Shown here: in pieces, positions 1 to 64,000 of the stretch
How positions within the stretch are numbered: position 1 is the stretch's first letter
Layout: the number at the start of each line of letters is the position of its first letter
Assembly: GCA_964553245.1 (NCBI GenBank)
Contig: CAZKJM010000002.1
Coordinates: 5,878 to 69,877 of the forward strand
DNA from: an uncultured Gammaproteobacteria bacterium
Lineage (GTDB): Bacteria > Patescibacteriota > Microgenomatia > Levybacterales > UBA12049
DNA length: 64,000 nucleotides
Reading direction: 5' to 3'
Notes under the pieces: model-generated
Databases searched by the model: none
Seen by the model: the letters and a program-made list of their open reading frames with translations, nothing else
Told to the model about the DNA's origin: nothing
Program-made: the position numbers and the translations under genes

Positions 1-212
1 GTCATCATGCCTCAGGAAATGGAAAAATTAAATTAATTATTTTTTTAGTAGAACCACATTTATTAAAAATTTAATATTGACTTAATTTAAAAACAAAGAT
101 TTTGCGATAATATTAATAGAAAAACTTGACACTATTTATATTTTATTTTACAGTTATAGTTGAAAAGTAATGCCCGATTTAATTTAAGAAGGAGTTTTAA
201 ATTTATCTATTT

Positions 213-1541
213 ATGAGACTGACAAAACTTATCAGCTTTAAAATATTTATTTTTTCGTTAATCATATTTTTATTCTCTTTTTGTTCTCATGAAAAAATAC
301 TATTACTCCCTTGTGAGTATTTTGGTTGGGATTGTTCGGTGAGTTGTTATTATGGCTATTGTGATGGAGGAGATTGTTGTACCTATCCAGGTGGTAGTGG
401 GGGATTTAGGTGTGTCAGCGGATGCTGTCAAGATATAGATGATTACGGCTATCCAAGTAGCGATTTGTATTGCTGCGGTGGTTATTGTGGTAGTTGCTCT
501 GGTTGTTCAGGTGGGGGTGGTGGTGGGGGTGGTGGTTGTACTCCGGACTGTGATGGAAAAGTTTGCGGAGACGATGGTTGTGGAGGAAGCTGTGGAACTT
601 GTACCTGTACTGGTGCAAACTGCAGAGGTTCTACTTGCAGCGGTGGTCAATGCATACAATATTGTGGAAGTTGTAGCGATACTTATACTCGCTGTTACGC
701 ATATTGGCACGAATCAAATAATCCTTCCTGTAATAAAACTTCTATGATTTCCGGTACAACCAGCTACGATATTAATTGTAGTTGTACATATTCAGGTTCT
801 TGTAATTGTCCTGATCCATACGAAAGTACGACTGTTTGGGGAGAATGTGGGGCTCCAGCAAGCTGTGCTCCGTCAACAACCACTACAACAACAACCAGTT
901 CTTCAACAACAACCAGTAGTGCTGGTTCAACCAGTTCTACAGCATCAACAACAAGTTTGTCCACAACTTCTACAACGAATCCCACAAGATATAGTTGTAA
1001 TCTTGCAACGGGTGATTGTTACACAAGCGCAGGAGGAAGTTATACTAATATTAATACGTGTAACAGTAATTGCGATGCTCATTTTGCCTGTAATCCTTCT
1101 ACCGGAAACTGCGATGCGAGTAGCGGCGGATCGTATACAAGTCGCTATTCTTGTGATGGAGATTGTGATGTTGCCACCACTACAACTACCACAACGTCCT
1201 CTACAACAACTACTGCGCCTGCTTCTACAACAACTTCTTCAACAACTCCCGAAACTTATACTGTTACCGGTCAGGTTTTTGTAGATGAAAATAAAAACGG
1301 AACAAAAGATACAGGGGAATCCTGTTACGAAGGATCAGTTGAGGTTAGTGTTGGGGGAGAAGCACATCAATTTAATAGCACTACTTCGTGTAATACCTAT
1401 TCTTATACAGTTTCCGGACAATGTCCTGTTGTTAATATTGTTCCGCCGACAAATTACGAATCAACCGGTTGGTATGGAACAGACGATTCAAGTAGTGAAA
1501 TCAGCGGCAGTGGTGGATCAGCTTACTTAACTTGTGACTAG
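213..1541 (+). CDS. Secreted Cys-rich modular surface protein. N-terminal hydrophobic signal or anchor, Gly9 run, CxxC-rich modules, two poly-Thr/Ser linkers, two ~30-aa Cys repeats (RYSCNLATGDC... and HFACNPSTGNC...), C-terminal SdrD-B/CnaB-like segment (YTVTGQVFVDENKNGTKDTGE)
   Basis: Long ORF. N-terminal hydrophobic stretch LISFKIFIFSLIIFLFSF. The CS(R)CSDTYxxC module is shared with ORFs 5424..7382 and 7574..8953. Thr-rich linkers typical of extracellular proteins. Promoter-like TTGACA motif upstream (126..131). Confidence 0.6.
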   Translation: MRLTKLISFKIFIFSLIIFLFSFCSHEKILLLPCEYFGWDCSVSCYYGYCDGGDCCTYPGGSGGFRCVSGCCQDIDDYGYPSSDLYCCGGYCGSCSGCSGGGGGGGGGCTPDCDGKVCGDDGCGGSCGTCTCTGANCRGSTCSGGQCIQYCGSCSDTYTRCYAYWHESNNPSCNKTSMISGTTSYDINCSCTYSGSCNCPDPYESTTVWGECGAPASCAPSTTTTTTTSSSTTTSSAGSTSSTASTTSLSTTSTTNPTRYSCNLATGDCYTSAGGSYTNINTCNSNCDAHFACNPSTGNCDASSGGSYTSRYSCDGDCDVATTTTTTTSSTTTTAPASTTTSSTTPETYTVTGQVFVDENKNGTKDTGESCYEGSVEVSVGGEAHQFNSTTSCNTYSYTVSGQCPVVNIVPPTNYESTGWYGTDDSSSEISGSGGSAYLTCD

Positions 1542-1592
1542 AATTTAAAAACTTAATATTACTTGACACTATTCTTTATGTATGGTATAACT

Positions 1593-1618
1593 ATCCTAGA
1601 GTAATAATACTCTAGGAT
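1593..1618. promoter_or_regulatory. Perfect 11-bp-arm palindrome between the -10 element and the start codon of the SLH gene, a candidate operator
   Basis: atcctagagta-ataa-tactctaggat. Preceded by TTGACA (1563..1568) at 17-nt spacing to TATAAC (1586..1591). Confidence 0.5.
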
Positions 1619-1623
1619 AAAAT

Positions 1624-2517
1624 ATGAACAAAGAAATAGGAGTTAAAGGTTTTAAAAAAGTAATCGCCGTTGCAGCAATGGTTCCTTCTATATTAATTGG
1701 AGCTTCGGAAGTAGCATCTGCTCAAGAATCTCAAGATAGTTCTAGGAATACAGACAAAATAGCAACAAGTGTTATAGGCGAAGCTTGGTCAAGCGAAAAT
1801 TCTCCATTTATAGATGTTTTTCCAAATGATCCTTATTATACTGGCATAACAGAGCTTAATAATCTTGGAGTTATCGAGGGTTACAAAAATGGAAGCATTC
1901 TGGAATTTAGACCAAACGATATGCTTAAAAGAGCTCAGTTTGCAAAAATAATCGTCAAAGCATTGAGTATTCCTGTTTCCGAACAAGATATCTCGCGTTT
2001 TAAAGACGTAGAAATAAGTGGTCCTGAATCTTTTTACCCTGATAATTATATAGCAGCAGCAGTAAGAGAAGGGATTATAAAAGGAAAAACAGAAGAAGAA
2101 TTTGGTCCATACGAAGATTTAACCAGAGACCAGACAGCGACTATGTTAATAAGGGCTTTGAGTAAATTGCCTGGATTACTTGATGAAATCCCTGATGGTT
2201 ATAATTCTAGTTTTAATGATGAATCAAATATTCATAGCGAAAATTTAAAAAAAGCTGAATATAATAGTTTGTTTTATGGAATAGATTTGGGTAAAAATGG
2301 CGGAACAAGAGGAGAAACAGCGCAAATTGTTTTTAATGCCTTAGAAATAATAAGTATAAATAAATGGATTAGCGACAACGGTTTAGATAAGTATGGGAAT
2401 CCTAATGGTACAAAGTATGCAGGAGGAAATCCTTTATTTAATGAAAAAACAGGCGAGGTTACAGGAAGATATGAATACATTTTAACTAAACATCCGGACA
2501 AGCCTTGGACTTCGTAA
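1624..2517 (+). CDS. S-layer-homology (SLH) domain protein with three SLH repeats and an N-terminal signal peptide
   Basis: Signal peptide VIAVAAMVPSILIGASEVASA. Three repeats match the SLH pattern: FPNDPYYTGITELNNLGVIEGYKNGSILEFRPNDMLKRAQFAKIIVKAL, FKDVEISGPESFYPDNYIAAAVREGIIKG...LTRDQTATMLIRAL and a third degenerate copy. Confidence 0.6.
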   Translation: MNKEIGVKGFKKVIAVAAMVPSILIGASEVASAQESQDSSRNTDKIATSVIGEAWSSENSPFIDVFPNDPYYTGITELNNLGVIEGYKNGSILEFRPNDMLKRAQFAKIIVKALSIPVSEQDISRFKDVEISGPESFYPDNYIAAAVREGIIKGKTEEEFGPYEDLTRDQTATMLIRALSKLPGLLDEIPDGYNSSFNDESNIHSENLKKAEYNSLFYGIDLGKNGGTRGETAQIVFNALEIISINKWISDNGLDKYGNPNGTKYAGGNPLFNEKTGEVTGRYEYILTKHPDKPWTS

Positions 2518-2578
2518 AAATAAACTCCTTATCTATTGACAATACTTTCTTAAGTAAGTTATGCTTTAGTTAGCCTTA

Positions 2579-4084
2579 ATGAAAAAGCTAATTAGGTTAT
2601 TAATAATATTAATTTTGCTATTTTTGATCCTCAGAAACGAAACGGTTGTTTATGCAGAATATTGTGAATCCAATACATATACTCTGTCTAGTTGCGAAAA
2701 TTATTTTTGTGACATAGACAATGATGAATATTGTAAGTATGATAGTACAACACCTTTAGGCGTAGATCTTTATAGGTGTTGTTGGGATATTAAATGTCCA
2801 AGTAGTTTATATACGTGTCCTAATGGAACACAGGTGCCTCGCCTAGAAAGATACAAATGCGAACCTCAGTGTCCGGCAACAACGACTTCTACAACAACAT
2901 CGTCAACAACAACAACGACTATTGCAGGAGGTGGAGGGGATTGTCTTGGCGAAGGAGAAGTTTGCTGGCTTGATGGACAGTGTTGTTCTGGAGACTGTAA
3001 TTGGTTTATTTGTACTACTCCAGCGACCACTACGACTACAACAACATCAACAACCACTTCTACTACTTCAACTATAACCACAACAACCTCCGCTGGTTCA
3101 ACTACAACCACAACAGCTACTCCCTCAACGAATTCTTTTGTTGTCAATTTTGGAATAAGCGCCGAAAATGAACCTTGGATTCAGTCAAAAGGATCGGACT
3201 TAAGACTTGAGGGTATAGTTTCCGGAGGCGGAATCGGAAGCGGAACAGGAGGATATAATTTTAGTATTCCCGAAAATCCGGAGACTACTCTTTGCGGTCC
3301 GGATCAAACTTATGCATCAATTCCTGGAACCGGCTCCCACGGAATAATTTTTTCCGGGGATTCTGATTATTCTTTTTGCGAGGGAGGAGTATGCCAGGAT
3401 CGGGCAAGCACTAATCAATGGGTGGTTGGAGGAGGAACGTATCAGGAAACTTATGCACCTGTTAACTCCGGCGGAAGATTAAAAACTTCTTATGAATATA
3501 TTAGCGCAAGAATAGCAGAAGCTGGAATTACCCCAACGGTTATTACGGATCTTAGTGTAGGCTTAGCAAACGGGGTTTATTTAGTAAATGGAGGATTAAC
3601 AACGCCAGCGAGCGGATATACATTCTCTACAGGAAAAAATTACGTAATTTTAGTTAATGGAGACTTAACAATTGCAGGAAATGTTTTGGTTCCAAACGGA
3701 TCTTCAGTTTCTTTTATAGTTAAAGGAAATATTATTGTAAACAACGATGTTGGAGAAAGTTTGCAAACAAGTTCTTGTACTATTCCAAGAACGCTTAATG
3801 CAGTTTCTACGGGATGCAATATAGAAGGATATTATTCCGCAAATGGCATATTTACAATGCTTGGAACAGGGGAATGCGCAACCGAAAAAAGACTGAATCT
3901 TGCAGGAAGTCTTGTTGTTAACGCAAATTTAGCAACCTCAAATGCTTTTGATAATCAAAGAGATCTTTGTGCAGGAAATGCAGTTTGTCCTGTTTTTACA
4001 ATTACCGAAAGACCTGATTTTCTTTTAAATGCACCTGATCTTATAAAACGCTCCAATTATATTTGGCAGGAAGTAGCACCGTAG
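2579..4084 (+). CDS. Secreted Cys-rich modular protein. Signal peptide, the CP(D/N)GTxVPxLxxYxCEPQCP module, poly-Thr linkers flanking a knottin-like 6-Cys module, and a C-terminal beta-helix-like Gly/Asn-rich domain
   Basis: Signal peptide LLIILILLFLILRNETVVYA. The YTCPNGTQVPRLERYKCEPQCP module is also present in ORF 5424..7382. CLGEGEVCWLDGQCCSGDCNWFIC has C-6-C-5-CC-3-C-4-C spacing. The C-terminal repeats GVYLVNGGL / VILVNGDLTIAGNV / FIVKGNIIVNNDV suggest a parallel beta-helix. Confidence 0.6.
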   Translation: MKKLIRLLIILILLFLILRNETVVYAEYCESNTYTLSSCENYFCDIDNDEYCKYDSTTPLGVDLYRCCWDIKCPSSLYTCPNGTQVPRLERYKCEPQCPATTTSTTTSSTTTTTIAGGGGDCLGEGEVCWLDGQCCSGDCNWFICTTPATTTTTTTSTTTSTTSTITTTTSAGSTTTTTATPSTNSFVVNFGISAENEPWIQSKGSDLRLEGIVSGGGIGSGTGGYNFSIPENPETTLCGPDQTYASIPGTGSHGIIFSGDSDYSFCEGGVCQDRASTNQWVVGGGTYQETYAPVNSGGRLKTSYEYISARIAEAGITPTVITDLSVGLANGVYLVNGGLTTPASGYTFSTGKNYVILVNGDLTIAGNVLVPNGSSVSFIVKGNIIVNNDVGESLQTSSCTIPRTLNAVSTGCNIEGYYSANGIFTMLGTGECATEKRLNLAGSLVVNANLATSNAFDNQRDLCAGNAVCPVFTITERPDFLLNAPDLIKRSNYIWQEVAP

Positions 4085-4097
4085 AAAACCAGCAATT

Positions 4098-4120
4098 TAG
4101 CTAATAGCCAATAGCTAATA
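4098..4120. repeat. Intergenic heptad array (TAGCNAA x3)
   Basis: tagctaa tagccaa tagctaa tag. Confidence 0.6.
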
Positions 4121-4214
4121 GTTTTTACCCCATGTACTATATATTAAAATGCCATAAGTTATTTCCTAATATGCTATTTTCTATGCGCCATAAGCTATAC
4201 GCTATTTTGCAAAT

Positions 4215-4595
4215 TTGACTTTTAAGATTAAAAATGGTAATTTCCGTAAATATATGTCAGGTAGATATGAACAAGAAAAAAGAAGAATAGAAGAAAGCGG
4301 AAGCCCGCTTGTTAAGCATTCCAGAAACCAACATAAAATAAAGTCGGGCATGGAGGGAGATATTAGAGTTTCTAGAACATTGTTTTTTAGCGATGATAAA
4401 GCATCGAGGGCAAGAGCAAGAAATGAATTAAGGTGTTTAATTACTGGTTTAATAATTTCACAAATGGAAAGATGTCTTAAGCATTTTACGGAAAGAGGAA
4501 GGGTAACACCAGAGGAGGCAGATTTTTTTAATAAACACAAAGGTGAAATTAGTGATTATGGAGATTTTCCGCGATTAAAACCAAGCTACGATTAA
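4215..4595 (+). CDS. Hypothetical small basic protein (126 aa) flanked on both sides by heptad-repeat intergenic arrays
   Basis: ORF only. Its GC content looks higher than its surroundings. There is an overlapping antisense ORF, so coding status is uncertain. Confidence 0.3.
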   Translation: MTFKIKNGNFRKYMSGRYEQEKRRIEESGSPLVKHSRNQHKIKSGMEGDIRVSRTLFFSDDKASRARARNELRCLITGLIISQMERCLKHFTERGRVTPEEADFFNKHKGEISDYGDFPRLKPSYD

Positions 4596-4699
4596 TATAG
4601 TATCAGCTTATAGTGCATAGCTTATGGGGAATGGTTAAGAATAGAATTTAGTTTTTTAGCTTAGCACATTGTTCCTATACGCTATTTGCTATATTGCCA

Positions 4700-5362
4700 T
4701 TATTGTGTTGTTCCTTCGGGGAAAGAAAAAGCTGCATTTACAGTTTTTCTAAGAACAGATTTTGATATGCCCTCCGCTGTTGTTTGTGCTTTTGGTTGGA
4801 ATCTAATTTTTGTTTCACCCTTAAAACCATAGACTTTGTTAAAAGTTAATGTTGCAATACTTCCGGTTCCGCTGATTCCTCTTTGTCCTAAGGCAATACC
4901 TACAGCATAAGTAATAGTTCCGTTTACAGGGTCAATTTTTTTAATTAATTCTGTCCATTCTTTATTTAAGTTTCCTAATTTTATATCCACGTTTGTTAAA
5001 GCCTTTGGATCATAAGTTAACTCAAATTGTACTGCGGTAATTTTATTATTGCCCGTTGTTACATTTGCATCGAGATTATATTCTTTTGCAAATGTAACTT
5101 CATTTGTTGTTTCGTATGGAGTATCTGCAAATCTGATTTCCGTTTGGGCATAGACTAGAGAATCCTTGGTAACTGAGGTTTGCTGTTTTTCTTCCTTTAC
5201 CGTAGACGAAGATACTGCTAAATAAACTAATCCGATTGTAGCTAGTACCAAAGCAATTATTAAAATTATTGTTTTTCCCGGCGGCAAATGCTGATTTAAT
5301 TTTTTCTGCACCGGTAAGGTGGTTTCCTGTGCATTTTTTGGTTGTTCTAAATTTTCTTCCAT
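4700..5362 (-). CDS. Membrane-anchored cohesin-domain protein with an N-terminal TM helix and a cohesin-like beta-sandwich
   Basis: TM helix TIILIIALVLATIGLVYLAV. ITAVQFELTYDPKAL...GTITYAVGIALGQRGISGTGSIATLTFNKV matches cohesin hallmarks, namely the F.F.YDP..L strand and the SGTG...I motif before the final strands. It sits adjacent to two dockerin-bearing genes. Confidence 0.65.
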   Translation of the reverse strand: MEENLEQPKNAQETTLPVQKKLNQHLPPGKTIILIIALVLATIGLVYLAVSSSTVKEEKQQTSVTKDSLVYAQTEIRFADTPYETTNEVTFAKEYNLDANVTTGNNKITAVQFELTYDPKALTNVDIKLGNLNKEWTELIKKIDPVNGTITYAVGIALGQRGISGTGSIATLTFNKVYGFKGETKIRFQPKAQTTAEGISKSVLRKTVNAAFSFPEGTTQ

Positions 5363-5423
5363 AGGGCAGTTATTTAATTATCAATTATCAATTATCACTT
5401 GTCAAATATTAATTTGTTTTATT

Positions 5424-7382
5424 TTATTCGCCTTGCTGGTTTGCCCAGTCGCGCATATATAAATTATAGTCGAATTCGTTTCTTGTACCGTTATCATCTA
5501 AATCTGCAATTATTTTAAATCTTTCATTGGAATTACATTTTGTAGCATCATAAGAATTAAATCCTTCTATGCAGCTTACTAAATCCGCATAGTCATTTAT
5601 GTCTAATTTGTTGTTTACATCCATATCTCCGGTAACTAATCTTACTATTGGTGTTTGATTGGTAGCTGATGTATTAACAGCCAGTATTCCCGGTATTCTT
5701 CGTTTTAAGTATCCTTCTGACCAAGTTCTTACAATATAGTTTCCGGATGTAAAACTTACTCCCAAGTCAACTGTTCCAACAAATTTTCCGTAATTTGCGC
5801 TTCCGCTTGCAGTTTGATAATCAGCATATCCTGTTTTTAATGTATTAAGCGGTTTATCATTTGTGTCGTAAAAATCAATATATATTTGCCTTGATGGTCT
5901 TGTTGGATTTAGAGTCGATCCGCATCCTTGTTGTCTTTGCGCTTCGGTGCAATTTATGTCATTTGGATTGGCATTGTCTCCGGTTGTTCCGATCCCATCT
6001 AATCCAAGTACAAGAGTTAATGTATTGTTAGAAGGTTTTGTTGTAGATGTGGTTGTGGTTATAGTACTTGTAGACGATGATGTTGTTGGAATTGTAGAAG
6101 ATGTTGCTCCCGTGGTTGTTGTCGTGGTTGTTATTTTTGTTGTTGTAGTTCTGCAGGATGATTTACAGCTTTCTTCGCTAAGATCTCCACAGACGCCATC
6201 AATTCTTCGGCAACTGTAATCACTTGTATAGCATGTCCAATATGGATCATGCAATCGTGGATAATCTTTGCATTGACATTGGTTATTTACGCATTCCTGA
6301 TCTGTCCTGCAGGCATTTATTTCGCAATCTACGTTTTCTCTATTGTTTTCTCTGCATTGTCTTCCACCTTCTTTTTGGGAATAGGTTACTGTTTTTGTTC
6401 CGGCTGTTGGTCCACAAAGTCCTGAATTTTTTGCTGTGCATTGAGTTTCTGTTACCTTATCTGTTGCATCGCAGTCGGGTATTGTTGTTGGGGTTGAACA
6501 ACTAGCTATTACTGATCCTGCTGTGCAAGTTGAGTCATAAGAATAACTTTTGTTTTCTAACTTTGTTTCGGGATCCATTCCCGTTCCGCACGCACCATTT
6601 ATGGGATCGTAAGTTACTCTACAATCTTTGTATGTGTCGCTACATCGTGAGCATTTATTATCCCCTGATGTTGGTTTGCAATAAGCCTCTACTTCTTCCG
6701 CTGTTTTTCCTTCGCAGGGTCCGGCAGGATAGTTTATACAGTCACCGCAAACAATCTGATTTTGCTCTGCATTACCTGGTATATTGTTTTTATCACAAAG
6801 TTCATTTTCAGCAACTGTCCAAGTTGTTCCACAGTATTTAGTTCCGTTACATTTATGGCACGAATTTATTCCCGTAGAGGTTTTAGGACATTGTGGTTCA
6901 CAATTATATTCTGCAAGAAGGGGCACAGATGTTCCATCGGGACATACATACATTGTAGCAGGACATTTAATATTTTCGCTTGTACTTGTTGGTTTGGTCT
7001 TAGAGCATTTTTTAGTTTCGGAGCCTTCGGTACATGTCCATTCCCACTTAGTTGATGTATCTTTTTCATTTCCTACAATACCTACAATGCAAGTAAATTC
7101 ATTGGTTGTCCCGCACTTGGCTGTTTTTACTTCGTTTATAATAGTTGTGGTTGTTGGAGCTGTACAACAAACCTTCCAATATTGACCAATAGAATCTCTT
7201 CCGGTAGTAATTGCACTACAAGTATATCCTTGAGATTTATAATTATTCCAAGCAATGCTAGCAGTTGTGTAATTGTGGTAAGTGATGCAATCGGCAAAAA
7301 CAGTTTTTGTAAATATTATTATTAATATTATTAAAAAAACTGAAGAAAATATAACAGAAGAAAAACGAATAAATTTATTCAT
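5424..7382 (-). CDS. Secreted Cys-rich multi-module protein with a poly-Thr linker and a C-terminal dockerin-like module
   Basis: Signal peptide FSSVIFSSVFLIILIIIFTKTVFA. Modules are shared with ORF1 and ORF 2579 (CPATMYVCPDGTSVPLLAEYNCEPQCP, CSRCSDTYKDC). The C-terminus has two EF-hand-like loops about 35 aa apart, GDMDVNNKLDINDYADLV and DLDDNGTRNEFDYNLYM, which is the dockerin duplicated Ca-binding segment pattern. Confidence 0.65.
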   Translation of the reverse strand: MNKFIRFSSVIFSSVFLIILIIIFTKTVFADCITYHNYTTASIAWNNYKSQGYTCSAITTGRDSIGQYWKVCCTAPTTTTIINEVKTAKCGTTNEFTCIVGIVGNEKDTSTKWEWTCTEGSETKKCSKTKPTSTSENIKCPATMYVCPDGTSVPLLAEYNCEPQCPKTSTGINSCHKCNGTKYCGTTWTVAENELCDKNNIPGNAEQNQIVCGDCINYPAGPCEGKTAEEVEAYCKPTSGDNKCSRCSDTYKDCRVTYDPINGACGTGMDPETKLENKSYSYDSTCTAGSVIASCSTPTTIPDCDATDKVTETQCTAKNSGLCGPTAGTKTVTYSQKEGGRQCRENNRENVDCEINACRTDQECVNNQCQCKDYPRLHDPYWTCYTSDYSCRRIDGVCGDLSEESCKSSCRTTTTKITTTTTTTGATSSTIPTTSSSTSTITTTTSTTKPSNNTLTLVLGLDGIGTTGDNANPNDINCTEAQRQQGCGSTLNPTRPSRQIYIDFYDTNDKPLNTLKTGYADYQTASGSANYGKFVGTVDLGVSFTSGNYIVRTWSEGYLKRRIPGILAVNTSATNQTPIVRLVTGDMDVNNKLDINDYADLVSCIEGFNSYDATKCNSNERFKIIADLDDNGTRNEFDYNLYMRDWANQQGE

Positions 7383-7444
7383 TATTTAAAATAATTTCTA
7401 TATGTTTAGATTACTAAATAGAAACAGGGGATGTCAAGAGAGAC

Positions 7445-7476
7445 AAATGGGAATTAGCGTTTAGCGTCTAGCAACT
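7445..7476. repeat. Intergenic heptad array (NNNTAGC x4)
   Basis: attagcg tttagcg tctagca actagcg. Confidence 0.65.
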
Positions 7477-7573
7477 AGCGTATGGTTAGTTTTAAATTTT
7501 TAAGCATTAAAAATTGATAATCAACTATTTATTAGCCCCTATTTGCCATAAGCTATATGCTGGTGGTTGCTAA

Positions 7574-8953
7574 TTATTCTCCTTGTCCGGTGGGGAGCTC
7601 TCTTATTAAAAGGTTGTAATCATATTCGTTTATTACGCTGTTGTCGTCTAAATCAGAAAGTTTTTGGTAATTTGTTCCGGATTTGCAGGTTTCGTTATTG
7701 TCTTTACTAAAGGTAGAGCAACTAACCAAAATATTGTAATCCCTTATATCCAAAAGATTATCTTCGTTAACGTTTCCGTTTATAAGCCTAGTTGTCGGAA
7801 CTGTGTTTTTTTGTCCGGATGTTATTACTTGGGTTTGAGAAGCAGTTTTTCTTAAGAACCCCGGAGATTTTACTTTTATTACATATGTTCCAGATGTTAT
7901 ATTTTCCAGTTCCGCTGAACCTTTGAATTTTCCTGTAGCTGAATCATAGGTTATTGTTGCTAATTTTTCGGAAACAGCAAAAGATCCTTGCTGGCTAATT
8001 ATTTCTATGTTTAGATTTCTGTCTTTTGTGTTTGGGTTTTGATTTGATCCGCAGCCTTCTTGTCTTTGGGTTTCTGTACAATTTTTATCTTCCGGATTCG
8101 GCGTGTCTCCTGATGTTCCGATTCCGTCAAGTCCGATTACAAATTCCAATATCGTTTTATTTGGGATAGTGGTGGTTGTAGAAGAAGACGCTGTGGTTGT
8201 TGTTGAACTTGCGGTAGTAGAAGTCGTGCTTTTAGTGGTTGTAGTTTTTGGGTGTGTTGTGGTGGTTGTTTTTGATTCGCATATTCCGGTTGATTCGTTA
8301 CAGGTTTGGCTTGAGGTACATTTATTTATACTGCAGGTTTCATAGACTCTTTCGTCGCTTTCTTTGCAATTGGTGGTTTCTTGAGCATTTGGGTCATTTG
8401 GGTCTTTATAGGCAGTGTACGAACATTGTTTCCTGCTGTTGTTTTTGCATTTTCCGTCTTCTGCCTGATCGGGATCGCATTCCGTACAATTTGTCGGTCT
8501 TGTATTACACTCGGGAAGAGTATTGCAAGAAGAGGTGTCTACTCCTTTTTCGGAGCAGTTTTTGGTAGCATATTGGCTGCTTCCGCTTGTTCCATCGCAA
8601 TTGCAATTTAATGTATATTTGGCATTCCAAGTATCTGTACATCCTTCTGTGCTTTCCCAATCAGCATTGCAATATATATATGTGTCGCTACAACGGCTGC
8701 ATTCTTTTTTTGTGCCAAAGTAATTGTTGCAGCAATGATATTTTTGAGGATTAGTGTTTTCAACCGGTTTACAAGTAGAGCCTTCTAGGATACAGCTTTC
8801 ATTGCAGTTTGAGCGATCATAATAGCTCCAACCGCATTGTTCAATAGAAGTAACTTTTGTTGTGGTTGTGGTAGCATTAATAACTTTTATAAATGCAGAG
8901 AGTCCAAATATTGAGAAAATAACAACAGTGAATAGTAATTTGAAAAATTTCAT
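7574..8953 (-). CDS. Secreted Cys-rich protein with a poly-Thr/Ser linker and a C-terminal dockerin-like module, paralog of 5424..7382
   Basis: The start was moved to the internal Met giving signal peptide MKFFKLLFTVVIFSIFGLSAFIKVINA; the ORF-track start at 9037 runs into a heptad-repeat array. The CSRCSDTYIYC module is present. The C-terminal domain is collinear with the paralog (VIGLDGIGTSGD...CTETQRQEGCGS...) and ends with NVNEDNLLDIRDYNILV ... DLDDNSVINEYDYNLLI. Confidence 0.6.
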   Translation of the reverse strand: MKFFKLLFTVVIFSIFGLSAFIKVINATTTTTKVTSIEQCGWSYYDRSNCNESCILEGSTCKPVENTNPQKYHCCNNYFGTKKECSRCSDTYIYCNADWESTEGCTDTWNAKYTLNCNCDGTSGSSQYATKNCSEKGVDTSSCNTLPECNTRPTNCTECDPDQAEDGKCKNNSRKQCSYTAYKDPNDPNAQETTNCKESDERVYETCSINKCTSSQTCNESTGICESKTTTTTHPKTTTTKSTTSTTASSTTTTASSSTTTTIPNKTILEFVIGLDGIGTSGDTPNPEDKNCTETQRQEGCGSNQNPNTKDRNLNIEIISQQGSFAVSEKLATITYDSATGKFKGSAELENITSGTYVIKVKSPGFLRKTASQTQVITSGQKNTVPTTRLINGNVNEDNLLDIRDYNILVSCSTFSKDNNETCKSGTNYQKLSDLDDNSVINEYDYNLLIRELPTGQGE

Positions 8954-9020
8954 AGCTATTTTGAGCATAGTAAAGACAAACAGAGAAGTCAATATGGCAT
9001 AAAGCATATAGTTGAAAAAC

Positions 9021-9055
9021 CATTTGCCATGTGCCATAAGCTAAGAAGCTAATGG
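9021..9055. repeat. Intergenic heptad array (CATNNGC-like x5)
   Basis: catttgc catgtgc cataagc taagaag ctaatgg. Confidence 0.6.
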
Positions 9056-9059
9056 CTTG

Positions 9060-9233
9060 TTTTTTTTACGTATACAATATATAATACTTCAATCACACAC
9101 ATTCGGAATTGTGTCCTAAGTATCCACATCCGAATGGAGGAGTAAGGACAATAAAGCCCGCCGAAACTTACCTTTCGGCTTTTTGGAACTATTCGTTCAC
9201 GCCTCAAGGGGCGTTAGCTGGCGGGTAAAACAT
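9060..9233 (+). promoter_or_regulatory. Structured 5' leader upstream of rpsB-tsf, a candidate S2 autoregulatory leader
   Basis: The non-coding stretch is GC-richer than surrounding intergenic DNA. It has an 8-bp inverted repeat cattcgga/tccgaatg (about 9110..9150) and long-range complementary gcccgcc/ggcgggt segments just before the ATG. Confidence 0.35.
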
Positions 9234-10112
9234 ATGAAAGAAATTACATTAGAAGAATTATTGGAAGCAGGTTGCCACTTTGGTCATCAGGTTACAAGAT
9301 CTAATCCTAAAGCCCGTGATTATGTTTACGAAGCAAGAGAGGGAATCCAGATTATTGATTTGGCAAAAACAAAAGAAGGATTGGATGAAGCACTTTCTTA
9401 TGTAAAAGAGGTAGCAAAACAAGGAAAAACAATGCTTGTTGTCGGTACCAAAAGACAAGCGCAGGCAATTGTAAAAGAAGAAGTAGAAAGAGCAAGAGCG
9501 GAATTAAAGAAAAATCTGCCGGCTGGCGGATCTGAGTACAAAGATGATATTTACTACATTACAACACGTTGGATTGGTGGAATTCTAACTAATTTTTCGG
9601 AAATCTCTAAAAACCTTAAAAAATTAAAAGATCTTACCAAGAAGCTTCAAAGTACAGAGGAAAAAAGAGAGTATACAAAAAAAGAAATCGGACTTTGGGA
9701 TAAAGAAAGACAAAGATTGGAGTCTTTTTACAGCGGAATAAAATCCATTGAAAGAAATCCCGATATATTATTTATAGTAGATACTCATTTGGAAGATCTT
9801 GCGGTAAGAGAGGGATTGAATATGTCTGTACCAATAGTTGGGATTACAGATACAAACGCAAACCCCGAAATTATTGATTATCCAATTCCTGCAAACGATG
9901 ATGCAACCGGTTCTATTAAGTTAATCGTAGGTTATATAGTGGATGCATGGGTAGAGGGAAAAAATAATTTAGAATCTAAAATTAAGAATTCAGAAATAAA
10001 GAAAAATAAAAAAGAAGTTAATAAAGAAGCAAATGCGCCAATTTCCAAAATTCAAAAAACAAAAAAAGAGACAAAGGAAGTAAAAAAGCCGGCAAAGAAG
10101 AAGGCAAAGTAA
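9234..10112 (+). CDS. rpsB: 30S ribosomal protein S2 with a Lys-rich C-terminal tail
   Basis: ITLEELLEAGCHFGHQVTRSNPKARDYVYEAREGIQIIDL... is the canonical S2 N-terminus. The start was set to ATG 9234 (MKEITLEEL), not the upstream TTG used by the ORF track. Confidence 0.9.
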   Translation: MKEITLEELLEAGCHFGHQVTRSNPKARDYVYEAREGIQIIDLAKTKEGLDEALSYVKEVAKQGKTMLVVGTKRQAQAIVKEEVERARAELKKNLPAGGSEYKDDIYYITTRWIGGILTNFSEISKNLKKLKDLTKKLQSTEEKREYTKKEIGLWDKERQRLESFYSGIKSIERNPDILFIVDTHLEDLAVREGLNMSVPIVGITDTNANPEIIDYPIPANDDATGSIKLIVGYIVDAWVEGKNNLESKIKNSEIKKNKKEVNKEANAPISKIQKTKKETKEVKKPAKKKAK

Positions 10113-10115
10113 GAT

Positions 10116-10565
10116 ATGGTTGACATTAATCTTTTAAAAAAACTTAGAGAAGAAACGCAGGTTTCCATTGCGGATTGCAGAACTGCTTTGGAAGAAACAA
10201 AAAATGATTACAAAAAAGCCGGTGAATGGTTAAAAAAACATGGAATAGAAAAAGCCTCTAAGAAGCAAGACAGGGAAACAGCGCAGGGCTTAATTGAATG
10301 TTATGTTCACTTAAACGGAAAAGTCGGTGTAATGGTGGAAATTTTGTGCGAGACAGATTTTGTTGCAAAAACAGATGATTTTAAAAAATTAGCCCATGAA
10401 ATTGCAATGCAAATTGCAGCGATGAACCCAAAAGACGTAAATGCATTGTTAAAACAAGAATATATACGAGATGGTTCGACAACGATGGAAAATTTATTAA
10501 AAGAAACAATTTCCAAATTAGGCGAAAACATTGTAATTAAAAGATTTATTAGGTATAGTATTTAG
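10116..10565 (+). CDS. tsf: Elongation factor Ts, short form (149 aa)
   Basis: LLKKLREETQVSIADCRTALEETKNDYKKAGEWLKKHG is the UBA-like N-domain, plus ILCETDFVAKTDDF. It lies immediately downstream of rpsB. Confidence 0.85.
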   Translation: MVDINLLKKLREETQVSIADCRTALEETKNDYKKAGEWLKKHGIEKASKKQDRETAQGLIECYVHLNGKVGVMVEILCETDFVAKTDDFKKLAHEIAMQIAAMNPKDVNALLKQEYIRDGSTTMENLLKETISKLGENIVIKRFIRYSI

Positions 10566-10566
10566 T

Positions 10567-11127
10567 ATGGACGAACTTATAGCTTCAACTAAGCAAAAAA
10601 TGTTGAAGGTTATAGATGTTTTAAAAACAGATCTTTCCACTGTTAGAACCGGCCGAGCAGCCCCATCATTAGTAGAAAATATTTTTATAGAAGCATATGG
10701 AGGAACTCAAAAATTTAGAGTTGTTGAGCTGGCACACGTAAGCTCGTCTGATCCTCAAACACTTTTAGTTACACCTTTTGACCCGTCAATAATAGGGGAA
10801 ATAAGAAAGGGAATTCAGGAAGCAAATGTTGGTTTAAATCCGGTAATTGATGGGCAAGTGGTTAGAATTTCTATTCCTCCGCTTTCGCAAGAGAGAAGAG
10901 AACAGCTTATTCAACTTGTTCATCAAAAACTTGAAGGAGGAAAGATTCAAATAAGGCAAATGAGACACGATGCAATTAATGACGTTAAAAAACTAAAAGA
11001 TTCCGAAAATCTTTCCGAGGATAATACCTTGCATTTAGAAAAAGAAATTCAAAAATTAACAGATGAATTTACATTGGAAATAGAAAATTTGGGAAAGAAA
11101 AAAGAAGAAGAACTGCTAGCAATATAG
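10567..11127 (+). CDS. frr: Ribosome recycling factor
   Basis: VIDVLKTDLSTVRTGRAAPSLVENIFIEAYGGTQKFRVVELAHVSSSDPQTLLVTPFDPS, and the length matches RRF (186 aa). There is no pyrH between tsf and frr. Confidence 0.85.
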   Translation: MDELIASTKQKMLKVIDVLKTDLSTVRTGRAAPSLVENIFIEAYGGTQKFRVVELAHVSSSDPQTLLVTPFDPSIIGEIRKGIQEANVGLNPVIDGQVVRISIPPLSQERREQLIQLVHQKLEGGKIQIRQMRHDAINDVKKLKDSENLSEDNTLHLEKEIQKLTDEFTLEIENLGKKKEEELLAI

Positions 11128-11142
11128 CTCATGGTTTATAGG

Positions 11143-11170
11143 AAATAGCCAATAGCATATAGATAATAGG
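11143..11170. repeat. Intergenic heptad array (NAATAGC x4) between frr and the four-helix-bundle gene
   Basis: aaatagc caatagc atataga taatagg. Confidence 0.6.
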
Positions 11171-11177
11171 AAAAGAA

Positions 11178-11537
11178 ATGGCGTTTAGATTTGAAGAATT
11201 GGAAATTTGGAAAGCCTCGAATAATTACATTAAGGATATTTATCTCATAACAAAAAAATTTCCAAAAGAAGAAGCATTTGCATTAATAAGTCAATTAAAA
11301 AGGGCTGCTGGTTCAGTTTCTGCGAACATTGCCGAGGGATCCGGAAGTTCTTCAAAAAAAGATTTTTCCCATTACCTTGATATATCAATAAAATCAATTT
11401 TTGAGACAGTTTCCCATCTTTATTTGGCGAAAGAGCAGAAATATATCACAGAACGTGATAGAATATGTCTTTACGAACAGGCAGAAATTCTTGTAAAAAG
11501 AATAAATTCATTTAAAAAATGGTTAAACAAAAAATAA
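11178..11537 (+). CDS. Four-helix-bundle protein (23S rRNA intervening-sequence protein family)
   Basis: FEELEIWKASNNYIKDIYLITKKFPKEEAFALISQLKRAAGSVSANIAEGSG matches the E.W..A..L....Y.....FP..E...L.SQL.RAA.S...NIAEG signature of this family. Heptad-repeat arrays flank it on both sides. Confidence 0.7.
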   Translation: MAFRFEELEIWKASNNYIKDIYLITKKFPKEEAFALISQLKRAAGSVSANIAEGSGSSSKKDFSHYLDISIKSIFETVSHLYLAKEQKYITERDRICLYEQAEILVKRINSFKKWLNKK

Positions 11538-11549
11538 TAAAAATTATTT

Positions 11550-11584
11550 CCTATACGCTATTTGCCATATGCTAATATGCTAGT
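11550..11584. repeat. Intergenic heptad array (GCNATNN x5) between the four-helix-bundle gene and rseP
   Basis: cctatac gctattt gccatat gctaata tgctagt. Confidence 0.6.
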
Positions 11585-12689
11585 TACGATTCTTGTTTTT
11601 ATTGCTATTCTTTCGGTTTTGGTTTTAGTCCACGAATTAGGACATTTTTTGGTTGCAAAAAAACTGGGTATTAAAGTAGAAGAATTTGGCTTTGGGCTCC
11701 CTCCAAAGGCGCTAAGTTTTAAGAAAGGTGAAACGGTTTACTCAATTAACTGGCTTCCGATCGGCGGATTTGTAAAACTTTATGGAGAAGATGAAGCAGG
11801 AAGTGGAAAAATTCAAAATTCAAAATTCAAAATTCAAAATTCCGATAAGCATAGGGCGTTTTTTGCAAGACCAGCTTGGCAAAGAATATTGGTGGTAACA
11901 GCTGGCGTTGTAATGAATTTTTTACTGGCAGTAGTAATAATTTCATTTTTATTTTCCGCGGTTGGAGTTTCCATTCCCGGAGATAAAGTAACGATCTCTA
12001 ATGTTTTAAAAAATTCTCCGGCAGAAAAATCCGGATTAAAAATAGGGGATATAGTTGAATCCGTAAACGGAAAAGAAGTTAAAGAACCCGGACAACTGAT
12101 TTTAATAACAAAAGAGAATTTGGGAAAGGAAATCGCTTTAAAAATTAAAGATAAGGATGCAAAAGAAAAAGAGGTTAGAGTAACTCCCAGAAAAACCTAT
12201 CCGTCAAATGAGGGGCCAATGGGTGTTTCGCTCTCTTTAAGTTATAAGATTATAAAATATCCTTGGTATCAAGCTCCGTTTTTGGGCACGCTTGAAGCTT
12301 TGCAAACGTCATGGCTTATTGTTTCCGGTCTTTTTTCTATGCTTTATCAATTTATTTTTCATGGTATTACTCCAAAAGGAGTCGCCGGACCAGTTGGAAT
12401 TGCGCAATTAACAGGACAGTTTGTCCAAATCGGCCCATATGCGGTATTGTCTTTTGTTTCTATGCTTTCTTTAAACCTTGCAATTTTAAATATTTTACCT
12501 TTTCCTGCTCTTGATGGGGGAAGACTGGCATTTATTTTAGTAGAGGTTATTTTTGGAAAAAAAGTAAGCATTAAATATGAATCTTATGCTCATGCAGCGG
12601 GAATGGCATTGTTAATAGGACTTATTTTATTGGTAACAATTAATGATTTAATAAGGGTTTTTACCGGTCAGCCGATTCTTCCAAAGTAG
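11577..12689 (+). CDS. rseP: RIP metalloprotease RseP (site-2 protease, M50) with a PDZ domain
   Basis: HELGHFLVAKK is the HExxH motif in TM1. It has an internal PDZ domain (GDKVTISNVLKNSPAEKSGLKIGDIVESVNGKEV) and a C-terminal LDGG motif. The start was set to ATG 11577. Confidence 0.85.
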   Translation: MLVTILVFIAILSVLVLVHELGHFLVAKKLGIKVEEFGFGLPPKALSFKKGETVYSINWLPIGGFVKLYGEDEAGSGKIQNSKFKIQNSDKHRAFFARPAWQRILVVTAGVVMNFLLAVVIISFLFSAVGVSIPGDKVTISNVLKNSPAEKSGLKIGDIVESVNGKEVKEPGQLILITKENLGKEIALKIKDKDAKEKEVRVTPRKTYPSNEGPMGVSLSLSYKIIKYPWYQAPFLGTLEALQTSWLIVSGLFSMLYQFIFHGITPKGVAGPVGIAQLTGQFVQIGPYAVLSFVSMLSLNLAILNILPFPALDGGRLAFILVEVIFGKKVSIKYESYAHAAGMALLIGLILLVTINDLIRVFTGQPILPK

Positions 12690-13677
12690 CATTGAGATTT
12701 CTTTTATTTATTAATCTTTCCAATAATAAACAGGCCGATTTTAAGACTTTCTGCTCTTCGGGTTTAATGTCCGCTTTTGACTTTAAATGTTGGATTAATA
12801 ATTCAAGCGACAAAAAATCCTCCTGATTTTTAATAAGTAGCAAGGCGCTTCTTGTTTGACCTTTTTCTATAAGTATATTGATAATATCAGCTATTAATTT
12901 TTTGTCTCCAAGTTTTATCGCAGCCTGCCCAGCGCCCGCAGTTTTTTCTGAAGAAATTAAGCTTTTAATAATCTCTCTTGCCTTATCATTAAGTCCCAAC
13001 TTAATTGCTATTAATGCGGCGTTTCTGCAAGTATTTGCATTTATTAATACATTGACGCATTTTTCTTTTAATTCATCGTTTTCAAAATGATCCTGCGTAG
13101 TTTTGGCACTATCGTCTAGTTTTAAAATAATTTCTGCCGCATTTTCTGCATCTTTCATTAATTTTTTACCGTGGTAACGATTAGGATCTATTAATTTTTC
13201 TACTGCACCTATGGCTTCCTGTTTTGATCCAAGACTTATTGCAAGAAGACCTGCGTGATAGTAATCTTCTTCCTCGTAAAGTTTATCTTTTATTTTTAAC
13301 GCCAGTTCTTTATTGTTATCTTGCAATGCCCGAAGGGCAAAGTTATAAACTTTTTCAAGCCTTTTTTCTCTTTGGTGCTTGTATTCAACTACCGATGTTT
13401 TAATTGGATTATTTTCCTCAGGCCATAAATACGCCCTATGCACATCTTCTGCAATTCTATTAGCAATACGATCGATAGTTTTTTTATCCAGTCCTGTATT
13501 TGTTAAATTTTTTAAAGTAGAAGAGTATGCAGTATTTGCAACATCATCTGCTTTATCAACTTTTTCCGGACCCACCAAAAATTTTAAAATAGACGTTTCT
13601 TCAAAAGTTCTTCTGACAACAACCGGTTTCGGTTGGGGATTATCTTTTTGTGGTAAAAAAATTTCGTGTACATTCAT
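12661..13677 (-). CDS. Hypothetical protein with HEAT/armadillo-like repeats
   Basis: Repeated helical AALIAIKLGLNDKAREIIKSLI / AGQAAIKLGDKKLIADIINILI / LLAISLGSKQEAIGAVEKLI motifs. Confidence 0.4.
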   Translation of the reverse strand: MNVHEIFLPQKDNPQPKPVVVRRTFEETSILKFLVGPEKVDKADDVANTAYSSTLKNLTNTGLDKKTIDRIANRIAEDVHRAYLWPEENNPIKTSVVEYKHQREKRLEKVYNFALRALQDNNKELALKIKDKLYEEEDYYHAGLLAISLGSKQEAIGAVEKLIDPNRYHGKKLMKDAENAAEIILKLDDSAKTTQDHFENDELKEKCVNVLINANTCRNAALIAIKLGLNDKAREIIKSLISSEKTAGAGQAAIKLGDKKLIADIINILIEKGQTRSALLLIKNQEDFLSLELLIQHLKSKADIKPEEQKVLKSACLLLERLINKRNLNATLEESADR

Positions 13678-13770
13678 AAGTATATTTTAATAAATAGTAA
13701 CAGCTTTGTCAACTATAGGATAATATTTCTGTATTTATATTTTAAAAATCAAATGTTATACTAACTGAAT

Positions 13771-13920
13771 ATGAATATTACGTTTGAGAAATTCATCCGC
13801 CTTCGCTAAAAAGCTTCGGCGGGATTTCACGCTATGAATATTTCTTTTGAGGAGTTCATCCGCCTTCGCTAAAAAGCTTCGGCGGGATTTCACGCTATGA
13901 ATATTTCTTTTGAGGAGTTC
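13771..13920 (+). repeat. 63-bp direct tandem repeat in 2.4 copies. It duplicates the start codon plus the first 8 codons of the downstream gene, followed by a GC-rich hairpin
   Basis: Copies are at 13771..13833, 13834..13896 and a partial copy at 13897..13920. Each full copy reads ATGAATATT(A/T)C(G/T)TTTGAG(A/G)A(A/G)TTCATCCGCCTTCGCTAA followed by AAAGCTTCGGCGGGATTTCACGCT. The CCGCC...GGCGG stem is visible. Confidence 0.8.
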
Positions 13921-14226
13921 AAAAAAATAGAAATTAGAATTGGAAAAGTTACTCTTTGCGAAAAAGTTGAAGATGCGGATAAGCTTTTAAAGTTAGAGGT
14001 AGACTTCGGTTCTGAAATTGGAAAAAAACAAATTCTTTCGGCAATTGCTCAAAGCTATGAGCCCGAGGAATTGATCAACAGAAAATTTCCCTTTGTCGTA
14101 AACTTGGAGCCGCGAAAACTTAGAGGACTGGAGAGCCAAGGAATGATTTTGGCAATAGATGTACCTGAAAAGACAATTCTTTTGGAACCAACAGAAGACG
14201 TACCGGAAGGGATAGAAGTAGTTTAG
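13897..14226 (+). CDS. tRNA-binding domain protein (CsaA/Trbp111/EMAP-like OB-fold)
   Basis: IEIRIGKVTLCEKVEDADKLLKLEVDFGSE...QILSAIAQSY.PEEL..RKFPFVVNLEPRKLRGLESQGMILA matches the MetRS C-terminal/CsaA tRNA-binding fold pattern. It lies upstream of proS. Confidence 0.7.
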   Translation: MNISFEEFKKIEIRIGKVTLCEKVEDADKLLKLEVDFGSEIGKKQILSAIAQSYEPEELINRKFPFVVNLEPRKLRGLESQGMILAIDVPEKTILLEPTEDVPEGIEVV

Positions 14227-14241
14227 TGGTATACTAAAATT

Positions 14242-15456
14242 ATGAGATACTCAAAACTTTTTGGCAAAACAAAAAAAGAAGCTCCGAAGGACGAAGTTTC
14301 CACAAATGCAAAGTTTTTAATGCGCGGTGGTTTTATAGATAAATTAATGTCAGGTTCGTTTACTCTTTTGCCTCTTGGTTATAGAGTTAAAGAAAAGATC
14401 GAGCAGATTGTTCGAGAGGAGATAAATAAAACAGACGCATCTGAACTTTTGATGCCGCTTTTGCACCCAAAGACTATTTGGAATGAGACAGGAAGGTGGG
14501 ATAAGGCAAAAGAAGTAATGTACCAGTTTAAAAAGGGAGACAAGGAATACGCGCTTTCTTTTACGCACGAAGAAATAGTTTTGGATTTAGCAAGAAAATA
14601 TGTTTCCAGTTATAAGGATTTACCGATTAAAGTTTATCATTTTTCCACAAAATTCAGGGATGAGCCAAGGGCAAAATCGGGAATTTTAAGAGGAAGAGAA
14701 TTTATAATGAAAGACCTTTATAGCCTTCATGAGACTTCAAGTGATTTGGATAAGTATTATTTTGAGGTAGCAGAGGCATACAAAAAAGTATTTAAGAGAA
14801 TGAATTTGGATGTAAAAATTACAGAAGCCCCGGGCGGAGTATTTACAGATAATGTTACCCACGAATTTCAGGTAATTTGTGAAACAGGTGAGGACACGGT
14901 TTATTATTGTGACAGATGTGAATTTTCGCAAAATAAAGAAATTACAAAATTAAAAGAAGAAGACAGATGTCCTAATTGTGAACAAGGAAGGATAAAAATC
15001 GGAAGATCAATTGAGGTTGGAAATATTTTTAGATTTGGAACATCTTACAGCGAAAAAATGGGAGTATGTTATATAGGAAAGAATGGTCAAAAACAATATG
15101 TCCATTTTGGAAGCTATGGAATAGGTATAACAAGGTTAATCGGAGCTGTGGTTGAGCTTTTTAATGATAAGAAGGGGATAATCTGGCCAAAAGAAATCGC
15201 TCCATACAAAGTGCATTTAATCGGACTTAATAAAAAAGCAGATGAGGCTTATCAAAAATTATTAGACCAAGAAATTGAAGTTCTATATGACGATAGGGAT
15301 GTTTCTGCCGGCGAAAAATTTGCTGACGCCGATTTGATAGGAATTCCAGTGAGGTTAGTCATTAGTGAAAAAACAAACGGAAAAATTGAATATAAGGAAA
15401 GGGCAAAGGAAGTAACAGAATTATTGGATCTAGAAGAAGTTGTTAAAAGAGTTTAA
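14242..15456 (+). CDS. proS: Prolyl-tRNA synthetase, compact bacterial-type without the editing insertion
   Basis: The N-terminus aligns to bacterial ProRS (K.EAP.D.EV.S...LMRGGFI.KL.SG.FT.LPLGYRV..KIEQIVREE...A.E.LMP.L.P...W.ETGRW). It also has class II motifs and a C-terminal anticodon-binding region. Confidence 0.8.
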   Translation: MRYSKLFGKTKKEAPKDEVSTNAKFLMRGGFIDKLMSGSFTLLPLGYRVKEKIEQIVREEINKTDASELLMPLLHPKTIWNETGRWDKAKEVMYQFKKGDKEYALSFTHEEIVLDLARKYVSSYKDLPIKVYHFSTKFRDEPRAKSGILRGREFIMKDLYSLHETSSDLDKYYFEVAEAYKKVFKRMNLDVKITEAPGGVFTDNVTHEFQVICETGEDTVYYCDRCEFSQNKEITKLKEEDRCPNCEQGRIKIGRSIEVGNIFRFGTSYSEKMGVCYIGKNGQKQYVHFGSYGIGITRLIGAVVELFNDKKGIIWPKEIAPYKVHLIGLNKKADEAYQKLLDQEIEVLYDDRDVSAGEKFADADLIGIPVRLVISEKTNGKIEYKERAKEVTELLDLEEVVKRV

Positions 15457-15763
15457 CGTTAAAAATCATTATCCACACATAGGCATAGCCAAATAAGAAT
15501 AAAATCATTAAAAGTATCAGAATAAGTGGTGAAATTCCCTTCTTTTTTCTTACAAATTCCGATGTCGGTTTTGGTATAAGGGTTGGGGGAGTAGCTTGAG
15601 CTTTGACTGGCTGTGATTGTTGAGTCGCATGTGGGGCAGGTTGTTGTGGTTGGTTTTCCGCTTTTTGTGGCTCAGCCGTTTGCTTTGGTGTAATAACGGT
15701 TCCCATTACTCGATCGTAAGCTTCTTTTAATTTAGGGTCTAGTTGAGCAGGGTTTTTATCCAT
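15443..15763 (-). CDS. Hypothetical small membrane protein with a Pro/Gln-rich N-terminal region and a C-terminal TM helix
   Basis: ORF with TM segment ILILLMILFLFGYAYVWIMIF. Low-complexity PQQPAPHATQQSQP. Confidence 0.35.
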   Translation of the reverse strand: MDKNPAQLDPKLKEAYDRVMGTVITPKQTAEPQKAENQPQQPAPHATQQSQPVKAQATPPTLIPKPTSEFVRKKKGISPLILILLMILFLFGYAYVWIMIFNVKLF

Positions 15764-15802
15764 ATCTTTATGTTAATTTTATAGTGAATTATTTTAAAAG
15801 AT

Positions 15803-16741
15803 TTGTCAAGTATACCTGACTTAGGGTATACTCTAATTTACGAAAATATGAAAATTATTGTTACGCATACATCGCCTGATTTGGATGCAATTACGTCTTG
15901 TTGGCTTATAAAAAAATTTTTACCGGGATGGCAGGATGCAATTGTAAAATATGTACTAGCGGGAAACAGGATTCAGGAATCAAAAAATACAAACGTTAAT
16001 CCTATTGAAGTAATTGGAAAAGATGAGGTAATCCATACAGATACAGGTCTTGGGTTTTTTGATCACCATCAAATTAACGATTCCAATATTTGTGCATCGA
16101 GTTTGGTTTGGGAATATCTCAAAAAACAAGAAGTAATAAGCGGAGAAGGAACAGAAGATAAAAAAGAGGCGTTGGACAGGCTTATTAAGATCGTTACTGA
16201 AATCGATAACTTTAAAGAGGTTTTTTGGCCTGATCCTACTGCGGATCATTACGATTTTTCCCTAATAAGCATAATAGACGGTTTAAAAATGGAAAAGCCG
16301 GGGCAGGACGAATATTATTTAAGTTTTATTTCAGATTGCCTTGATGCAATTTTGCATGAATTCGAAAATAGGATTTGGGCAGAGAAAGAGATAAAAGAAA
16401 AAGGTTATGAGTTTGAAACTAGATTTGGTAAAGCTTTGGGTATAGAAACAATTAACGATACAACAATAAAACTTGGACAAAAAATGGGATACGCAATGGT
16501 TATAAGAAAAGATCCAAGAAAGGGATATGTAAGAATAAAGGCAAGACCGAATAAATATCAAAAAACAGATGAAATAGATTTGACATTGGCTTATGAGAAA
16601 TTAAAAAAAATCGATCCTGAGGCTACATGGTTTTTGCATATATCAAAAAAAATGTTACTAAACGGAACACCAAAAAATCCTAAAATGAAGCCAACAAAGT
16701 TAAGTTTAAATGATATAATAGAAACGCTGCGTAGCATATAG
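15803..16741 (+). CDS. DHH-family phosphoesterase (NrnA-like)
   Basis: IVTHTSPDLDAITSCWL (DHH motif I), HTDTGLGFFDHHQ (DHH motif) and a DHHA1-like C-terminal region. Confidence 0.7.
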   Translation: MSSIPDLGYTLIYENMKIIVTHTSPDLDAITSCWLIKKFLPGWQDAIVKYVLAGNRIQESKNTNVNPIEVIGKDEVIHTDTGLGFFDHHQINDSNICASSLVWEYLKKQEVISGEGTEDKKEALDRLIKIVTEIDNFKEVFWPDPTADHYDFSLISIIDGLKMEKPGQDEYYLSFISDCLDAILHEFENRIWAEKEIKEKGYEFETRFGKALGIETINDTTIKLGQKMGYAMVIRKDPRKGYVRIKARPNKYQKTDEIDLTLAYEKLKKIDPEATWFLHISKKMLLNGTPKNPKMKPTKLSLNDIIETLRSI

Positions 16742-16809
16742 CGTAAAGCTTATAGCAAATAGTTATAATCATTATTAACTATAACCAATAAGCTATTTGC
16801 TATTTACCT
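16726..16809. repeat. Intergenic degenerate heptanucleotide tandem array (AGCNNNN/NNATAGC, about 12 units)
   Basis: agcatat agcgtaa agcttat agcaaat agttata atcatta ttaacta taaccaa taagcta tttgcta tttacct. The outer units form an inverted repeat (agcaaatag/ctatttgct). Confidence 0.7.
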
Positions 16810-16813
16810 AATT

Positions 16814-17140
16814 ATGGATTGTGTTTTTTGCAAAATCAGGGATAAAATTATCCCAAAAGAATTTATATACGAAGATGATGAAATAATGGTTTTTCCGGAT
16901 ATTCATCCTATAAAACCTGTTCATCTTTTAATAGTTCCCAAAAAACATATCCCAGAGATTATTAGCGTAGAAGACAGTAAGATTTTTGGAAAGCTTTTTG
17001 AAGCCGTTAAAAAAATGGTTAAGGAAAAAGAGTTGGAAAACAAAGGTTACAGAATAGTAATAAACGGTGGCGGAGCACAATTAATAAATCATTTGCATCT
17101 TCATTTGGTTGGACCAATAAGCAAAGATGCGAAAATGTAA
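16814..17140 (+). CDS. HIT-family (histidine triad) protein
   Basis: CVFCKI....P...IYEDDEIMVFPDIHP.KPVHLLIVPKKHI and the C-terminal HLHLHLVG histidine triad. Confidence 0.85.
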   Translation: MDCVFCKIRDKIIPKEFIYEDDEIMVFPDIHPIKPVHLLIVPKKHIPEIISVEDSKIFGKLFEAVKKMVKEKELENKGYRIVINGGGAQLINHLHLHLVGPISKDAKM

Positions 17141-17154
17141 GGAGGTGTTTTATT

Positions 17155-17337
17155 ATGGTAGTAGTAAAAAAAATGCCAGGAGACAGCGATGACTCCTTAA
17201 TTAAAAAATTTTCTAGAAAAGTAATGTCTGAGGGAATTCTTCAGGAGGCAAAAAGAAGAGAGTTTCATCTTAAACCCTCATTGGCAAAAAAAGCAAAACA
17301 GGAGGAGGCAAGAAGAGCTAAGAAAATGTGGGGCTAA
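17155..17337 (+). CDS. rpsU: 30S ribosomal protein S21
   Basis: 60 aa, VKKMPGDSDDSLIKKFSRKVMSEGILQEAKRREFHLKPSLAKKAK matches S21. SD-like aggaggtg lies upstream. Confidence 0.85.
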   Translation: MVVVKKMPGDSDDSLIKKFSRKVMSEGILQEAKRREFHLKPSLAKKAKQEEARRAKKMWG

Positions 17338-17340
17338 TCT

Positions 17341-17730
17341 ATGGACAATAAGATAAATGTTCCTATTTTTGTTGAAAGCAGATATAAAATTAATAGAAAG
17401 CGCATTAAAAAAGCGGTCGTTGATTTATTAAGTAAACAAGAGGTTACAGGGGAAATAGAAGTTTCTATTGCAGTAGTCGGAGATAGAAAAATGCGCGAGC
17501 TTTCCAAAAAATATAAAAATGAAGACAAAACCAGGAGTATTTTATCTTTTTCTCAAACGGAAGGAGAATTAATTGAAAGTCCAAGAAATGTTTTAAGGCT
17601 TGGGGATATTGTTCTTTCTTTTCCTCAAATAATTAATGATGCAGCAAAGGAAGAAAAATTAGTTGATGATAAAGTGGATGAATTAGTAGAGCATGGTCTT
17701 TTACACTTGCTTGGAATACACCATGATTAA
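17341..17730 (+). CDS. ybeY: rRNA maturation RNase YbeY (short form ending right after the His motif)
   Basis: C-terminal HGLLHLLGIHHD zinc-binding H...H.....H motif. Adjacent to rpsU, as is common. Confidence 0.7.
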   Translation: MDNKINVPIFVESRYKINRKRIKKAVVDLLSKQEVTGEIEVSIAVVGDRKMRELSKKYKNEDKTRSILSFSQTEGELIESPRNVLRLGDIVLSFPQIINDAAKEEKLVDDKVDELVEHGLLHLLGIHHD

Positions 17731-17832
17731 AAAATCCGAAGCACGAATATCGAAAATCGAAACAATAATAAAAATTAAAATGACAAAAATTCAAAACGTT
17801 TAGGATTTCGAATTTTAAGCTTTAGCAGTTCT

Positions 17833-19245
17833 ATGGTTTTTTATAGAAAATACAGACCTCAAAAAATTGAAGATTTAGATAGCGCTTATGTTCGTGAAAC
17901 TTTAAAATCAGTTTTCGAAGACAAGGATTTTCCGCACGCATTTTTATTTACAGGACCAAAAGGACTTGGTAAAACATCAACAGCAAGAATTATTGCTAAG
18001 GTAATCAATTGCGAAAAAATAAATGACTATTCTGCAATAAAAATAAAGGGGAAAGAAGCAAGTGTAAAACTAGAATCAGCAAAAAAATCCATAGAGCCGT
18101 GTAATAAGTGCGATCAATGTGCATCGATTACAAACGGTTCCAACATAGACATTTTAGAAATTGATGGGGCATCAAATAGAGGAATAGACGAGATAAGAGA
18201 TTTAAAAGAAAAAATAAAACTTTCTCCTGCCAAGGCACTTAAAAAAGTTTACATAATTGACGAGGTTCATATGCTTACAACAGAAGCGTTTAATGCGCTT
18301 TTAAAAACTTTAGAAGAGCCACCTAGTCATGCGGTTTTTATTCTTTGCACAACTGAACCTCATAAAGTACCCGAAACTATACTCTCTCGTTGTTTTAGAA
18401 TTCTTTTTAAAAGAGCCACCAAAGAAGAGTTGTTAAGATCTTTTAAACGCATTGTTTTTTCAGAAAAAATTAATATAGAAGATGAAGCGCTAGAGTTAAT
18501 AGCTGGTCTTTCCGATGGAAGCTTTAGGGATGGTACCAAAATACTTGAAGAAATTTCCGTTATTTCCAAAGGAAAAAAGATTACAAAAGAACTTTTGGAA
18601 GAAAAATACAAAGTTTTAAGCACAAAAAAATATATAGAAGAAATATTAAAGTCTTTGGAAGAAAAAGATGCAAAAAAAGGACTTTTAATTATCGGGAAAA
18701 TTGTAAAAGAAGGGCTAGATGTAAAATATTTTATAGAGCAAATGATCAATAGCTTGCATGAAGAATTATTGTTAAAAGTGGGAGTTTTAAATAATAATTC
18801 CAAAATAAAGCTTTCTATAGAAGATATTTCAAAGTTAATGAAATTAATGATAAAAGCAAATATGGACTTAAGATATTCACCAATCCCACAATTGCCATTA
18901 GAAATTGCTTTAATTGAATGGTCAATAAAAGATGAGGAGAAAAAAGAGATTAAAGAAAAAGTTTATAAAGATATTAAAAAAAATGAAACTATTTTGGAAA
19001 CACAAAAAACAACAGATTTTTGGCAAAGCTTAATAGATGGGGTAAAGCAGCATAACCACTCTATAGCAGGGGTTTTAAGGGGTTGCAATTTAGCAAGTGT
19101 TGATGATAATAAAATAGTTATAGAAACAAGTTTTAAATTTCATAAAGAAAAATTAGACGAACCAAAAATAAGAGAAATAATAGAAAAGACAACGGAAGAA
19201 ATCGGAAATAAGAGATTAGATTTATCCGTTAATATTAAAAAATAA
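17833..19245 (+). CDS. dnaX: DNA polymerase III subunit gamma/tau
   Basis: YRKYRPQKIEDL......FPHAFLFTGPKGLGKTSTARIIAK (Walker A), CNKCDQCASI zinc module, IIDEVHMLT (Walker B), SRCF sensor. Confidence 0.9.
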   Translation: MVFYRKYRPQKIEDLDSAYVRETLKSVFEDKDFPHAFLFTGPKGLGKTSTARIIAKVINCEKINDYSAIKIKGKEASVKLESAKKSIEPCNKCDQCASITNGSNIDILEIDGASNRGIDEIRDLKEKIKLSPAKALKKVYIIDEVHMLTTEAFNALLKTLEEPPSHAVFILCTTEPHKVPETILSRCFRILFKRATKEELLRSFKRIVFSEKINIEDEALELIAGLSDGSFRDGTKILEEISVISKGKKITKELLEEKYKVLSTKKYIEEILKSLEEKDAKKGLLIIGKIVKEGLDVKYFIEQMINSLHEELLLKVGVLNNNSKIKLSIEDISKLMKLMIKANMDLRYSPIPQLPLEIALIEWSIKDEEKKEIKEKVYKDIKKNETILETQKTTDFWQSLIDGVKQHNHSIAGVLRGCNLASVDDNKIVIETSFKFHKEKLDEPKIREIIEKTTEEIGNKRLDLSVNIKK

Positions 19246-19259
19246 GGGGGTGATTTTTT

Positions 19260-19541
19260 ATGTTTAATCCATTTGGACAATTGGGTGATCTTAAAAAAAT
19301 GAGAGATCAGGCAATGCAAATTCAAAAAGAATTGGAAAAAGAAGAAATTAATGTGGAAAAACACGGTGTAGAAATAGTAATTTCCGGGGATCAAAAAATA
19401 AGAGAAATTAAAACAAACGGAAAAAGTGATAACGATATTAAAGAAGCAGTGAATGAAGCGGTAAAAAAATCTCAGGAAATTGCAGCAAAAAAACTTGCAT
19501 CTATGAGTGGAGGATTGGGAGGGTTATTGGGAGGAAGATAA
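19260..19541 (+). CDS. ybaB: Nucleoid-associated protein YbaB/EbfC
   Basis: 93 aa, MFNPFGQLGDLKKMRDQAMQIQKELEKEEI...GGLGGLLGG. Canonical dnaX-ybaB-recR neighbourhood. Confidence 0.85.
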   Translation: MFNPFGQLGDLKKMRDQAMQIQKELEKEEINVEKHGVEIVISGDQKIREIKTNGKSDNDIKEAVNEAVKKSQEIAAKKLASMSGGLGGLLGGR

Positions 19542-19545
19542 ATTT

Positions 19546-20445
19546 ATGAAAATTGTTTCCGGAAGTTCTAATAAGCCCTTGGCGGAAAAAATTGCGAAAA
19601 ACCTAAACACGTCCTTATCGGGTGTTGAGATATTTGTTTTTCCGGATAAAGAAAGAAGGATAAGGATTTTAGATAAGGTTTTGGATTCAAATTGCGCTGT
19701 TGTTCAGGCTGCAGACACGCCCGCAGACCAAAAATATATGGAGCTTTTCTTTTTAGTTGACGGATTAAAAAGAAGCGGTGCAGAATCTGTAACGGCAGTA
19801 ATTCCATATCTTGGTTATCAAAGACAAGATCATATTTTTAGGGAAGGTGAAGCAGTTTCTTTACAGGTAATTGTCGAAACGTTGGAAGCAGTTGGGGTAG
19901 ATAAAATAATTACAGTTGACTTGCATACTATAAAAATTCCGGAATTGTTTAAAATTCCGATAATTCACCTATCGGCTCTTTCTATTTTTGCAGAAAAGAT
20001 AAAAGAAATCGAAAATAATCTTAGGAAAATAGTTTTAGTTTCTCCAGATATGGGAGGAATAAGAAGGATAAAAATACTTTCGGAAATGCTTGGTAATTGT
20101 TCTTATGCCACAATAAATAAGGATAGGGATTTATCAACGGGAACAGTTTCTGCTAAAGAAATAGAAGGCGAAGTTGACGGAAAAATTGCAATAATTGTTG
20201 ACGATATGATTTCTACAGGAAACACAATTTTGACAGCAGCAAAACTTCTTAAAGAAAAAGGCGCAGAAAAGATTTACGTGTTCGCAACACACGGAATATT
20301 TTCCGATGATGCAGGAAAAAATCTGCAAAATAATTTAATAGGAAAAGTTTTTGTTACAGATAGCGTTTTTATTTCGAAAGAAAAATGTTTTGAAAAACTT
20401 GAGGTTTTAACAATTTCAACATTAATTGCAAATAACTTAAAATGA
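19546..20445 (+). CDS. prs: Ribose-phosphate pyrophosphokinase (PRPP synthetase)
   Basis: MKIVSGSSNKPLAEKIAKNL N-terminus, PRPP-binding loop VDDMISTGNT. The start was set to ATG 19546 behind the GGGAGGAAG SD. The ORF-track start overlaps ybaB. Confidence 0.8.
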   Translation: MKIVSGSSNKPLAEKIAKNLNTSLSGVEIFVFPDKERRIRILDKVLDSNCAVVQAADTPADQKYMELFFLVDGLKRSGAESVTAVIPYLGYQRQDHIFREGEAVSLQVIVETLEAVGVDKIITVDLHTIKIPELFKIPIIHLSALSIFAEKIKEIENNLRKIVLVSPDMGGIRRIKILSEMLGNCSYATINKDRDLSTGTVSAKEIEGEVDGKIAIIVDDMISTGNTILTAAKLLKEKGAEKIYVFATHGIFSDDAGKNLQNNLIGKVFVTDSVFISKEKCFEKLEVLTISTLIANNLK

Positions 20446-21056
20446 GAATTCCAAAAGCGATACAGAATTTAATTGAGTCTTTCGAGAAACTTCCCGGAAT
20501 CGGACCAAAAACAGCACAAAGATTAACTTTTTATCTTTTACATGTTCCCCAAGGTGAATTGGATAAATTTTCAAGTTCAATTGAAAATTTAAAAAAACAA
20601 ACGGTTTTTTGTTCCGAATGTTTTATGATTGGAGAAAATAATCCTTGCAGTATTTGTTCGGATTCAACTAGAGATGATTCTTTATTATGTGTAGTTGAGC
20701 AACCATTAGACGTTTTAGCTCTTGAAAAAAATGGAAAATTTAACGGAAAATATCATGTGCTTCACGGAAAAATTGATCCTTTGAATAATATTGGACCGGA
20801 CGAAATCTATATAAAACAACTTTTTCACAGGTTAAAACTTAATCCGCAAATTAAAGAAATAATATTAGCAACCAATCCGACAATGGAAGGAGAAGCAACG
20901 GCAATGTACATTAACAAAAATCTCAACTCTCACTTATCGAATCGAGCAAAGCCTAAAGTTACAAGAATTGGGAGAGGGCTGCCGGTTGGAGCAGATTTAG
21001 AGTATGCGGATGAAATAACTTTGCAAAGGGCAATGGAAGGAAGAAGCGAATACTAA
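20442..21056 (+). CDS. recR: Recombination protein RecR
   Basis: LIESFEKLPGIGPKTAQRLTFYLL (HhH), C4 zinc finger CSECFMIGENNPCSICSD, Toprim and IILATNPTMEGEATAMYI. Confidence 0.9.
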   Translation: MRIPKAIQNLIESFEKLPGIGPKTAQRLTFYLLHVPQGELDKFSSSIENLKKQTVFCSECFMIGENNPCSICSDSTRDDSLLCVVEQPLDVLALEKNGKFNGKYHVLHGKIDPLNNIGPDEIYIKQLFHRLKLNPQIKEIILATNPTMEGEATAMYINKNLNSHLSNRAKPKVTRIGRGLPVGADLEYADEITLQRAMEGRSEY

Positions 21057-21133
21057 GATAGCAAATAGCATATGGCTGATAGGTAGTAGCACATAGATAG
21101 AAATAGAAACTATTTGCTATATGCAATAAATCT
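21057..21133. repeat. Intergenic degenerate heptanucleotide tandem array (about 11 units)
   Basis: gatagca aatagca tatggct gataggt agtagca catagat agaaata gaaacta tttgcta tatgcaa. Flanked by the inverted agcaaatag/ctatttgct. Confidence 0.7.
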
Positions 21134-21146
21134 AAAAAACTAATAT

Positions 21147-21683
21147 ATGGATAAAACAGGTTTATTTGGAGAAATTTTAGAACAAGGACAAAGCGTTGCA
21201 AGCGATACGAAAAATGTAGTTAAGGGTCAGTTAACCGGATTTGGAAAAGCAGCTAAATCCCAAATTGCCCCATCGTTTAGTCAAGTTCAACAATCAAATC
21301 AAAAAATCGATAATAATTCACAACAAAAAACTACGGATGAAAAGACTGAATCAGAAAAAAAAGAAATGCTTGGGCATTTATATGGAATAAAAGACGATAA
21401 GAATAGAATTGACAGTAAGCATCAAGCTAGTAAGTCTCAAGACATAAAGAGTCAAGAGGATCAGGAAAAAATAAAGCAATTGAGGAATAGGTTACATAAT
21501 GAGTATTATCAAAATTTGGTAAATCCTCCTAAGCCAAAAGAAGAGAGACCACAGGAAAAATTGGAAAGAGAAAAACAGCAGGAAATGAATGATCTTTCAA
21601 AAAAAGAAAAAGAAAAACCAAAACCGCTTGCGGTCCAAAGAGCGCAGCAGTCTACGGAAAAATTTAGAGGAGCAAGCGGATAA
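21147..21683 (+). CDS. Hypothetical charged, low-complexity protein (Lys/Glu/Gln-rich)
   Basis: ORF only. Confidence 0.35.
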   Translation: MDKTGLFGEILEQGQSVASDTKNVVKGQLTGFGKAAKSQIAPSFSQVQQSNQKIDNNSQQKTTDEKTESEKKEMLGHLYGIKDDKNRIDSKHQASKSQDIKSQEDQEKIKQLRNRLHNEYYQNLVNPPKPKEERPQEKLEREKQQEMNDLSKKEKEKPKPLAVQRAQQSTEKFRGASG

Positions 21684-21733
21684 AAAGAATTTAGAATATG
21701 GAATTTAAAATTAAGAGCTAATATAATACAGGA

Positions 21734-23170
21734 ATGTTAAAGATTTTTAATACATTAACAAGACAAATCGAAGACTTTCAGCCAATAGATGCGTATAACG
21801 TAAAAGTATATGCTTGTGGCCCTACGGTATATGATTACGCTCACATCGGTCATATGCGAAGATATGTCGGAGACGATATTTTAATTAGAGTGTTGGAATT
21901 CGATGGCTATAAAGTTACTCATGCAATGAATATTACGGATGTTGGTCATCTTGTATCTGATCAGGATACAGGAGAAGATAAAATGGAAAAAGGCGCTAAG
22001 AAACTTGGTTTATCTGTTAATGAAATTGCAAAAAAGTTTGAAAATCAATTTATAAACAGTATGAAACTTTTGGGAAACAAGATGCCGGATTTACTGCTAA
22101 GAGCAACCGAGCATATTCAAGAGCAAATAGAATTAATTCAGATCTTAGAAGAAAAGGGATTTACTTATAAAACAAAAGATGGAATTTATTTTGATACTTC
22201 AAAATTTCCGGAGTATGATCAATTATCAAAACAACCTTTGGAAAATATTAAAGCAGGGGTAAGAATCGATTTAGGGGAAAAAAGAAATCCAACAGATTTT
22301 GCTTTGTGGAAATTTTCCTATTCAAATGGAAGATCCTTCGACTCTGCTCAGGATGGCTCCGCTTCGCGTCGCCAAATGGAGTGGGAGAGTCCTTGGGGCG
22401 TTGGATTTCCGGGTTGGCATATTGAATGCAGTGCAATGTCTATGAAGGCATTGGGTTTGTCTTTTGATATCCACACAGGTGGAATTGACCATATTAATAT
22501 TCACCACACAAACGAAATCGCACAGTCTGAAGCGGCGTCCGGAAAAAAATTCGTTAATTATTGGGTGCATCATAATTTTTTAACAGTTGAGGATGAAAAA
22601 ATGAGTAAAAGTTTGGGAAATTTTTATACGGTTGAGGATATTGTTAAACAGGGGTATGAGCCATTGGCTCTTCGTTATTTATATCTTCAGACTCATTATA
22701 GACAAGAGATGAATTTTACTTTCGATGCTTTAAAAGCAGCGAATGTTGCCTTGAATAAATTAAGAGATGAGGTTTTATCATGGGATGATCCGGACGGGAA
22801 AGGGGTTGAAGATTATGAAAATTTATTTTTTGAAACAATTAATAATGACTTAAATATGTCAAAAGCGCTTTCCATTGTTTGGGAAACTGTAAAAAGTAAT
22901 TATCCAACATCCGCAAAAAAAGAAACGATATTAAGATTTGATAAAGTTCTTGGTCTTGATTTGGAAAACGCCCAAAAATACAGAAAAAGAATTGATAAAG
23001 TTTCGGAAAAGGTTTTAAAAATGGTTGAGGAGAGAGAAAGATTAAGAAAAGAAAAACATTATCATATGGCAGATGAGCTTCGTTTTAAAATTCAAAAAAT
23101 GGGTTACGATGTAGAGGATAAAAAAGAGGGTCCAAAAATAATCGTGTTTGACAAATCAAAACAAAATTAG
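21734..23170 (+). CDS. cysS: Cysteinyl-tRNA synthetase
   Basis: CGPTVYDYAHIGHMRRYV (HIGH), SPWG.G.PGWHIECSAM, KMSKSLGN. Contains a short GC-rich in-frame insertion before SPWG. Confidence 0.9.
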   Translation: MLKIFNTLTRQIEDFQPIDAYNVKVYACGPTVYDYAHIGHMRRYVGDDILIRVLEFDGYKVTHAMNITDVGHLVSDQDTGEDKMEKGAKKLGLSVNEIAKKFENQFINSMKLLGNKMPDLLLRATEHIQEQIELIQILEEKGFTYKTKDGIYFDTSKFPEYDQLSKQPLENIKAGVRIDLGEKRNPTDFALWKFSYSNGRSFDSAQDGSASRRQMEWESPWGVGFPGWHIECSAMSMKALGLSFDIHTGGIDHINIHHTNEIAQSEAASGKKFVNYWVHHNFLTVEDEKMSKSLGNFYTVEDIVKQGYEPLALRYLYLQTHYRQEMNFTFDALKAANVALNKLRDEVLSWDDPDGKGVEDYENLFFETINNDLNMSKALSIVWETVKSNYPTSAKKETILRFDKVLGLDLENAQKYRKRIDKVSEKVLKMVEERERLRKEKHYHMADELRFKIQKMGYDVEDKKEGPKIIVFDKSKQN

Positions 23171-23192
23171 TTACTCTTAAATTAAGAAAAAA

Positions 23193-23420
23193 ATGAGTGT
23201 TGAAATTTATACTGGGGGAAACGGTATTATTTCGAGCAGAACTATTTTGGGCACAGTTGAGGAGCGTAGTCCAGCTTGCAATAAAATTATAGAAAAATCG
23301 TACGTAAGTGGATATGTTCCGGAGCTTGGATCGATGCATCAGGGCTTAACCGGTTTAGAGACAGAGATAATAAGAGTAAAAGGAATTAAAGTTCATAAAT
23401 ATAACGTAGTTGAAAAATAA
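23193..23420 (+). CDS. Hypothetical small protein (75 aa)
   Basis: ORF only. Confidence 0.3.
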   Translation: MSVEIYTGGNGIISSRTILGTVEERSPACNKIIEKSYVSGYVPELGSMHQGLTGLETEIIRVKGIKVHKYNVVEK

Positions 23421-24072
23421 GATGAAAAAAATTAAAAATTTATTAGTTTTATTAACATCGATTTTTGTTTTTTCGATACCTTTTATTCAGACATATGCTT
23501 TGACATCAAATAGTAACAAAGGCTTGAATGGCTTAACTGCAAAAGAACGAATCGCTAATACAGAATCAAATAAAGGAACGGAAAGCGCAATTAAAGCTAA
23601 GGAAAATCTTAGAAAAAAACTTGAAGGCTTAAAATTAAAAGCCTGTCAAAATAAAGCGAATGCAATAAAAATCCGATCAAGGAATATTGTTGGACATGCG
23701 ATTAAGCAAATAGAAGTTTTCGATAAAATTGCTAGTAGAACATCCGAATTTTACAACGATAAAATTATTCCACAGGGAAAAACATTGGAAAATTACGATG
23801 AGTTAATAGGGGAAATAAATGCAAAAAAAGATGCGATTAAGCCATTAATTGAAGCAGCAAAAACAGATGTGGAAGAATTTAATTGTGAAAGTGAAGGGCC
23901 GGCAAATAAGATTAATCAATTTAAGGAGGATATAAAAGCAATAATAGAAGCTATGCAGGCGTATAAAAAATCAGTTAAGAATTTAATAGTAGCGGTAAGA
24001 ACATTAGCGGGTGATATTGATTTAAAAACAACCGTAACTGTAACGCCGGCTACAGAAAATACACAAGAATAA
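23410..24072 (+). CDS. Hypothetical secreted protein or lipoprotein
   Basis: N-terminal signal peptide KNLLVLLTSIFVFSIPFIQTYA. Charged helical body. Confidence 0.4.
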   Translation: MKNKMKKIKNLLVLLTSIFVFSIPFIQTYALTSNSNKGLNGLTAKERIANTESNKGTESAIKAKENLRKKLEGLKLKACQNKANAIKIRSRNIVGHAIKQIEVFDKIASRTSEFYNDKIIPQGKTLENYDELIGEINAKKDAIKPLIEAAKTDVEEFNCESEGPANKINQFKEDIKAIIEAMQAYKKSVKNLIVAVRTLAGDIDLKTTVTVTPATENTQE

Positions 24073-24075
24073 AAT

Positions 24076-24450
24076 ATGGAAAATCAAAATCAAAATTTAA
24101 ATCCAAATAATCAAGTCAATCCAATTCAGGAAATTCAAAAACCTGTGAATACTGGCAGTAATAAACTATTTTTCGGAATAATATTTATTTTTGCCATTAT
24201 GATTATCGGCGGTTTTTTAATTTATAAAAATTATTTTGCTCAAACAAGCCAGGTTGCTAAGACTAATCAGGCTTCAGTAAACACAGTTGCTTCTTCGGAA
24301 AATGAGGAAATTAAAACAGTTGCCGATAGTTTATTTAAATCAAAAGCAGAATTGGATACTGCTCTAGCTGAAATTGATAATATGAATACAAGTACAATAG
24401 ACAACGAATTAGCAAAAAACGATTCTGATGTTTCTACGTTTTCCGAGTAA
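24076..24450 (+). CDS. Hypothetical membrane protein (Asn/Gln-rich N-terminus, one TM)
   Basis: TM LFFGIIFIFAIMIIGGFLIY. Confidence 0.35.
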   Translation: MENQNQNLNPNNQVNPIQEIQKPVNTGSNKLFFGIIFIFAIMIIGGFLIYKNYFAQTSQVAKTNQASVNTVASSENEEIKTVADSLFKSKAELDTALAEIDNMNTSTIDNELAKNDSDVSTFSE

Positions 24451-25437
24451 CTATTTTTGAATTAGTTTTTTAACTGCAGTTTTTATTGAGTTTTTGTCTA
24501 GCCCGTATTTATTCATTAATTCATTCGCCGTTCCTGATTCTGCAAAAGTATTTTTAAGACCAATAAATTCCATCGGAGAAGGAAATTCTCTTGCTAAAAT
24601 TTCTGCAATTATTCCACCCAGTCCTCCTTCGGTTTGATGATCTTCACAGGTTACGACTTTACCGCATTTTTTAGCAAGTTTAACAATGGTTTGTTCGTCA
24701 ATTGGTTTAAGAGTTGTTATATTTGCAACTAATACTTCTATGTTTTCTTTTTTTAATTCATCCGCCGCAACAAGTGCTTGATAAACCATATGACCTGTTG
24801 CAAAGATTGCTACTTTTGGATTTTGTGATTCCCAAAAAATCTGAATTTTATTAAAATCAAATTTCGTTTCATTAGTTGTTATTATAGGTGTTTTTTCTCT
24901 TGAAAATCTTAAATAAAATGGACCTTGATTCTGTCCTGAATAAATAGTTGCCTTTTTAGCTTCTATTGAATCACAAGGGCAAATGATATTAACATTCGGC
25001 CAAGCTCTAACAGATGCAATATCTTCTGTTGCTTGATGTGTGACCCCATCTTGGCCTGTAACAATTCCTGCATGATGTCCTGCTATTTTTACATTGGCAT
25101 TGTTGTAAATAATAGTAGTTCTAATTGTTTCCCAATTTTTACCGGGAGAAAAAACAGAATAGGAAGAAATAAACGGTATTTTTCCGGACACTGCAAGTCC
25201 GGCTGCAATTGCTGCCATATTTTGCTCTGCTACTCCGCATTCAAAATATCTATCGGGAAATTTTTTGGCAAATTCTTCATTTCTTGTAGATTCGGATAAA
25301 TCCGCTGATAGGCAAACGACGTTTTTGTCCTCTTTTCCCAGTTCCAAAATTCCTTTTCCGAAACCATCTCTGGTTGGTGCTTTTTCCACATTTTCGTCAA
25401 ATATCTCTGGATTTAATTTTAAATTTTGATTAAGCAT
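24451..25437 (-). CDS. Transketolase, C-terminal section (pyrimidine-binding plus C-terminal domains)
   Basis: RDGFGKGILELGKEDKNVVCLSADLSESTR, EQNMAAIAAGLAVSGKIPF, split-tkt arrangement with the adjacent N-terminal gene. Confidence 0.85.
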   Translation of the reverse strand: MLNQNLKLNPEIFDENVEKAPTRDGFGKGILELGKEDKNVVCLSADLSESTRNEEFAKKFPDRYFECGVAEQNMAAIAAGLAVSGKIPFISSYSVFSPGKNWETIRTTIIYNNANVKIAGHHAGIVTGQDGVTHQATEDIASVRAWPNVNIICPCDSIEAKKATIYSGQNQGPFYLRFSREKTPIITTNETKFDFNKIQIFWESQNPKVAIFATGHMVYQALVAADELKKENIEVLVANITTLKPIDEQTIVKLAKKCGKVVTCEDHQTEGGLGGIIAEILAREFPSPMEFIGLKNTFAESGTANELMNKYGLDKNSIKTAVKKLIQK

Positions 25438-25534
25438 AAAAATTTGTTATGATTTCGCTTTAAAATAAATTTTTCTGATGATCTGTAATTAGCTTACATC
25501 TTTTAGAAAAATTTTATTTCTCTTTTACTCATAA

Positions 25535-26359
25535 TTATTGGTCAGCAAGCTCTTTTAGAGCCTGATTCGCCTCTTCTTTGTTGGGTGCTTTTCCGTGCCA
25601 TAAATAATCATTTTCCATAAAACTGACCCCTTTTCCGGGAATTGTTTTTGCGATAATAGCTAAAGGTTTATCTATATGGTTTTGGATATTTTCTAATGTG
25701 TTAATAATTTCTTCAATGTTATTTCCATCAATTTCAAAAACGCTCCAATTAAAAGTGATATATTTTTCCTTTAACGGCTCAAGCGGCATAACATTTTCTG
25801 TATTTCCGGTTATTTGAATATTGTTTCTATCAACTATCATCGTTAGATTGTTTAGTTTATTTTTTCCTGCAAACATTACTGCTTCCCAATGATTTCCTTC
25901 TTGATGTTCGCCATCGGAAGCTATGCAGTATGTTCTGTAATTTTTTTTATCCAAAATTCCTGCAAGAGTTACTCCAATTGCCTGCGATAATCCTTCTCCT
26001 AAAGGACCTGAAGTCGTTTCAATTCCCGGTAATGAATTTCTGTGCGGGTGTCCCTGAAGTCGGGAATTAATTTTTCTTAATGTTTTTAATTCCTCAATTG
26101 GAAAATAATTTGCCATTGCAAGACAGGTATATTGAATGGGACAAATGTGACCGTTGGATAAAACCAATCTGTCGCGGTCTTTCCACAATGGATCTTTTGG
26201 ATTATGTTTTAGTAAATGAAAATAAAGGGAAACAAAAATATCTGCCATTCCTAACGGTCCCGCTGTGTGTCCGGATCCTGCCTCGGTAAGCATCTTAATT
26301 AACAATCTTCTTGCTTCGCTCGCTTTTTTTTTAAGCTCTAAAAGCTTATTTTTATCCAC
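25535..26359 (-). CDS. Transketolase, N-terminal section (TPP-binding)
   Basis: GSGHTAGPLGMADIFVSLYF, GHPHRNSLPGIETTSGPLGEGLSQAIG, ASDGEHQEGNHWEA. Confidence 0.85.
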   Translation of the reverse strand: MDKNKLLELKKKASEARRLLIKMLTEAGSGHTAGPLGMADIFVSLYFHLLKHNPKDPLWKDRDRLVLSNGHICPIQYTCLAMANYFPIEELKTLRKINSRLQGHPHRNSLPGIETTSGPLGEGLSQAIGVTLAGILDKKNYRTYCIASDGEHQEGNHWEAVMFAGKNKLNNLTMIVDRNNIQITGNTENVMPLEPLKEKYITFNWSVFEIDGNNIEEIINTLENIQNHIDKPLAIIAKTIPGKGVSFMENDYLWHGKAPNKEEANQALKELADQ

Positions 26360-26442
26360 GATTTTATCGTAGCATTATAAATGTTTGGTTTCAATGATTT
26401 CCGTGCATAAATAAAATTAATAATGTATAATATGAAAGTTTT

Positions 26443-27009
26443 ATGGATAAAAATTTTTTATACATAATGCTTGGAGTTGCTATAATATTAATAATTATTC
26501 TTGCAACCTCACAAAATAAAGCAGTCAATAAGCAGCCGGGGGATATTATGAATGATTTGTTAACATCACCAAGTCCAACAGTAAATCTTAATCAACAGAG
26601 TCAACAGGGTTCAACTACGACTTCGACGACTATTGATACTAATCAAACAGATTTACCAGTACAGACATTAGAAGGCGGGCTTAAGATTCAAGATATTACT
26701 ATTGGAGAAGGGGAAGAGGTAAAATCAGGAGATACGATTTCTATTCACTATAAAGGAACATTGGAAAACGGAACAAAATTTGACAGTTCTTATGACCGTG
26801 GAGAACCATTTGAAACTCAAATCGGTGTCGGACGAGTAATAAAAGGTTGGGATTTGGGTGTTATTGGCATGAAGGTCGGGGGTAAAAGGAAAATGATTAT
26901 TCCGCCCAGTTTGGGATACGGCAGTCAGTCAGTTGGAGAAATACCTGCTAATTCCACTTTAATATTTGACGTAGAGCTTGTTTCGATAAAAAAATCTTCA
27001 GGGGAATAA
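26443..27009 (+). CDS. FKBP-type peptidyl-prolyl cis-trans isomerase with an N-terminal TM or signal anchor
   Basis: GDTISIHYKGTLENGTKFDSSYDRGEPFETQIGVGRVIKGWDLGVIGMKVGGKRKMIIPPSLGYG is a canonical FKBP domain. Confidence 0.85.
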   Translation: MDKNFLYIMLGVAIILIIILATSQNKAVNKQPGDIMNDLLTSPSPTVNLNQQSQQGSTTTSTTIDTNQTDLPVQTLEGGLKIQDITIGEGEEVKSGDTISIHYKGTLENGTKFDSSYDRGEPFETQIGVGRVIKGWDLGVIGMKVGGKRKMIIPPSLGYGSQSVGEIPANSTLIFDVELVSIKKSSGE

Positions 27010-27016
27010 TTTATAG

Positions 27017-27757
27017 CTATATTTCTATAACCATATCGTCCATTGCTGCAATTGTATTGGGAAAAATACTTTGAGCAATTTCTTCTGCCTCTTTTCTCAT
27101 ATCAATTGTTTTATATGTAGTCGCGTCAAAGTGTACCAGAGTAAGTTTTTTAACATTATTTTCTTTTGCGAGTGTTGCAACTTGATATGGATTTGTATGC
27201 CCCCACGAGGATATATTATTTTTAATAAGCGTGCATTCATGAATTAAAAGATCAGAGTTTTCTGCCAATTTTTTACTATTTTCTTCTATTCCGGCATCAC
27301 CGGAGTAGCTGATAATTTTATTGTTTATATTTAATCTATAGCCTAAAACTGGGTCTGCGTGAAACATTTTTAAGCAGTCTATCCCAAAGGGGAGTAATTC
27401 TTTTTCGTTAGGTAATTCATGTATGTTTATTTTTGTTGGTTGATCTTTAATGGGCATTGAGTATGGATGGTTAATAAAAGTATTTAATACTTTTATAACT
27501 CCTTTTTGTCCAAATATTTTGATACCTTGTTCAAATTTAAATTTAGGTAAAATATGAAGACCAAAAATATGATCAAGATGAAAATGGCTTAAGAGTAGGT
27601 AAATTGGTTTGTTGTCTTTAATATATTGATCAATTTTATAAATACCGTTTCCCGCATCTAATATAATATTGTATTCCTCCGTTTGAATTAAAATACAAGG
27701 TGTGTTTCCGGTATTTGTGTCGTACCAACCGTTTGTGCCAAGAAAAATAATTTTCAT
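27017..27757 (-). CDS. MBL-fold metallo-hydrolase
   Basis: LLLSHFHLDHIFGL (HxHxDH motif), C-terminal His. Confidence 0.65.
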   Translation of the reverse strand: MKIIFLGTNGWYDTNTGNTPCILIQTEEYNIILDAGNGIYKIDQYIKDNKPIYLLLSHFHLDHIFGLHILPKFKFEQGIKIFGQKGVIKVLNTFINHPYSMPIKDQPTKINIHELPNEKELLPFGIDCLKMFHADPVLGYRLNINNKIISYSGDAGIEENSKKLAENSDLLIHECTLIKNNISSWGHTNPYQVATLAKENNVKKLTLVHFDATTYKTIDMRKEAEEIAQSIFPNTIAAMDDMVIEI

Positions 27758-27775
27758 GTTTTAAATTATATTAGA

Positions 27776-29152
27776 TTAGTTTTTAGCAGGTTCCATGTGG
27801 ACCACAACGCGTTCTACTTTTGGTATTTGTTTTCGAATTAGATACTCAACTTTAGAAGAAATATCGTGAGTTTCTTCAAGAGGCATTTTCTCGCTTACTA
27901 AACACTCAACGGAAATAAATATTTTTTCATCAACAATTCTTGAAGATATTTGCCTAATTTCAAAAATTGATGAAATTTGACTTTTAACCTTGTTTAACGC
28001 TTTTCCTACCAGTATTAAATCTTTTTTATCTAGTTCTTTTCCAATTAGCGCAGTTGGTTCAAGTGGTTCTATATGAATATCGATTTCTAAATCTTGCCCC
28101 AATTCTTTATTAATAATTTTTCTTAATTCATCGGCTTTTTTATGCGCTTTTTTTAAAACAAGATTACTTTGTACTTCAAGATCAAAGCTGACAATTTTTT
28201 TATTATTTAAAGTGTGAACAGAGATATCATGAACAGCTACTCCTGAATTACTTGCTATTATTTGGATTTGTTCGGTTATTGTTTCGTCTTTTAAGATAAC
28301 CGGTTTTACGTGTACAACAACATCGGCGTCTGCTACTATTTTTTGCACTGTTTTTTCTACATCTTTAGTAATTTTATCCATTGTTTCAAGGGGAACCTTT
28401 CTTCCGATTTCAACAATCATATCTATAAAATAAGAATGACCGGTTGGTCTTATTCTTAATCTTTGAATTCCGGCAACTCCATTTACCTTTAATGCGTGTT
28501 CTTTGATATTGTCAGTTAATCCTTTTGGAGCAGTATCTAAAAGCACAGCAATTGTTCTCTTTCCAAGCCCATAACTTACAAAAAGAACAAGAATGGCAAC
28601 GCCAATTGCGGCAAACGAGTCAGCGCCTTTTATCCCAAGGTACGCAAAAATAAGCCCTAAAATTACAACGCCGGAAGAATAAATATCTGAACTAAAGTGG
28701 AGTGCATCTGCTTCCAGCGCCTGACTATTGGTTTCTTTTGCCACCTTACTTAAAGCTTTAGATCGTGTAATGTCTACAATAATTGAAATTATCATTACGG
28801 CAAAAGAATACCAAGCAATTTCTACTTCCAGCTCTTTTGTAATAAGTCTTCTTACCGCTTCATAAATAATCCATGCGCAAGTAATAAACAGCAGTAAAGT
28901 TTCTGCTAAAGCAGATAAATTTTCTACTTTTCCGTGACCGTAGTGATGTTCGGCGTCTGCAGGTTTTTTGGAAATTTTAACGGCAAAATAAGTAATTAAT
29001 GCTGCTCCAAGATCCAGAGCGGAATGCGCAGCCTCGGAAATTATTCCCATGCTACCGGTAATAATTCCAACAATAAGCTTTAAAGAAGTCAAAAGAATTC
29101 CGGCTAAAACCGAACTTAGTGCAACTTTTTCTTTCTTAGCATTTTTGTCCAT
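27776..29152 (-). CDS. Cation diffusion facilitator (CDF) transporter with a tandemly extended C-terminal cytoplasmic region
   Basis: Six TM helices with SALDLGAAL/HFSSD motifs. The cytoplasmic tail is about twice the usual length, suggesting two alpha/beta dimerization-like domains. Confidence 0.7.
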   Translation of the reverse strand: MDKNAKKEKVALSSVLAGILLTSLKLIVGIITGSMGIISEAAHSALDLGAALITYFAVKISKKPADAEHHYGHGKVENLSALAETLLLFITCAWIIYEAVRRLITKELEVEIAWYSFAVMIISIIVDITRSKALSKVAKETNSQALEADALHFSSDIYSSGVVILGLIFAYLGIKGADSFAAIGVAILVLFVSYGLGKRTIAVLLDTAPKGLTDNIKEHALKVNGVAGIQRLRIRPTGHSYFIDMIVEIGRKVPLETMDKITKDVEKTVQKIVADADVVVHVKPVILKDETITEQIQIIASNSGVAVHDISVHTLNNKKIVSFDLEVQSNLVLKKAHKKADELRKIINKELGQDLEIDIHIEPLEPTALIGKELDKKDLILVGKALNKVKSQISSIFEIRQISSRIVDEKIFISVECLVSEKMPLEETHDISSKVEYLIRKQIPKVERVVVHMEPAKN

Positions 29153-29319
29153 AGTTAATCATATTGTAAGTTTTTAGCCATAGTTTGTAAACTTCTAAAA
29201 AATTTAACACAAATGGTTTTTGTATCACTTCTTTTTATTAAATCCTATTTAATCTCAATTGACTTGTTCTTGCTTTTAATATACATTTTAGGTACCTGCT
29301 TTTAATTAGGTGAAGGGAG

Positions 29320-29535
29320 GTGATTATGATGAAAGGCCTCCATATTTTAGCCTACGTTTTAGTAATAGTTGGTGCACTTAACTGGGGATTAATCGGCGTT
29401 TTTAACCTCAATTTAGTAAATGTTATTTTGGGAACAATTCCATGGCTCGAAAGACTAATTTATGTCTTAGTCGGTTTGTCTGCAGTTTATGATGCTTTTT
29501 TACATGCGCAAAATTGCAAAATGTGCGGTAAGTAA
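29320..29535 (+). CDS. DUF378-family small membrane protein
   Basis: KGLHILAYVLVIVGALNWGLIGVF...LERLIYVLVGLSAVYDAF matches the DUF378 pattern. Strong SD GGGAGGTGATT. Confidence 0.6.
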   Translation: MIMMKGLHILAYVLVIVGALNWGLIGVFNLNLVNVILGTIPWLERLIYVLVGLSAVYDAFLHAQNCKMCGK

Positions 29536-29786
29536 ATGGGTTATTTTACTCTATAATAAAAATGCTGTAGCTTAGATGCTGCAGAGCAGATAATTTTTGT
29601 AATGTTATTGATGCCGCATAAAATGAAAGGGGGAATTTCTTTTTCTGGTTTCCGTTCTTGATACCCATTTTGATTTATTGGTAGGCTTTCTTTGTAATTC
29701 ATTAACTTCTCTATATCACAATCTATCGTACGCGTCAAGAAAACTTGATTATTTTTAAAATATTAGTTAATATACGGTGACCTAAT

Positions 29787-30881
29787 ATGAACCCCAGGCT
29801 TTGGAAATGGATAATACTAACGGTCACTCCAATTGTTATTACTTTTGTTTTCTCACTTATAATTCCTAAAGAAAGTGTCAAAGAAATTCAGCCTGTTATC
29901 GATAAGATTACAAAATTTAACCCAGAATCCTTTATTGCAAAAAGTCCAACAATTGAAAGTATTTTTGATGATGATAATAAATGGATTGCAACACTTTCTG
30001 CAGAAAAAATAAAGACAATAATTTTTACAGGAGATGTTATTCCGGCAAGATCGGTAAATGCAAAGACTGTAAGAACTAACGATTTTAATTGGCCGTATTT
30101 AAAAACCTTTAAAAAAACAAGAGATGCAGATTTAACAGTAGCCAATTTAGAATCACCGCTTATTCAAGATTGTCCAATAACGGATGAGGGGATGGTTTTT
30201 TGCGGAGCAAGTGAAAACGTTCAGGGTTTAGTTTTTGCAGGAATAGACATTGTAAGCATTGCTAATAACCATTTTGCAAATTATGGTGAAGAAGGGATTA
30301 GAAAAACAGTAGATTTGTTAACAAAAAATAATATTAATACAGTTGGATTAGATACTATTTTAGTAAGGGAAATTAAAGATACTAAATTTGGATTTTTAGC
30401 TTACAACGATATTGAAAAAAATCAAGCAGGAATAAATAATGTTGATGAAGAAAAAATAAAAAAAGACATTAAAAACGCAAAAAAGATTTCCGATTTGGTA
30501 ATTATAATATTTCATTGGGGAGAAGAGTATAGGGATTTGCCGGATGATAGGCAAAAAACCTTGGCGCATTTTGCAGTTGATAATGGTGCGGATCTTATAA
30601 TCGGTAATCATCCGCATTGGATTCAACCGTTAGAAATTTACAAAAACAAAATTATTGTTTATGCCCATGGAAATTTTGTTTTTGACCAGATGTGGTCTTT
30701 AAAAACAAGGCAGGGAATAATCGGAAAATACACTTTTTATGAAAATAAACTGATTGATATTAAATTTTTACCGGTACAGATAGAAGATTATGGACAACCA
30801 TATTTTTTGGAAGGAGATAAAGGTTTGGAAATTTTGAAAACCCTTAAGGAAAAAAGTATTATTTTGTCAAAAAACGAGTGA
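29787..30881 (+). CDS. CapA-family protein (poly-gamma-glutamate/capsule biosynthesis metallophosphatase-like)
   Basis: N-terminal TM. VANLESPL, NNHFANYGEEG, GNHPHWIQPLE and AHGNFVFDQ motifs typical of CapA/PGA_cap. Confidence 0.7.
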   Translation: MNPRLWKWIILTVTPIVITFVFSLIIPKESVKEIQPVIDKITKFNPESFIAKSPTIESIFDDDNKWIATLSAEKIKTIIFTGDVIPARSVNAKTVRTNDFNWPYLKTFKKTRDADLTVANLESPLIQDCPITDEGMVFCGASENVQGLVFAGIDIVSIANNHFANYGEEGIRKTVDLLTKNNINTVGLDTILVREIKDTKFGFLAYNDIEKNQAGINNVDEEKIKKDIKNAKKISDLVIIIFHWGEEYRDLPDDRQKTLAHFAVDNGADLIIGNHPHWIQPLEIYKNKIIVYAHGNFVFDQMWSLKTRQGIIGKYTFYENKLIDIKFLPVQIEDYGQPYFLEGDKGLEILKTLKEKSIILSKNE

Positions 30882-32047
30882 AAAAAGGAATAGCCACTTT
30901 TACTCTAGACTTTGGAAAATGCCCTGCCTGGCTTTTTAACCGGATGGTAAGGCTTTCCCGTGAAATGACAAAGGTTTTAGTGGAAGAGTACGGACCGGAT
31001 GAATTTGTAAAAAGAATTGCCGATCCGGTTTGGTTTCAATCTTTGGGGACTGTTCTTGCTTTCGATTGGAATGCGTCAGGACTTACAACGGTTTTAACAG
31101 GGGCATTAAAAGAGGCAATAAAAGGACAGGAAAAAAATTTAGGAATCTTTATTGCCGGGGGAAAAGGAAAAACTTCATTAAAAACCCCTGACCAAATTAC
31201 AAGCTGGGGAAAGTTTTTAAACTTGTCTGAATTTACAACAAAAACTTTAGTTAGGAATTCCAAAATGTCTGCTAAAGTAGATAGTTCATTAGTTCAGGAC
31301 GGTTATCAACTTTACCATCATGCTTTCTTTTTTTCCGATCCTAAAAAAGGAAACGGAGCATGGGCAGTTGTTCAGCAGGGAATGAATACCAAAAATAAAA
31401 CAGCCAGAAGATATCATTGGTTTGATACTCTAACGAATTCTTCTCGTAATTTTGTTAACGAGCCTCATCTTGGAATAGCATCACAAAAAAAAGAAGAGAT
31501 AGTTTTAAATTTAGTTGCAAGTGATAGTTCTAAGACTAGAGATGTCTCCACGGAGTTAATTCAAGGGGGATATAAGCAGCTTAATAGTGATATTAAGCTT
31601 TTGCAAAAACACCAGAACGAAATGTCTAAAATGTTAAGATTTAAGCACGGAGACGATGTCTGCACATTATTGAAGTTAGAAAAAGAAGATTTTTACCATC
31701 ACAGTATTGAATCGGAAGATTTTTCAAAGAGTAAATACTTGGATAAAATGCTTAAGAAGCTAGACGAAATAAAACCAAAAACCTATGAAGAACTTGTGGA
31801 GACAAAGGGAGTCGGTCCAAAAACGGTAAGGGCATTATCATTAGTTTCCGAAGTAATTTACGGAGCAGAACCTTCTTATAAAGACCCTGCAAGATATAGT
31901 TTTGCCCATGGTGGAAAAGATACAATTCCTTTTCCAGTTGACAGAAAAACTTATGATTCTACTATTGAAATCCTGTCAAACGCAGTAAGAAAAACAAAAA
32001 TTACCCCCTTTGAAAAAGACAGAATTCTAAGGAGGATTACAAGATAA
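30878..32047 (+). CDS. DUF763-like protein with a C-terminal helix-hairpin-helix
   Basis: The N-terminus MKKGIATFTLDFGKCPAWLFNRMVRLSREM resembles the DUF763 signature. HhH ELVETKGVGPKTVRAL. GTG start overlaps the capA stop. Confidence 0.4.
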   Translation: MKKGIATFTLDFGKCPAWLFNRMVRLSREMTKVLVEEYGPDEFVKRIADPVWFQSLGTVLAFDWNASGLTTVLTGALKEAIKGQEKNLGIFIAGGKGKTSLKTPDQITSWGKFLNLSEFTTKTLVRNSKMSAKVDSSLVQDGYQLYHHAFFFSDPKKGNGAWAVVQQGMNTKNKTARRYHWFDTLTNSSRNFVNEPHLGIASQKKEEIVLNLVASDSSKTRDVSTELIQGGYKQLNSDIKLLQKHQNEMSKMLRFKHGDDVCTLLKLEKEDFYHHSIESEDFSKSKYLDKMLKKLDEIKPKTYEELVETKGVGPKTVRALSLVSEVIYGAEPSYKDPARYSFAHGGKDTIPFPVDRKTYDSTIEILSNAVRKTKITPFEKDRILRRITR

Positions 32048-32113
32048 TTGACACCTCTTATTGATTTTGCTTAAACTATTTATAGAGATTAAGTATAAAG
32101 GGGGTGATTAATA

Positions 32114-32656
32114 GTGGCAAAGAAAAAAACAAAAAAAATTAGAATATACAACAATATTAAAGATGTTTGGTATGTTGTGTTAGCAGTTGTAGCATTGCTT
32201 TTTGCAATTGTTGTATTTAAATATTTTATTAATAATCAAGATAAGAATGCAGTACCTGAAGCTCAAACAGTACAGGCAAAAGAATTGATAAAGTTTGTTG
32301 ATTCTGCTGCAAATCTAGTCGAAGAAAAAGGCGAGGAGGCATTTTTAGACTTTAAAAACGGAGCATGGAATATGGGAGAGAAATACATTTTTGTTTACGA
32401 CATAAACGGAAACACGAAAGTTTTACCTCCACAGCCGGAGCTTGAGGGAACAAACAGGCTTGATGTGAGCGATCCGAATGGAGTTTTTTTTGTTAAAGAT
32501 ATGATTAATCAAGCTTATAACAAGTCTTCCGGATGGGTTAATTATATGTACGAAAAACCAGGAACAAAAAATTTAGCGGAAAAATTGAGTTATTTTAAGA
32601 AAGTTTTAATCGGTGGAAACTATTATATAGTTGGATCCGGAATATATCTTGATTAA
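32114..32656 (+). CDS. Membrane-anchored single Cache-like extracellular domain protein
   Basis: N-terminal TM VWYVVLAVVALLFAIVVF. FLDFKNGAWNMGEKYIFVYDINGNTKVLP......GWVNYMYEKPGT...YFKKVLIGGNYYIVGSGIY resembles sCache. GTG start behind the GGGGGTGATT SD. Confidence 0.45.
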   Translation: MAKKKTKKIRIYNNIKDVWYVVLAVVALLFAIVVFKYFINNQDKNAVPEAQTVQAKELIKFVDSAANLVEEKGEEAFLDFKNGAWNMGEKYIFVYDINGNTKVLPPQPELEGTNRLDVSDPNGVFFVKDMINQAYNKSSGWVNYMYEKPGTKNLAEKLSYFKKVLIGGNYYIVGSGIYLD

Positions 32657-32675
32657 TAATTTAATCCTGCCTGAA

Positions 32676-32708
32676 AAAATAGCTGTTTTATACAGCTATT
32701 TTTTTATT
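32676..32708 (+). terminator. Rho-independent terminator
   Basis: aatagctgt-tttat-acagctatt stem-loop followed by a T7 run. Confidence 0.7.
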
Positions 32709-32737
32709 AAGACAGGTGTTAAAAAAACATCGTTTGC

Positions 32738-33226
32738 TTACTTAAGTGCTAATTTAGTTCGGATTCTACGGTATCTGTTCACGTAGCTCATTGGATCCAG
32801 TGACTGAAAACACTCACAGGCTATTAATGGATATAAAGATCTTATAATTCTTTGAAAATCATTTACTCTGACTTCATTAACAAATTTTGCAACAAAAGTT
32901 ATAGTGTTTTTTTCTTCTTCTGTTAATACATCTTTTTTAACAGGTTTTAATCTTGGAATGTCTTTTAATAAATGCTCAAGTCTATAACTCGTGGGAAGGC
33001 ATAGCGGGAATGATGTATGCCATCGAAAATTTGTAATAGTTGCATCGTGTTCAATAGCATGTTTCCAATCTACCAAATAAATTGTGCTTTTTTGTAACTC
33101 TTCTGGTAATCGTATAAAATTTTCACCACAGCTTGAATATAAATCCTGGCATACGGCTTTATTTTTTGTCCATGGATTCACTTTTTCTTTGGTTGGAGTA
33201 TGTAACGATATTTCCGATAAACTCAT
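32738..33226 (-). CDS. Hypothetical protein
   Basis: ORF only. Divergent from 33310..33975. Confidence 0.35.
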   Translation of the reverse strand: MSLSEISLHTPTKEKVNPWTKNKAVCQDLYSSCGENFIRLPEELQKSTIYLVDWKHAIEHDATITNFRWHTSFPLCLPTSYRLEHLLKDIPRLKPVKKDVLTEEEKNTITFVAKFVNEVRVNDFQRIIRSLYPLIACECFQSLDPMSYVNRYRRIRTKLALK

Positions 33227-33309
33227 TGTTGGTTTGGATTTTAGAATAGATAAATTTTGTTGTCAATTGGAATTGATTGAATTTAAAACTTATAGTATAA
33301 TCTTAATTT

Positions 33310-33975
33310 ATGGGAAAAGAATTGGAAAGCGAAGGAGATCGTGAATCATTTTTTGCTGGTAGAAATAGAGTGCACAACGTTTATCAAGATTTTTTAACTG
33401 AATTAAAAGAAAAAAGATTAAATATTAGGGGAGAAAAAATATCTTTAGAAAATCCGGATGTCAATTTTTTTTTAGACCAAAACCTTGATTGGATAACCAA
33501 TGAGGATAGCCTAATTGGTTCTTTTGGTTATGAACACGGTGCGTTATTTTGCTATGAATTAATCAAACAAAGATTAAGTATAGTTGGCGAAAAAATACCT
33601 AAAATTAATATTAAAAGTATATGTATTTATATGTTTGATATTACTGGAATATACGACGAAGATTTTAGAGAATATTTTTTTGAAGACAAATATGAAATTG
33701 ATGAAAACAAGGGTAATTACCAAGAATTATTACGTTGGTATTCAAAAAGCAGGAATAAAATAAGTAAAAAAATGGAAAATGATGATCCGGAACTTTTTGA
33801 TTTTTATAAAAATCTAGAATTAGGTTTACCAAAAAAGGACAAAAGATTTGTAAATGGAATGAGAAATGGAATTTTAGATATATATCATTTATTTAAATCT
33901 CATTCTCAAAGACAAGAATTAGAACAAATTTTAAACCTTCCCTTATATGAGGAACCGGATGAAGCCTCTTGTTAA
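33310..33975 (+). CDS. Hypothetical protein (acidic, Phe/Tyr-rich)
   Basis: ORF only. Extended -10 tatagtataat upstream. Confidence 0.4.
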   Translation: MGKELESEGDRESFFAGRNRVHNVYQDFLTELKEKRLNIRGEKISLENPDVNFFLDQNLDWITNEDSLIGSFGYEHGALFCYELIKQRLSIVGEKIPKINIKSICIYMFDITGIYDEDFREYFFEDKYEIDENKGNYQELLRWYSKSRNKISKKMENDDPELFDFYKNLELGLPKKDKRFVNGMRNGILDIYHLFKSHSQRQELEQILNLPLYEEPDEASC

Positions 33976-34008
33976 AAGCGAAGTTTAATTTCTGATATAA
34001 TTTTACTT

Positions 34009-35100
34009 ATGTCACTTTCAATCGGTATAGTAGGCTTACCCAACGTAGGGAAGTCAACATTATTTAATGCGATTTTAAAAAAACAAATGGCATATGTTGC
34101 AAATTATCCATTTGCAACAATAGAGCCAAATGTTGGTGTTGTTCCTGTTCCAGATGAAAGATTGAAAAAACTTGCAGAAATAACTAAAGACGAACATAAA
34201 ATGACGAGTCTTCCGCCAATAAAACCGGCAACTGTAAGCTTTGTGGATATCGCAGGTCTTGTAAAAGGGGCATCTGTTGGAGAGGGTTTAGGTAATAAAT
34301 TCTTATCACACATAAGAGAAGTTGACGCTATTTGTCATGTAGTAAGATATTTTAAGGATCCGGATGTAGCCCATGTTTCCGGACAAGTAAATCCCGATTC
34401 TGATTCCAAGATTATTAATATGGAATTAATCTTGGCAGATCTTCAAACAGTAACTAATGCAAGGGATAGAGGATCCTCCTTCGCTAAAGCTTCTGCGGAC
34501 AAGCAAAAGGTTCCGGTTAAAGGTTTTAAAGAAGCAATAACAAAATTAGAAAAGGCATTAAATCTTGGAATTTTAGCAAAAGATGCTGATTTAACAGAAG
34601 AGGAAAATGAATCGATTAAAGACTTGCATTTATTAACTTTAAAGCCAATGTTTTACGCAGCAAATGTAGACGAGGAGGATCTTAAAAAACAATACCCAAA
34701 AGATACGATTGCAGTGTCGGCAAAAATTGAATCAGAATTAGTCATTTTATCTGAAGAAGAACAAAAAGATTATCTTTCGGATCTAGGAATTAATGAATCA
34801 GGACTTGAAAGAATTATAAAAAAGGGTTACGAAATTTTGGATTTAATTTCTTTTTTGACAGCCGGAGAAAAAGAGGTTAGAGCATGGACCATTAAAAAAG
34901 GAACAACTGCTGTAAATGCTGCAGGAGTGATTCATACAGACTTTATAAAAGGTTTTATAAAAGCAGAAGTGATTTCTTTTTTGGATTTTGTTTCCAATGG
35001 AGGCTGGAAGCGCTGCCGTGAAAATGGTAAAACAAGACTTGAAGGTAAAGACTACTTAGTTAAAGATGGAGATATTATAGAGTTTAAAATTAATTCCTAA
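34009..35100 (+). CDS. ychF: Ribosome-binding ATPase YchF (Obg-family GTPase)
   Basis: [18 protein letters not shown] (G1), [30 protein letters not shown]-terminal TGS domain. Confidence 0.9.
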
Positions 35101-35174
35101 TATTCGATTTTGCCCTATTGACAGCAAAAACTACTTCTGTTATATTTCAGACTTATTAGAATTTATTTTATATT

Positions 35175-35504
35175 ATGAATGGAAACGGAAAAGAATGTTT
35201 AAGATCATGTGTATATTCTGTAAAAACAGGTGAGGGAATAATTGTTCCCCTTATAAAACATGACAGAAAATCTCCTTATGAATTACCATGTGATGAAGTT
35301 GCGGCTACGATAAGTCCTGAAAAAATTTTTAAAGTATGTGAAGAAACAGGAAGAAAGGAAAATCATAAACCAATTTGTGGTGAGGGATGTAAAAAACAGA
35401 GAGAAGAAGGATTGTGTCCAATGGGAAGGTCTTCAGAATTACCGGTTAAAGTTGGATCAAGATTACCAAAGGGATTAATTTTTACAAGAGAGTTAATTTC
35501 TTAA
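35175..35504 (+). CDS. Hypothetical small Cys-rich protein (8 Cys, possible Zn-ribbon-like)
   Basis: ORF only. CxxxC...C......C...C...C pairs. Confidence 0.35.
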   Translation: MNGNGKECLRSCVYSVKTGEGIIVPLIKHDRKSPYELPCDEVAATISPEKIFKVCEETGRKENHKPICGEGCKKQREEGLCPMGRSSELPVKVGSRLPKGLIFTRELIS

Positions 35505-35555
35505 GTCCAAAACCACTTGCAATTTTGCCTCATTCTTGATAGGATAAAGCAACTT

Positions 35556-35834
35556 ATGAGAACATATGAATTGGTATTAATTTTAAAGTCTGCATTGACA
35601 GATGCGCAAAGAAAAAAGCTTTTAGAATCTGTAAAAAGTTGGCTTAAAGATTTAAAAATTGTTAAAGAAAACGACCTTGGCGTAAAAACGTTAAGTTATA
35701 AAATAAAAAAGGAATTAAATGGATATTTTGTGCACTTAATGCTAGAAGCAAAAGAGAGTATATCAGCTGATTTAGAAAAGAAGATTTTAAACAACGAAGA
35801 CATAATTCGACATTTGCTTTTAAAAACGAAATAA
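35556..35834 (+). CDS. rpsF: 30S ribosomal protein S6
   Basis: MRTYELVLILKSALTD......V..W......IVKENDLGVKTLSYKI matches S6. Start set to the internal ATG. The rpsF-ssb-rpsR order is conserved. Confidence 0.85.
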   Translation: MRTYELVLILKSALTDAQRKKLLESVKSWLKDLKIVKENDLGVKTLSYKIKKELNGYFVHLMLEAKESISADLEKKILNNEDIIRHLLLKTK

Positions 35835-35836
35835 AT

Positions 35837-36328
35837 ATGGCAAGAAGTTTAAATAGAGTTCAATTAATTGGAAACTTAACAAGGGATCCGGAATTAAGGT
35901 ACACGCCCAGCGGTACGGCTGTGTGCACATTTGGATTGGCAACAAACAGAGCATGGACAACAGATAATGGAGAAAAACATGAAGAAGCAGAATTTCACAG
36001 AGTTGTTGCTTGGAATAAATTAGCAGAGCTCTGCAGTCAATTCTTAACAAAAGGAAGAAAAGTTTTTGTAGAAGGAAGACTTTCTACAAGATCGTGGAAT
36101 GCGCAAGATGGAACACAAAAACAAACAACGGAGGTTGTTATTTCGGATATGATCCTTTTGGATTCCAAAAGATCAGAAGGAGAAACAATAGCGGAAGATT
36201 TAGGTGAAAAACAAACAGTCCAAGAAGATGAAAAATCTGTGAAACCAGTTTCCAAAAAAACGAAAAAAGAGGAAGTAGAAAAGGCGGAAGAATCGGAAGA
36301 GATAATCCCGGACGATATACCGTTCTAA
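35837..36328 (+). CDS. ssb: Single-stranded DNA-binding protein
   Basis: LNRVQLIGNLTRDPELRYTPSGTAVCTFGLATNR...HRVVAWNKLAE (OB fold), acidic tail ending DDIPF. Confidence 0.9.
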   Translation: MARSLNRVQLIGNLTRDPELRYTPSGTAVCTFGLATNRAWTTDNGEKHEEAEFHRVVAWNKLAELCSQFLTKGRKVFVEGRLSTRSWNAQDGTQKQTTEVVISDMILLDSKRSEGETIAEDLGEKQTVQEDEKSVKPVSKKTKKEEVEKAEESEEIIPDDIPF

Positions 36329-36331
36329 AAT

Positions 36332-36577
36332 ATGATAAAGAAAAGAACTACAAGAAGAATTCAGAAAAATATTGTTCCAAAAAAATGTCATTTTTGTGAA
36401 ATTAAAAAAGAACCATATTTCTTAGATACACCGGATCTTAAAAAATTTTTAACAGAAAGAGGCAAGATTATACCAAGATCAAGGAATGGTCTTTGCGCTA
36501 AGCATCAAAGACGATTAACGTCGTCAGTCAAACACGCAAGACATCTAGCGCTTTTGCCTTTTATAGTAAGAGTTTAA
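36332..36577 (+). CDS. rpsR: 30S ribosomal protein S18
   Basis: [61 protein letters not shown]. Confidence 0.9.
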
Positions 36578-36585
36578 AATCATAA

Positions 36586-37344
36586 ATGACTTTACTGCCT
36601 ATACTTCTTCCAAGCGGGTTTAATTCAAAAGTTGCTGTTAAGGATAAGATTACAGCGGGTCAAATTATTGCCGAAAAAAAAGAAGAATTAACAGACGAAA
36701 TTATTTATTTGGCAAAAGATCTCAAGATACCCCCTAAAAAAATTACAAAAGCCTTAAAAAAAAATCTAGGTGATAGGATTAACAGGGGAGAAATAGTTGC
36801 AGCAAAAAAAGGAAGCCTTGGAATGGGCGGCAAAAAAATTATCAGCGAATTTTCAGGGACTATTAATAAAATAGATGAGGAAAAAGGGGAAATCTGGGTT
36901 AGGGTTTTGGCAAAAAGTGACAATCCGGAAAATATATTATCACCTGTTGATGCAGTAGTGGATTTATGTGATAATGAAAAAATTGTTTTAAAAACAGAAA
37001 AACCGGCGATTCTTTTGGAAAACACCTGCGGTAAGAACGTGCGAGGAGAATTACTCTGTTTATCAAAAGAATTTATCGACGATGAGGATGTTAAAAAAGA
37101 AGTAAGCGGAAAAATTATTGTAGGGAAAAAGTTTGAAAAAGCAGCGGTTTTTAAGGCAATTGCAATGGGAACCCTTGGGATTATAACAACAGATATTGAT
37201 AATGCAAGATTCTCGGAATTTACGGAAAGAAAAATTGATACTCCGATTTTTAGCATTAATAACGAGAATTATAGTGGTTTATTAAAATATAAAGAGCATC
37301 AAGTGTATATGGACTCGAATAATAAGGTAATTATTGTTTTATGA
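36586..37344 (+). CDS. Hypothetical protein, located where rplI (L9) normally follows rpsR
   Basis: No L9 signature (L9 starts MKVILL..VKGLGK.G). Lys-rich. Function unknown. Confidence 0.4.
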   Translation: MTLLPILLPSGFNSKVAVKDKITAGQIIAEKKEELTDEIIYLAKDLKIPPKKITKALKKNLGDRINRGEIVAAKKGSLGMGGKKIISEFSGTINKIDEEKGEIWVRVLAKSDNPENILSPVDAVVDLCDNEKIVLKTEKPAILLENTCGKNVRGELLCLSKEFIDDEDVKKEVSGKIIVGKKFEKAAVFKAIAMGTLGIITTDIDNARFSEFTERKIDTPIFSINNENYSGLLKYKEHQVYMDSNNKVIIVL

Positions 37345-38636
37345 ATAAAAGAGTAAAAAGAATTCAATTAGTATTAATAATTTTAATCGCTTTTTTAATT
37401 GGTTATTTTTTTGGAATTAATAAAATTGCTTTTGATTGGAAGAATTATTCTCCAAGCGTAAGTGTTGTTAGTAAAGAACCTCCTTCTAATCTTTCCAACG
37501 TTGATTTTTCTCAGTTTTGGCTAACATGGCAAAAGCTTGAAGCAACTTATTATGACAAAACTAAGCTTGATCCGCAAAAAATGGTTAATGCTGCAATATC
37601 GGGGATGGTTCAGTCTTTGGGTGATCCTTTTACGGTTTATCTTCCGCCTGTACAAAATGAAAACTTTAAACAAGGAATGGCAGGGCAATTTTCGGGAATC
37701 GGCGCAGAGCTTGGGATGAAAGATAAGGATATTATTGTAATCGCTCCGCTTGATGGAAGTCCTGCGCAAAAATCAGGAATTAAAGCAGGAGATAAAATTT
37801 TAAAAGTAGACAATAAATCTATTGTTGGTTGGACGACCTCACAAGCAGTAGAAGTAATTAGGGGGCAAAAGGGAACACAGGTAGTTTTAAACGTTATTCA
37901 TAAAGATGAAAAAGAAACTAAGGATATTAAAATTACAAGAGATATAATAACCGTAAAAAGCGTATACGGATGGGTAAAAAAAATAAAAGACGTAGATAAT
38001 ATAAGAATAGCAAAAGATTCTAAATCAAAGGGAATAGCTAAAACTCTTTCGGAAAATAATGAAATTGCGTATATAAGGTTATCGCAGTTTGGAGATAATA
38101 CAAATAAGGATTGGTCGGCGTTGGTTAGTGATTTAAGTCTTAAAATTAGTCAAGCCAATAATTTTAAAGGTATTGTTTTCGACTTAAGAAACAATCCGGG
38201 AGGATATTTAACGGATGCTGTATTTATTGCTTCGGAATTTTTAGGTCAGGGAAAAACAGTAGTTTCGGAAGAGGGAGGAACAATAGAAAAAAAGGTAATG
38301 AAGGTAGAAAGACGCGGATTATTTTTAGATAAACCCGTTATTGTTTTAATAAATGGAGGGAGTGCTTCTGCGTCTGAAATTGTTGCAGGAGCATTAAGAG
38401 ATAATAATAAAGTAAAATTGATCGGAGAAAAATCTTATGGCAAGGGGACAATCCAGCAAGCAGAGGATTTAGGAAATGGGGCAGGTTTGCACGTAACAAT
38501 TGCAAAATGGCTAACGCCTAATGAAGTATGGGTAAACGGGAAAGGATTGGAGCCCGATATGAAAGTTGAATTTGACAAAAACGAGCCGGAAATAGATACT
38601 CAACTTGAAAAAGCAATTGAAGAATTGTTAAAATAG
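37341..38636 (+). CDS. ctpA: Carboxy-terminal processing peptidase (S41) with a PDZ domain
   Basis: N-terminal TM, PDZ (GAELGMKDKDIIVIAPLDGSPAQKSGIKAGDKIL), S41 core (FDLRNNPGGYL, GGSASASEIVAGAL, KSYGKGT). Confidence 0.85.
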   Translation: MNKRVKRIQLVLIILIAFLIGYFFGINKIAFDWKNYSPSVSVVSKEPPSNLSNVDFSQFWLTWQKLEATYYDKTKLDPQKMVNAAISGMVQSLGDPFTVYLPPVQNENFKQGMAGQFSGIGAELGMKDKDIIVIAPLDGSPAQKSGIKAGDKILKVDNKSIVGWTTSQAVEVIRGQKGTQVVLNVIHKDEKETKDIKITRDIITVKSVYGWVKKIKDVDNIRIAKDSKSKGIAKTLSENNEIAYIRLSQFGDNTNKDWSALVSDLSLKISQANNFKGIVFDLRNNPGGYLTDAVFIASEFLGQGKTVVSEEGGTIEKKVMKVERRGLFLDKPVIVLINGGSASASEIVAGALRDNNKVKLIGEKSYGKGTIQQAEDLGNGAGLHVTIAKWLTPNEVWVNGKGLEPDMKVEFDKNEPEIDTQLEKAIEELLK

Positions 38637-38655
38637 AAATCTACAAAAACTACCT

Positions 38656-39813
38656 ATGAGAAAGTTAATTATATTAGTAACTACATTAATACTATTTTTA
38701 ACAATATGGAGTTTTGCGGCAAACTATTTACCTAATGCTTCTGATTATTTTAAAAATTTAACAAATAAGAATAAATTAGAGTTAGAAGAAAAAGTAAAAG
38801 TCGTTACGGAAGAATCGGTAACAATAGATGTTGTCAAGAGAGTAAAGGCTTCGGTAGTAACAGTCGTTTTGGAAAAAGAAGAATCAATAGGAGGAGAAGA
38901 ACCTATGCAAATCGGACCATTCCGTATTTTTGGGTTTCAGGAAGAGGGGAATACAGAACCGCAAAATATAGGATCCGGTTTTGTTGTTTCAAAAGACGGG
39001 TTAGTTGTTACAAATAAGCATGTTGTTTCATCTGCTGGCAATTATTCAGTTATTACAGGATCTGAAAAAAAATATAAAGTTGAAAAAATATACAGAGATC
39101 CTTTAAATGATATTGCAATTTTAAAGATTGATCCAAGCCAAAATAAAACAGAAGCATTAATTCCGGTTGAATTTGGTGATTCTTCGAAGCTTGAAGTAGG
39201 TCAATTCGTTGTTGCAATGGGAACAGCATTGGGGGAGTTTAGGAATACGGTTACTACAGGTGTTATTTCCGGACTTGGTAGGGGAATTACTGCAGGGAAT
39301 GAATTTCAGGGTTTTGTTGAGAGATTAGATAACGTTATACAAACAGATGCAGCAATAAATTATGGAAATTCAGGCGGCCCGCTTTTAAATTCAAGCGGAC
39401 AGGTGATAGGAATCAACACTGCTATTGCTTCAGGAGGACAAAATATCGGCTTTGCATTGCCGATAAATATACTTAAAGAATCAATTAAGGCATTTAATGA
39501 AAGCGGACAATTCGAAAGAGCATATCTTGGCGTTTCTTATAAAATGATTACAAGAGAGCAAGCCTTGCTAAATGACGTTGTTCAAGGAGCTTATGTTCAA
39601 CTTGTCGTTAATAATTCCCCTGCGGAAAAAGCCGGTATTAAACAAGGAGATATTATTGTAAAAGTTGACAATAAAAAAATTGATGGAGAAAAAGATGAGC
39701 TAGCAACAATAATTGCATCTAAAAAAACGGGACAAGTTGTAATAATTACAGTTTGGAGACAAGGTAAAACTACTGACTTAAAAACAGTATTAACTTCTGC
39801 AGGGGAAGAATAA
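38656..39813 (+). CDS. htrA: HtrA/DegP-family serine protease (trypsin-like plus PDZ)
   Basis: Catalytic triad contexts TNKHVV (His), NDIAILKI (Asp), GNSGGPLLN (Ser). C-terminal PDZ (GAYVQLVVNNSPAEKAGIKQGDIIVKV). Confidence 0.85.
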   Translation: MRKLIILVTTLILFLTIWSFAANYLPNASDYFKNLTNKNKLELEEKVKVVTEESVTIDVVKRVKASVVTVVLEKEESIGGEEPMQIGPFRIFGFQEEGNTEPQNIGSGFVVSKDGLVVTNKHVVSSAGNYSVITGSEKKYKVEKIYRDPLNDIAILKIDPSQNKTEALIPVEFGDSSKLEVGQFVVAMGTALGEFRNTVTTGVISGLGRGITAGNEFQGFVERLDNVIQTDAAINYGNSGGPLLNSSGQVIGINTAIASGGQNIGFALPINILKESIKAFNESGQFERAYLGVSYKMITREQALLNDVVQGAYVQLVVNNSPAEKAGIKQGDIIVKVDNKKIDGEKDELATIIASKKTGQVVIITVWRQGKTTDLKTVLTSAGEE

Positions 39814-39815
39814 AG

Positions 39816-40616
39816 CTATTTACTTTTTATTGTTTTTAGCGGAGTTCTTTTGCAATGATCATCTTCCAAATCGTGAACAAGCAGTACGGGATCAGCTTCT
39901 CCGTCTTTGCAAACGGCTATGCACGCTAATTTAGTATTTTTTTCTCCTAAGGCTATTGGAAAATCTACTGCAATACATTCTTTTGTAATTTTTCTTCCAT
40001 CAGATTCATTTTCTAAGATCGCCGGCGTTATTCTTGTTGCTCCGAGCTTATATAAATCAAAAAAAGCTTTATATGGATTAGGTTTTAAACCAAAATATCT
40101 TATCATTTCGCTTGCAGCATAGTATTTTGCCATATCGTATACTTGACCATATTGTCTTCTGAAATAAGGATCAGGTCTTCCATTTTCGACTGAGTTTTCG
40201 GTAAAATGATTTAATCCGTTTCTTACAATTTCTTCGGTTGATTCTTTTAATGCTATTGCCTTATTAATACGACCCATTTTTATTATTTTATCTTTTATTC
40301 TTGCGGATAGTACATCAACACTTCTTGTCCATGTGTATCCGTCTGTTGGTTTTTTTGCATTAATTATTGACGTTAATAATCCCTCTATTACAAAATGAAT
40401 TTCAGGAATTACTGCAATCAATTCATCGGGGGTTCTTATTTTAAAATATTTCCCCTTTGTTTCCCCGATGTCTTCCAGGGCTTTTCTTGTGGCAATTTCA
40501 CTTTTATTATCTAGGCTTAACAAGCCTTCCGGAATTGGAGCAGTTAATCTTGTTATGTTTCGTTCAGTCTTCATCTTGGATGCTCTTCTAGTTAATAGAG
40601 GATTATGATATATCAC
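39816..40616 (-). CDS. Hypothetical protein
   Basis: ORF only. Confidence 0.35.
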   Translation of the reverse strand: MIYHNPLLTRRASKMKTERNITRLTAPIPEGLLSLDNKSEIATRKALEDIGETKGKYFKIRTPDELIAVIPEIHFVIEGLLTSIINAKKPTDGYTWTRSVDVLSARIKDKIIKMGRINKAIALKESTEEIVRNGLNHFTENSVENGRPDPYFRRQYGQVYDMAKYYAASEMIRYFGLKPNPYKAFFDLYKLGATRITPAILENESDGRKITKECIAVDFPIALGEKNTKLACIAVCKDGEADPVLLVHDLEDDHCKRTPLKTIKSK

Positions 40617-40687
40617 AGCTTTACTTTATTGTCAAATGCGATTTGTAAATAATGGTTATTTATTGTTTATTGTTATAAAATAAAATA

Positions 40688-41641
40688 ATGAAAATAAGGC
40701 AAAACGTTTTACTCAAAAATTATTCAAATTACAAAATCGGAGGAATTGCAGATTACTTTCTAGAAGTCTCTTCAAAGACAGAATTAGTAGACGGTTTAAA
40801 AGAGTGGCAGAGTCTTTCTATGAATTTTCCAGCAGATAAAAAACGAATATTTATTTTGGCTGGTGGAGCAAACGTCTTGATAGACGATAACGGTTTTAAT
40901 GGATTAGTAATTCATAATGTTATTAAAGATATAAAGAATGAAGAGAATTTGGTAACTGTTGGATCAGGATTATTAATAAAAGATTTCTTAGAATTTTGTT
41001 TGAATAATTCACTAACCGGATTTGAATGGGCGGGTGGATTGCCTGGAACTATCGGTGGGGCAATAAGGGGTAATGCTGGGGCTTTTGGTGGAGAAACAAG
41101 AGACCTAATAGCAAAAGTTAAAAGCTTGGATTTAATTACTCTAGAAGAGCTCGAAAGAACAAAAGAAAATTGCAATTTTTCTTACAGAACAAGCATTTTT
41201 AAAGAGCAAAAAAATAACGAATTTATTTTGTCCGTAGTTTTTAACTTAAAAAAGGGAGATAAAGATAAAATAAAAAAATCTATACAGGAAAAAATTGAAT
41301 ACAGAAACTTAAAACACCCAATGAATTTTCCAAGTCTTGGAAGTACTTTTAAAAATATTTCTTTTAATTCATTAACACTGGAAAATCAGGAAAAATATAA
41401 AGACTTTATTAAAAATGACCCATTTCCGGTTTTACCAGTTGCAAAACTTTTGCATCTTGCAGGATTAAAGGGGAAAAGAGTAGGAGATGTACAGATTTCC
41501 GAAAAACATCCCAATTTTATTATAAATTTAGGTAATGCAAAATCGGAAGACGTAAGAAATGTTATAAAAATGATGAAAACTACGGTTAAAGAAAAATTTG
41601 GAATTAATATAGAAGAAGAAATAGTTTATTTAATTTCGTAA
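40688..41641 (+). CDS. murB: UDP-N-acetylenolpyruvoylglucosamine reductase
   Basis: N-terminal FAD-binding KIGGIADYF...LAGGANVL, GLPGTIGGAIRGNAGAFGGE, C-terminal MurB domain. Confidence 0.85.
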   Translation: MKIRQNVLLKNYSNYKIGGIADYFLEVSSKTELVDGLKEWQSLSMNFPADKKRIFILAGGANVLIDDNGFNGLVIHNVIKDIKNEENLVTVGSGLLIKDFLEFCLNNSLTGFEWAGGLPGTIGGAIRGNAGAFGGETRDLIAKVKSLDLITLEELERTKENCNFSYRTSIFKEQKNNEFILSVVFNLKKGDKDKIKKSIQEKIEYRNLKHPMNFPSLGSTFKNISFNSLTLENQEKYKDFIKNDPFPVLPVAKLLHLAGLKGKRVGDVQISEKHPNFIINLGNAKSEDVRNVIKMMKTTVKEKFGINIEEEIVYLIS

Positions 41642-42675
41642 TCCTTGTATAGGTTTTTTGCAAACTCATCTAAAATTCTTATTAATTTTTCATCTTTTGA
41701 ATGGATGCTAATTTCTTGAGTACCTACCCAGACAGTCGTTTTAACGAAATTGTGTGATCCGAAAATTACTTCCTTTTTATCAACTTCTAATAATTTTGCG
41801 TGTACTTTTTTGGAACAGTGAACAAGTTTAATGTAAGGATTATATTTTATTTTAGATCGCAACCTTTTATACAAGGGCGTATAGGGAAATTTTGTAAAAA
41901 CTTTATGTTCACGGTGTGATGTTATAATTATAACATTCACTCTTTCTTTTGCCTTTTGAACAAGTTTTTTTAAAAGTATTCCGTCCGGAACATATTGTGA
42001 AACAAAAACAATTTCTTTTTTCGCTCTTTCAACCATTTTTACGGCGTGGTTATAAATAATAGATTTGTTATATCGACCGTTATCAATTAAAAGCCTGTAA
42101 TTATCATCAACATCGAAAAGATAATTTTTAGTCTCTTTTTTACTTAATTGCGGAAATTGTTTCGATATAGAATCTATTAATTTTTGGTGTTTAAACTTAA
42201 TCATGAAGTCAATATTGTCAAACGCGGCATCGGTTAAGTTTATTCCACCTGTCCAAAATAAATTGTCGACTATAAAGATTTTTGCGTGGCTTCTTTTTAA
42301 AAATGGAACAATGTGACCATTTACTCCGGGCTGATTAGCAAGTATTACTTTAATACCGGCTTCTTCTAATTTTTCAAGTATTTTTTCGCTTCTCCTAGTA
42401 AGTACTTTTAACTCCTCACGATTTTTGCTTCTTATTGGCAGTATTGGCATAAGATGAATTTTTTCTTTAATGTGTCTTCTGGTGGACCAGTCGATTACAA
42501 CTCTTACATCAATTCCTTTTTTTACCGCCTTTATTAATGCTTCTTCAAAAATTTTTGTTTTATTTCCAACTTCAAAATACATTGTTTGAATCCAAACTCT
42601 TTTTTTTGCTTTAGCTACTTCTTTTATAAAATCTTTAATAAATTTATTTGGGTCTTGTAGTTCGAATTTTCTCAT
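41626..42675 (-). CDS. Phospholipase D-family protein (cardiolipin synthase-like, two HKD motifs)
   Basis: HAKIFIVDNLFWTGGINLTD and HAKLLEVDKKEVIFGSHNF are the two HxK(x4)D(x6)G motifs. Confidence 0.75.
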   Translation of the reverse strand: MRKFELQDPNKFIKDFIKEVAKAKKRVWIQTMYFEVGNKTKIFEEALIKAVKKGIDVRVVIDWSTRRHIKEKIHLMPILPIRSKNREELKVLTRRSEKILEKLEEAGIKVILANQPGVNGHIVPFLKRSHAKIFIVDNLFWTGGINLTDAAFDNIDFMIKFKHQKLIDSISKQFPQLSKKETKNYLFDVDDNYRLLIDNGRYNKSIIYNHAVKMVERAKKEIVFVSQYVPDGILLKKLVQKAKERVNVIIITSHREHKVFTKFPYTPLYKRLRSKIKYNPYIKLVHCSKKVHAKLLEVDKKEVIFGSHNFVKTTVWVGTQEISIHSKDEKLIRILDEFAKNLYKDYEIK

Positions 42676-42763
42676 AAGCTACGAGTATATCAGCTTAAAA
42701 AAATAAAGTAAAGAAAGCTAAGGTTTATTGACTAAAGATTAAGAATAATTGTATAAATAATTA

Positions 42764-44455
42764 ATGGGCAATATTTTTTTTGATATAACAATAATTATTT
42801 GCTTAGCAGCATTTTTATCTTTATTTTTTAAGTTTTTAAGGCAACCGGAAATTTTAGCTTATATTTTAACAGGAGTATTAATTGGTCCATTAGGGTTTTT
42901 TCAATTATCTAACCAAGATACTCTTCATACAATGTCACAATTTGGAATAACACTTCTTCTTTTTATGATTGGCTTGGAAATTAGAGTATCGGATCTTTTT
43001 CAGATAGGAAAAAATGTTTTACTTGCAGCTTTGGGACAAATTCTATTTACCTTTAGTGCAGGGTATTTAATATCGTGTCTTTTTAATTATTCTTTACTTA
43101 ATTCACTGTATATCGCAATCGCTTTAACGTTCTCAAGTACAGTTATTATCGTTAAGCTTTTATCGGACAAAAAAGATATGCATAGTTTATATGGAAAAAT
43201 TTCTTTAATTATTCTATTGGCACAAGATCTTTTGGCAATAATATTTTTAATGCTTTTAACTAGCTTTAATCCAAACACAGGCGGTTTTCAATCTAGTCTA
43301 GAAACATTAATGGTTTTTGTTAAAGCAGGGGTTCTTTTTGCAATAGTAATTTATTTAAGTAAAAACGTTTTTCCAAAGCTAGTTGAAGCAGTTGCTAAAT
43401 CATCGGAAATATTATTTTTAGTTAGCATTGCATGGGTTTTTGGATTTGCAGCATTTGTGAGTTCTCCCTTTATTGGTTTTTCTATAGAAATTGGTGGTTT
43501 TTTAGCTGGGCTTGCTTTGGCAAATTCCATCGCGAATTATCAGATTATTGCAAAAGCTAAAATTTTAAGAGATTTTTTTATTGTAATGTTTTTTGTTTTG
43601 TTGGGATTTCAAATGAGTTTTGAAAATATTCAGAACATTATTTTTCCCGCAATTATACTATCGATATTTGTAATAGTTTTAAAACCATTAATAACAATGT
43701 TTGTTTTAGGAGGTCTTGGGTACAGAAAAAGAACGTCATTTTTATCAGGAATTTCCCTATCGCAAGTTTCGGAATTTTCTTTAGTTATAGTTTTTATGGG
43801 TCAAAAACTTGGACACATTGGAAAAGATATCGTTTCTTTAATTACTCTTGTTGGAATGGTGAGTTTTATAACTTCGGCATATTTAATAATTAAAGGAAGC
43901 AAGCTATATTTGGCAATAGGGCATTGGTTTAATTTTTTAGAAAGAAAACATACCGGCAATGAACAAATAGTTATCGCAAAAGACGGTTTTGATGATTTAA
44001 AAGATCATGTCGTAATAATAGGTGGTGATCAAATGGGGCAGAGTATTCTAGATGCTTTAGAGGAAAAAGATGCAGAAGTTGTAATAATAGACTTTGATCC
44101 GTCTGTTGTTAAAAAGCTAGAGCATAAAAACGTCCATAAATTATTTGGCGACATTTCTGATTTAGATATTCAGGAAAGGGCAAAGTTGGACAGTGCAAGA
44201 TTAGTTATTTCCACAATTCCTGATGTTGAAGATAATTTAATTTTATTAAAAGAATTGCAGCACGAAAACAGAAAAGCAAAGGTAGTTGTTATGGCGCTTG
44301 ATTCACATGATGCAAAACTTTTATATCATTTGGGAGCAGATTATGTAATTTTGCCACACTTGGCCGGGGGAAGACAGATTGCAAAATTGATTAAAGAAAA
44401 TAAATTGGACGAAATAAATTCTTTAAAGCTTAATGATTGGATTTACATTAATTAA
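42764..44455 (+). CDS. Monovalent cation:proton antiporter (CPA2/Kef-type) with a C-terminal RCK/TrkA-N domain
   Basis: About 12 TM helices, then [30 protein letters not shown], a Rossmann GxGxxG motif. Confidence 0.8.
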
Positions 44456-45365
44456 CTTGAATTTCTTGTAATTCTAAGGCATTTTTTGTTTCTTGATAAA
44501 CTTCTTCTAAATTACCATCCATTAGCGATGGGAGATTGTGCCAACTTTTATTTATTCTATGATCTGTCAGTCTATCTTGTGGAAAATTATAAGTTTTAAT
44601 TTTTTCAGCCCGCATACCTCGCCCAACTTGAGTAGATCTAATTGACGAAATTTCACTTTGTTGTTTTTCAACTTCCATTTCCCAAAGTTTTGCCCTTAAC
44701 ATTTCCATTGCCAGCTCTCTGTTCTGCGCCTGAAACCTTTGCGTTTGACAAGTAACCACAATTCCAGTAGGCTGGTGTATGAGTCTTACTGCAGTAGAAA
44801 CTTTGTTAACGTTTTGACCGCCGTGTCCTCCCGCTCTAAATGCTTCAAAAATAATGTCGTCAGGCGATATATGCAAGTCAATATCTTCAAGCTCCGGAAG
44901 AATGGAAACAGTTGCCGTAGAAGTATGAATTCTTCCCCGTTTTTCTGTAATTGGTATTCTTTGAACCCTATGGACGCCTGCCTCATATTTAAAAATTTCA
45001 AAAGCTCCGCCTGTTGACGAGTTTCCGTCTATTTTTATGACATTTTCGTCTAATTGTTCGACTTTAAAGCCCTTAATTTGTGCAAAACGAGTGTACATTC
45101 TTAATAATTCTTCGGACCAAAGTTTTGCTTCTTCTCCTCCGGCTGCGCCTTTTAGCTCCAAAATAACATTTCTCTGATTAAAATCATCATTATTTTCTTC
45201 TCTTTTTACCATATTAAGACTAAGCTCTAATGCTTCTTTTTGTTTTTCAAGTTCTTTTATTTCCTCTTTTGCTAAGTCAGAAAATTCCGGATTTTCCAAA
45301 AGAGGTTTCGTTTCTTCAATTTTTCTTGAAATTTCCTCAAGCTGTATTAGTCTATAGTCTTCCAT
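44448..45365 (-). CDS. prfA: Peptide chain release factor 1
   Basis: GGQ motif ([13 protein letters not shown]). The tripeptide anticodon is PIT (P.T type, not SPF) in [21 protein letters not shown]. Confidence 0.85.
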
Positions 45366-45398
45366 AGTGGGATTGGTTTGGTTTATTTAATAGACGAT

Positions 45399-45698
45399 CT
45401 ATTTTAAACCCATTAACATTTCTCGAAGAGTTTTTGGAGCATTATCCGCTTTTGTTTTTTCTTCCTTTTTCTTTACGATTTTACTTTGGATATCCTGAGC
45501 TTTTTTTTGTTTGTTTGCAAATTTTTGGATTCTGGAAGCAGAATCAACAAATCTTTGCTCACCTGTATAAAAAGGATGACATTTATCACAAAGCTCTACA
45601 TGAATGATTTCCTGCGTAGAGCCGGTTGTAAATCTATTTCCGCATACGCAAATAACCTGCGCATTTTCAAAATATTGTGGATGAATTGCTTGTTTCAC
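45399..45698 (-). CDS. rpmE: 50S ribosomal protein L31 (Zn-ribbon type)
   Basis: MKQAIHPQYFENAQVICVCGNRFTTGST......VELCDKCHPFYTGEQR. Confidence 0.85.
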   Translation of the reverse strand: MKQAIHPQYFENAQVICVCGNRFTTGSTQEIIHVELCDKCHPFYTGEQRFVDSASRIQKFANKQKKAQDIQSKIVKKKEEKTKADNAPKTLREMLMGLK

Positions 45699-45851
45699 AA
45701 ATGTTATTATATCTAAATTTTGATCTTAATGCAAGGCAAATGCAATGCATTTATTTAATGTTAACCATTAATTGAATTTTTATTAAATTAATAATCATTT
45801 TCTGCTTTTTATTCTTGAAAGTTTTTTATCAATGTTTTAAAATACTGAACA

Positions 45852-46319
45852 ATGAAAGAAAAATTTTTAAACGTTTTTAGGAGAAAGCCAGATAAAGCAT
45901 CTAAGATAAATTGCGAAATTGCATTAGGAGAGATAAGACATTATTTAGAAAAAAATCCAAAAGCTTGCATTGCCGTTTATGATGATGCTCAAGAAAGATT
46001 CTACATAAAACACTTACGAGCGTTGCAAGAAGAAATGAGTAAAATTTCGCTGGAAGATAAAGATCAAATAACAATAAAGAAATCAGAAATTGAAACGGCT
46101 AAAAATACTTTAGGGCATATTTCGGAAACGAAAAGAAGAATGAAGATACAAGATCCATGTTATGGAAAATTTTTAGAAGAAGCATCAGGTTTACTAGATG
46201 AATTTGAAAATTCGTGTTTAAAAAGACTTTCGGAAAGGTACGGTATCTTACCTGCGATGGCAAATTTTTGTTCGCAGGTTCAAATTCTTGCCAGCGAAGT
46301 TAGTTCGTCAAGGAGTTGA
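45852..46319 (+). CDS. Hypothetical protein
   Basis: ORF only. Confidence 0.35.
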   Translation: MKEKFLNVFRRKPDKASKINCEIALGEIRHYLEKNPKACIAVYDDAQERFYIKHLRALQEEMSKISLEDKDQITIKKSEIETAKNTLGHISETKRRMKIQDPCYGKFLEEASGLLDEFENSCLKRLSERYGILPAMANFCSQVQILASEVSSSRS

Positions 46320-47488
46320 TTAGGGGATAATTCTTCCTGGGTTCGTTTTTGCATATTTTTGAGAATTAGTTTTTCTCCGACAATTATTACGTAGGGAATG
46401 GCTTCATTATTAGCATATTTTAATTGTTTTTCCAAATCTAAATTATTTCCTAAATAAACCTCGGTGTTAATTTTTTTATCTCTTAACTGTCGGGCAATTT
46501 TTAAAGATTGTTCAGTATTTTCCAAAGAGGGGATAGTCACTAAAACTTTAGTCGTTTGCAGGTTATTTGGAAAAAGATTTAATTCTTCCATTGCTTCTAT
46601 TAGCCTATCGAATCCAAAAGCAAATCCGACTGCGGGAATTTGCTTATTTGTAAACATCCCAATTAAATTATCGTATCTTCCTCCGCCAGCTACCATACCA
46701 CTAGAATATTCATCAATTTCAATTTCAAAAATTAAGCCAGTATAATAGTCAAGTCCTCTTGCAAGAATCGGTATGAACTCTACATTTTTTCCTTTTAATA
46801 TTTTTAATAATTCTTCCATTTCTTTCGTTGGTTTTTTGCTTTCAATTTTGCTTAATATTTCTTCAGCTTCTTTTTTTGAAAAACCGTTTTTTTCAATTTC
46901 TTTTAAAACATTTTCTTTTCCGATTTTTTTAATTTTATCTATAGCTCTAATAACACTTGCTAGCTTTTCGTCTGTTACTTCTAGATCAGTAAATACGCTT
47001 CTTGTATTAATTAGAATTTTAAAATTCTTAAATCCTAATTTTTTAAAACAATCTGTTGCAAGAGAAATTATTTCTGCATCGGAAAGGGAGGAATTAGTTC
47101 CAACAATATCTGCGTCAACTTGTAAAAATTCCCTGTATCTTCCCTTTTGTGTGTTTTCTGCGCGCCAGACATTTTGAATCTGATAACGCTTAAAAGGAAA
47201 TTTAATTTCGTTTTGATACTGTGCAACAACGCGGGCAAGAGGAACCGTTTGATCGTAACGAAGAGCTACTTTTCTCTTTCCATTATCTTCAAATTTGTAC
47301 ATTAGTTTTTCTCCTTCTTCGCCGTACTTTCCTGTTAAAATTTCTTCGTATTCAAGACTTGGTGTTTCAAGCGGCTTAAAACCATAAGATTCAAACACCT
47401 CTTTTAAGATGTTTAAAACATATTGTCTTTTTTTTGCTGTTTTTGGCAAAAAATCGCGAAATCCTTTTAGGGTCTTAGGCTCAATCAT
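46280..47488 (-). CDS. hisS: Histidyl-tRNA synthetase
   Basis: KGFRDFLP, LRYDQTVPLARV, KRYQIQNVWRAENTQKGRYREFLQVDADIVG (class II motifs), C-terminal anticodon-binding domain. Start set to MIEPKTLKG. Confidence 0.9.
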   Translation of the reverse strand: MIEPKTLKGFRDFLPKTAKKRQYVLNILKEVFESYGFKPLETPSLEYEEILTGKYGEEGEKLMYKFEDNGKRKVALRYDQTVPLARVVAQYQNEIKFPFKRYQIQNVWRAENTQKGRYREFLQVDADIVGTNSSLSDAEIISLATDCFKKLGFKNFKILINTRSVFTDLEVTDEKLASVIRAIDKIKKIGKENVLKEIEKNGFSKKEAEEILSKIESKKPTKEMEELLKILKGKNVEFIPILARGLDYYTGLIFEIEIDEYSSGMVAGGGRYDNLIGMFTNKQIPAVGFAFGFDRLIEAMEELNLFPNNLQTTKVLVTIPSLENTEQSLKIARQLRDKKINTEVYLGNNLDLEKQLKYANNEAIPYVIIVGEKLILKNMQKRTQEELSPNQLLDELTSLARI

Positions 47489-47520
47489 AATATTTATATG
47501 ATACCACAAAAGAAGCGAAT

Positions 47521-48531
47521 TTACTGGCGTTTTTCTTTGGGAATTTTATAAAGATGCCCGAGTTCTCTTATGATTATGCTTATTATGCTGATTACGGGAA
47601 TTGCAAATATTGCGCCTGTTGCGCCTGCGATTTTAAACCCTACAAGAAAAGATAAAAGAACAATTACGGGATGAATTCTAAATGTTTTTCCTAAAAGTTT
47701 TGGACCCCAAATATTATAAATCAATTGCTGGATTACAAGAATAAGAATTAAGATAATTATGGTTTTTGCCGGATCTTCAACAAGGCTTATAAAAACCGGT
47801 GGGATTAAAGCAAAATATGGTCCTATTACTGGAATTGCACCAAAAAAGCCTGCCAGTAACCCAACAGATGCTGCAAAATCAATTCCAAGTATTCTTAAAA
47901 CAAGCCATGTTGCGATTCCGTTTACTACTCCAAAAAGCAGTTGGACCTGAATAAAAGAAGAGAATGTTTGATTCGTTATTCTTCGGATATGTCTTAAATC
48001 CTCATGCCACTTATCGGGAACAAGATCAATTATTTCTTTCGAAATTTTTTCCTTGTCGATAATAAAATAAAAAGAGAGTATAAGAATTATTACTATCGAA
48101 AACAAAAAGTTAGCAACGGATGGAATATAAGAAATATAGTTATATAAGGAGCTTAGTAAATTATCGTTCCATTTTTTAACAAAATCCGGTGAAGTTTCTA
48201 GGTATTTTGGCAACATTAAAGAAAGCGTTTCGAATTGTTTGCTTACAACAGGTATAAAAAGAATAATAACTATCGTTAAAAGAAGTGCTGTAAAAAGGTA
48301 GGTAATTATCGTTGATAAAGTTAATGATAATTTTGTAAAACTGTTTATTTTTTTTGCAATCGGTTCGAGTATGAAACTTATTAGCCAGGAAAGAATTAAT
48401 ATTATAATAATATCTGAAAAATTTCCGAGTATTTTCCAGACGAAAGTTAAAAGATACATTCCAACAGCTAGTGTTAAAAGTATAGAGAGAAGCTTAATTG
48501 AAGATAATTCCTTTTTTATTTCATCAAACAT
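47521..48531 (-). CDS. AI-2E family transporter (UPF0118/PerM-like)
   Basis: 8-TM topology, length and hydrophobicity pattern typical of AI-2E. Confidence 0.6.
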   Translation of the reverse strand: MFDEIKKELSSIKLLSILLTLAVGMYLLTFVWKILGNFSDIIIILILSWLISFILEPIAKKINSFTKLSLTLSTIITYLFTALLLTIVIILFIPVVSKQFETLSLMLPKYLETSPDFVKKWNDNLLSSLYNYISYIPSVANFLFSIVIILILSFYFIIDKEKISKEIIDLVPDKWHEDLRHIRRITNQTFSSFIQVQLLFGVVNGIATWLVLRILGIDFAASVGLLAGFFGAIPVIGPYFALIPPVFISLVEDPAKTIIILILILVIQQLIYNIWGPKLLGKTFRIHPVIVLLSFLVGFKIAGATGAIFAIPVISIISIIIRELGHLYKIPKEKRQ

Positions 48532-48580
48532 ATCTACAAATTTATTATATAGGAATTTTTAGTTTTGCAAAAGAAGAAAT

Positions 48581-49363
48581 TTAGTCTTTTGTAATAGGGG
48601 TTAATTTTTTGCCACTACCTGTAGATGGAACAATTGTGGCGCCTTTTTCCAAGGCATCGGTTGCAATATTTATTTTTGGGTTTATTGGGATTTGCGGAAG
48701 CAAGATTATGGTTGATGCAGTAATTCTTTTATTGTCTTCTTTGTTTTCGTATCCAACAACGACGATATTTGTATTTTCCTCAATTTTAGAAAATCCTGAT
48801 TTTATAAGACCTGATGACTTATCATAAGAATAAGTTTTGGTTATATTTTCTATATCAACCGTTGTTTGTTTTTGATCTTTATCAACAACAATTAATGAAA
48901 ATTCTTTTTTGTTTATTAAAATTACAGCTCCATTTATAAATTTTGGTATGGTAATTAAATTTATTTCTCTTGCCAATATTCTTCTTGATTGCTTGTTGTA
49001 AATTCCTAATATTCCAATTGTTGTCCCTTTTTTTAGATCGGAAACACCAAAGCTTTTATCTGATGGTGAGTTAAATTTCGTAAGTTCGTCTAGATCTATA
49101 AATCTTTGGTTTTCATTCATCTCACTAATCGTTATTTGCGTGTCGGAAATATCGGTTACTGTTCCGATCGTTCCCTTTTTTTCGGTGAGCTTAAGTTGTG
49201 CAACTTTTGAAGCAATTCTTGATTTAAGATCATCCAGCTGATTTTTTTTAACAGTTGGAGTAGGGGATTCGGTTTCGGTTGATTCTTCAGAAATAGCATA
49301 TACGGATGAATTTATTGTCAGTAATAGGCATAATATTAAACAAAAAAACAAAGCTTTTTTCAT
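48581..49363 (-). CDS. Hypothetical secreted protein
   Basis: Signal peptide ALFFCLILCLLLTINSSVYA. Confidence 0.4.
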   Translation of the reverse strand: MKKALFFCLILCLLLTINSSVYAISEESTETESPTPTVKKNQLDDLKSRIASKVAQLKLTEKKGTIGTVTDISDTQITISEMNENQRFIDLDELTKFNSPSDKSFGVSDLKKGTTIGILGIYNKQSRRILAREINLITIPKFINGAVILINKKEFSLIVVDKDQKQTTVDIENITKTYSYDKSSGLIKSGFSKIEENTNIVVVGYENKEDNKRITASTIILLPQIPINPKINIATDALEKGATIVPSTGSGKKLTPITKD

Positions 49364-49365
49364 AA

Positions 49366-49791
49366 TTAAAATTCTTCTGTAGAGAAGGTTACAATTTTTT
49401 CTACGGTTTTTTCTTCTCCGTTTGCCGATATTGCCGTAATCCTAATAATATTTTGTCCGTCTTCTATGTTTACGGTTGTGGAAAAACTTCCTATGGCCGT
49501 TGGTTTTATAACTTGTTGATCTGATTTTGTAACTATTATGATTGTTGCATCTGTTTTTGTTTTGCCTATTACATTGACCACCTTTTTATCAAGCACTTTT
49601 TCGTCGGAGGGTTCCGAAATAGTTAAAAAAATTGTTTCTTCAGGAGTAGGTGAAGGATTTTTTACGGTAACTGTTTTTTGCTTTGAATCTGGTAATGATT
49701 TTGTAGTTTGATAGAAGTAAAAAGCTCCACCTGCAAATATTAATCCAACAGCAACAGCAATAAATGCTAGTACAATTTTTTCTTTCCTCAT
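49366..49791 (-). CDS. Hypothetical membrane-anchored protein
   Basis: N-terminal TM LAFIAVAVGLIFAGGAFYFY. Confidence 0.4.
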   Translation of the reverse strand: MRKEKIVLAFIAVAVGLIFAGGAFYFYQTTKSLPDSKQKTVTVKNPSPTPEETIFLTISEPSDEKVLDKKVVNVIGKTKTDATIIIVTKSDQQVIKPTAIGSFSTTVNIEDGQNIIRITAISANGEEKTVEKIVTFSTEEF

Positions 49792-49830
49792 ATGCGTTTC
49801 GGGACTTGATGATACAGTAAAAAGATTCTC

Positions 49831-50403
49831 TTGTCAAGAAAATCAGAATATGATAGGATTTTAAAAATGGACATAAATCTTCTCGACAAAAACACCTTAA
49901 AAATAAAACTAAAAAAAACAAACTTTGTTGTAGATCCTAAAGAGAAAACTCCAAAAACAAGTGCAGACGCAATTATAGCTTTAGATAGAGAAAGCTTTGA
50001 TGCAACCAGGGTAGCAGATTATAGAATTATTATTAAAGGCCCAGGGGAATATGAAATTGGAGGAATTAAACTAATCGGATATAAATACGATAACGAGTTT
50101 ACATCATACAGTTTTATAACAGGTAACATATCTGTTTTGGTTGGTAAAGTTAGTTCGCTTGAGAAAATATTAGATAAAATTGACGAGCACAAGATTGCAA
50201 TTTTGGATGTTGATGCAAAAATGAATCCATCAATAGTTACCGCAATCGAACCAAACTGTCTTGTTTTATATGGAGAGATGGTAAAAGAAGGATTAGAATC
50301 ATTGGGGAAAGAAGCATTAGAAAGAAAGACAGAACAATCACAAAAATTAACAATAAATGAGGATAAGCTTTCCGAAGAAATGCAAATAATTATTTTAGAG
50401 TAA
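49831..50403 (+). CDS. Hypothetical protein
   Basis: ORF only. Confidence 0.35.
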   Translation: MSRKSEYDRILKMDINLLDKNTLKIKLKKTNFVVDPKEKTPKTSADAIIALDRESFDATRVADYRIIIKGPGEYEIGGIKLIGYKYDNEFTSYSFITGNISVLVGKVSSLEKILDKIDEHKIAILDVDAKMNPSIVTAIEPNCLVLYGEMVKEGLESLGKEALERKTEQSQKLTINEDKLSEEMQIIILE

Positions 50404-50485
50404 TCTTTACGAGAGTAACCGCCTGTAATTATTTGACCTAATTTGTTCCAGTTGAAAATAAATTAAATAATAGTATTATTTCTGT

Positions 50486-51817
50486 ATGACAAAGATTAAA
50501 CTTCCACCACAAAACGAAGAGGCTGAGCAAAGCGTATTGGGAGGGATTTTAATAGATAAAGATTCTATCGGCACAGTTTCTCAAATTCTAAAACCTAAAG
50601 ATTTTTACAATGACATCAACGGTTTAATCTACGGGGCAATGCTTTCTTTATACGAAGAAAGAAAGCCAATAGACGTGCTGACTTTAACAGCAAAGCTAAA
50701 AAAAGAAAAATTAAGCGAAAAAATTGATTCCAGTTATTTAACAGAATTGGTAAATAGTGTTCCGACGGCAGCGAATATAGAGCACTATGCATTGTTAATA
50801 AAGGAAGCATCAACAAAAAGACAATTAATACAAATAGGAACCCATATTGCGGAAATGGGATATATGGAGGATAAGGAAGTCAATGAGCTTATAAATACCG
50901 CCGAGACTTCTGTTTTTTCAATTTCTCAAGGACATACTTTAAAAAGTTTTATTCCCATTAAAGACGCATTAGCAGGAAGTTTTGACAGAATTGATGAGCT
51001 TCATAAAAAAGGCGCAGGCTTAAGAGGAGTTAAGACAGGATTCGTTGATTTGGATAATATTCTTTCTGGAATGCAGCAATCTAACTTGATAATTTTGGCA
51101 GCTCGCCCTGGTCAAGGAAAAACAGCCATGATTGTAAATATTGCTCAATATATTTCTGTTAACGAAAAACAGCCGGTTGGAATTTTTTCTTTGGAAATGA
51201 GTAAAGAAGAATTAGTAGACAGGCTTTTAGTTGGCCAGTCAGACGTGGATGCATGGAAATTAAAAACAGGTAAGCTATCTGAGTCGGATTTTACAAAACT
51301 ATCTCAGGCAATGGGGGAGTTAGCAGATGCCCCTATTTTTATAGACGATACTCCGGGAATTTCGGTTTCTGAAATGAGAACTAAAGCAAGAAGGCTTCAA
51401 CTGGAATACGGAATAAAGCTTTTAGTTGTTGATTATCTTCAGCTAGCGGATCCTGGAAGAAGGTATGATAATAGAGTTCAGGAAGTTTCTATTATTTCGC
51501 AGGCTTTAAAAAATTTAGCAAGAGAACTTAAAATACCGATCATTGCTGCTTCGCAGCTTTCTCGTGCAGTTGAACACAGAGGGGAAAGAAAGCCTCAATT
51601 GGCTGATTTAAGGGAATCTGGAGCCATTGAGCAGGATGCTGATGTGGTTATGTTTATTTATAGACCTGATCCTGATGTTATTTCTAATATAATTCCAACA
51701 AAATTGCTTATAGCAAAACACAGGAATGGTCCAGTAGGAGAGGTGGATTTACTTTTTAGAGGAGATAGGATAAGATTTTATAATGTGGAGAAAAAAATGG
51801 AGGGAGGTGATAAGTAA
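50486..51817 (+). CDS. dnaB: Replicative DNA helicase DnaB
   Basis: PQNEEAEQSVLGGILID, Walker A ARPGQGKT, LVVDYLQL, SQLSR. Confidence 0.9.
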   Translation: MTKIKLPPQNEEAEQSVLGGILIDKDSIGTVSQILKPKDFYNDINGLIYGAMLSLYEERKPIDVLTLTAKLKKEKLSEKIDSSYLTELVNSVPTAANIEHYALLIKEASTKRQLIQIGTHIAEMGYMEDKEVNELINTAETSVFSISQGHTLKSFIPIKDALAGSFDRIDELHKKGAGLRGVKTGFVDLDNILSGMQQSNLIILAARPGQGKTAMIVNIAQYISVNEKQPVGIFSLEMSKEELVDRLLVGQSDVDAWKLKTGKLSESDFTKLSQAMGELADAPIFIDDTPGISVSEMRTKARRLQLEYGIKLLVVDYLQLADPGRRYDNRVQEVSIISQALKNLARELKIPIIAASQLSRAVEHRGERKPQLADLRESGAIEQDADVVMFIYRPDPDVISNIIPTKLLIAKHRNGPVGEVDLLFRGDRIRFYNVEKKMEGGDK

Positions 51818-52083
51818 TGGATGATGTAATGAACCAAGGACAACAGCCAGTTTCTCAACCTACACCAAATATTCCAACCGAGACACCAAGTGTTCCTACA
51901 GAAACACCTGATGTTCCGGGGCAAGTTCCTCCTCCGCCAGCAGAGCCAGTAGTTCCGCCGGTAACTCCGGTTGAACCACCAGTTCAAGCGCCAGTTTCGG
52001 AATCCCAAGTTCCAGAACAGGCACCAGTCGCGGGAGAACAGCCCGTACAAGGCGATGAGCAAAATACACAGGTTGGAGCTTAA
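51817..52083 (+). CDS. Hypothetical Pro-rich small protein (PxxP/PVxP repeats). GC-rich relative to its surroundings
   Basis: ORF starts at the dnaB stop (TAATGG overlap) and is followed by a strong terminator. An antisense W/R-rich ORF is its mirror image. Confidence 0.4.
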   Translation: MDDVMNQGQQPVSQPTPNIPTETPSVPTETPDVPGQVPPPPAEPVVPPVTPVEPPVQAPVSESQVPEQAPVAGEQPVQGDEQNTQVGA

Positions 52084-52088
52084 TTTAT

Positions 52089-52140
52089 AATGGGTTAAAA
52101 TAATGTGTTTAAGTGTTGTTTTAACCCATTATGTTTTATA
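52089..52140 (+). terminator. Rho-independent terminator (12-bp stem)
   Basis: aatgggttaaaa ... ttttaacccatt inverted repeat followed by a T-rich tail. Confidence 0.65.
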
Positions 52141-52166
52141 ATAAATAGCAATAAGTCATAATCATT

Positions 52167-52793
52167 ATGTTTTCATTAGAGCAAATTATTGAATGGCTTT
52201 TGATTTATAAATATATTGTTCTTTTTCCGATAATGGTAATAGAGGGTCCGATAATTACTATTATTGCAGGTTTTTTGTCATCATTGGAGCTTTTAAGCAT
52301 TTACATTGCTTTTTTAGTTGTTGTTGTGGCTGACTTAACAGGAGATTTTATTTATTATTCAATAGGTAGGTGGGGAAGAAAAAAATTTATAGACAAATGG
52401 GGAAAATATATAGGAATTGATCCAGCGAGAATAGGAAGACTCGAGGATCATTTTCTAAAACACAGAAAAAAAACATTGATTATCGGAAAAATTTCACACG
52501 CAATTGGTGCTCCTATATTGGTTGCTGCAGGAATAGTGAAGGTTCCAATAATAGAATTTTTATGGGTTAATCTTCTGGCAACTTTGCCCAAATCTTTTTT
52601 ATTTCTTTTTATCGGTTATCATTTTGGACAGGCTTATGTAAAGCTAGATCAATACTTAGATTATTTTACGATAACGTTTATTATCATTGGAGTCACTTTC
52701 GTTTTGATTTATTATCTGTATAATAAATATAAGCTTAAGTATAGAATGTTTTTGGACAAACTAAGAAAAGAAGATATATTAGATATTGAATGA
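52167..52793 (+). CDS. DedA-family (VTT/SNARE-associated) membrane protein
   Basis: Topology and motifs G..L..L.....P.IPGE-like (VLFPIMVIEGPIITIIAGF, GRWGRKKF). Confidence 0.65.
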   Translation: MFSLEQIIEWLLIYKYIVLFPIMVIEGPIITIIAGFLSSLELLSIYIAFLVVVVADLTGDFIYYSIGRWGRKKFIDKWGKYIGIDPARIGRLEDHFLKHRKKTLIIGKISHAIGAPILVAAGIVKVPIIEFLWVNLLATLPKSFLFLFIGYHFGQAYVKLDQYLDYFTITFIIIGVTFVLIYYLYNKYKLKYRMFLDKLRKEDILDIE

Positions 52794-53986
52794 GAATTGC
52801 AATTTTTTCCGATAACTTTTATCCTGAAATAAGTGGGATTTCCGATTCAATTATAACTACCGGAAAAGAACTGGCAAAATTAGGTCATAAAATAAATTTT
52901 TTTGCTCCAAAATATTCTCGAAAAAATTACGATTTATTAAAGCTTCCAAATGAAGAAATTAATTTAGGAGAGAATATTAGGGTTACAAGGTTGACCTCTT
53001 TTCCTTATCCAACTGGAACCGCGCAAAGCAGACTTGTTATTCCATGTGGTTTTTCTCTATCTGCGGTAAAAAAGTTTAATCCCGATATAATTCATACAAA
53101 TGACATAGCTAGCATGGGTATAGAAGCCTTAATTTGCGCAAAATTTCTTAAAAAACCATTAGTCGGGACAGATCATACTCCAATGGTTGAATTTTTAAAG
53201 TATTCACCAATTAAGGGTAAATTTATTCAGTCAATGATATCAAGATATGATGCATTGTATTATAATCAATGCAATTTTGTTTCCTCGCCGTGTAATGCAA
53301 TCTTCGAAGAAATTGAAAAATTTGGATTCAATAAACCGGTTCATAAAGCTCTTTCTAATCCTATATATATTGAAGAATACAAACCGGTTAAAAATAAATG
53401 GTCTCTTAAAAAAAAGTACGGTTTGTTTGATTACTCAATTCTTTATATGGGAAGACTAGCTTTCGAAAAAAGAATAGATATTTCTTTAAAAGCCTTAGCA
53501 AAACTGGTAAGAAAATATCCGAAGATAGGTTTTGTGATTGCAGGAAAAGGAGCTGTTGAAAAAGATTTAAAGACCTTAACTAAAGAATTAGATTTAGAAA
53601 ATAATGTTAAGTTCTTTGGGTTCTTAAAAGATAAAAAAGATATGGTTGGAATTTATAATGCTTGTGATCTTTTCTCTATGACAAGTATTGCAGAAACGCA
53701 AAGCATTGTAATGATGCAAGCAATGGCTTGTAAAATACCTGTTATTGCTGTAAAAGCTTGGGGATTAAAAGAGTATGTTAACGAAAAAAATGGAATTCTT
53801 ATCAATGTAAACAACCCAGATGAATTAGCGGAAAAAATTGAATATTTATATAATAACCCTAGTGTTTCAGAGAAACTTGGAGAAGGAGGTAGGGATTTTG
53901 TGGAAAATTTTTCACCGATAAAAATCGCAAAAGAATGGGAAAGCATATACGAAGAAACAATAAAAAGCTACAAATCCTCGAGATAA
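52790..53986 (+). CDS. Glycosyltransferase family 4 (GT-B)
   Basis: N-terminal RIAIFSDNFYPEISGISDS, C-terminal E.....E motif region (ETQSIVMMQAMACKIPVIAV). Confidence 0.8.
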   Translation: MRIAIFSDNFYPEISGISDSIITTGKELAKLGHKINFFAPKYSRKNYDLLKLPNEEINLGENIRVTRLTSFPYPTGTAQSRLVIPCGFSLSAVKKFNPDIIHTNDIASMGIEALICAKFLKKPLVGTDHTPMVEFLKYSPIKGKFIQSMISRYDALYYNQCNFVSSPCNAIFEEIEKFGFNKPVHKALSNPIYIEEYKPVKNKWSLKKKYGLFDYSILYMGRLAFEKRIDISLKALAKLVRKYPKIGFVIAGKGAVEKDLKTLTKELDLENNVKFFGFLKDKKDMVGIYNACDLFSMTSIAETQSIVMMQAMACKIPVIAVKAWGLKEYVNEKNGILINVNNPDELAEKIEYLYNNPSVSEKLGEGGRDFVENFSPIKIAKEWESIYEETIKSYKSSR

Positions 53987-54032
53987 ACATTATTGTTTTA
54001 ATTTTTCTTTTAGATATAATACTTTTATAGTT

Positions 54033-54950
54033 ATGAAATTAAGTTTTGTTATTCCGGCATATAACGAAGAAGCGTATGTAGGAAAATGTCTGGAGTCGAT
54101 TTTTAAAGACGCAGAAGGAAAAAATTATGATTACGAAGTAATCGTAGTAAACAATGCTAGTACAGATAATACAAAAAAAATCGCCTCCTCATTTAAAAAA
54201 GTTAAAGTTGTTGATGAGCCTAAGAAAGGTTTGGTTAATGCCAGAAGAGCGGGGTATTTGGTTTCAAAAGGAGATTTAATTGCTAATGTAGATTCCGATA
54301 CCATTTTAACTCCCGGATGGATAGATAGAGTTTTCTACGAATTTTCAAAAGACAAGAATTTGGCTGCATTATCAGGTCCGTTTTTATATTATGATGTTTC
54401 CAAGTGGATGGTTAAAACAGTAAGAATATTTTATTACTATGCTTTTGGTGTTTATTTATTAAACAGGTTTGTTTTAAAGCAGGGTTCGATGATTCAGGGA
54501 GGTAATTTTGTAGTGAGAAGATCCAGCTTTGTAAAAGCAGGAGAATTTAATGATGATTATGACTTTTATGGAGAAGATGCAGACGTTGCAAGAAGGCTTC
54601 ATAAAGTCGGACCGGTAAAATGGACTTTTAATTTTCCAATATATGCTTCAGCAAGAAGACTCGCCAAGGAAGGTCCGGTTACTACTTCTTTTAGGTATAC
54701 TATTAATTATATTTGGACATTTTTATTTAAAAAACCATTTTCCAAAACCGCAAGCGATGTAAGATTTGCGAAAGTTAACAAAATTTTACAAATTAATCCA
54801 GAGAATAAAAAAACAGAAATTATTGGTTCGGTTATTACAGTATTAGCATTAGCGCTTCTGCCATTAACGATAGTAGGTTTTGTTTATCATATTATGCGTA
54901 ATAAACTGCCTGTGGTAGCAAGAAATTCAAAAAATAAATTATTTGATTAA
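54033..54950 (+). CDS. Glycosyltransferase family 2 (GT-A) with a C-terminal TM
   Basis: SFVIPAYNEE, VIVVNNASTDNT, DSDT (DxD) motifs. Confidence 0.8.
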   Translation: MKLSFVIPAYNEEAYVGKCLESIFKDAEGKNYDYEVIVVNNASTDNTKKIASSFKKVKVVDEPKKGLVNARRAGYLVSKGDLIANVDSDTILTPGWIDRVFYEFSKDKNLAALSGPFLYYDVSKWMVKTVRIFYYYAFGVYLLNRFVLKQGSMIQGGNFVVRRSSFVKAGEFNDDYDFYGEDADVARRLHKVGPVKWTFNFPIYASARRLAKEGPVTTSFRYTINYIWTFLFKKPFSKTASDVRFAKVNKILQINPENKKTEIIGSVITVLALALLPLTIVGFVYHIMRNKLPVVARNSKNKLFD

Positions 54951-54953
54951 GGG

Positions 54954-55036
54954 TGGGCAAGGAGAGATTCGAACTCTCAAGGTCTTGCAACCAATAGTTT
55001 TTGAGACTATCGCGTATACCGTTCCGCCACTTGCCC
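54954..55036 (-). tRNA. tRNA-Leu (anticodon CAA), type II with a long variable arm, CCA not encoded
   Basis: Manual fold of the reverse complement: acceptor GGGCAAG/CUUGCCC, D-arm, anticodon stem AUAGU/ACUAU with loop CUCAAAA, 15-nt variable arm, T-arm GAGAG-UUCGAAU-CUCUC, discriminator A. Confidence 0.75.
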
Positions 55037-55082
55037 TTATTTAGCTTTGCGTTTTGAACCTCTCTATTATATAATTTAGTTT

Positions 55083-56081
55083 ATGACACTTCAAGAAATA
55101 TATGAATTAGCAATAAAAATGGGAATTAATGCAGATCCCCGTGGTGAAGATCAAGTTATTAAAATCTTAAAAAAAAATAAAAAAGAATATGAAGAACTTT
55201 CTTCGGAGAAGAAAAAGTATTTTGATCAGGAGTCATTAATAAACCCATATGCTGATTCAAGAATCTTATATGGAAATCCTAAATTAAATATTAAAAAAGT
55301 AATTTCGGGCATAGATGTGGAATCGGGAGAAATTGCATTGGTGGATATGTTAAATCAAAAATTCAACCCTTCTACGTCAAAGACTTCGGAAGGACAAGGA
55401 AAAATAGACTTAATCATTGGTCATCATCCCGAAGGTTGTGCCTTAGCAGGATTGGACGAAGTTATGGACATTCAGGTGGATTTATTAAGTAACTATGGAG
55501 TACCCATTAACGTGGCAGAGTCATTGTTAAAAGATAGAGTAAGTCAGGTTAAAAGGGGATTAAATCCGACAAATCATCAAAGAAGCGTTGATGCTGCAAA
55601 ACTATTAGATATTCCATTTATGGTTATTCATACGATTTGTGATAATTTAGGACATAATTTTTTATCTCAGAAATTGGAACAAAAAAATTGGGATACGGTT
55701 GGTGAAGTTTTAGAGGAAATTTTGAAAATTCCCGAATTCAGAGAATCAAAAACAAAAAAAGCAGGACCAAGAATTACTGTTGGTTCAGAAAAAAACAGAG
55801 CAGGAAAAGTAGCAATTACCGGATTTACAGGTGGAACAGAGGGGTCAAGGTTAATTTATGAAAAAATGTCGCAGGCAGGTATTGGAACAATTGTTGAAAT
55901 GCATATGAGTGAAGATCATTTTAAAGAAGCTAAAGGACAACATTTAAATGTTATTGTCTCCGGTCATATGGCATCTGATTCTTTGGGAGTAAATTTGTTT
56001 CTGGATGAGCTCGAAAAAAAAGGCATTGAGGTTATTCCGTTTTCGGGATTAATAAGATACAAAAGAGGAGGAATTAAATAA
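55083..56081 (+). CDS. Nif3-family dinuclear metal-centre protein
   Basis: IDLIIGHHPEGCAL (H-H-P motif) and C-terminal VSGHMASDSLG are characteristic Nif3/YqfO metal ligand motifs. Confidence 0.6.
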   Translation: MTLQEIYELAIKMGINADPRGEDQVIKILKKNKKEYEELSSEKKKYFDQESLINPYADSRILYGNPKLNIKKVISGIDVESGEIALVDMLNQKFNPSTSKTSEGQGKIDLIIGHHPEGCALAGLDEVMDIQVDLLSNYGVPINVAESLLKDRVSQVKRGLNPTNHQRSVDAAKLLDIPFMVIHTICDNLGHNFLSQKLEQKNWDTVGEVLEEILKIPEFRESKTKKAGPRITVGSEKNRAGKVAITGFTGGTEGSRLIYEKMSQAGIGTIVEMHMSEDHFKEAKGQHLNVIVSGHMASDSLGVNLFLDELEKKGIEVIPFSGLIRYKRGGIK

Positions 56082-56083
56082 TT

Positions 56084-56638
56084 ATGATTTCAGTTACAGA
56101 ACTTCGAAGCGGAACTGTTTTTGAGGACGGTGGAAATACCTACATAGTTCTTTCTTATGAACATATAAAAATGGGTAGGGGAAGTGCAAATATCAAGGTA
56201 AAAGTAAAAAACATAAAAACCGGTGCAACCACAGAAAAAGGATACATAAATGGAGCTAAAGTAAAACCGGTTACGGTTTTTAAAAAAGAATTGCAGTATT
56301 TGTATAAAGATGATGATTTTGCCTATTTTATGGACCCGAAAACCTTTGAACAGACTACAGTAAAACTTGATTTAATTGACGGATATGATTTTCTTAAAGA
56401 GGGTATGAATTTTATGGTAAGTGTTTTAAACGATGAGCCATTGTCTGTAATGTTACCTCCTAAAATGGATTTAGTTGTAGCGGAAACTGGACCGGGTGTA
56501 AAAGGAAATTCAGCGACAAATATCTTTAAAGATGCTGTATTAGAAAATGGTGTTAAAGCGAGAGTTCCACTTTTTATAAATATTGGCGATAAGGTCCGCA
56601 TAGATACTAGAACTGGAGCGTACACAGAAAAAGCATAA
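56084..56638 (+). CDS. efp: Elongation factor P
   Basis: ELRSGTVFEDGGNTYIVLSYEHIKMGRGSANIKVKVKNIKTG (KOW/OB-I with the conserved loop Lys), three-domain length. Confidence 0.9.
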   Translation: MISVTELRSGTVFEDGGNTYIVLSYEHIKMGRGSANIKVKVKNIKTGATTEKGYINGAKVKPVTVFKKELQYLYKDDDFAYFMDPKTFEQTTVKLDLIDGYDFLKEGMNFMVSVLNDEPLSVMLPPKMDLVVAETGPGVKGNSATNIFKDAVLENGVKARVPLFINIGDKVRIDTRTGAYTEKA

Positions 56639-56649
56639 AGCAAAATCCT

Positions 56650-57342
56650 ATGCAATTTTTTATTTTCGTTTTGGCAATTTGTTTTTTTATATTCTTGTTT
56701 GTTTTATACAATCTCTCTAAAGACGATTTCTTAATTATAAGAAAAGATATTGCGTTGGAAAGCCTTTTTAATACTGCATTTAGCGTTGCTTTTATATCGC
56801 TTTTTTTTGCTAGATTTTTTTATGTTATATTTAATCCCACCCCGATTTTAAAAACTTTTTTAGGTTTTATGGTTTTTCCTTATTTTCCAGGTCTTTCTTT
56901 GGCGGGGGGATTGATTGGGGGATTAAGTTATTTATTAATTCATATTAATTTTAAAAAAATGCCCATTGGAAGAATTTTCGACATATTTATTCTAAGCTTG
57001 TCTGTAGTTTTACCGATAGGTATTTTGGGAACTATTTTATTAACCGGTTTTAAAAATGCATTAAGCTTGGGATTATTATTTTTAATTAACTTAATTATTT
57101 CAATAATTCTATTTAAAATTATATGGCCATATTCCCAAAAAAATAATCTAAAGGAAGGAAGTCTAGGAATAATTTTTTTAACAGCACTTTCGTTAATTAA
57201 TTATTTATTTAATATTATTACAAATTGGGGAAGGGTAGTGTTGTTTAGCAAAGACAATTTACTTTGGGTAATAATACTTATGGCATCGATTGTTTTTATT
57301 GTAAAACAGGAAATTGCAATTAGATCCTCAATCAAAAAATGA
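56650..57342 (+). CDS. Lgt-like integral membrane protein (possible prolipoprotein diacylglyceryl transferase, short and divergent)
   Basis: FARFFYVIFNPTPILKTFLGFMVFPYFPGLSLAGGLIGGL resembles the Lgt Y...N......W.GG.S.HGG.IG region but lacks W/H. Seven TM helices. Confidence 0.4.
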   Translation: MQFFIFVLAICFFIFLFVLYNLSKDDFLIIRKDIALESLFNTAFSVAFISLFFARFFYVIFNPTPILKTFLGFMVFPYFPGLSLAGGLIGGLSYLLIHINFKKMPIGRIFDIFILSLSVVLPIGILGTILLTGFKNALSLGLLFLINLIISIILFKIIWPYSQKNNLKEGSLGIIFLTALSLINYLFNIITNWGRVVLFSKDNLLWVIILMASIVFIVKQEIAIRSSIKK

Positions 57343-58100
57343 AAAATACAAAAATTGTATACGAAGATTCAGATATTTTAATTTTAAATAAAGACGCAGG
57401 AATTACGGTTAATAAATCTGATACTACTCGTGGTGAGCATACAGTTCAGGATTTCTTAGAAGAAAAACTAAGATTAAACGATACTTCTTGTGACAATTCT
57501 TCTGATTTTTTTAAAAGAGCGGGAATAGTTCATAGGCTGGACAAAGAAACGTCAGGAATTTTAATTGCTGCAAAAACCCCTGATGCTTTTTTGAATCTTC
57601 AAAAACAGTTTAAAGAAAGGAAGGTAAAAAAAACATATATAGCACTTGCTCACGGAAAAATGCTTGAAGAAAATGGGGAAATTAGGGTTCCAGTTGGTCG
57701 TCTTCCCTGGAATAGAAAAAGATTTGGTGTTTTAGCTGGAGGTAGAGAAGCATTAACGAAATACAAAGTATTAGAAGCGCTCGAAGTAAAAATAAAAAAT
57801 TCTAGAGAAATTCTTACTCTTTTAGAGCTTTTTCCCGAAACAGGAAGAACTCATCAAATAAGAGTTCATTTAAAATACATAAATAGACCAATTTTTAGCG
57901 ATTATCTTTATGCAGGAAGAAAAACCGCAAGAGATGATCGAAAAATCCTTCCAAGGGTTTTTTTACATGCAAAAAAAATTAGCTTTTTTCATCCTGTAAC
58001 AAAAAAGCTTGTAAGCTTTGAAGCACAAATTCCGGAAGAGCTTACTGAAGTTTTAAAATTTTATGGATTTAAACAAGTAATTTTTGCTAGTATAAAATAA
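57339..58100 (+). CDS. RluA-family pseudouridine synthase
   Basis: HRLDKETSGILIAAKT is the catalytic Asp motif. TGRTHQIRVH. Confidence 0.85.
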   Translation: MKNTKIVYEDSDILILNKDAGITVNKSDTTRGEHTVQDFLEEKLRLNDTSCDNSSDFFKRAGIVHRLDKETSGILIAAKTPDAFLNLQKQFKERKVKKTYIALAHGKMLEENGEIRVPVGRLPWNRKRFGVLAGGREALTKYKVLEALEVKIKNSREILTLLELFPETGRTHQIRVHLKYINRPIFSDYLYAGRKTARDDRKILPRVFLHAKKISFFHPVTKKLVSFEAQIPEELTEVLKFYGFKQVIFASIK

Positions 58101-58113
58101 GGAGGTGATTGTT

Positions 58114-58245
58114 ATGGGTAGCTTTGGTGGATTTTATAAGGGAGAAAAGAAGAAACAAAAAAAAGATAAACAATCAAAAAGCGTATTTAGCGATAAACCA
58201 ATTTATTCTATGCCGGAAATAATATCAAAGAAAAAACAGGAATAA
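58114..58245 (+). CDS. Small Lys-rich protein (43 aa), not in the ORF track because it is under 60 aa
   Basis: ATG 6 nt after AGGAGGTGATT. The same extended SD is used by ybaB, the DUF378 protein and the Cache-like protein. Reads MGSFGGFYKGEKKKQKKDKQSKSVFSDKPIYSMPEIISKKKQE. Confidence 0.4.
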   Translation: MGSFGGFYKGEKKKQKKDKQSKSVFSDKPIYSMPEIISKKKQE

Positions 58246-58253
58246 AGATATTT

Positions 58254-59057
58254 ATGGTAAAAAAAAACTACAATAAATCACTTAATCTTGCGATAATTTT
58301 TTTTGCGTTTTTTATATTTTTAATAATAGTTTCATTAATATGTAAAGCTGTTGTTTTGATTAATAAAAGCATTTTTGATGGAGAAAATCAATTAACCATA
58401 GAAATTATTGGTGATAAGGGCAGAAATAAATTGATATCATTTTCTCCTAAAAATAATTCTATTTATATTGTTGATGTAATAAATACAGAGGGAAATAAAA
58501 ATATAAAAAGCGCGTTGGAAATTCCGGTTGACAAATTTATTTATACAAAAAAAAATATAAGTGAAAAAAACCTTAAACAAACACTATTTTTATATTCAAT
58601 ACCTTTTTTAAAAGATAAAACTGATTTAACAATAGTTGATTTTATCAGGTTATTCTTATATGCAAATTCAGTTCCTTCGAATTCTTTATATACAAAGGAA
58701 ATATCATTAAAAAACGATTTTAATTTAATAAAAAATTCTGGGATATATTCATTTTTTATAGATCCAAAGATTGCAGAGGAAAAAGTGTCCATAGAAATTA
58801 TTAACGGAACAGACGTTTATGGATTAGGCAATAAACTAGCTAGTTTTGTTTCAAACACAGGCGGAAATGTAATAATGGTTTCAAATGCAGATAAAGAAGA
58901 GTTGAGTTCAAAAATAATTTATTTTGAAGAAGAAAACTATACTGTTAAAAAATTGGCAAGAATTTTAAATCTAAAAAAAGAAAAAACAAAAAATAAAAAA
59001 TTCGGTGAGGTTACAATAATTATTGGCAAAGACTCCCTAGATGACTTAAAATTTTAA
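58254..59057 (+). CDS. Membrane protein with a C-terminal LytR_C (LytR/CpsA/Psr C-terminal) domain
   Basis: N-terminal TM. VSIEIINGTDVYGLGNKLASFVSNTGGNVIMVSNAD...VTIIIGKD matches LytR_C. Confidence 0.5.
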   Translation: MVKKNYNKSLNLAIIFFAFFIFLIIVSLICKAVVLINKSIFDGENQLTIEIIGDKGRNKLISFSPKNNSIYIVDVINTEGNKNIKSALEIPVDKFIYTKKNISEKNLKQTLFLYSIPFLKDKTDLTIVDFIRLFLYANSVPSNSLYTKEISLKNDFNLIKNSGIYSFFIDPKIAEEKVSIEIINGTDVYGLGNKLASFVSNTGGNVIMVSNADKEELSSKIIYFEEENYTVKKLARILNLKKEKTKNKKFGEVTIIIGKDSLDDLKF

Positions 59058-59198
59058 TATGATGTTAAAAATAATTTTAATAATATTTATTATCTCTTTT
59101 ATTTGGGCATTGTTTTCTCTTAAAAAAAACAATGAAAAACAGGATATTGAAAAAATAAAAAGAAAACTAAACAAGGGTAGGGTGTTATACCAAAGTCA

Positions 59199-59894
59199 TC
59201 ATTCTGCCTGATCTTTATTGCTGGTTTGTTCGGTACCTTCTTCATTCTTTTTAAATTTTATATTTTTATCCAGCTCAAGACAATTATTCTCAAGATGAGT
59301 AAAAGTCGGATGATCCTTATACCTTGATGCTCTTTTTATTTCTTTAATAAAAATTATTACTTTGTGTATATCAGCGCATTTGATGTATGCGTCGTATTTA
59401 TTTCCGTTTTTAATAAAACGAATTAATCTTTTTCCAATGTCATCAGGAAGGACACCAATATATGTATTTTCCTCATTAAGTATGAATATTTTTGATCTTT
59501 TAATGGATAAAATTACTGATTGTCCCGTTCTTAACATCTGAAGTACCCTTGGAGTAGCAATGTTTACCAGTTCTATGACTTTAGTTTTTCCTGATTCCTC
59601 GAGAAAATTATTATTAAGCTGTAATCCCGTAGATCCGTTGGATTTTTTCGAGATTTTTTCCTTAAGGCATTTTAGGTTTTTTATTGCTATTGGATTAAGA
59701 GGATCAAGTTTAAAAACTTTTTGATAAGCTATTTTTGCTTTATCAATTTTACCAAGAACCATATATGCCAAGGCTAATCGATTGAGGGTTTCTATGTCAT
59801 TTGGGTTTTCAGATAATAAGACTTTATTAAGGCTTATAGCCTCTTCCCAATTTCCTTCTAGTGCAGTTTGAATTGCTTGATTTTTTAATGTCAT
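59199..59894 (-). CDS. TPR-repeat protein
   Basis: N-terminal TPR motifs (WEEAISLNKVLLSENPNDIETLNRLALAYMVLGKIDKAKIAYQKVFKLDPLNP). Confidence 0.6.
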   Translation of the reverse strand: MTLKNQAIQTALEGNWEEAISLNKVLLSENPNDIETLNRLALAYMVLGKIDKAKIAYQKVFKLDPLNPIAIKNLKCLKEKISKKSNGSTGLQLNNNFLEESGKTKVIELVNIATPRVLQMLRTGQSVILSIKRSKIFILNEENTYIGVLPDDIGKRLIRFIKNGNKYDAYIKCADIHKVIIFIKEIKRASRYKDHPTFTHLENNCLELDKNIKFKKNEEGTEQTSNKDQAE

Positions 59895-59970
59895 TTTTTA
59901 GGGGTGCGAACTGAAAAATTCTACTATTATTTATTGCAAAAGTCAAGGTATATGTGTAGAATATTAAACC

Positions 59971-60693
59971 ATGAGTGGACATTCAAAATGGGCACAAATT
60001 AAGCGTCAAAAAGGAGCAGCAGATGTTAAAAAGGGAAAGACTTTTACCAAGCTTGCCAAGGCAATAATCATTGCTGTTAAACAAGGTGGGGGAATAGGAG
60101 ATCCAAATCAGAATTTTCGTTTAAGATTAGCAATTGATGCGGCAAAAGCGGTTAATATGCCCAAGGAAAATATAGAAAGAGCAATAAAACGTGCGATGGG
60201 AAGAGAAGTGGGGGAATTGGAAGAGGTAATATACGAAGGATTTGCCCCGGGTGGAGTTTCGGTAATCGTTGAAGCCGCAACAGATAATTCAACCAGAACA
60301 ACCTCGGAAATAAAAAACATTTTTAATAAACATGGAGGAAGCTTTGGGCAACCCGGTTGTGTTGCTTACCAATTTAAACAGATGGGTCAAATAATTATAG
60401 AAAAAGAAAATAAGAGTTTTGATGAAGTTTTTGAGTTGGCATTGGAATGCGGGGCAGAGGATATTTTAGACGTAGACAGCGAAGTGTTTATTTATACTCA
60501 GGTTTCTTCTCTTGCTAAAGCAAGAGAAGGCCTTATGAATAAAGGAATGAAAATTTTGGATTCAGACCTTGTAAGATTGCCAATTATTACGGTTGAAATT
60601 AGTGACCAGGAACAACAAGGTAAAATAATAAAACTTTTAGAAACAATAGAAGAATTAGAAGATGTTCAAAAAGTTTACTCAAATATGGTTTAA
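59971..60693 (+). CDS. yebC: YebC/PmpR-family transcriptional regulator
   Basis: MSGHSKWAQIKRQKGAADVKKGKTFTKLAKAIIIAVKQGGG is the canonical YebC N-terminus. Confidence 0.9.
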   Translation: MSGHSKWAQIKRQKGAADVKKGKTFTKLAKAIIIAVKQGGGIGDPNQNFRLRLAIDAAKAVNMPKENIERAIKRAMGREVGELEEVIYEGFAPGGVSVIVEAATDNSTRTTSEIKNIFNKHGGSFGQPGCVAYQFKQMGQIIIEKENKSFDEVFELALECGAEDILDVDSEVFIYTQVSSLAKAREGLMNKGMKILDSDLVRLPIITVEISDQEQQGKIIKLLETIEELEDVQKVYSNMV

Positions 60694-60698
60694 AATAA

Positions 60699-61550
60699 AT
60701 GAAATTAAATAGCAAAAGTAATTACAGCATTAAAATACGATCCTCATTTTTTTCAAAGGTAAAACAATTGATAAAAAAGATAGTTGAAGATAAAAGACAA
60801 AAGTTTATATCATCGGTGTTGGGACTTTCTGTTGGTTTATTTATTGCAGAACATTTTTTAGGTAGGTCAGGTGTGTTAATGATTTTTATTCTGTCGTTTA
60901 TCACGAGTTTTCTTCTTTATCTTTGTATTAGGAATGATTTAAAAGGAAATTTTTTTTGGCAAATATTTATATTGCCATTTTTTTATAGCTTGGCGTTCGG
61001 TTTATTTTATCTTTTGATTCCTGCAAGATATATAACAAGAATTATAATGACAACGTTTTACGCAATCGGTTTGTATTCATTATTTTTAGCGGAAAATATT
61101 TTTACGGTTTCATCAATTAGGACAATAGCCTTATTATCAAGCGCAAGGACAGTATCCGTTGCATTAACTTTGTTATCATATTTTTTTCTATCCAATGTTG
61201 TGTTTTCTCTGCATTTGAATTTACCTTTAACAATATTACTCATTTCACTTTACACCTTTCCGATAATTCTTCAGTCAATTTGGATATATACGCTCGAAAG
61301 GAAGCTATTCTCTAATATTTTTTGGGTAGTGTCCTTAACGATATGCTTAATACAAATTGCTGTGCTTTTATGGTTTTGGCCAAGTACTCCAACACTTCTG
61401 GCGTTATTTATAAGCGGTATTTTTTATAGCGTATTAGGGTTATCACATGTCTGGTTAGAAAAAAGGCTTTTTAAAGGTATAATTTGGGAATATATCTGGG
61501 TTATCTCAATAATATTTTTAGTGCTTGTATTTTTTACCTCTTGGACTTAA
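60699..61550 (+). CDS. Hypothetical polytopic membrane protein
   Basis: About 8 hydrophobic segments. Confidence 0.45.
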   Translation: MKLNSKSNYSIKIRSSFFSKVKQLIKKIVEDKRQKFISSVLGLSVGLFIAEHFLGRSGVLMIFILSFITSFLLYLCIRNDLKGNFFWQIFILPFFYSLAFGLFYLLIPARYITRIIMTTFYAIGLYSLFLAENIFTVSSIRTIALLSSARTVSVALTLLSYFFLSNVVFSLHLNLPLTILLISLYTFPIILQSIWIYTLERKLFSNIFWVVSLTICLIQIAVLLWFWPSTPTLLALFISGIFYSVLGLSHVWLEKRLFKGIIWEYIWVISIIFLVLVFFTSWT

Positions 61551-62339
61551 AAATTTTTCTATCCACTGGAGAAGAGGGGAGGAGCCTCAAGAAGCAACAG
61601 CAGTAAATTAAAATTGGTATAGTTTGATATAGTCTATAAAAGTATCCTATAATATTATAAGTTACAGTAAAATTTTTTGTGGATAACTTTTTCTTTTCAC
61701 ACAGATTAAAGTAAAATTTTCACGGGATTAAAGCAGGGTAACTACTCTATGGACCATAGAAACCACTCAAGTAATAAGCTATAAATGGCATTAATGCGAA
61801 AAAAATACGAAACCCTTTTCGCTCCCTATGTTGATATGCTAAGTTATTTATTTTTGAAGCTAAAAAATACAAAATAGATTGATTTGACGGGCTAAATTCA
61901 ATTAGGTATCGACCGATGGGAAGAGAGGTGCTTAAAAGTTAATAAATTAAGAAAAAAACCATTAGATCAATAAAGGGAGTAATAATGATTATTATAGATG
62001 TTGATATTTATTCCTTTATACTCTCCATAGTATTGCCAAATGGTAAAAAAAACATTTTTATAAGCGCTGGGAAAGAGAAAGTGATTATGTCGCACAATAA
62101 TACTTTTACGACATCTCTCAGGCACGATTTCCAGGAGAAGTGGTAAAAAATCAGTATTTCTTTTCGTTTTTTTTAACAATTTATTTATATTAGCTGCTCT
62201 CGTATTGAATATTTCTCCGTTTTATCTTTATGCTAAATATTTACACTATCCCCTACTATAGGATTTAATAATTTTATTTTTTTGCAGAAATTGAGCCTAG
62301 ATTAAATAATTTTATGTATTCTCCGAAGCTAGAGTGGTG

Positions 62340-62897
62340 TTAAATAATAAATATCTCTGCCATATTATTTTGTATTGCTATATTTAACTGTTCTGTTTGT
62401 ATAGATGATAATGGTGCACCCGAATCATCAATTAATTGAGTGTCGATATTTGGCAATTTCATACTAAAACGTTTCATTCTATGTAAGGCTGTTCTTCTGC
62501 AGCTATGTACAATAGGTGGTTCAAAAAGCCCAAAAAACTCAGTGTCTTCTTTTTTTACAATTCCGCTTTCGCCATATCGTTCAATATAAAGGATTGTAAA
62601 AACATGCGTATCTAATTCAAAAACATTGTAATATTCTTTTTCATTACCGGATATTGGCCTGATAAACCTTGAAAAACCACGACTTATAGCATCAATTTTT
62701 TCGGTACTTGATTTAATTGTTACTTCGTTGTTTTTTGAAGAATAATTATCTACAGCATTAATAAAATCAGCTAAGCTGTGAACAACGGCAATGCGTGCAT
62801 TTGGCTTATTGTATCTATTCGGAACATATCGAATAGGATCTTCTTGATTATAGTTATTTGAATTCCACTCTAGAGCTCTTTGTAACTCTGGTATCAT
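62340..62897 (-). CDS. Hypothetical protein (accessory block)
   Basis: ORF only. Co-directional with the two upstream hypotheticals. Confidence 0.4.
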   Translation of the reverse strand: MIPELQRALEWNSNNYNQEDPIRYVPNRYNKPNARIAVVHSLADFINAVDNYSSKNNEVTIKSSTEKIDAISRGFSRFIRPISGNEKEYYNVFELDTHVFTILYIERYGESGIVKKEDTEFFGLFEPPIVHSCRRTALHRMKRFSMKLPNIDTQLIDDSGAPLSSIQTEQLNIAIQNNMAEIFII

Positions 62898-62947
62898 ATT
62901 TTAATAATATAGCATAAAATATCCCCAAAATCAACTATAGGATATAT

Positions 62948-63616
62948 TTATAGACTAGCGATCGTGTCTTTTTGGAATTGTTCTTTTGTTCCATAAAGCG
63001 TGGCAATAACTCCTCCTCTTTCGATAAATCTGTTTTGAGCAACCGAATTTTCGTCGGGAACATCTTTTGGAACCACGAGTACATAACCAAAGTTTGTTTG
63101 TCCGTAGTATTCACTAAGAGGTTTAAATACATCAATAATTCTTTTACTTCTTATTGCTGGCTGTACGGTGTGACCAAGCTTTGCTTCCCAAACCACAGGT
63201 AATCCGTCAATTACGCTTAATATATCGTATTCAATTATTGCTGATAATGGTTTTGGTTCTCTAAAAACAACATAATTAATACCCTTTTGTCTAAATCTAT
63301 ATTTTCCTTTTAAAGTATCATCTGGTATAGGCGCAATAGTTATTGGTAATATTTCAGACATTTTTCCTATTAAAGACGCAATATGTAATTCAGCCATTTT
63401 ACCCATGAAATCACCATTTCTACTTTTGTTTTTACCATTTCCGTTATTTACTCTAATTCCATTATTTATTAATGTTTGGATTTCGCTTATATCTGGTGGT
63501 AATTTTCCTATTTCTTCTACAATTTTTTGAAGAGTTTCGTTTGTGGATAAAACATAGGGAATTTTATCTTCTTTTGGTTGTTCGATTTGATTTCTAGGTT
63601 TATATACTTCGTGCAT
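62948..63616 (-). CDS. Hypothetical protein with a possible PD-(D/E)xK nuclease-like motif
   Basis: IEYDILSVIDGLPVVWEAKLG has D-x12-E-A-K spacing consistent with a restriction-endonuclease-like core. This is weak, motif-only evidence. Confidence 0.35.
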   Translation of the reverse strand: MHEVYKPRNQIEQPKEDKIPYVLSTNETLQKIVEEIGKLPPDISEIQTLINNGIRVNNGNGKNKSRNGDFMGKMAELHIASLIGKMSEILPITIAPIPDDTLKGKYRFRQKGINYVVFREPKPLSAIIEYDILSVIDGLPVVWEAKLGHTVQPAIRSKRIIDVFKPLSEYYGQTNFGYVLVVPKDVPDENSVAQNRFIERGGVIATLYGTKEQFQKDTIASL

Positions 63617-63621
63617 CCCGC

Positions 63622-64000
63622 CTATTTTTCACTTTCTTTAGGCAGTTCTTTTATAATTTTAGTTTGGTTAATTTTATCTTCGCCAATTTTTTCTCCAAAA
63701 TAATGAGCTTTATATTCTCCGTCTATTGGATCTTTTAATAAAGCAATCATTCCTTTTTCACCTGGAATAACTATACCGCTTGTTTCGTTGCTTATACTTA
63801 TATATGCAATTTCTTTAGACCCAACTTTTGGTTTTATTTCAAGTTTTACCCAGTTATTATTATTGTCTTTAATTATTTCTCCATCCGGATCATCGCCATA
63901 TTCTACAACTGTTGCAAATGAGATTAACGCTCCCTTGGCATCATTAATGGAAACTCCGTTTATCTCGCTAATATCGGAAAACTTAAGATAGGTAGAGTCA
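63622..64000 (-). CDS. Hypothetical protein, partial (N-terminus beyond the window end)
   Basis: Open minus-strand frame running off the window. Stop at 63622..63624, 5 nt upstream of the next start. Confidence 0.4.
   Translation of the reverse strand, partial: DSTYLKFSDISEINGVSINDAKGALISFATVVEYGDDPDGEIIKDNNNNWVKLEIKPKVGSKEIAYISISNETSGIVIPGEKGMIALLKDPIDGEYKAHYFGEKIGEDKINQTKIIKELPKESEK

Follow-up and report, generated by a model that had tools for sequence, protein, structure and literature searches.

The first 9 kb of the window, the 64,000-nucleotide stretch of contig CAZKJM010000002.1 analysed here, contain four large open reading frames (ORFs) for Cys-rich proteins with poly-Thr linkers, which raise the question of whether they form one family and how their products might be held at the cell surface. 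We propose, with a probability of roughly 70%, that the locus encodes a non-cellulosomal surface display of an ultra-small, Levybacteria-like (Patescibacteria/CPR) bacterium, in which a membrane-anchored cohesin would bind X-module-dockerin (XDoc) cargo proteins. The dockerin plug of two of the proteins, together with a neighbouring membrane-tethered cohesin socket, suggests a display kit whose heads are exchanged, one module at a time, from strain to strain.

Organization of the locus

The four ORFs reported in a previous sequence-only reading (213..1541, 2579..4084, 5424..7382 and 7574..8953 or 9037) were all recovered, and the features assigned to the locus are as follows.

213..1541, +: P1, secreted or anchored mosaic without dockerin
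213-287, +: P1 hydrophobic N-terminus
288-866, +: P1 Cys/Gly-rich region, with CxPxCxGKxCGxDGCGGxCGxC repeat (537-653) and module B (663-791)
867-986, 987-1169 and 1170-1256, +: P1 linker, duplicated 4-Cys module and linker
1257-1538, +: P1 SdrD-B-like domain
1624..2517, +: SLH-domain protein, 297 aa, no Cys (Pfam 7.8e-17)
2579..4084, +: P2, secreted mosaic without dockerin
2579-2656, 2657-2785 and 2786-2875, +: P2 signal peptide, A-like Cys module and module C
2876-2926, 2927-3016 and 3017-3130, +: P2 Thr linker, knottin-like 6-Cys module and Thr linker
3131-4081, +: P2 beta-solenoid (DUF7305/DUF3494/ComZ-like)
4215..4595, +: orf126, small basic protein between P2 and COH
4700..5362, -: COH, putative 220-aa anchor protein with one cohesin
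4703-5167, -: COH cohesin domain (Pfam Cohesin)
5210-5362, -: COH N-terminal tail (~31 aa) and hydrophobic helix, followed by a short linker and the cohesin
5376..5414, -: P3-COH intergenic 7-bp repeat, AATTATC, 5.6 copies
5424..7382, -: P3, XDoc cargo protein, 652 aa
5427-6029, -: P3 X-module-dockerin
6030-6161, -: P3 poly-Thr/Ser stalk
6162-7292, -: P3 Cys-rich modules, including module C (6885-6974) and module B (6516-6659)
7293-7382, -: P3 signal peptide
7574..9037, -: P4, XDoc cargo protein, 487 aa, probable true start M29 at 8953
7577-8161, -: P4 X-module-dockerin
8162-8278, -: P4 poly-Thr/Ser stalk
8279-8845, -: P4 Cys-rich modules, including module A (8729-8842) and CSRCSDTY module B (8576-8707)
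8873-8953, -: P4 signal peptide

Cys accounts for 10.6, 4.8, 6.7 and 5.7% of P1, P2, P3 and P4, respectively, as compared to 0% in the two adjoining genes, and Thr for 14-16% of all four, while none of the other ORFs of at least 120 aa treated as genes by a greedy gene map combined these features. The remaining matches of this filter were short ORFs, some in overlapping frames. The mini-modules that these secreted proteins have in common exceed chance expectation by far, but the description as four paralogs could not be upheld, as only P3 and P4 have a common architecture and P1 and P2 share just single modules of 30-45 aa with them. Signal peptides, previously attributed to all four, are clear by eye for P2 (cleavage between VYA and E), P3 (between VFA and D) and P4, whose ORF extends to 9037 and for which a start at M29 is plausible, yielding the classical signal peptide MKFFKLLFTVVIFSIFGLSAFIKVINA followed by TTTT; P1 has a hydrophobic N-terminus without a clean cleavage site or lipobox.

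P1 and P2 appear to be assembled from this common set of mini-modules, yet they terminate differently from P3 and P4, and their use of COH is not predicted. The SdrD-B-like segment proposed for P1 is its C-terminus: a family profile matches SdrD (10ps_A, 1.4e-20) and Pfam SdrD_B is found in 17/17 members, whereas the score of P1 alone, E 0.0014, falls under the threshold. The beta-helix-like C-terminus previously noted for P2 is a beta-solenoid of the ComZ/ice-binding type.

The X-module-dockerin and its probable cohesin partner

The dockerin-containing C-terminal domain of P3 and P4, previously put at roughly 100 aa, is present in both but is ~195-200 aa long (39% identity, E 1e-39, BLASTP with SEG masking on), and in domain identity and fold it is an XDoc dyad, which had been overlooked. 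A profile of six such domains matched the CipA XDoc chains 2b59_B (E 3.2e-6), 3kcp, 5g5d, 4wi0 and 4u3s, and both calcium loops fit D-x-D/N-x-N-x-x-x-D/N-x-x-D, those of P3 being DMDVNNKLDIND and DLDDNGTRNEFD. The two dockerin repeats are separated by a Cys pair (C153/C165) which is invariant in A1/A2 and which is, to our knowledge, not a trait of cellulosomal dockerins. Pfam Dockerin_1 was significant in 34 of 73 XDoc family members; P4 scored 12.7 bits, below the 22.9 threshold, and P3 gave no match to this model. The XDoc family comprises 2469 cluster representatives at E<1e-3 (736 at E<1e-30), the domain being nearly always C-terminal, and its cargo is generic, with passengers that include CBM4_9, CBM96, VWA, fn3, SdrD_B, GH5, GH26 and esterases, while 22 of 41 complete cassette cargos contain at least 4% Cys.

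The gene at 4700..5362, absent from the sequence-only reading, probably encodes the cohesin partner of the neighbouring XDoc. COH exceeds the cut-off of the Pfam Cohesin model (37.9 bits as compared to 24.1, E 2.5e-9), and the sole sequence matches of its family profile in the PDB are cellulosomal cohesins. The highest 19-residue Kyte-Doolittle window ahead of the domain is 3.0, and an N-terminal hydrophobic 19-mer was found in 80/80 complete unfused cohesin ORFs (median length 201 aa); in COH this segment could instead be a cleaved signal peptide (between AVS and S), which would release the cohesin. An XDoc gene immediately precedes the cohesin gene in the window and in the loci L013, L003, L004, L010 and L012, and fusions of the two into a single protein occur in L005 (two such proteins), L007 and L008. 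All identifiable relatives were Levybacteria/Patescibacteria. Among 79 metagenome loci collected by the cohesin seed alone, 61 cohesin genes were testable for an XDoc neighbour, and in 52 of these XDoc adjoined the cohesin gene (51, upstream on the same strand and ending -34 to +179 nt from it) or was fused to it (1). The XDocs of P3 and P4 are 39-40% identical, though one COH would serve both, and one of them may use another cohesin elsewhere in the genome.

In the proposed mechanism P3 and P4 would be exported by Sec, and their C-terminal XDoc dyad would plug calcium-dependently into the single cohesin of COH, itself predicted to be fixed in the cytoplasmic membrane via its N-terminal hydrophobic helix. 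A poly-Thr/Ser stalk of 40-45 residues, probably O-glycosylated, would project the N-terminal module array off the membrane, with the small, presumably disulfide-bonded modules acting as variable heads, most likely as binding or adhesion units; these heads would be exchanged as cassettes at linker boundaries between strains, with plug, socket and signal peptide conserved. The function assigned to the heads is a guess, as none of them could be matched to a known family of adhesins or ligand-binding proteins.

This lack of adhesin matches would also suit freely secreted Cys-rich effectors (toxin-, bacteriocin- or inhibitor-like knottin arrays) whose dockerin-like tail serves folding, calcium binding or oligomerisation only, an explanation which we consider unlikely. 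P1 and P2 are indeed without a dockerin, and P2 has a knottin-type framework (C-x6-C-x5-CC-x3-C-x4-C) with weak Pfam likeness to UPF0506 and conotoxin/spider-toxin families (E 9e-4 to 0.06); however, all toxin-family matches are under curated cut-offs, the adjacency of XDoc and cohesin in 85% of independently seeded loci, together with the natural fusions, is hard to account for without direct interaction, and long Thr stalks between head and plug suit display more than release.

The fusions, each with one cohesin and one XDoc, could also chain head to tail, as would be expected of a two-component envelope layer (a membrane stalk and a glycosylated canopy, cf. archaeal SlaB/SlaA) in which the variable heads are the outermost coat and not specific adhesins. 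Such a layer would be in keeping with the one-to-one gene cassette, often beside the core genes rpsB-tsf-frr, with the Thr-rich stalks, compatible with glycosylation, and with the weak resemblance to SlaB that Foldseek reports for the X-module (prob 0.66, E 0.04). The SlaB match is, however, not significant, and small, heterogeneous and strain-exchanged heads are unlike lattice-forming S-layer proteins, making this explanation quite improbable.

Comparison with known systems

Among the closest known systems is the type II cohesin-XDoc pair of Clostridium thermocellum (CipA to SdbA/ScaC-type anchoring cohesins; PDB 2B59, 3KCP, 5G5D), where the anchor is an SLH-anchored scaffoldin and the cargo a scaffoldin with enzymes, whereas here the anchor would be a ~200-aa protein bearing a single cohesin behind an N-terminal membrane helix, and the cargo an array of non-catalytic Cys-rich mini-modules on a poly-Thr stalk. 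The present locus further differs in the conserved Cys pair between the dockerin repeats, in its sequence identity of 14-15% and in its patescibacterial host. As the closest solved relatives are cellulosomal and some XDoc members carry CBM4_9, GH5, GH26, CBM96 or esterase domains, the locus might be taken for a small-scale cellulosome that organises enzymes for polysaccharide degradation, with P3 and P4 as carbohydrate-binding or catalytic subunits. This is very doubtful, since there is one cohesin and no multi-cohesin or CBM scaffoldin, neither Pfam nor NCBIfam yields a catalytic or CBM domain for P3 or P4 at E<=1, and roughly half of the cassette cargos are mosaics rich in Cys that lack enzyme domains.

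Single cohesins and dockerins were reportedly found by the survey of Peer et al. (2009, FEMS Microbiol Lett) in Bacteria and Archaea that make no cellulosome, and are said to be presumed to act in other protein-protein assembly. In contrast to those modules, the present ones form a fixed, adjacent two-gene cassette (52/61 loci) with a defined anchor architecture and hundreds of XDoc cargo clusters. No description of a cohesin-XDoc cassette in Patescibacteria was found in the searchable literature, where an essential dockerin-domain envelope protein is described for a Saccharibacterium (PMC10633639).

Large, very Cys-rich secreted proteins of CPR Peribacteria, weakly similar to Myxococcus Cys-rich repeats, were proposed to function in attachment and were noted to account for much of the variation among strains, as one of its main sources (Anantharaman et al. 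2016, PMC4736985). A repeat of this widespread kind is also present in P1, but the Peribacteria proteins average ~1,650 aa and have no stated anchoring mechanism, unlike the proteins of 440-650 aa described here, with identifiable modules of 30-70 aa and two members tied to a cohesin anchor. Gram-positive MSCRAMM adhesins such as SdrD (ligand-binding head, B-repeats, Ser-Asp stalk and wall anchor) follow the same head-stalk-anchor logic, and SdrD-B-like domains occur in P1 and many relatives; here, however, the stalk is poly-Thr, there is no LPXTG/sortase anchor, and P3 and P4 would be held by a predicted non-covalent cohesin-dockerin joint at the C-terminus.

Shared modules and their exchange between strains

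The motif C..CS[DN].Y, previously noted in three of the proteins, is present in P1, P3 and P4; of 153 family proteins, 9 contain it, with 11 occurrences in all as compared to 0.11 expected from shuffles. It marks the start of module B, a six-Cys module of ~40 aa, which a profile built from outside proteins only detects in P4 (E 3.5e-17) and P3 (3.4e-10); the membership of P1 is weaker, as its module is found only with P3 and P4 in the profile (E 8e-4). The YxCP(D/N)GT...CEPQCP module of P2 (aa 70-99) and P3 (aa 137-166), also noted before, is 63% identical (BLASTP E 3e-10), and its nucleotide identity of 68%, with 50% at third codon positions, indicates old paralogy and not recent conversion. 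Although Cys, Thr, Ser and Gly abound in these proteins, jackhmmer with single modules gave few cross-matches among window proteins and the module-A profile did not reach P2, compositional coincidence or assembly chimerism is refuted by motifs ~60-100 times commoner than in shuffled sequences, zero matches in reversed-database controls, the E-values of the P3/P4 tail and P2/P3 module under SEG masking, and synteny of the whole locus in at least four other assemblies (L013, L003, L004 and L010).

The shuffling of small disulfide-type modules on Thr/Ser linkers, as earlier surmised, can be seen directly in the syntenic close relative L013 (housekeeping proteins 85-96% identical), where P2, P3 and P4 all have their N-terminal modules replaced at linker boundaries. 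The P2 ortholog is 89.5% identical but is without the initial ~130 aa of P2, which comprise the signal, modules A and C and a linker. That of P3 is 75% identical from aa 172, with aa ~77-170 replaced by other modules, while the signal-peptide/upstream DNA is 91.6% identical. The P4 ortholog, g587, is 72% identical from aa 115 and has extra modules, including a second CSxCSDxY module.

The claim of rapid diversification stands for module content but not for point substitution, where only relaxed purifying selection is apparent: dN/dS is 0.15-0.21 in the Cys-rich heads (0.21 and 0.15) and 0.05-0.07 in the P3 XDoc (0.07), cohesin (0.06) and solenoid, with 0.15 in the P4 XDoc, all rough values as dS is near saturation (0.6-1.3). 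Values below 0.25 point to diversification by cassette exchange and, together with the L013 comparison, to variable heads on a conserved plug.

The SLH gene, correctly noted as the only one in the window, is not a conserved member of the system, as it sits inside a 1.4-kb segment (1544-2968) without counterpart in L013, from which it is absent along with the P2 N-terminus; no SLH ORF was found in L003-L012, and jackhmmer seeded on the gene found no second one in the window or fetched loci. The AATTATC repeat overlaps the region's best sigma-70-like match (TTGACA-17-GATAAT, a consensus match only), possibly COH's own promoter, promoter-like sites showing no overall enrichment. The position of orf126 is kept in L013, where its product is 47% (BLASTP) or 54% (codon alignment) identical and, with a dN/dS of 0.4, fast-evolving.

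Gene organisation and composition

The four Cys-rich, Thr-linked secreted proteins (P1 to P4) and the neighbouring cohesin protein (COH) are encoded within the window's first 9 kb, where the genes are arranged as follows:

213..1541, + strand: P1, 442 aa
1624..2517, + strand: SLH protein, 297 aa
2579..4084, + strand: P2, 501 aa
4215..4595, + strand: orf126, a small basic ORF, 126 aa
4700..5362, - strand: COH, 220 aa
5424..7382, - strand: P3, 652 aa
7574..9037, - strand: P4, 487 aa, with the start probably at 8953

The genes rpsB-tsf-frr-rseP come after P4 and are divergently transcribed. Cys accounts for 4.8-10.6% and Thr for 14-16% of P1-P4, Cys is absent from the SLH and COH proteins, and the combination of Cys richness with Thr/Ser runs is restricted within the window to the P1-P4 genes and their shadow frames. 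Segmentation placed Thr/Ser linkers of 18-44 residues between the Cys-rich blocks and the C-terminal domains, with P4 containing two additional short Thr-rich runs of 9 residues each. The number of Cys in the mature proteins is even (44 in P3, 28 in P4, 24 in P2, and 46 in P1 once Cys24 in the hydrophobic N-terminus is excluded), and such counts would be compatible with complete disulfide pairing in all four proteins.

An X-module-dockerin tail and its neighbouring cohesin

The C-terminal domain common to P3 and P4, previously estimated at roughly 100 aa, was found to span some 195-200 aa, with P3 and P4 being 39% identical (E 1e-39), and is an X-module-dockerin dyad (XDoc). A profile built from six sequences (A1) matched the X-module and type II dockerin of CipA and of Acetivibrio scaffoldins, with 2b59_B (3.2e-6) followed by 3kcp, 5g5d, 4wi0 and 4u3s. 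Two tandem F-hand calcium loops with D/N at positions 1, 3, 5, 9 and 12 are present in both P3 (DMDVNNKLDIND and DLDDNGTRNEFD) and P4 (NVNEDNLLDIRD and DLDDNSVINEYD); both loops are canonical, their columns are invariant or near-invariant in the XDoc-family alignments A1 and A2, the helices that follow them are predicted at the expected places, and a Cys pair between the two dockerin repeats is invariant. An AlphaFold model based on a 27-sequence alignment (pLDDT 84.9, pTM 0.81) consists of an Ig-like beta-sandwich X-module directly N-terminal of, and packed on, a dockerin of four short helical segments (144-151, 162-167, 169-174 and 185-195); no significant match to this model was returned by Foldseek. 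Pfam Dockerin_1 gave 12.7 bits for P4 (cut-off 22.9) and no hit for P3, and matched 34 of the 73 members of the C-terminal-domain family at E<=1e-3, the best at 1e-23. A T9SS-type C-terminal sorting domain was rejected, as the match to Por_Secre_tail (E 0.0086) is below threshold and reflects merely the beta-sandwich.

COH, encoded directly downstream of P3, comprises an N-terminal tail of ~31 residues, a strongly hydrophobic helix (best 19-residue Kyte-Doolittle window 3.0) and one cohesin domain, identified with Pfam Cohesin PF00963 at 37.9 bits (cut-off 24.1, E 2.5e-9), an annotation also carried by its orthologues in loci L013 and L014. When compared with PDB sequences, the cohesin family profile retrieved cellulosomal cohesins only, with 4ums_A as the best (E 1e-3). 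An N-terminal hydrophobic segment is present in 80/80 complete unfused cohesin ORFs, which have a median length of 201 aa and extend ~12 residues past the domain.

Pairing of XDoc and cohesin genes in other loci

A genome scan seeded on XDoc returned 10 loci (L003-L012), nine of which are from Levybacteria or 'Patescibacteria group' MAGs. A cohesin gene lies directly after the XDoc gene in L003, L004, L010 and L012, while cohesin and XDoc are fused in a single anchor-cohesin-linker-XDoc protein in L005 (two proteins, one at 2641-3891), L007 (7836-9047) and L008 (9296-10573). As A6, an alignment of eight cohesins, was too divergent to serve as seed, a five-sequence alignment was employed for a metagenome scan based on the cohesin alone, which yielded 79 loci with 61 testable cohesin genes, i.e. 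those with >=900 nt of upstream sequence. A same-strand XDoc ORF ends -34 to +179 nt upstream in 51 of these 61 genes and one more is fused, together representing 85%. Gene adjacency and fusion lend indirect support to a putative calcium-dependent, high-affinity interaction between cohesin and XDoc.

The remaining XDoc locus, L009 (CAYMDS010000069.1), is a 5.7-kb contig binned as 'uncultured Gammaproteobacteria', and is probably mis-binned because all other hits are from Patescibacteria. Two of the metagenome loci, L065 (1964-6459) and L077 (1698-6468), contain the entire cassette of a Cys-rich XDoc cargo and a cohesin in tandem duplicate, with cohesins that are 89-98% identical and XDocs that are only 68-74% identical. 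The identity of the cohesins indicates that these double cassettes are recent duplications, and the possibility that they represent orthogonal plug-socket pairs was therefore rejected.

XDoc was identified by HMMER in 2469 of 1.84 billion cluster representatives at E<1e-3, a number that drops to 1805 below 1e-10 and to 736 below 1e-30. The proteins measure 200-1440 aa, and XDoc nearly always forms their C-terminus. The XDoc plug is a generic tag, its passengers including CBM4_9, VWA, fn3, SdrD_B, cohesin, GH5, GH26 and esterases. A Cys content of >=4% outside the last 195 residues was observed for ~38% of the top 141 XDoc proteins longer than 300 aa, and likewise for 22 of the 41 cassette cargos that are complete. 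A remarkably conserved N-terminus, '...IIAAAIPLTV(3-4 aa)Q(Q/K)QQE(T/I)RQ(R/Q)A', is shared by no fewer than 25 of 151 XDoc-family proteins (e.g. P0004, P0015-P0017 and P0021) and by the cohesin-XDoc fusions; it looks like a dedicated Patescibacteria membrane-anchor or cleavage signal, and P3 and P4 have ordinary signal peptides in its place.

Shared modules and the architecture of P1 and P2

Motif counts against shuffled sequences, BLASTP and profiles from proteins outside the window established that the shared modules recognised in the sequence-only reading are real, albeit with corrections. Of the proposed family of four paralogs, P3 and P4, with their common tail (E 1e-39), are indeed paralogous, whereas P1 and P2 are other proteins that borrow single modules. 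Module C (YxCP(D/N)GT...CEPQCP) is shared by P2 (aa 70-99) and P3 (aa 137-166) at 63% identity (E 3e-10 with SEG on), and the corresponding DNA is 68% identical. Recent gene conversion was ruled out because the third codon positions are just 50% identical, and the two copies represent an old paralogy maintained by selection. The pattern C..CS[DN].Y, which opens module B (~40 aa, six Cys), has 11 occurrences, spread over 9 of the 153 family proteins, as compared to 0.11 in shuffles. Profiles of module B made without window proteins recover P4 (3.5e-17) and P3 (3.4e-10); the CSxCSDTY module of P1 was missed by the outside-protein profile, and was recovered (8e-4) solely once P3 and P4 entered the profile. 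The module A pattern C-x-C-x-C-x-C-x-(Y/W)-x-CC occurs 10 times against 0.17 expected, and its outside-protein profile matches P4 (1.4e-7) and not P2, P3 or P1, so that module A is not claimed to be common to all four proteins. Among the window proteins, jackhmmer searches with one module at a time linked only module C of P2 and P3 and an internal duplication in P1, with most similarities seen by eye (A in P2, P3 and P1, D in P3, E in P4, and H) below significance; reversed-sequence controls gave zero hits. A search with full-length P3 returned only 5 proteins, as poly-Thr words swamped the candidate list.

Dockerin is absent from P1 and P2. The C-terminus of P1 is SdrD-B-like: the corresponding family profile (A4) matches 10ps_A (1.4e-20) and 4jdz (1.5e-10), Pfam SdrD_B matches 17/17 A4 members (19.3 bits for P1 alone, cut-off 29.7), and the SdrD-type calcium motif D-x-N-x-N-G-x-x-D is present as VFVDENKNGTKDTGE. 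P1 furthermore carries a duplicated four-Cys module and, at aa 109-147 (window 537-653), a single copy of the repeat CxPxCxGKxCGxDGCGGxCGxC..G..C..G.C. Searching with the P1 N-terminus retrieved this widespread repeat only and no P1-like protein; the repeat, which is arrayed in tandem in proteins from Myxococcota, Nanoarchaeota and further metagenomic lineages, is a Cys-rich mini-domain of very wide dispersal.

P2-like genes are part of this locus in L004 and L010 too, while in L008 one is located directly upstream of the cohesin-XDoc fusion. The C-terminus of P2 was compared with the DUF7305/DUF3494 (ice-binding-protein type) beta-solenoid, and its solenoid profile found no match among PDB sequences. 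A 30-aa module of P2 (aa 117-146, window 2927-3016), conserved in L013, has the knottin framework C-x6-C-x5-CC-x3-C-x4-C, with sub-threshold Pfam scores for UPF0506 (20.1 against a cut-off of 23.2) and likewise for Conotoxin_I2 and Toxin_29.

Module exchange in a syntenic relative

Locus L013, a 14.9-kb contig from a different sample, belongs to a close relative and retains the gene order from hisS via rpsB to the P1 orthologue.

Table. Protein identity and dN/dS, L013 versus the window (dS is 0.6-1.3, so dN/dS values are rough)
Housekeeping proteins: 85-96% identity (BLASTP 86-96%; rpsB 84.6% in codon alignment); dN/dS 0.02-0.19
Cohesin: 88.6% identity; ectodomain dN/dS 0.06
P1: 89% identity across the last 90 aa
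P2: 89.5% identity across the last 373 aa; solenoid dN/dS 0.05
P3: 75% identity from aa 172; dN/dS of head 0.21, of XDoc 0.07
P4: 72% identity from aa 115; dN/dS of head 0.15, of XDoc 0.15

The module shuffling that had been suspected from the window can be seen directly here, as the N-terminal Cys-rich modules (heads) of the P1-P4 orthologues differ. In the L013 orthologue of P2 a different signal peptide leads straight into the knottin-like module, modules A and C being missing, while that of P3 retains the signal peptide along with the DNA upstream of it (91.6% identity across window 7357-7439) and has different modules where window P3 has aa ~77-170. In the P4 orthologue module B is present as a tandem pair, accompanied by two further Cys modules, and the P1 orthologue has an additional beta-sandwich N-terminal to the SdrD-B domain. 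The limits of similarity coincide with Thr/Gly linkers. L013 has nothing that corresponds to window 1544-2968, which encompasses the SLH gene and the P2 signal peptide, first 130 codons and first two modules, and 87 bp separate its P1 and P2 orthologues; this difference is one insertion/replacement event that joins the SLH gene to the 5' part of the adjacent P2. The SLH protein has a clear SLH domain (Pfam E 7.8e-17), but the supposed tie between its gene and the Cys-rich genes does not hold, the gene being absent from L013 and no SLH ORF being found in L003-L012 by phmmer/jackhmmer.

Copy number across relatives differs as well, with two XDoc genes in the window and L013 and one beside rpsB in L003, L004 and L010. 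No pervasive positive selection was detected by dN/dS between the window and L013; diversification is therefore by cassette exchange and relaxed constraint. Strain variation of P1-P4-type genes arises from the exchange of entire modules at joints formed by the Thr linkers, with plug, socket and export signal remaining fixed.

A possible surface display system

For ultra-small Patescibacteria a life attached to other cells is assumed, yet to our knowledge almost nothing is known of what anchors their surface proteins or of the means by which partners are recognised. On the evidence of sequence and gene arrangement, P3 and P4 would be exported by Sec and their XDoc would bind the membrane-held cohesin COH, the Thr stalk raising the disulfide-module heads outward as exchangeable binding units. 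In its working the locus would resemble type II cohesin-XDoc anchoring, with which it shares the dockerin calcium loops, the modelled XDoc fold and the cohesin sequence. The main rival explanations are that the proteins constitute a two-component coat, that they are free effectors, or that the locus specifies a mini-cellulosome. The last is disfavoured since a cellulosome combines a multi-cohesin/CBM scaffoldin with dockerin-bearing glycoside hydrolases, whereas here each anchor has one cohesin (median 201 aa), P3 and P4 are without a catalytic or CBM domain, and GH or CBM domains occur in just a minority of XDoc-family members.

Tentatively, at a probability of about 0.3, the XDoc-cohesin cassette may be a general surface display system of Microgenomates-type Patescibacteria, undescribed in the literature searched. 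If so, a single socket in the membrane would accommodate a large and fast-swapping repertoire of plug-bearing cargos, the hypervariable heads would be host- or substrate-recognition determinants of episymbionts, the cohesin-XDoc fusions would form extended chains, and the 'IPLTV...QQQETRQRA' N-terminus that many cargos carry would serve this system as a dedicated sorting signal. A conserved socket-plug cassette with strain-variable heads would provide a concrete, testable anchoring mechanism, two profiles (plug and socket) would allow the surface repertoire to be found in any genome, and the cassette would offer a compact natural display scaffold. Cys-rich, strain-variable extracellular proteins have been described in CPR Peribacteria with no anchoring mechanism given (PMC4736985), as has an essential dockerin-domain protein in a Saccharibacterium (PMC10633639). 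No description of an XDoc-to-cohesin cassette in Patescibacteria/CPR was found in the literature searched, which is weak evidence as it covered few subscription journals.

Other features of the region

A perfect hairpin (CCTAGAGTA-ATAA-TACTCTAGG, ~1592-1616) is located immediately 5' of the SLH start, and a 7-bp tandem repeat (AATTATC x5.6, 5376-5414) between P3 and COH overlaps the region's best promoter-like match. The small basic protein encoded by orf126 has no family match and occupies the same position in L013, with 47% identity by BLASTP (54% in codon alignment), against 88-90% for its neighbours, and a dN/dS of 0.4; orf126 is a rapidly evolving gene or else a marginal ORF. Between frr and rseP, window 11178-11537 (+ strand) encodes a four-helix protein of the 23S-rRNA-intervening-sequence type (PF05635 in L013), and this looks like a mobile small gene because related copies are found at different positions in L004, L005 and L010.

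Follow-up and report, generated by a model that had tools for sequence, protein, structure and literature searches.

Inverted-repeat elements of degenerate heptanucleotides, one of them enclosing a PF05635 gene, in an uncultured gammaproteobacterium

Several intergenic spacers in the DNA of an uncultured Gammaproteobacteria bacterium carry tandem seven-nucleotide units, and the question is what these arrays are and how they relate to the genes that they border. An earlier note on the whole stretch analysed (64,000 nucleotides; referred to here as the window) had listed ten such sites. It had suggested an iteron-like protein-binding array, a protein-binding platform on RNA, or a lineage-specific punctuation or terminator element.

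Heptamer periodicity and paired arms in the window

When the two strands were scanned for (TAGCNNN)x3, with at least 10 of the 12 core positions matching, 30 matches were obtained at period 7, compared with 0–2 for the other periods from 4 to 11. The same scan of Markov-shuffled sequence (100 rounds) averaged 2.5 matches and never exceeded 6, so that the strict 7-nt periodicity claimed for the arrays was borne out. The autocorrelation against a shuffled background that the earlier note had asked for gave a similar result: across the spacers of 1..21700 (2.1 kb in all), the self-match was 0.378 at lag 7, as against 0.304 for the shuffles (z 7.3). In the same DNA lag 14 was also enriched (z 4.4), and the remaining lags from 3 to 13 showed no excess, all lying inside z ±2.2. 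The motif scan found no TAGC arrays in the part of the window from 21.2 to 64 kb.

On inspection of the sequence, degenerate 7-nt units built on a TAGC/GCTA core were present at each of the ten listed sites, but the list had overlooked the right arm of hairpin A and the left arm of hairpin D (Table 1), along with two arrays of another family. The arrays are not free-standing; they pair up as the arms of seven imperfect inverted repeats, all of one element type. Left arms read (ATAGCNN)n and right arms (NNGCTAT)n. The unit consensus is ATRGCWW, each unit having a conserved core of 4–5 nt and 2–3 free positions, and the arms count 3–8 units, none reaching the upper end of the claimed range of 3–12. 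Six of the seven repeats are gene-less hairpins (A–F) with loops of ~10–50 nt, and the seventh encloses a PF05635 gene. The seven copies have only the unit consensus in common, not their sequence. Their arm–arm duplexes were predicted at −16 to −25 kcal/mol (z −2.2 to −5.0), while the folds of whole hairpins in the window were modest (z −0.8 to −3.3).

The placement of the arrays at gene boundaries was confirmed, several arms abutting stops or starts of neighbouring genes. The repeat agcaaatag/ctatttgct, described as bordering several arrays, was found in two hairpins (16754/16793 and 21060/21110) and as one single copy at 4682, but it does not border the arrays elsewhere.

Table 1. Heptamer arms and associated features in the window (positions counted from its first letter)
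Feature	Coordinates	Strand	Details
Hairpin A, left arm	4090..4124		CAGCAAT TTAGCTA ATAGCCA ATAGCTA ATAGTTT; 18/25 core matches; begins 6 nt past stop of gene 2579..4084
Hairpin A, right arm	4163..4211		(NNGCTAT)n, 7 units, 26/35 core matches; stops 4 nt short of orphan ORF 4215..4595; duplex −21.8 kcal/mol, z −4.9
Hairpin B, left arm	4603..4630		From sequence and fold; whole fold −31.3 kcal/mol, z −3.3
Hairpin B, right arm	4674..4701		Abuts stop of cohesin-domain gene 4700..5362 (minus strand); duplex −21.0 kcal/mol, z −4.1
Second-family array	5376..5414	−	(GATAATT)3-5, = (AATTATC)n on plus strand; direct array only
Hairpin C, left arm	7447..7481		TTAGCGT TTAGCGT CTAGCAA CTAGCGT; between two Cys-rich paralogues
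Hairpin C, right arm	7527..7568		Duplex −20.1 kcal/mol, z −2.2; kept, with unit turnover, in the closest relative (L001)
Hairpin D, left arm	8985..9012		Divergent spacer upstream of rpsB
Hairpin D, right arm	9023..9057		Duplex −16.9 kcal/mol, z −3.4
Cassette, left arm	11117..11172	+	TAGCAAT ATAGCTC ATGGTTT ATAGGAA ATAGCCA ATAGCAT ATAGATA ATAGGAA (8 units)
Four-helix-bundle gene	11178..11537	+	Loop of seventh inverted repeat; PF05635 23S_rRNA_IVP, E 2e-32
Cassette, right arm	11546..11587	+	(NNGCTAT)n; duplex with left arm −25.2 kcal/mol, z −3.9
Perfect (AAAATTC)5	11808..11842	+	Within rseP coding sequence, hypervariable linker
Hairpin E, left arm	16724..16765		Overlaps final codons and stop of DHH-family gene 15803..16741
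Hairpin E, right arm	16781..16808		Finishes 5 nt before ATG of HIT gene 16814..17140; duplex −16.3 kcal/mol, z −4.3
Hairpin F, left arm	21057..21091		Directly past recR stop (21056); 22/25 core matches
Hairpin F, right arm	21106..21126		Gene 21147..21683 follows 20 nt downstream; duplex −19.2 kcal/mol, z −5.0

Heptamer arrays also occur with no PF05635 gene nearby, inside rseP and upstream of start codons. The second-family array sits 14 nt ahead of where the minus-strand cohesin-domain gene starts and overlaps a promoter-like TTGACA-17-GATAAT, and at the rseP linker relatives have different heptamer units in the position of (AAAATTC)5. A consensus scan gave no strong promoter-like site at the TAGC arrays, and a promoter role for them was rejected.

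A PF05635 cassette and its counterparts in other phyla

The four-helix-bundle gene is flanked by arms on both sides, as had been noted. Besides PF05635 it matches TIGR02436 (E 3.3e-30), the family bearing the name "23S rRNA intervening-sequence protein", and PDB entry 2GSC (E 7e-14); 2GSC and another relative, 2RLD, are both five-chain structures. The left arm overlaps the end of frr, its final codons and TAG stop included, and extends to the ribosome-binding region of the PF05635 gene, and the last unit of the right arm includes the probable rseP ATG (11577) and a CTA codon. The two arms aligned with a score of 36, compared with a null median of 16. In a relative (L178) the site is empty, with frr and rseP 10 nt apart and the array absent. 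Because gene-less relatives have this 10-nt spacing and no array, the gene and its arrays are one cassette, inserted between frr and rseP. In carriers the frr stop has been recoded as TAG and the beginning of rseP as ATG CTA, which fits the array unit. The gene still lies between frr and rseP, with TAGC arrays on both sides, in relatives whose protein is 91%, 74%, and 72% identical, and the cassette with its arrays persists at the locus across 57–91% protein identity. Motif comparison thus found the arrays in relatives too, and since relatives carry them, the absence that the earlier note had allowed for does not hold. Comparison with the empty site revealed no target-site duplication at the frr–rseP junctions, and no rRNA was found in the window with Rfam.

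PF05635 genes from at least seven phyla were analysed, 93 on genome contigs and 69 on metagenome contigs. A heptamer array was present within 100 nt of the gene for 71% of the 162, compared with ~4.4% of random segments, an enrichment of ~16-fold. For the genome contigs, an array was seen on at least one side of the gene in 71% (random segments, 4.5%), and the lag-7 self-match was 0.416 upstream and 0.381 downstream, as against 0.25–0.30 for other lags. The result was replicated with the metagenome contigs (71% vs 4.3%) and with plasmid genes annotated in cultured cyanobacteria and in Riemerella (11 of 13); heptamers flank PF05635 genes on plasmids of Nostoc, Calothrix, Aulosira, and Anabaena.

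The arms were inverted rather than direct in ~80% of the cassettes. On genome contigs, the upstream unit profile matched the reverse complement of the downstream one at 0.551, compared with 0.380 for the direct comparison and 0.412 for unrelated pairs. Arms of ~33 nt with 82% complementarity were found for 87 of the 162 genes, and the median across cassettes was 4 units per arm. In a Pseudanabaena cassette the two arrays are in direct orientation, and therefore no stem is possible there. The paired-arm architecture around PF05635 genes is general across many phyla, and the four-helix-bundle gene is, as judged from these comparisons, the characteristic cargo of the arms and not an incidental neighbour. 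The proposal of a lineage-specific element fails, since arrays surround PF05635 genes in at least seven phyla; the unit sequence alone is lineage-specific. In the literature searched, a link between seven-base repeats and the large PF05635 family has not been described.

The unit evidently tracks the lineage of the gene and not the host. Protein identity and unit similarity were correlated (Spearman 0.45), same-genome paralogues (~29% identical on average) had unrelated units, and gene-less arrays resembled those of the local PF05635 gene (0.622 vs 0.559, p 6e-4). The genes were co-oriented with the upstream neighbour in 88% and with the downstream one in 80% of cases, with median gaps of 54 and 40 nt. 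Cassettes sit inside operons, the arrays filling the spacers, and elsewhere they were located between cas genes, in rRNA insertions, and in ribosomal operons. It was also observed that assemblies break at arrays, and that a long perfect array, (AAAGCTA)15, exists. Phages are nearly devoid of the family (one weak match in 50,697 records).

How the arms might act

Our best explanation, to which we give an even chance, is that these are inverted-repeat elements of degenerate heptamers, one being a full PF05635 cassette, whose arms both pair and are read in steps of seven nucleotides. The cassette would be co-transcribed with its host operon, and its arms would pair into a duplex of ~28–35 nt. By analogy with known inserts, such a duplex could let a double-strand RNase cut out or insulate the insert, and slippage would alter the number of units. 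More tentatively, some factor may read the arms in 7-nt steps and fix their register; pairing leaves the universal 7-nt register unexplained, and the register points to a reader. The most economical candidate would be the cassette's own predicted homopentameric protein, with one unit per subunit. Such a reader would account for the retention of its unit by each gene lineage, and also for gene-less hairpins bearing the unit of the local gene.

Some of the evidence goes against this explanation. Among the arm mismatches, 135 were G·U-compatible, 137 were of the A·C type, and 365 were transversions; with no excess of G·U, the mismatches give no detectable sign that sense-strand RNA pairing is under selection. 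Units in mirror order scored 0.707, compared with 0.671 for permuted order. This gain is significant but slight, and the complementarity comes mostly from the common unit consensus. Moreover, a reader of single strands cannot recognise a unit as well as its complement. The modest folds of whole hairpins, the stemless Pseudanabaena cassette, and the arrays that have no PF05635 gene nearby count against it as well.

A protein-binding platform is still a live explanation. In the modified form considered here, which we hold to be rather unlikely, the arms are purely binding arrays on double-stranded DNA with 4–5 sites each, pairing is irrelevant, and the cassette pentamer or a host factor binds them and regulates the cassette gene and its neighbours. 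Inverted orientation is natural for sites on double-stranded DNA, and the conserved core with free positions, the specificity of the unit to a gene lineage, the abutting of arrays on start codons, and the arrays of the direct-orientation Pseudanabaena cassette all agree with this. The transversion-rich mismatches without wobble bias are likewise what a consensus-only constraint would leave. The preponderance of inverted over direct arms is harder to reconcile with it, as are the significant advantage of mirror order and an arm length similar to that of the Coxiella stem cut by RNase III. Sites spaced by 7 bp would also fall on different faces of B-DNA, and no DNA-binding fold is known for PF05635. 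The original iteron-like proposal did not survive: iterons are direct repeats of ~17–22 bp, clustered at one origin beside a Rep initiator gene, whereas the unit here is 7 nt, the arrays are inverted pairs over seven sites, and no Rep gene is present among the annotated neighbours.

It seems improbable that the arms mark the two ends of a mobile element acting at the DNA level, of the REP/REPIN-RAYT or MITE-parent type, recognised by a recombinase or transposase or by the four-helix-bundle protein itself, with the gene-less hairpins as non-autonomous copies. A gene flanked by inverted copies of a repeat that is also dispersed as gene-less doublets would suit such an element, and so would the empty sites, the variety of unrelated spacers occupied, the breaking of assemblies at arrays, and a 47-nt gap in L001 where the right arm of hairpin B would align. 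Yet the cassette has been stable at one locus over the range of protein identity given above, and the divergent same-genome paralogues with their different units give no sign of recent copying. The missing target-site duplication, the lack of a known nuclease or recombinase motif in PF05635, and the near absence of the family from phages also speak against mobility. Copies of a MITE-type derivative are nearly identical, end in inverted repeats, and are accompanied by target-site duplications; the present copies, alike in unit consensus only and with no such duplication at the frr–rseP junction, were rejected as such.

We think it slightly less probable still that the arrays are neutral by-products of slippage in slack DNA, such as spacers and variable linkers, which gather around tolerated insertions. 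The number of units does differ among Coxiella strains, long perfect arrays do occur, the hypervariable rseP linker holds arrays whose unit differs per lineage, and an excess of heptameric repeats in bacteria was noted earlier (PMC4692102). Against this, slippage alone predicts varied unit lengths, and just lag 7 and its multiple 14 were enriched. Neutral slippage also sits poorly with the single unit, inverted, in both arms of a cassette, with the persistence of arrays around the same gene, with the recoding of neighbouring stop and start codons, and with the strong enrichment next to PF05635 genes.

Very improbable, in our view, is a role in translation initiation or as a leader, in which S1, cold-shock, or CsrA-like proteins would recognise the arrays on the mRNA. 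Right arms reach to or near the SD-less starts of rseP and the HIT gene, (GATAATT)n stands close upstream of a start codon, and TAACTGA arrays are mostly a few nt upstream of start codons (PMC4679880). The left arms, though, are placed after stops and not before starts, every hairpin shows the unit and its complement, and SD-like words were just mildly enriched in upstream arms (0.63 vs 0.19 per array). Neighbouring cassettes in one genome differ in unit, and therefore one host factor cannot read them all.

Transcription terminators or punctuation confined to a lineage are scarcely credible: the arrays are at gene boundaries and can fold into hairpins, but an intrinsic terminator closes a transcription unit at its 3′ end with a GC-rich stem and then a T-run, and here the stems are AT-rich and mismatched, a T-run follows the stem at 9055 only, a consensus scan of 4000..21300 gave 23 sites with 0 at the TAGC hairpins, the canonical terminator at 32675..32705 is quite unlike these hairpins, several lineages have the arrays, and termination within conserved operons such as frr–rseP would be harmful.

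Comparison with known systems

Avd, the accessory protein of diversity-generating retroelements, binds nucleic acid and has a homologous pentameric four-helix-bundle fold. The window protein was rejected as an Avd, since it scored 24.2 bits against an equivalog cut-off of 80 and its neighbours are frr and rseP; no reverse transcriptase gene was found among the window neighbours or in the gene tables of relatives. TRAP is a ring protein that reads 11 (G/U)AG triplets in RNA. It may serve as a functional analogy, being a homo-oligomeric ring that acts on evenly spaced, short, degenerate repeats beside a start codon, but it has no homology to the window protein, and here the far side of the gene carries the repeats too, in reverse-complement form.

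In REP/REPIN systems the RAYT gene is reportedly flanked by inverted copies of a dispersed repeat. The elements described here are likewise dispersed, intergenic, imperfect palindromes with a single gene between inverted copies of the same repeat, and there are several repeat families per genome, each paired with its own gene copy. RAYT, however, is an HUH Y1 transposase (PF01797), whereas the window gene encodes a four-helix bundle; a REP is a unique palindrome of 20–40 nt and not a 7-nt-periodic array, and the window elements carry no evidence of recent copying.

Tandem 7-nt intergenic units, often beside start codons and sometimes intragenic, are also a feature of the cyanobacterial heptanucleotide repeats (STRR) and of the TAACTGA arrays. 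The latter are known from Beggiatoaceae, cyanobacteria, and Bacteroidetes, and a translation or leader role was proposed for them in Beggiatoaceae (PMC4679880). The window differs from both in its unit, ATRGCWW, and in host lineage, the genome having been judged to be of Patescibacteria type. Unlike the window arms, both have been described as arrays in direct orientation that lack an inverted partner and an associated gene, and no paper connecting them with PF05635 was found in the literature searched.

The nearest known counterpart is the 23S rRNA intervening sequence (IVS) of Coxiella, which contains the S23p ORF and a 28-bp terminal stem cut by RNase III, with 2–3 tandem GACAGAT heptamers, strain-variable in number, directly upstream of the ORF (PMC4990558). 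The insert in the window lies between the protein-coding genes frr and rseP of an operon and not in helix 25 or 45 of 23S rRNA, and its arms are degenerate and heptamer-periodic throughout, unlike the near-perfect IVS stem. RNase III cutting has been demonstrated for IVSs, whereas the cassette is known from sequence and the wobble test gave no RNA-level signal. As in the S23p-ORF IVSs of Coxiella burnetii and Leptospira, a gene of the same family occupies the loop of an insert within a transcribed, essential unit, and ORF-less versions occur. As in Coxiella, the insert is bordered by complementary sequences and has tandem heptamers immediately 5′ of its ORF, and the 28-bp stem corresponds to about 4 heptamers, the median number of units per arm found here.

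Heptamer arrays of the window

An earlier note had listed ten intergenic sites with tandem 7-nt units, and inspection of the sequence revealed degenerate units with a TAGC/GCTA core at every one of them. When the window was scanned for (TAGCNNN)x3 with at least 10 of the 12 core positions matched, 30 matches were obtained at period 7, and 0-2 at each of the other periods from 4 to 11; in Markov shuffles of the window the same scan gave a mean of 2.5 (maximum 6). The matches were confined to 4098-21126, and no TAGC array was seen in the remaining 43 kb of the window. The periodicity also withstood the comparison with a shuffled background that the note had called for. Intergenic DNA makes up 2.1 kb of the first 21.7 kb; there, the self-match at an offset of 7 nt (lag 7) was 0.378, compared to 0.304 after shuffling (z 7.3); lag 14 gave z 4.4, and none of the other lags from 3 to 13 went beyond z 2.2. 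Tandem Repeats Finder detected the cleanest three TAGC arrays only. Hence, the signal is one of degenerate units.

The arrays are real, as had been claimed, but they are not free-standing. On the plus strand a left arm (ATAGCNN)n is followed by a right arm (NNGCTAT)n, making up seven inverted repeats, and the list of ten genuine sites had overlooked two of the arms. Six of the repeats, the gene-less hairpins A-F, have loops of ~10-50 nt; the seventh, referred to as the cassette, encloses the gene 11178..11537. The consensus from 72 units of the window is A(.71) T(.79) R(A.67, G.28) G(.82) C(.60) W W.

Inverted repeats of TAGC units in the window, and heptamer arrays within the rseP coding sequence of the window and of other contigs
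Feature	Sequence	Left arm, or array	Right arm	Unit
Hairpin A	window	4090-4124	4163-4211	
Hairpin B	window	4603-4630	4674-4701	
Hairpin C	window	7447-7481	7527-7568	
Hairpin D	window	8985-9012	9023-9057	
Cassette	window	11117-11172	11546-11587	
Hairpin E	window	16724-16765	16781-16808	
Hairpin F	window	21057-21091	21106-21126	
rseP array	window	11808..11842		(AAAATTC)5
rseP array	L001	10147..10181		(GAAATTC)4
rseP array	L005	~10650		(CCATCAG)3
rseP array	L178	~3796		(AGCTCAA)2-3
rseP array	L179	~3963		(AAGTCAA)3
rseP array	L181	~4588		(AAAGTTN)3

Computed RNA duplex energies between the two arms of a pair ranged from -16 to -25 kcal/mol; relative to shuffles of the right arm, this gave z -2.2 to -5.0. 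Folds of the whole hairpins were weaker (z -0.8 to -3.3), because the unit cores pair and the spacers are often unpaired. No known RNA family was found at the arrays, a single tRNA being the only Rfam report for the window at the gathering threshold. The suggestion that the arrays are terminators did not hold, as a promoter/terminator scan placed no terminator-like site at the TAGC hairpins. The same scan gave no sigma-70 promoter there, except for a weak 9/12 promoter-like match overlapping the right arm of the cassette.

A second heptamer family, (GATAATT)3-5, lies on the minus strand at 5376..5414, 14 nt upstream of the start of a cohesin-domain gene (4700..5362). It has no inverted partner, and shares sequence with the region's best promoter-like match (5377..5405; TTGACA-17-GATAAT, 11/12). 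It may be noted that in two independent short-read assemblies of the same organism (L174 and L175, covering ~1..4300 of the window) the contigs stop where the first heptamer hairpins lie, so the repeats seem to hinder assembly. A look-up for sequence upstream of the window gave 5-kb contigs only, all ending at the array region.

The frr-rseP cassette and its four-helix-bundle gene

The gene 11178..11537 matched PF05635, "23S rRNA intervening sequence protein" (E 2e-32), and also the four-helix-bundle family TIGR02436; its score fell far under the cut-off for the retroelement protein Avd. Structures are available for the relatives 2GSC and 2RLD, with five chains in each. Homologues are labelled Patescibacteria or Levybacteria, and the GC content is 33%. 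The gene order is rpsB-tsf-frr-rseP, with the four-helix-bundle gene between frr (10567..11127) and rseP. The left arm covers the final frr codons and the stop, and the probable rseP ATG, at 11577, is inside the right arm.

Both the frr-rseP location and the flanking TAGC arrays are kept in contigs whose four-helix-bundle proteins are 91%, 74%, and 72% identical. Individual units have turned over between these relatives, and the arms of orthologous cassettes cannot be aligned in register owing to the gain and loss of units. Additional PF05635 copies on the relatives' contigs are likewise flanked by inverted heptamer arrays, with the units AAATTGA, ATCCTAA/TTAGGAT, and CTAGAAN/NTTCTAG; the relative L005 has three PF05635 genes within 15 kb.

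Four relatives that lack the cassette (L178-L181) were picked through their Frr, which is 65-71% identical. L178 has 10 nt between frr and rseP, with neither gene nor array. The spacer of L180 (87 nt) has no four-helix-bundle gene and no clear array, that of L179 (163 nt) holds a gene-less array of another unit, TAATNTC, and that of L181 contains a different gene. Judged by sequence comparison, the frr-rseP cassette is an insertion; no target-site duplication was visible against the empty sites. In the carriers (window, L001, and L005) frr ends in ...GCA ATA TAG or equivalent and rseP starts with ATG CTA (11117..11127 and 11577..11582 in the window), so that TAGC/GCTA units are completed. The non-carriers have a TAA stop, and ATG TTA, ATG TTT, or ATG AAT for the same residues. 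Thus, the array pattern extends into the neighboring coding ends via synonymous choices.

Candidates for related elements or roles were also considered. The ORF 4215..4595, bracketed by hairpins A and B, was rejected as a divergent four-helix-bundle gene since it gave no Pfam or NCBIfam match even at E 10; it is an orphan, a search of 5.8 billion proteins having given just 2 homologues. The place of this ORF, upstream of the cohesin-domain gene, is taken in L008 by a PF05635 gene. PDDEXK_3, also known from intervening sequences (IVSs), was rejected as an alternative cargo, the gene inserted between tsf and frr in L005 (8996..9382) being without heptamer arrays. A phage link of the four-helix-bundle family was not upheld (a single weak match among 50,697 phage records), nor was a defense-system link of the gene (no PADLOC match).

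Within the rseP coding sequence itself, a short heptamer array occupies a fixed place between KLYGEDEAGxG and RAFFARPxWQ. Its unit is lineage-specific, and it is present even in genomes without the frr-rseP cassette. The 7-nt period of these arrays within an ORF cannot be attributed to protein-level selection. Upstream of rpsB, a conserved leader (cacacattcgga...ccgaatgg...) was observed in the window (~9095..9182), L001, L005, and L008. It has a terminator-like hairpin at 9160..9179 and is probably an S2 autoregulatory leader; there was no Rfam report for it at the gathering threshold. At 13770..13921 a 63-bp unit is repeated 2.4 times with 95% identity, each copy consisting of the first ~26 nt of a tRNA-binding-domain gene (13897..14226) and, behind them, a GC-rich hairpin (ccgccttcgctaaaaagcttcggcgg). 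A small hairpin insertion seems to have duplicated the start of the gene.

Heptamer arrays beside PF05635 genes in other phyla

Relatives of the four-helix-bundle protein were examined at 80 loci on one-genome-per-species contigs labelled Patescibacteria, Verrucomicrobiota, Planctomycetota, Bacteroidota, WOR-3, Pseudomonadota, Clostridia, and others. Loci outside the window were selected for carrying a PF05635 gene, and ORFs were called in this analysis. In the 80 nt on each side of the gene, the mean lag-7 self-match was 0.416 upstream and 0.381 downstream, and that for lag 14 was 0.377 and 0.336, compared to 0.25-0.30 for the other lags from 2 to 13. An array was defined as at least 14 of 21 lag-7 matches in 28 nt, within 100 nt of the gene. 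Among 93 PF05635 genes, 57% had an array upstream, 60% downstream, 46% on both sides, and 71% on at least one side, against 4.5% of random 100-nt segments. In intergenic regions away from a PF05635 gene, 7.7% reached the strict level (0.8) for lag 7, against ~1% for lags 5, 6, 8, and 9. Therefore, gene-less heptamer arrays are common in these genomes as well.

Similar results were obtained with 69 genes from metagenome contigs (lag 7, 0.394 and 0.357; arrays in 71%, against 4.3% of random segments). In a second replication, arrays were found at 11 of the 13 PF05635 genes on annotated plasmids of cultured organisms, for example (AGTCAGG)n / (CCTGACT)n in Nostoc punctiforme, (AGGGTGT)n / (ACACCCT)n in Calothrix, (GGGAAAA)n / (TTTTCCC)n in Geminocystis, and (GGTTCAA)n / (TTGAACC)n in Riemerella. 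Some of the plasmid genes are located between cas6 and cas4, or cmr2 and cmr3; cassettes were found within essential operons and between cas genes. On the Pseudanabaena galeata plasmid pPg_01 (L173, 44777..48121), heptamer arrays occur in every spacer of the row cas6 / four-helix-bundle gene / cas4. Around the four-helix-bundle gene the arrays are long and perfect and have a direct orientation, with (AAAGCTA)15 upstream and (AAAGCCA)10 downstream.

The upstream unit profile resembled the reverse complement of the downstream one (0.551) more than its direct form (0.380) or the arms of other genes (0.412), the reverse complement being preferred for 80% of genes. For 87 of 162 genes, the two arms could be aligned over ~33 nt with a complementarity of 82%, and the median array length was 4 units. 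Base composition differs between the arms, the 5' one being rich in G and the 3' one in C (G minus C, +0.19 and -0.17 per nt). Shine-Dalgarno mimicry by upstream arms was rejected, such words being only mildly enriched there. Three cassettes from Planctomycetota (L046, L048, and L086) have the reversed polarity, with the C-rich arm upstream and the G-rich arm downstream. For L046 and L048, the other strand carries a conserved 23S rRNA motif at a distance of ~2.2 kb, which would place the gene just past an rRNA operon.

Units differ widely between cassettes (ATRGCWW, AATCCGA, GGAAAGC, and others). The integron core site GTTRRRY, which GTTGAGA-type units resemble, was rejected as a general explanation because of this variability. 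Unit similarity rose from 0.47 below 25% protein identity to 0.71 above 60% (Spearman 0.45, p-values over gene pairs ignoring phylogenetic non-independence), while paralogues of the same genome (~29% identical) had unrelated units (0.474). Therefore, the unit goes with the gene lineage rather than with the host. Gene-less arrays were more similar to PF05635 arrays of the same contig (0.622) than to those of GC-matched other contigs (0.559; p 6e-4).

Inverted array pairs 200-900 nt apart nearly all enclose a PF05635 ORF (62 automatically, 5 more by eye), a census biased by the choice of loci for this gene. Exceptions were rare, with cas6, cas4, rplJ, or a nucleotidyltransferase-substrate-binding-like protein between the arms; another 23 inverted pairs are short hairpins. 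PF05635 genes and their upstream neighbors are co-oriented in 120 of 137 cases, and for downstream neighbors the figure is 100 of 125; the median gaps are 54 and 40 nt, respectively. With gaps this short, the spacers are taken up by the arrays, and a promoter or terminator belonging to the cassette itself would hardly fit.

Readings of the arrays and known systems

It seems well supported that the arrays are arms of an intervening-sequence-like cassette family, with one gene-bearing and six gene-less copies in the window. As to how they work, a composite reading is favored. From the measured co-orientation and gap sizes, the cassette would be transcribed together with its host operon. The arms, as the computed energies and complementarity show, can pair, and their pairing may have a function, as suggested by the RNase III precedent. 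The fixed register, the lineage-specific units, and the ~4-5 units in each arm are indicative of a reader acting in 7-nt steps; the most economical candidate would be the cassette protein as a pentamer.

If a stem in the sense transcript were kept, G·U mismatches between the arms should exceed A·C mismatches. No such excess was observed among the arm mismatches (135 G·U, 137 A·C, 365 transversions). The mirror order of units was slightly above that of permuted arms (0.707 vs 0.671; 34 of 42 genes, p 1e-4). The missing wobble signature and the directly oriented arrays of Pseudanabaena weigh against pairing as the selected property. Both leave room for a model in which the arms are protein-binding arrays and their pairing is irrelevant, which we consider unlikely, and also for a mobile element acting at the DNA level, which appears quite improbable. 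Neutral slippage is slightly less probable still, leaving unexplained both the enrichment of period 7 alone and the inverted unit shared by the two arms.

We tentatively propose that PF05635/TIGR02436 proteins are ring-shaped readers of 7-nt arrays, with lineage-cognate cassettes, and that gene-less arrays are their sites or offspring; taken whole, this is rather doubtful. If true, each PF05635 lineage would travel with its own cognate arrays as a self-contained cassette. The sites or offspring, dispersed over the genomes of many bacteria, would include the cyanobacterial heptanucleotide repeats, the Coxiella IVS heptamers, and perhaps the TAACTGA arrays. The whole would be a cross-phylum protein-repeat system with a REP-RAYT-like logic, a different protein, and a fixed 7-nt register.

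The results link three things that were each unexplained: the PF05635 family, which is very large (31,843 clusters at 50% identity, E <= 0.001), rRNA intervening sequences, and the heptanucleotide repeats of cyanobacteria, Beggiatoaceae, and Coxiella. To our knowledge, PF05635 has no known function outside retroelements. The hypothesis is directly testable in cultured organisms, by binding of a pentamer to its own 4-5-unit array and by RNase III cutting of the arms. In practice, assemblies break at the arrays, which can also be mistaken for regulatory sites or CRISPR-like repeats.

The IVS of Coxiella 23S rRNA contains an ORF for S23p and a 28-bp closing stem at which RNase III cuts, and has two or three tandem GACAGAT heptamers, varying in copy number among strains, between the ribosome-binding site and the start codon (PMC4990558). 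It is a single-case description of the architecture found here. Two papers mention PF05635 genes, one between cas genes (PMC3936711) and the other in rRNA insertions of candidate-phyla bacteria (10.1101/2024.02.27.582315), and both leave their function open. TAACTGA arrays located upstream of start codons were described from Beggiatoaceae, cyanobacteria, and Bacteroidetes, with no associated gene (PMC4679880). Our literature search, which left most subscription journals outside, gave no paper tying PF05635 genes generally to flanking inverted heptamer arrays. This cross-phylum link appears to be the new part, though an earlier description is possible.

Like the 23S rRNA IVS with its S23p ORF, the cassette of the window has the gene, closing arms, and heptamers; the IVS is defined by its location in rRNA, whereas the cassette lies outside rRNA. 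The heptamer repeats of cyanobacteria and Beggiatoaceae share period and setting with the arrays of the window, but not unit and host. With REP-RAYT the logic is similar and the protein different.

Follow-up and report, generated by a model that had tools for sequence, protein, structure and literature searches.

Coupled and reinitiation-type uORF leaders are known from 70S-scanning initiation and from the leaderless mycobacterial uORFs, and Adhin and van Duin reportedly formulated a scanning/reinitiation model. Interspersed palindromic mini-elements include REP/BIME, the Rickettsia palindromic elements (RPEs), which insert into coding sequence, and the mitochondrial GC clusters. The leader described here precedes a tRNA-binding protein gene within a stretch of 64,000 nt (the window, meaning the whole DNA that was analysed), and we rate it as a variant of coupled uORF leaders and palindromic mini-elements. 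As in coupled uORF leaders, a short ORF lies at the only good entry site, its stop codon falls within a few to about 25 nt of the main start, and the structure before the main start could be opened by a translating ribosome. It differs from these leaders in that the uORF copies the first eight codons of the main gene, the structure is a GC palindrome whose family also occurs in unrelated genomes, and the host is devoid of SD sites. With REP/BIME, RPEs and GC clusters it shares a short GC-rich palindrome in an AT-rich genome, with identical cores in different contexts. Unlike REP and RPE elements, the palindrome is confined to a single locus in 64 kb, is accompanied by a second copy of the gene start and persists between deeply diverged lineages. 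Searches of the literature on palindromic elements, leaderless translation or bypassing in Patescibacteria/CPR yielded no description of the layout.

ProRS relatives placed the window in the Patescibacteria, near Curtissbacteria / Levybacteria-type Microgenomates (best genome hits 62-66% identical). Tandem Repeats Finder identified a 63-nt tandem repeat at 13770-13921 (2.4 copies, 95% matches, score 276), which bears out the 63-bp duplication reported in a preliminary description of this DNA. Also as described there, the first 24 nt of the gene starting at 13897 are present twice upstream, as an exact copy at 13834 and with four mismatches at 13771, and a 12-codon mini-ORF begins at each of these positions. 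The copy at 13771-13794, hereafter the stub, is an older, diverged copy of the gene start. Positions 13795-13857 and 13858-13920 form a perfect 63-nt tandem duplication, 126 nt together. The GC-rich 38-nt segment ATCCGCCTTCGCTAAAAAGCTTCGGCGGGATTTCACGC occurs exactly at 13795 and 13858 (whole 64 kb; shuffles expect 0 matches), and no further exact copy was found in the 64-kb window. The hairpin had been said to follow each mini-ORF. Instead, the final five codons of the mini-ORF already form part of it, and the TAA stops of uORF1 and uORF2 both sit inside the hairpin loop. The distance from the hairpin end to the downstream ATG is 8 nt in each unit. A minus-strand ORF of 45 aa (13756-13893) was dismissed as a by-product of the repeat. 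The locus is composed of the following features:

12661-13677, minus strand: divergent gene of 338 aa between rseP and the leader, found only in the clade of the window and L086
13734-13762, plus strand: promoter-like site from a consensus scan, with TTTATA, a 17-nt spacer and a TG-extended -10 box TATACT (13757-13762)
13771-13809, plus strand: uORF1, MNITFEKFIRLR and stop, 12 codons, made of the stub MNITFEKF (13771-13794), a four-codon tail IRLR and a TAA in the hairpin loop
13795-13825, plus strand: GC-rich palindromic element, copy 1, with the arms ATCCGCC (13795-13801) and GGCGGGAT (13818-13825) and a 16-nt loop
13826-13833, plus strand: junction TTCACGCT between hairpin and next ATG, belonging to the motif GGCRGATTTCA that is invariant in five lineages
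13834-13872, plus strand: uORF2, MNISFEEFIRLR and stop, 12 codons, the first 24 nt being an exact gene-start copy from the recent duplication; missing in L001
13858-13920, plus strand: recent 63-nt unit, with the second hairpin (13858-13888) followed by its junction (13889-13896) and by the opening 24 nt of the real gene
13897-14226, plus strand: main gene, encoding a Trbp111/MetRS-C-terminal-like tRNA_bind protein of 109 aa (PF01588, E 6e-26; best PDB hit 1pyb)
14242-15456, plus strand: proS, class II ProRS, with a TG-TATACT box of its own at 12 nt before the ATG

The PF01588 match and the class II ProRS agree with the earlier naming of the downstream genes as a tRNA-binding gene and prolyl-tRNA synthetase. 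No Pfam match was obtained for the 338-aa gene at 12661-13677. Judged by its own box, proS probably has a leaderless promoter of its own. SD-like tetramers precede only about 5 of the 68 long ORFs in the window, and the first base of -10-like hexamers peaks 12-14 nt before the start codons of these ORFs. For both reasons, many genes in the window are probably leaderless or nearly so. At the leader itself, the -10 hexamer TATACT begins 14 nt before the stub ATG at 13771, so that the transcript would be leaderless or carry a leader of 1-2 nt. The promoter block is ~80% conserved in L086. Thus placed, the stub occupies a canonical entry position, with the -10 box at -14 in both the window and L086; in L095 it lies 1 nt after the zwf stop codon. 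Before the main ATG at 13897 neither an SD-like motif nor a -10 box was found. The missing SD is no proof of uORF dependence, since the whole genome lacks SD sites.

Four further lineages of Patescibacteria have a stub, a hairpin and a full gene start before their orthologue of the Trbp111-like gene, with one unit in each of them. The preliminary view that mini-ORF and hairpin constitute a real leader gains support from the retention of this basic unit, which is arranged as follows:

L086/L087: stub GTGAATATTACATTCGAAGAATTC; hairpin shortened to AATCCAGCCATAGGCGGAT, then TTCAAGCGGTTT; main start ATGATTAGC...; uORF stop ending 8 nt into the main ORF
L007/L093: stub ATGATTTCATTTGAGGAATTT; 38-nt element; main start ATGAATATATCA...; uORF TGA overlapping the main start as ATGA
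L094: stub ATGAACAATATTACTCTTGAGGAGTTT; 39-nt element; main start ATGAATATTACA...; uORF TAA in the loop
L095: stub ATGGATCAAATAACCTTTGATGATTTT; 83-nt element with the same ends; main start ATGATTAAG...; uORF TAG 17 nt before the main ATG

The encoded proteins are 86-88% (L086/L087), ~56-63% (L093/L007), ~58% (L094) and ~65% (L095) identical to that of the window. Synonymous sites are near saturation relative to the window in L007, L094 and L095; four-fold-site identity between the window and L007 is 0.44, against ~0.32 at saturation. Over the hairpin and junction, a hand alignment of the window and L007 gave ~33/36 identical positions (about 92%). The motif GGCRGATTTCA is invariant in all five lineages and was absent elsewhere in ~650 kb of fetched loci. 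Judged from these comparisons, the leader element is conserved above the neutral level. The arms ATCC(N)GCC and GGCRGAT are kept around a loop of 3 nt in L086, ~16 nt in the window, L007 and L094, and ~65 nt in L095. Since the arms are kept despite this variation, a stem-loop is favoured over a protein operator of fixed spacing, and the latter was rejected on the arm spacing of 3 to ~65 nt. The uORF tails vary among the lineages in sequence and in reading frame, and the tail peptide is therefore not the conserved entity. The gap from uORF stop to main ATG is 24 nt in the window, 21 nt in L094 and 17 nt in L095; in L007 the two overlap as ATGA, and in L086 the stop lies 8 nt inside the main ORF. 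The comparison with related genomes that had been proposed earlier thus has two sides: stub, hairpin arms and junction are kept, but the uORF tail is not conserved and relatives also carry empty alleles.

The stub start codon (ATG or GTG) and the open frame are kept in 5/5 lineages, and indels occur only in multiples of 3 nt. Every difference between stub and main start is synonymous in L094 (4/4), and so is every one in L007 (3/3). Of the four changes outside the start codon that separate the stubs of the window and L086, three are synonymous. In the comparison of L095 with L099, the stub is 93% and the gene body 77% identical at the nucleotide level, with a four-fold identity of 0.44. In the window, stub and main copy differ by two amino acids; the stub encodes FEKF, and Lys at that position is present in none of 118 homologues. 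On this last ground we do not take the stub to serve as the N-terminus of the protein. We read the stub as a putative, actively used translation start region under constraint, possibly helped by gene conversion or recombination with empty alleles. Its tendency to synonymous change is not fully explained by the uORF reading.

The leader is absent from several relatives. In L088, L089/L090 and L097, rseP is directly followed by the gene; the upstream neighbour is an arginase gene in L091/L092 and L098, and zwf in L096 and L099. In a neighbour-joining tree of the proteins, the filled alleles form three clades amid at least six empty alleles: the window with L086; L007 with L094, within which the empty L096 is nested; and L095, the sister of the empty L099. 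The last two form a filled/empty pair with proteins 91% identical. The L095 stub is identical to the native start of L099 at 25/27 positions and lies at the same site, 1 nt after the zwf stop codon. What L095 carries in addition is the 83-nt element together with a different start, ATGATTAAGTTTGAGGAATTC. The leader may be ancestral and repeatedly lost, or it may have been gained or transferred several times; we consider either. Repeated loss by slippage between the repeats would leave stub-type N-termini behind, as carried by the empty alleles L096 and L099. With such a patchy distribution, conservation could also reflect recurrent gain or recombination and not selection in place. A long target-site duplication was judged an unlikely source of the 24-nt repeat: the two starts of L095 have little in common, the stub corresponding to the native start of its neighbour L099, and the elements in four unrelated contigs (L002-L005, see below) are without long flanking repeats.

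The second unit has a different history. L001, an independent ENA contig from a near-identical strain, encodes an identical protein. Over the ~6.3 kb compared, it is 100% identical to the window across 3025 nt on one side and differs by 4 SNPs in 3394 nt on the other. It is short of exactly one 63-nt unit and reads as diverged stub, one hairpin and then the gene, giving 1.4 repeat copies versus 2.4 in the window; this is the single case of a copy-number difference. Because L001 is near-identical and yet has one unit fewer, the second unit (13858-13920) is, on this comparison, recent. The suggestion of a recent slipped duplication with variable copy number consequently applies to the second unit, but not to the first, older one. 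The middle 24-nt copy (13834) is of the main type, which would fit nascent-strand slippage from the real gene start back to the stub. An alternative for the difference between the window and L001 is that one assembly mis-resolved the perfect 126-nt tandem, in which case the one-unit state of L001 could be a collapse.

The hairpin is related to sequences outside these loci. Its 26-nt core is found exactly in four otherwise unrelated metagenome contigs (L002-L005), three of which have 56-60% GC, and each of the four matches runs on to the 28-mer TCCGCCTTCGCTAAAAAGCTTCGGCGGA (TCCGCC...GGCGGA). The core interrupts one copy of a different tandem repeat in L002, sits within a similar palindrome in an ORF-like stretch of L005, and lies between genes in L003 and L004. 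In the tRNA_bind loci the hairpin is bordered by an imperfect GAWTTYA motif. No clear target-site duplication was seen, nor was there a flanking repeat in L002-L005. Within the 64 kb of the window the palindromic element has no dispersed copies outside this locus, and in ~650 kb of Patescibacteria loci no members of the CCGCC..GGCGG family were found outside the tRNA_bind leaders and L002-L005. Viral contigs gave no match to the 26-mer core; the 16-mer GCTTCGGCGGATTTCA had 34 matches there, none with hairpin context, a number at chance level for the size of the collection. An analogous arrangement of stub, hairpin and full start was observed at mreB in L035, and homologues of the tRNA_bind protein carry in-frame low-complexity inserts in a loop. 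Taken by its occurrences, the hairpin probably began as a mobile palindromic element. Since the core is identical at unrelated loci, the hairpin may be conserved as a member of its element family, and not on account of this gene.

RNA folding had been proposed as a check of the leader. Taken as a whole, the 196-nt region is no more stable than shuffled sequences (z = -0.37). The MFE and centroid folds contain two identical hairpins only, and the hairpin of one unit is modest (about -13 kcal/mol, z = -1.9). Across the lineages the hairpins are weak (-8 to -13 kcal/mol, z -0.7 to -2.2). A MAFFT alignment of four hairpins, which is not structure-consistent, revealed no compensatory base changes in the stem, only a G-U change and bulge shifts.

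The reading that we prefer, with roughly even confidence, is a two-layer repeat: an old leader of uORF and hairpin that makes the main ORF dependent on reinitiation, and a young extra unit acquired by slippage, without any attenuator. The old leader would consist of a stub of the gene's own first eight codons, a GC palindrome of 30-40 nt and a second, complete gene start. Transcription would start at about 13769-13771. In a genome without SD sites and with many leaderless starts, ribosome entry at the stub ATG is most likely. Ribosomes would enter at this 5'-terminal ATG, read 12 codons across the hairpin's 5' arm, terminate at the loop TAA and start again at the following ATG, 24 nt further on; in the window this would happen twice. 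In the relatives they would stop in or just after the hairpin, some uORF stops overlapping the main ATG. The hairpin before the real ATG would, in an SD-less genome, disfavour independent entry there; as this ATG also lacks any other entry signal, translation of the main ORF would be coupled to that of the stub and throttled by stub and hairpin. The second 63-nt unit would have arisen at the 24-nt direct repeats, through replication slippage or unequal exchange, and this additional mini-ORF and hairpin would probably lower expression further.

The main rival to uORF-dependent reinitiation is a harmless scar. Here, insertion of the palindrome or a rearrangement would have duplicated the gene start, stub and hairpin would have no role, and the extra unit would be slippage noise. 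This would suit the occurrence of the hairpin family in unrelated contexts, including the insertion into another repeat in L002, and the analogous structure at mreB in L035; the interleaved filled and empty alleles, the ease of precise loss by slippage, the stub-type N-termini of L096 and L099 and the unusual Lys of the FEKF stub point the same way. It fits poorly, however, with a hairpin and junction ~92% identical between lineages near synonymous saturation, with stem arms that outlast large loop indels, with a stub start codon and frame kept in all five lineages and with an L095 stub more conserved than the gene body relative to L099. We consider a neutral scar possible, though on balance unlikely. 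The extra unit invites a further interpretation, in which frequent slippage of units steps the expression of the tRNA-binding protein and the variability itself is selected, as in contingency loci with phase-variable tandem repeats. In such loci, too, unit number differs between near-identical strains, and the difference of exactly one unit between two such strains, together with perfect 63-nt tandem units ending in the 24-nt gene-start repeat, lends this copy-number rheostat some appeal. Simple-sequence contingency loci differ from the window, where the unit is 63 nt long and lies in a leader, and where the other lineages are fixed at one unit. There is one polymorphism only, which may be an assembly collapse, and loss of the last unit would be irreversible; we regard a rheostat as improbable. 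Equally small is the chance that the second unit is an assembly artefact in the window, or that the true copy number is at least two everywhere and L001 is collapsed. A perfect 126-nt tandem can be mis-resolved by short-read assemblers and the two assemblies differ by exactly one unit, but assemblers usually collapse tandem repeats and seldom invent them, and the 4 SNPs mark separate populations.

Two further readings fare much worse. The preliminary description had proposed a leader-peptide attenuator or a sensor of tRNA charging or translation for the tRNA_bind-proS operon. A short ORF overlapping a hairpin upstream of tRNA-related and aaRS genes is indeed what the trp, his and pheST attenuators and the aaRS T-box leaders have in common with the window, and T-box-like leaders (RF00230) are found before this gene pair in more distant relatives (L013, 56.7 bits; L031, 26.7 bits; both sub-threshold but significant). 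In the window itself, Rfam gave no T-box match to RF00230 at E <= 10 in 13600-14300, only noise, and seven related loci had no Rfam match at the gathering threshold. The features by which those attenuators and T-box leaders work are missing here. The stem is not followed by a U-tract (GGGAUUUCACGCU; stem then AUUUCACGCU), a terminator scan called nothing at 13795-13896, and neither an antiterminator nor an alternative fold was seen in a region with the shuffle-like z given above. Both MNITFEKFIRLR and MNISFEEFIRLR contain 0 Pro codons (0-2 among the leader peptides of the lineages), and peptide tails and frames differ in L086, L007, L094 and L095. The link to proS is not constant either: in L093/L007 and L094 the leader stands in a zwf-tRNA_bind-gnd context with proS not adjacent, and proS has its own -10 box. 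An attenuator or charging sensor is accordingly very improbable. The other reading is programmed bypass, in which ribosomes starting at the stub would take off from the Phe codon at its end, skip the hairpin and resume at a Phe codon further down, so that the N-terminus would come from the stub. The yeast mitochondrial byp elements are translational bypass elements. The T4 gene 60 bypass element is presented as a mobile insert in a preprint (bioRxiv 10.1101/2022.08.31.505936). The leader resembles gene 60 and byp in having a GC hairpin insert in an AT-rich coding start, matched flanking codons and a probably mobile origin. Matching Phe codons are present (TTC/TTT where the stub ends, TTT/TTC just behind the hairpin in the frame of the main ATG, and TTC as main codon 8), this AT-rich gene has its GC hairpin immediately behind the candidate take-off codon, the differences between stub and main start are mostly synonymous in L094, L007 and L035, and empty alleles carry stub-type N-termini. 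Unlike in gene 60 and byp, the downstream copy has its own start codon, a stop after take-off is lacking and no long nascent-peptide signal is possible. The main ORF retains its ATG and full N-terminal codons in 5/5 lineages, the codon after the candidate take-off is ATC or AAT/AAC, the nascent peptide would be just 8-9 residues, the gap reaches 104 nt in L095, and the FEKF pattern of the window stub is absent from the 118 functional homologues. We therefore hold bypass to be most unlikely.

A broader scenario would extend the two-layer reading beyond this gene. GC-rich palindromes, with a core shared by Patescibacteria and unrelated GC-rich bacteria, would invade the 5' ends of genes and duplicate or replace the start, selection would retain the resulting leader as a throttle on translation in genomes that lack SD sites and tend to leaderless starts, and its dose would be tuned by slippage. 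The mreB gene of L035 would then be a second, independent case. A more extreme form, with ribosomes hopping over the hairpin, is disfavoured. We put this forward as speculation, with little confidence.

Little is known of translation start and its regulation in Patescibacteria, and those considered here are without SD sites and probably often have leaderless mRNAs. If the leader were a scar only, it would still be a warning for gene callers and annotators about duplicated gene starts and N-terminal extensions such as P0052. If the two-layer reading is true, selfish palindromes may be tolerated at gene starts, or co-opted into them. The copy difference between strains provides a natural allelic series of 0, 1 and 2 units. 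The locus would then offer a concrete, testable case of uORF-dependent initiation in SD-less bacteria, with a leader that combines a palindrome with a copy of the gene start and is kept in several lineages.

The leader layout of the window's tRNA_bind gene (Trbp111-like tRNA-binding protein), in which a stub copying the gene's own first codons and a GC-rich hairpin precede the full start, has a second, independent case at the mreB locus of L035, a Sungiibacteriota contig.

L035:4643-4760 (contig JACPMF010000015.1), stub, hairpin and full start at mreB

Here the stub reads ATGCTCAATAAACTTTTCGGATTATTTTCAAAAGAC (MLNKLFGLFSKD) and is followed, in frame, by the strong GC hairpin CCCGTAGTAGAACCCCGGGTTCACTACGGGG. 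On the 3' side of the hairpin lie five more mreB codons (GIGIDL) and then the complete mreB start, which overlaps the stop of the uORF. Stub and main start differ by ~9 synonymous changes and one non-synonymous change. The region from stub to start folds at -28.7 kcal/mol (z -3.7). Directly 5' of the mreB leader a small divergent gene is inserted, as is also seen in the window.

Identical copies of a 28-nt palindrome, TCCGCCTTCGCTAAAAAGCTTCGGCGGA, are present in four unrelated metagenome contigs of 39-60% GC, where the sequence often runs on into ...GGACAAGC.

L002:909-934, palindrome splitting one copy of a ~110-nt tandem repeat
L003:5931-5956, palindrome
L004:301-326, palindrome
L005:123-148, palindrome nested in a related palindrome, inside an ORF-like stretch

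Among tRNA_bind homologues, six proteins (P0041, P0055, P0097, P0111, P0114 and P0118) carry in-frame low-complexity inserts at a shared position, in the loop that follows the DFG motif; examples include GPSAGSGSSRIQ and GSAEQNSSARQNTSAEQNLPG. Judged from the protein sequences, these look like what GC-rich palindromes would give if they had inserted into a coding sequence and were translated with it. In more distant Patescibacteria, T-box-like leaders lie 5' of a tRNA_bind gene that is itself upstream of proS. Compared with L013, the leader of L031 contains an additional GC-rich palindromic insertion (...GCTATGCGGGACAAGC).

L013:105-257, T-box-like leader (RF00230), 56.7 bits, below the gathering score of 93
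L031:2465-2620, T-box-like leader (RF00230), 26.7 bits, below the same gathering score
L095:184-543, tRNA_bind protein P0052, extended by the gene caller upstream into a palindromic element

As called, P0052 has the N-terminus MAHRTIIGRFHII ahead of the real Met; such stub and palindrome leaders therefore yield spurious N-terminal extensions in databases.

Farther 5' in the window lie several further features, some of them involving rseP (Peptidase_M50).

11138-11173, 14-nt tandem repeat ATAGGAAATAGACA x2.6, 5' of the following gene
11178-11537, gene of the 23S rRNA intervening-sequence protein family (PF05635)
11808-11842, perfect heptanucleotide repeat (AAAATTC)x5 within the rseP coding sequence
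12661-12689, convergent 3' ends of rseP (+, ends 12689) and a 338-aa hypothetical gene (-, ends 12661), overlapping by 29 nt

The heptanucleotide repeat encodes KIQNSKFKIQN within a variable linker, and since the unit is 7 nt, gain or loss of one copy would shift the rseP frame. The hypothetical gene is restricted to the clade of the window and L086, a relative sharing the leader layout; in sister lineages rseP leads directly into the tRNA_bind gene.

Across all gene starts of the window, Shine-Dalgarno motifs are almost absent (~5/68 genes), and -10-like hexamers peak with their first base 12-14 nt before the start codon. Example sites are:

14230-14241, gene-start site
33296-33309, gene-start site
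34996-35008, gene-start site

The position of this hexamer peak implies, at the level of sequence, that leaderless or near-leaderless mRNAs would be widespread in this genome.
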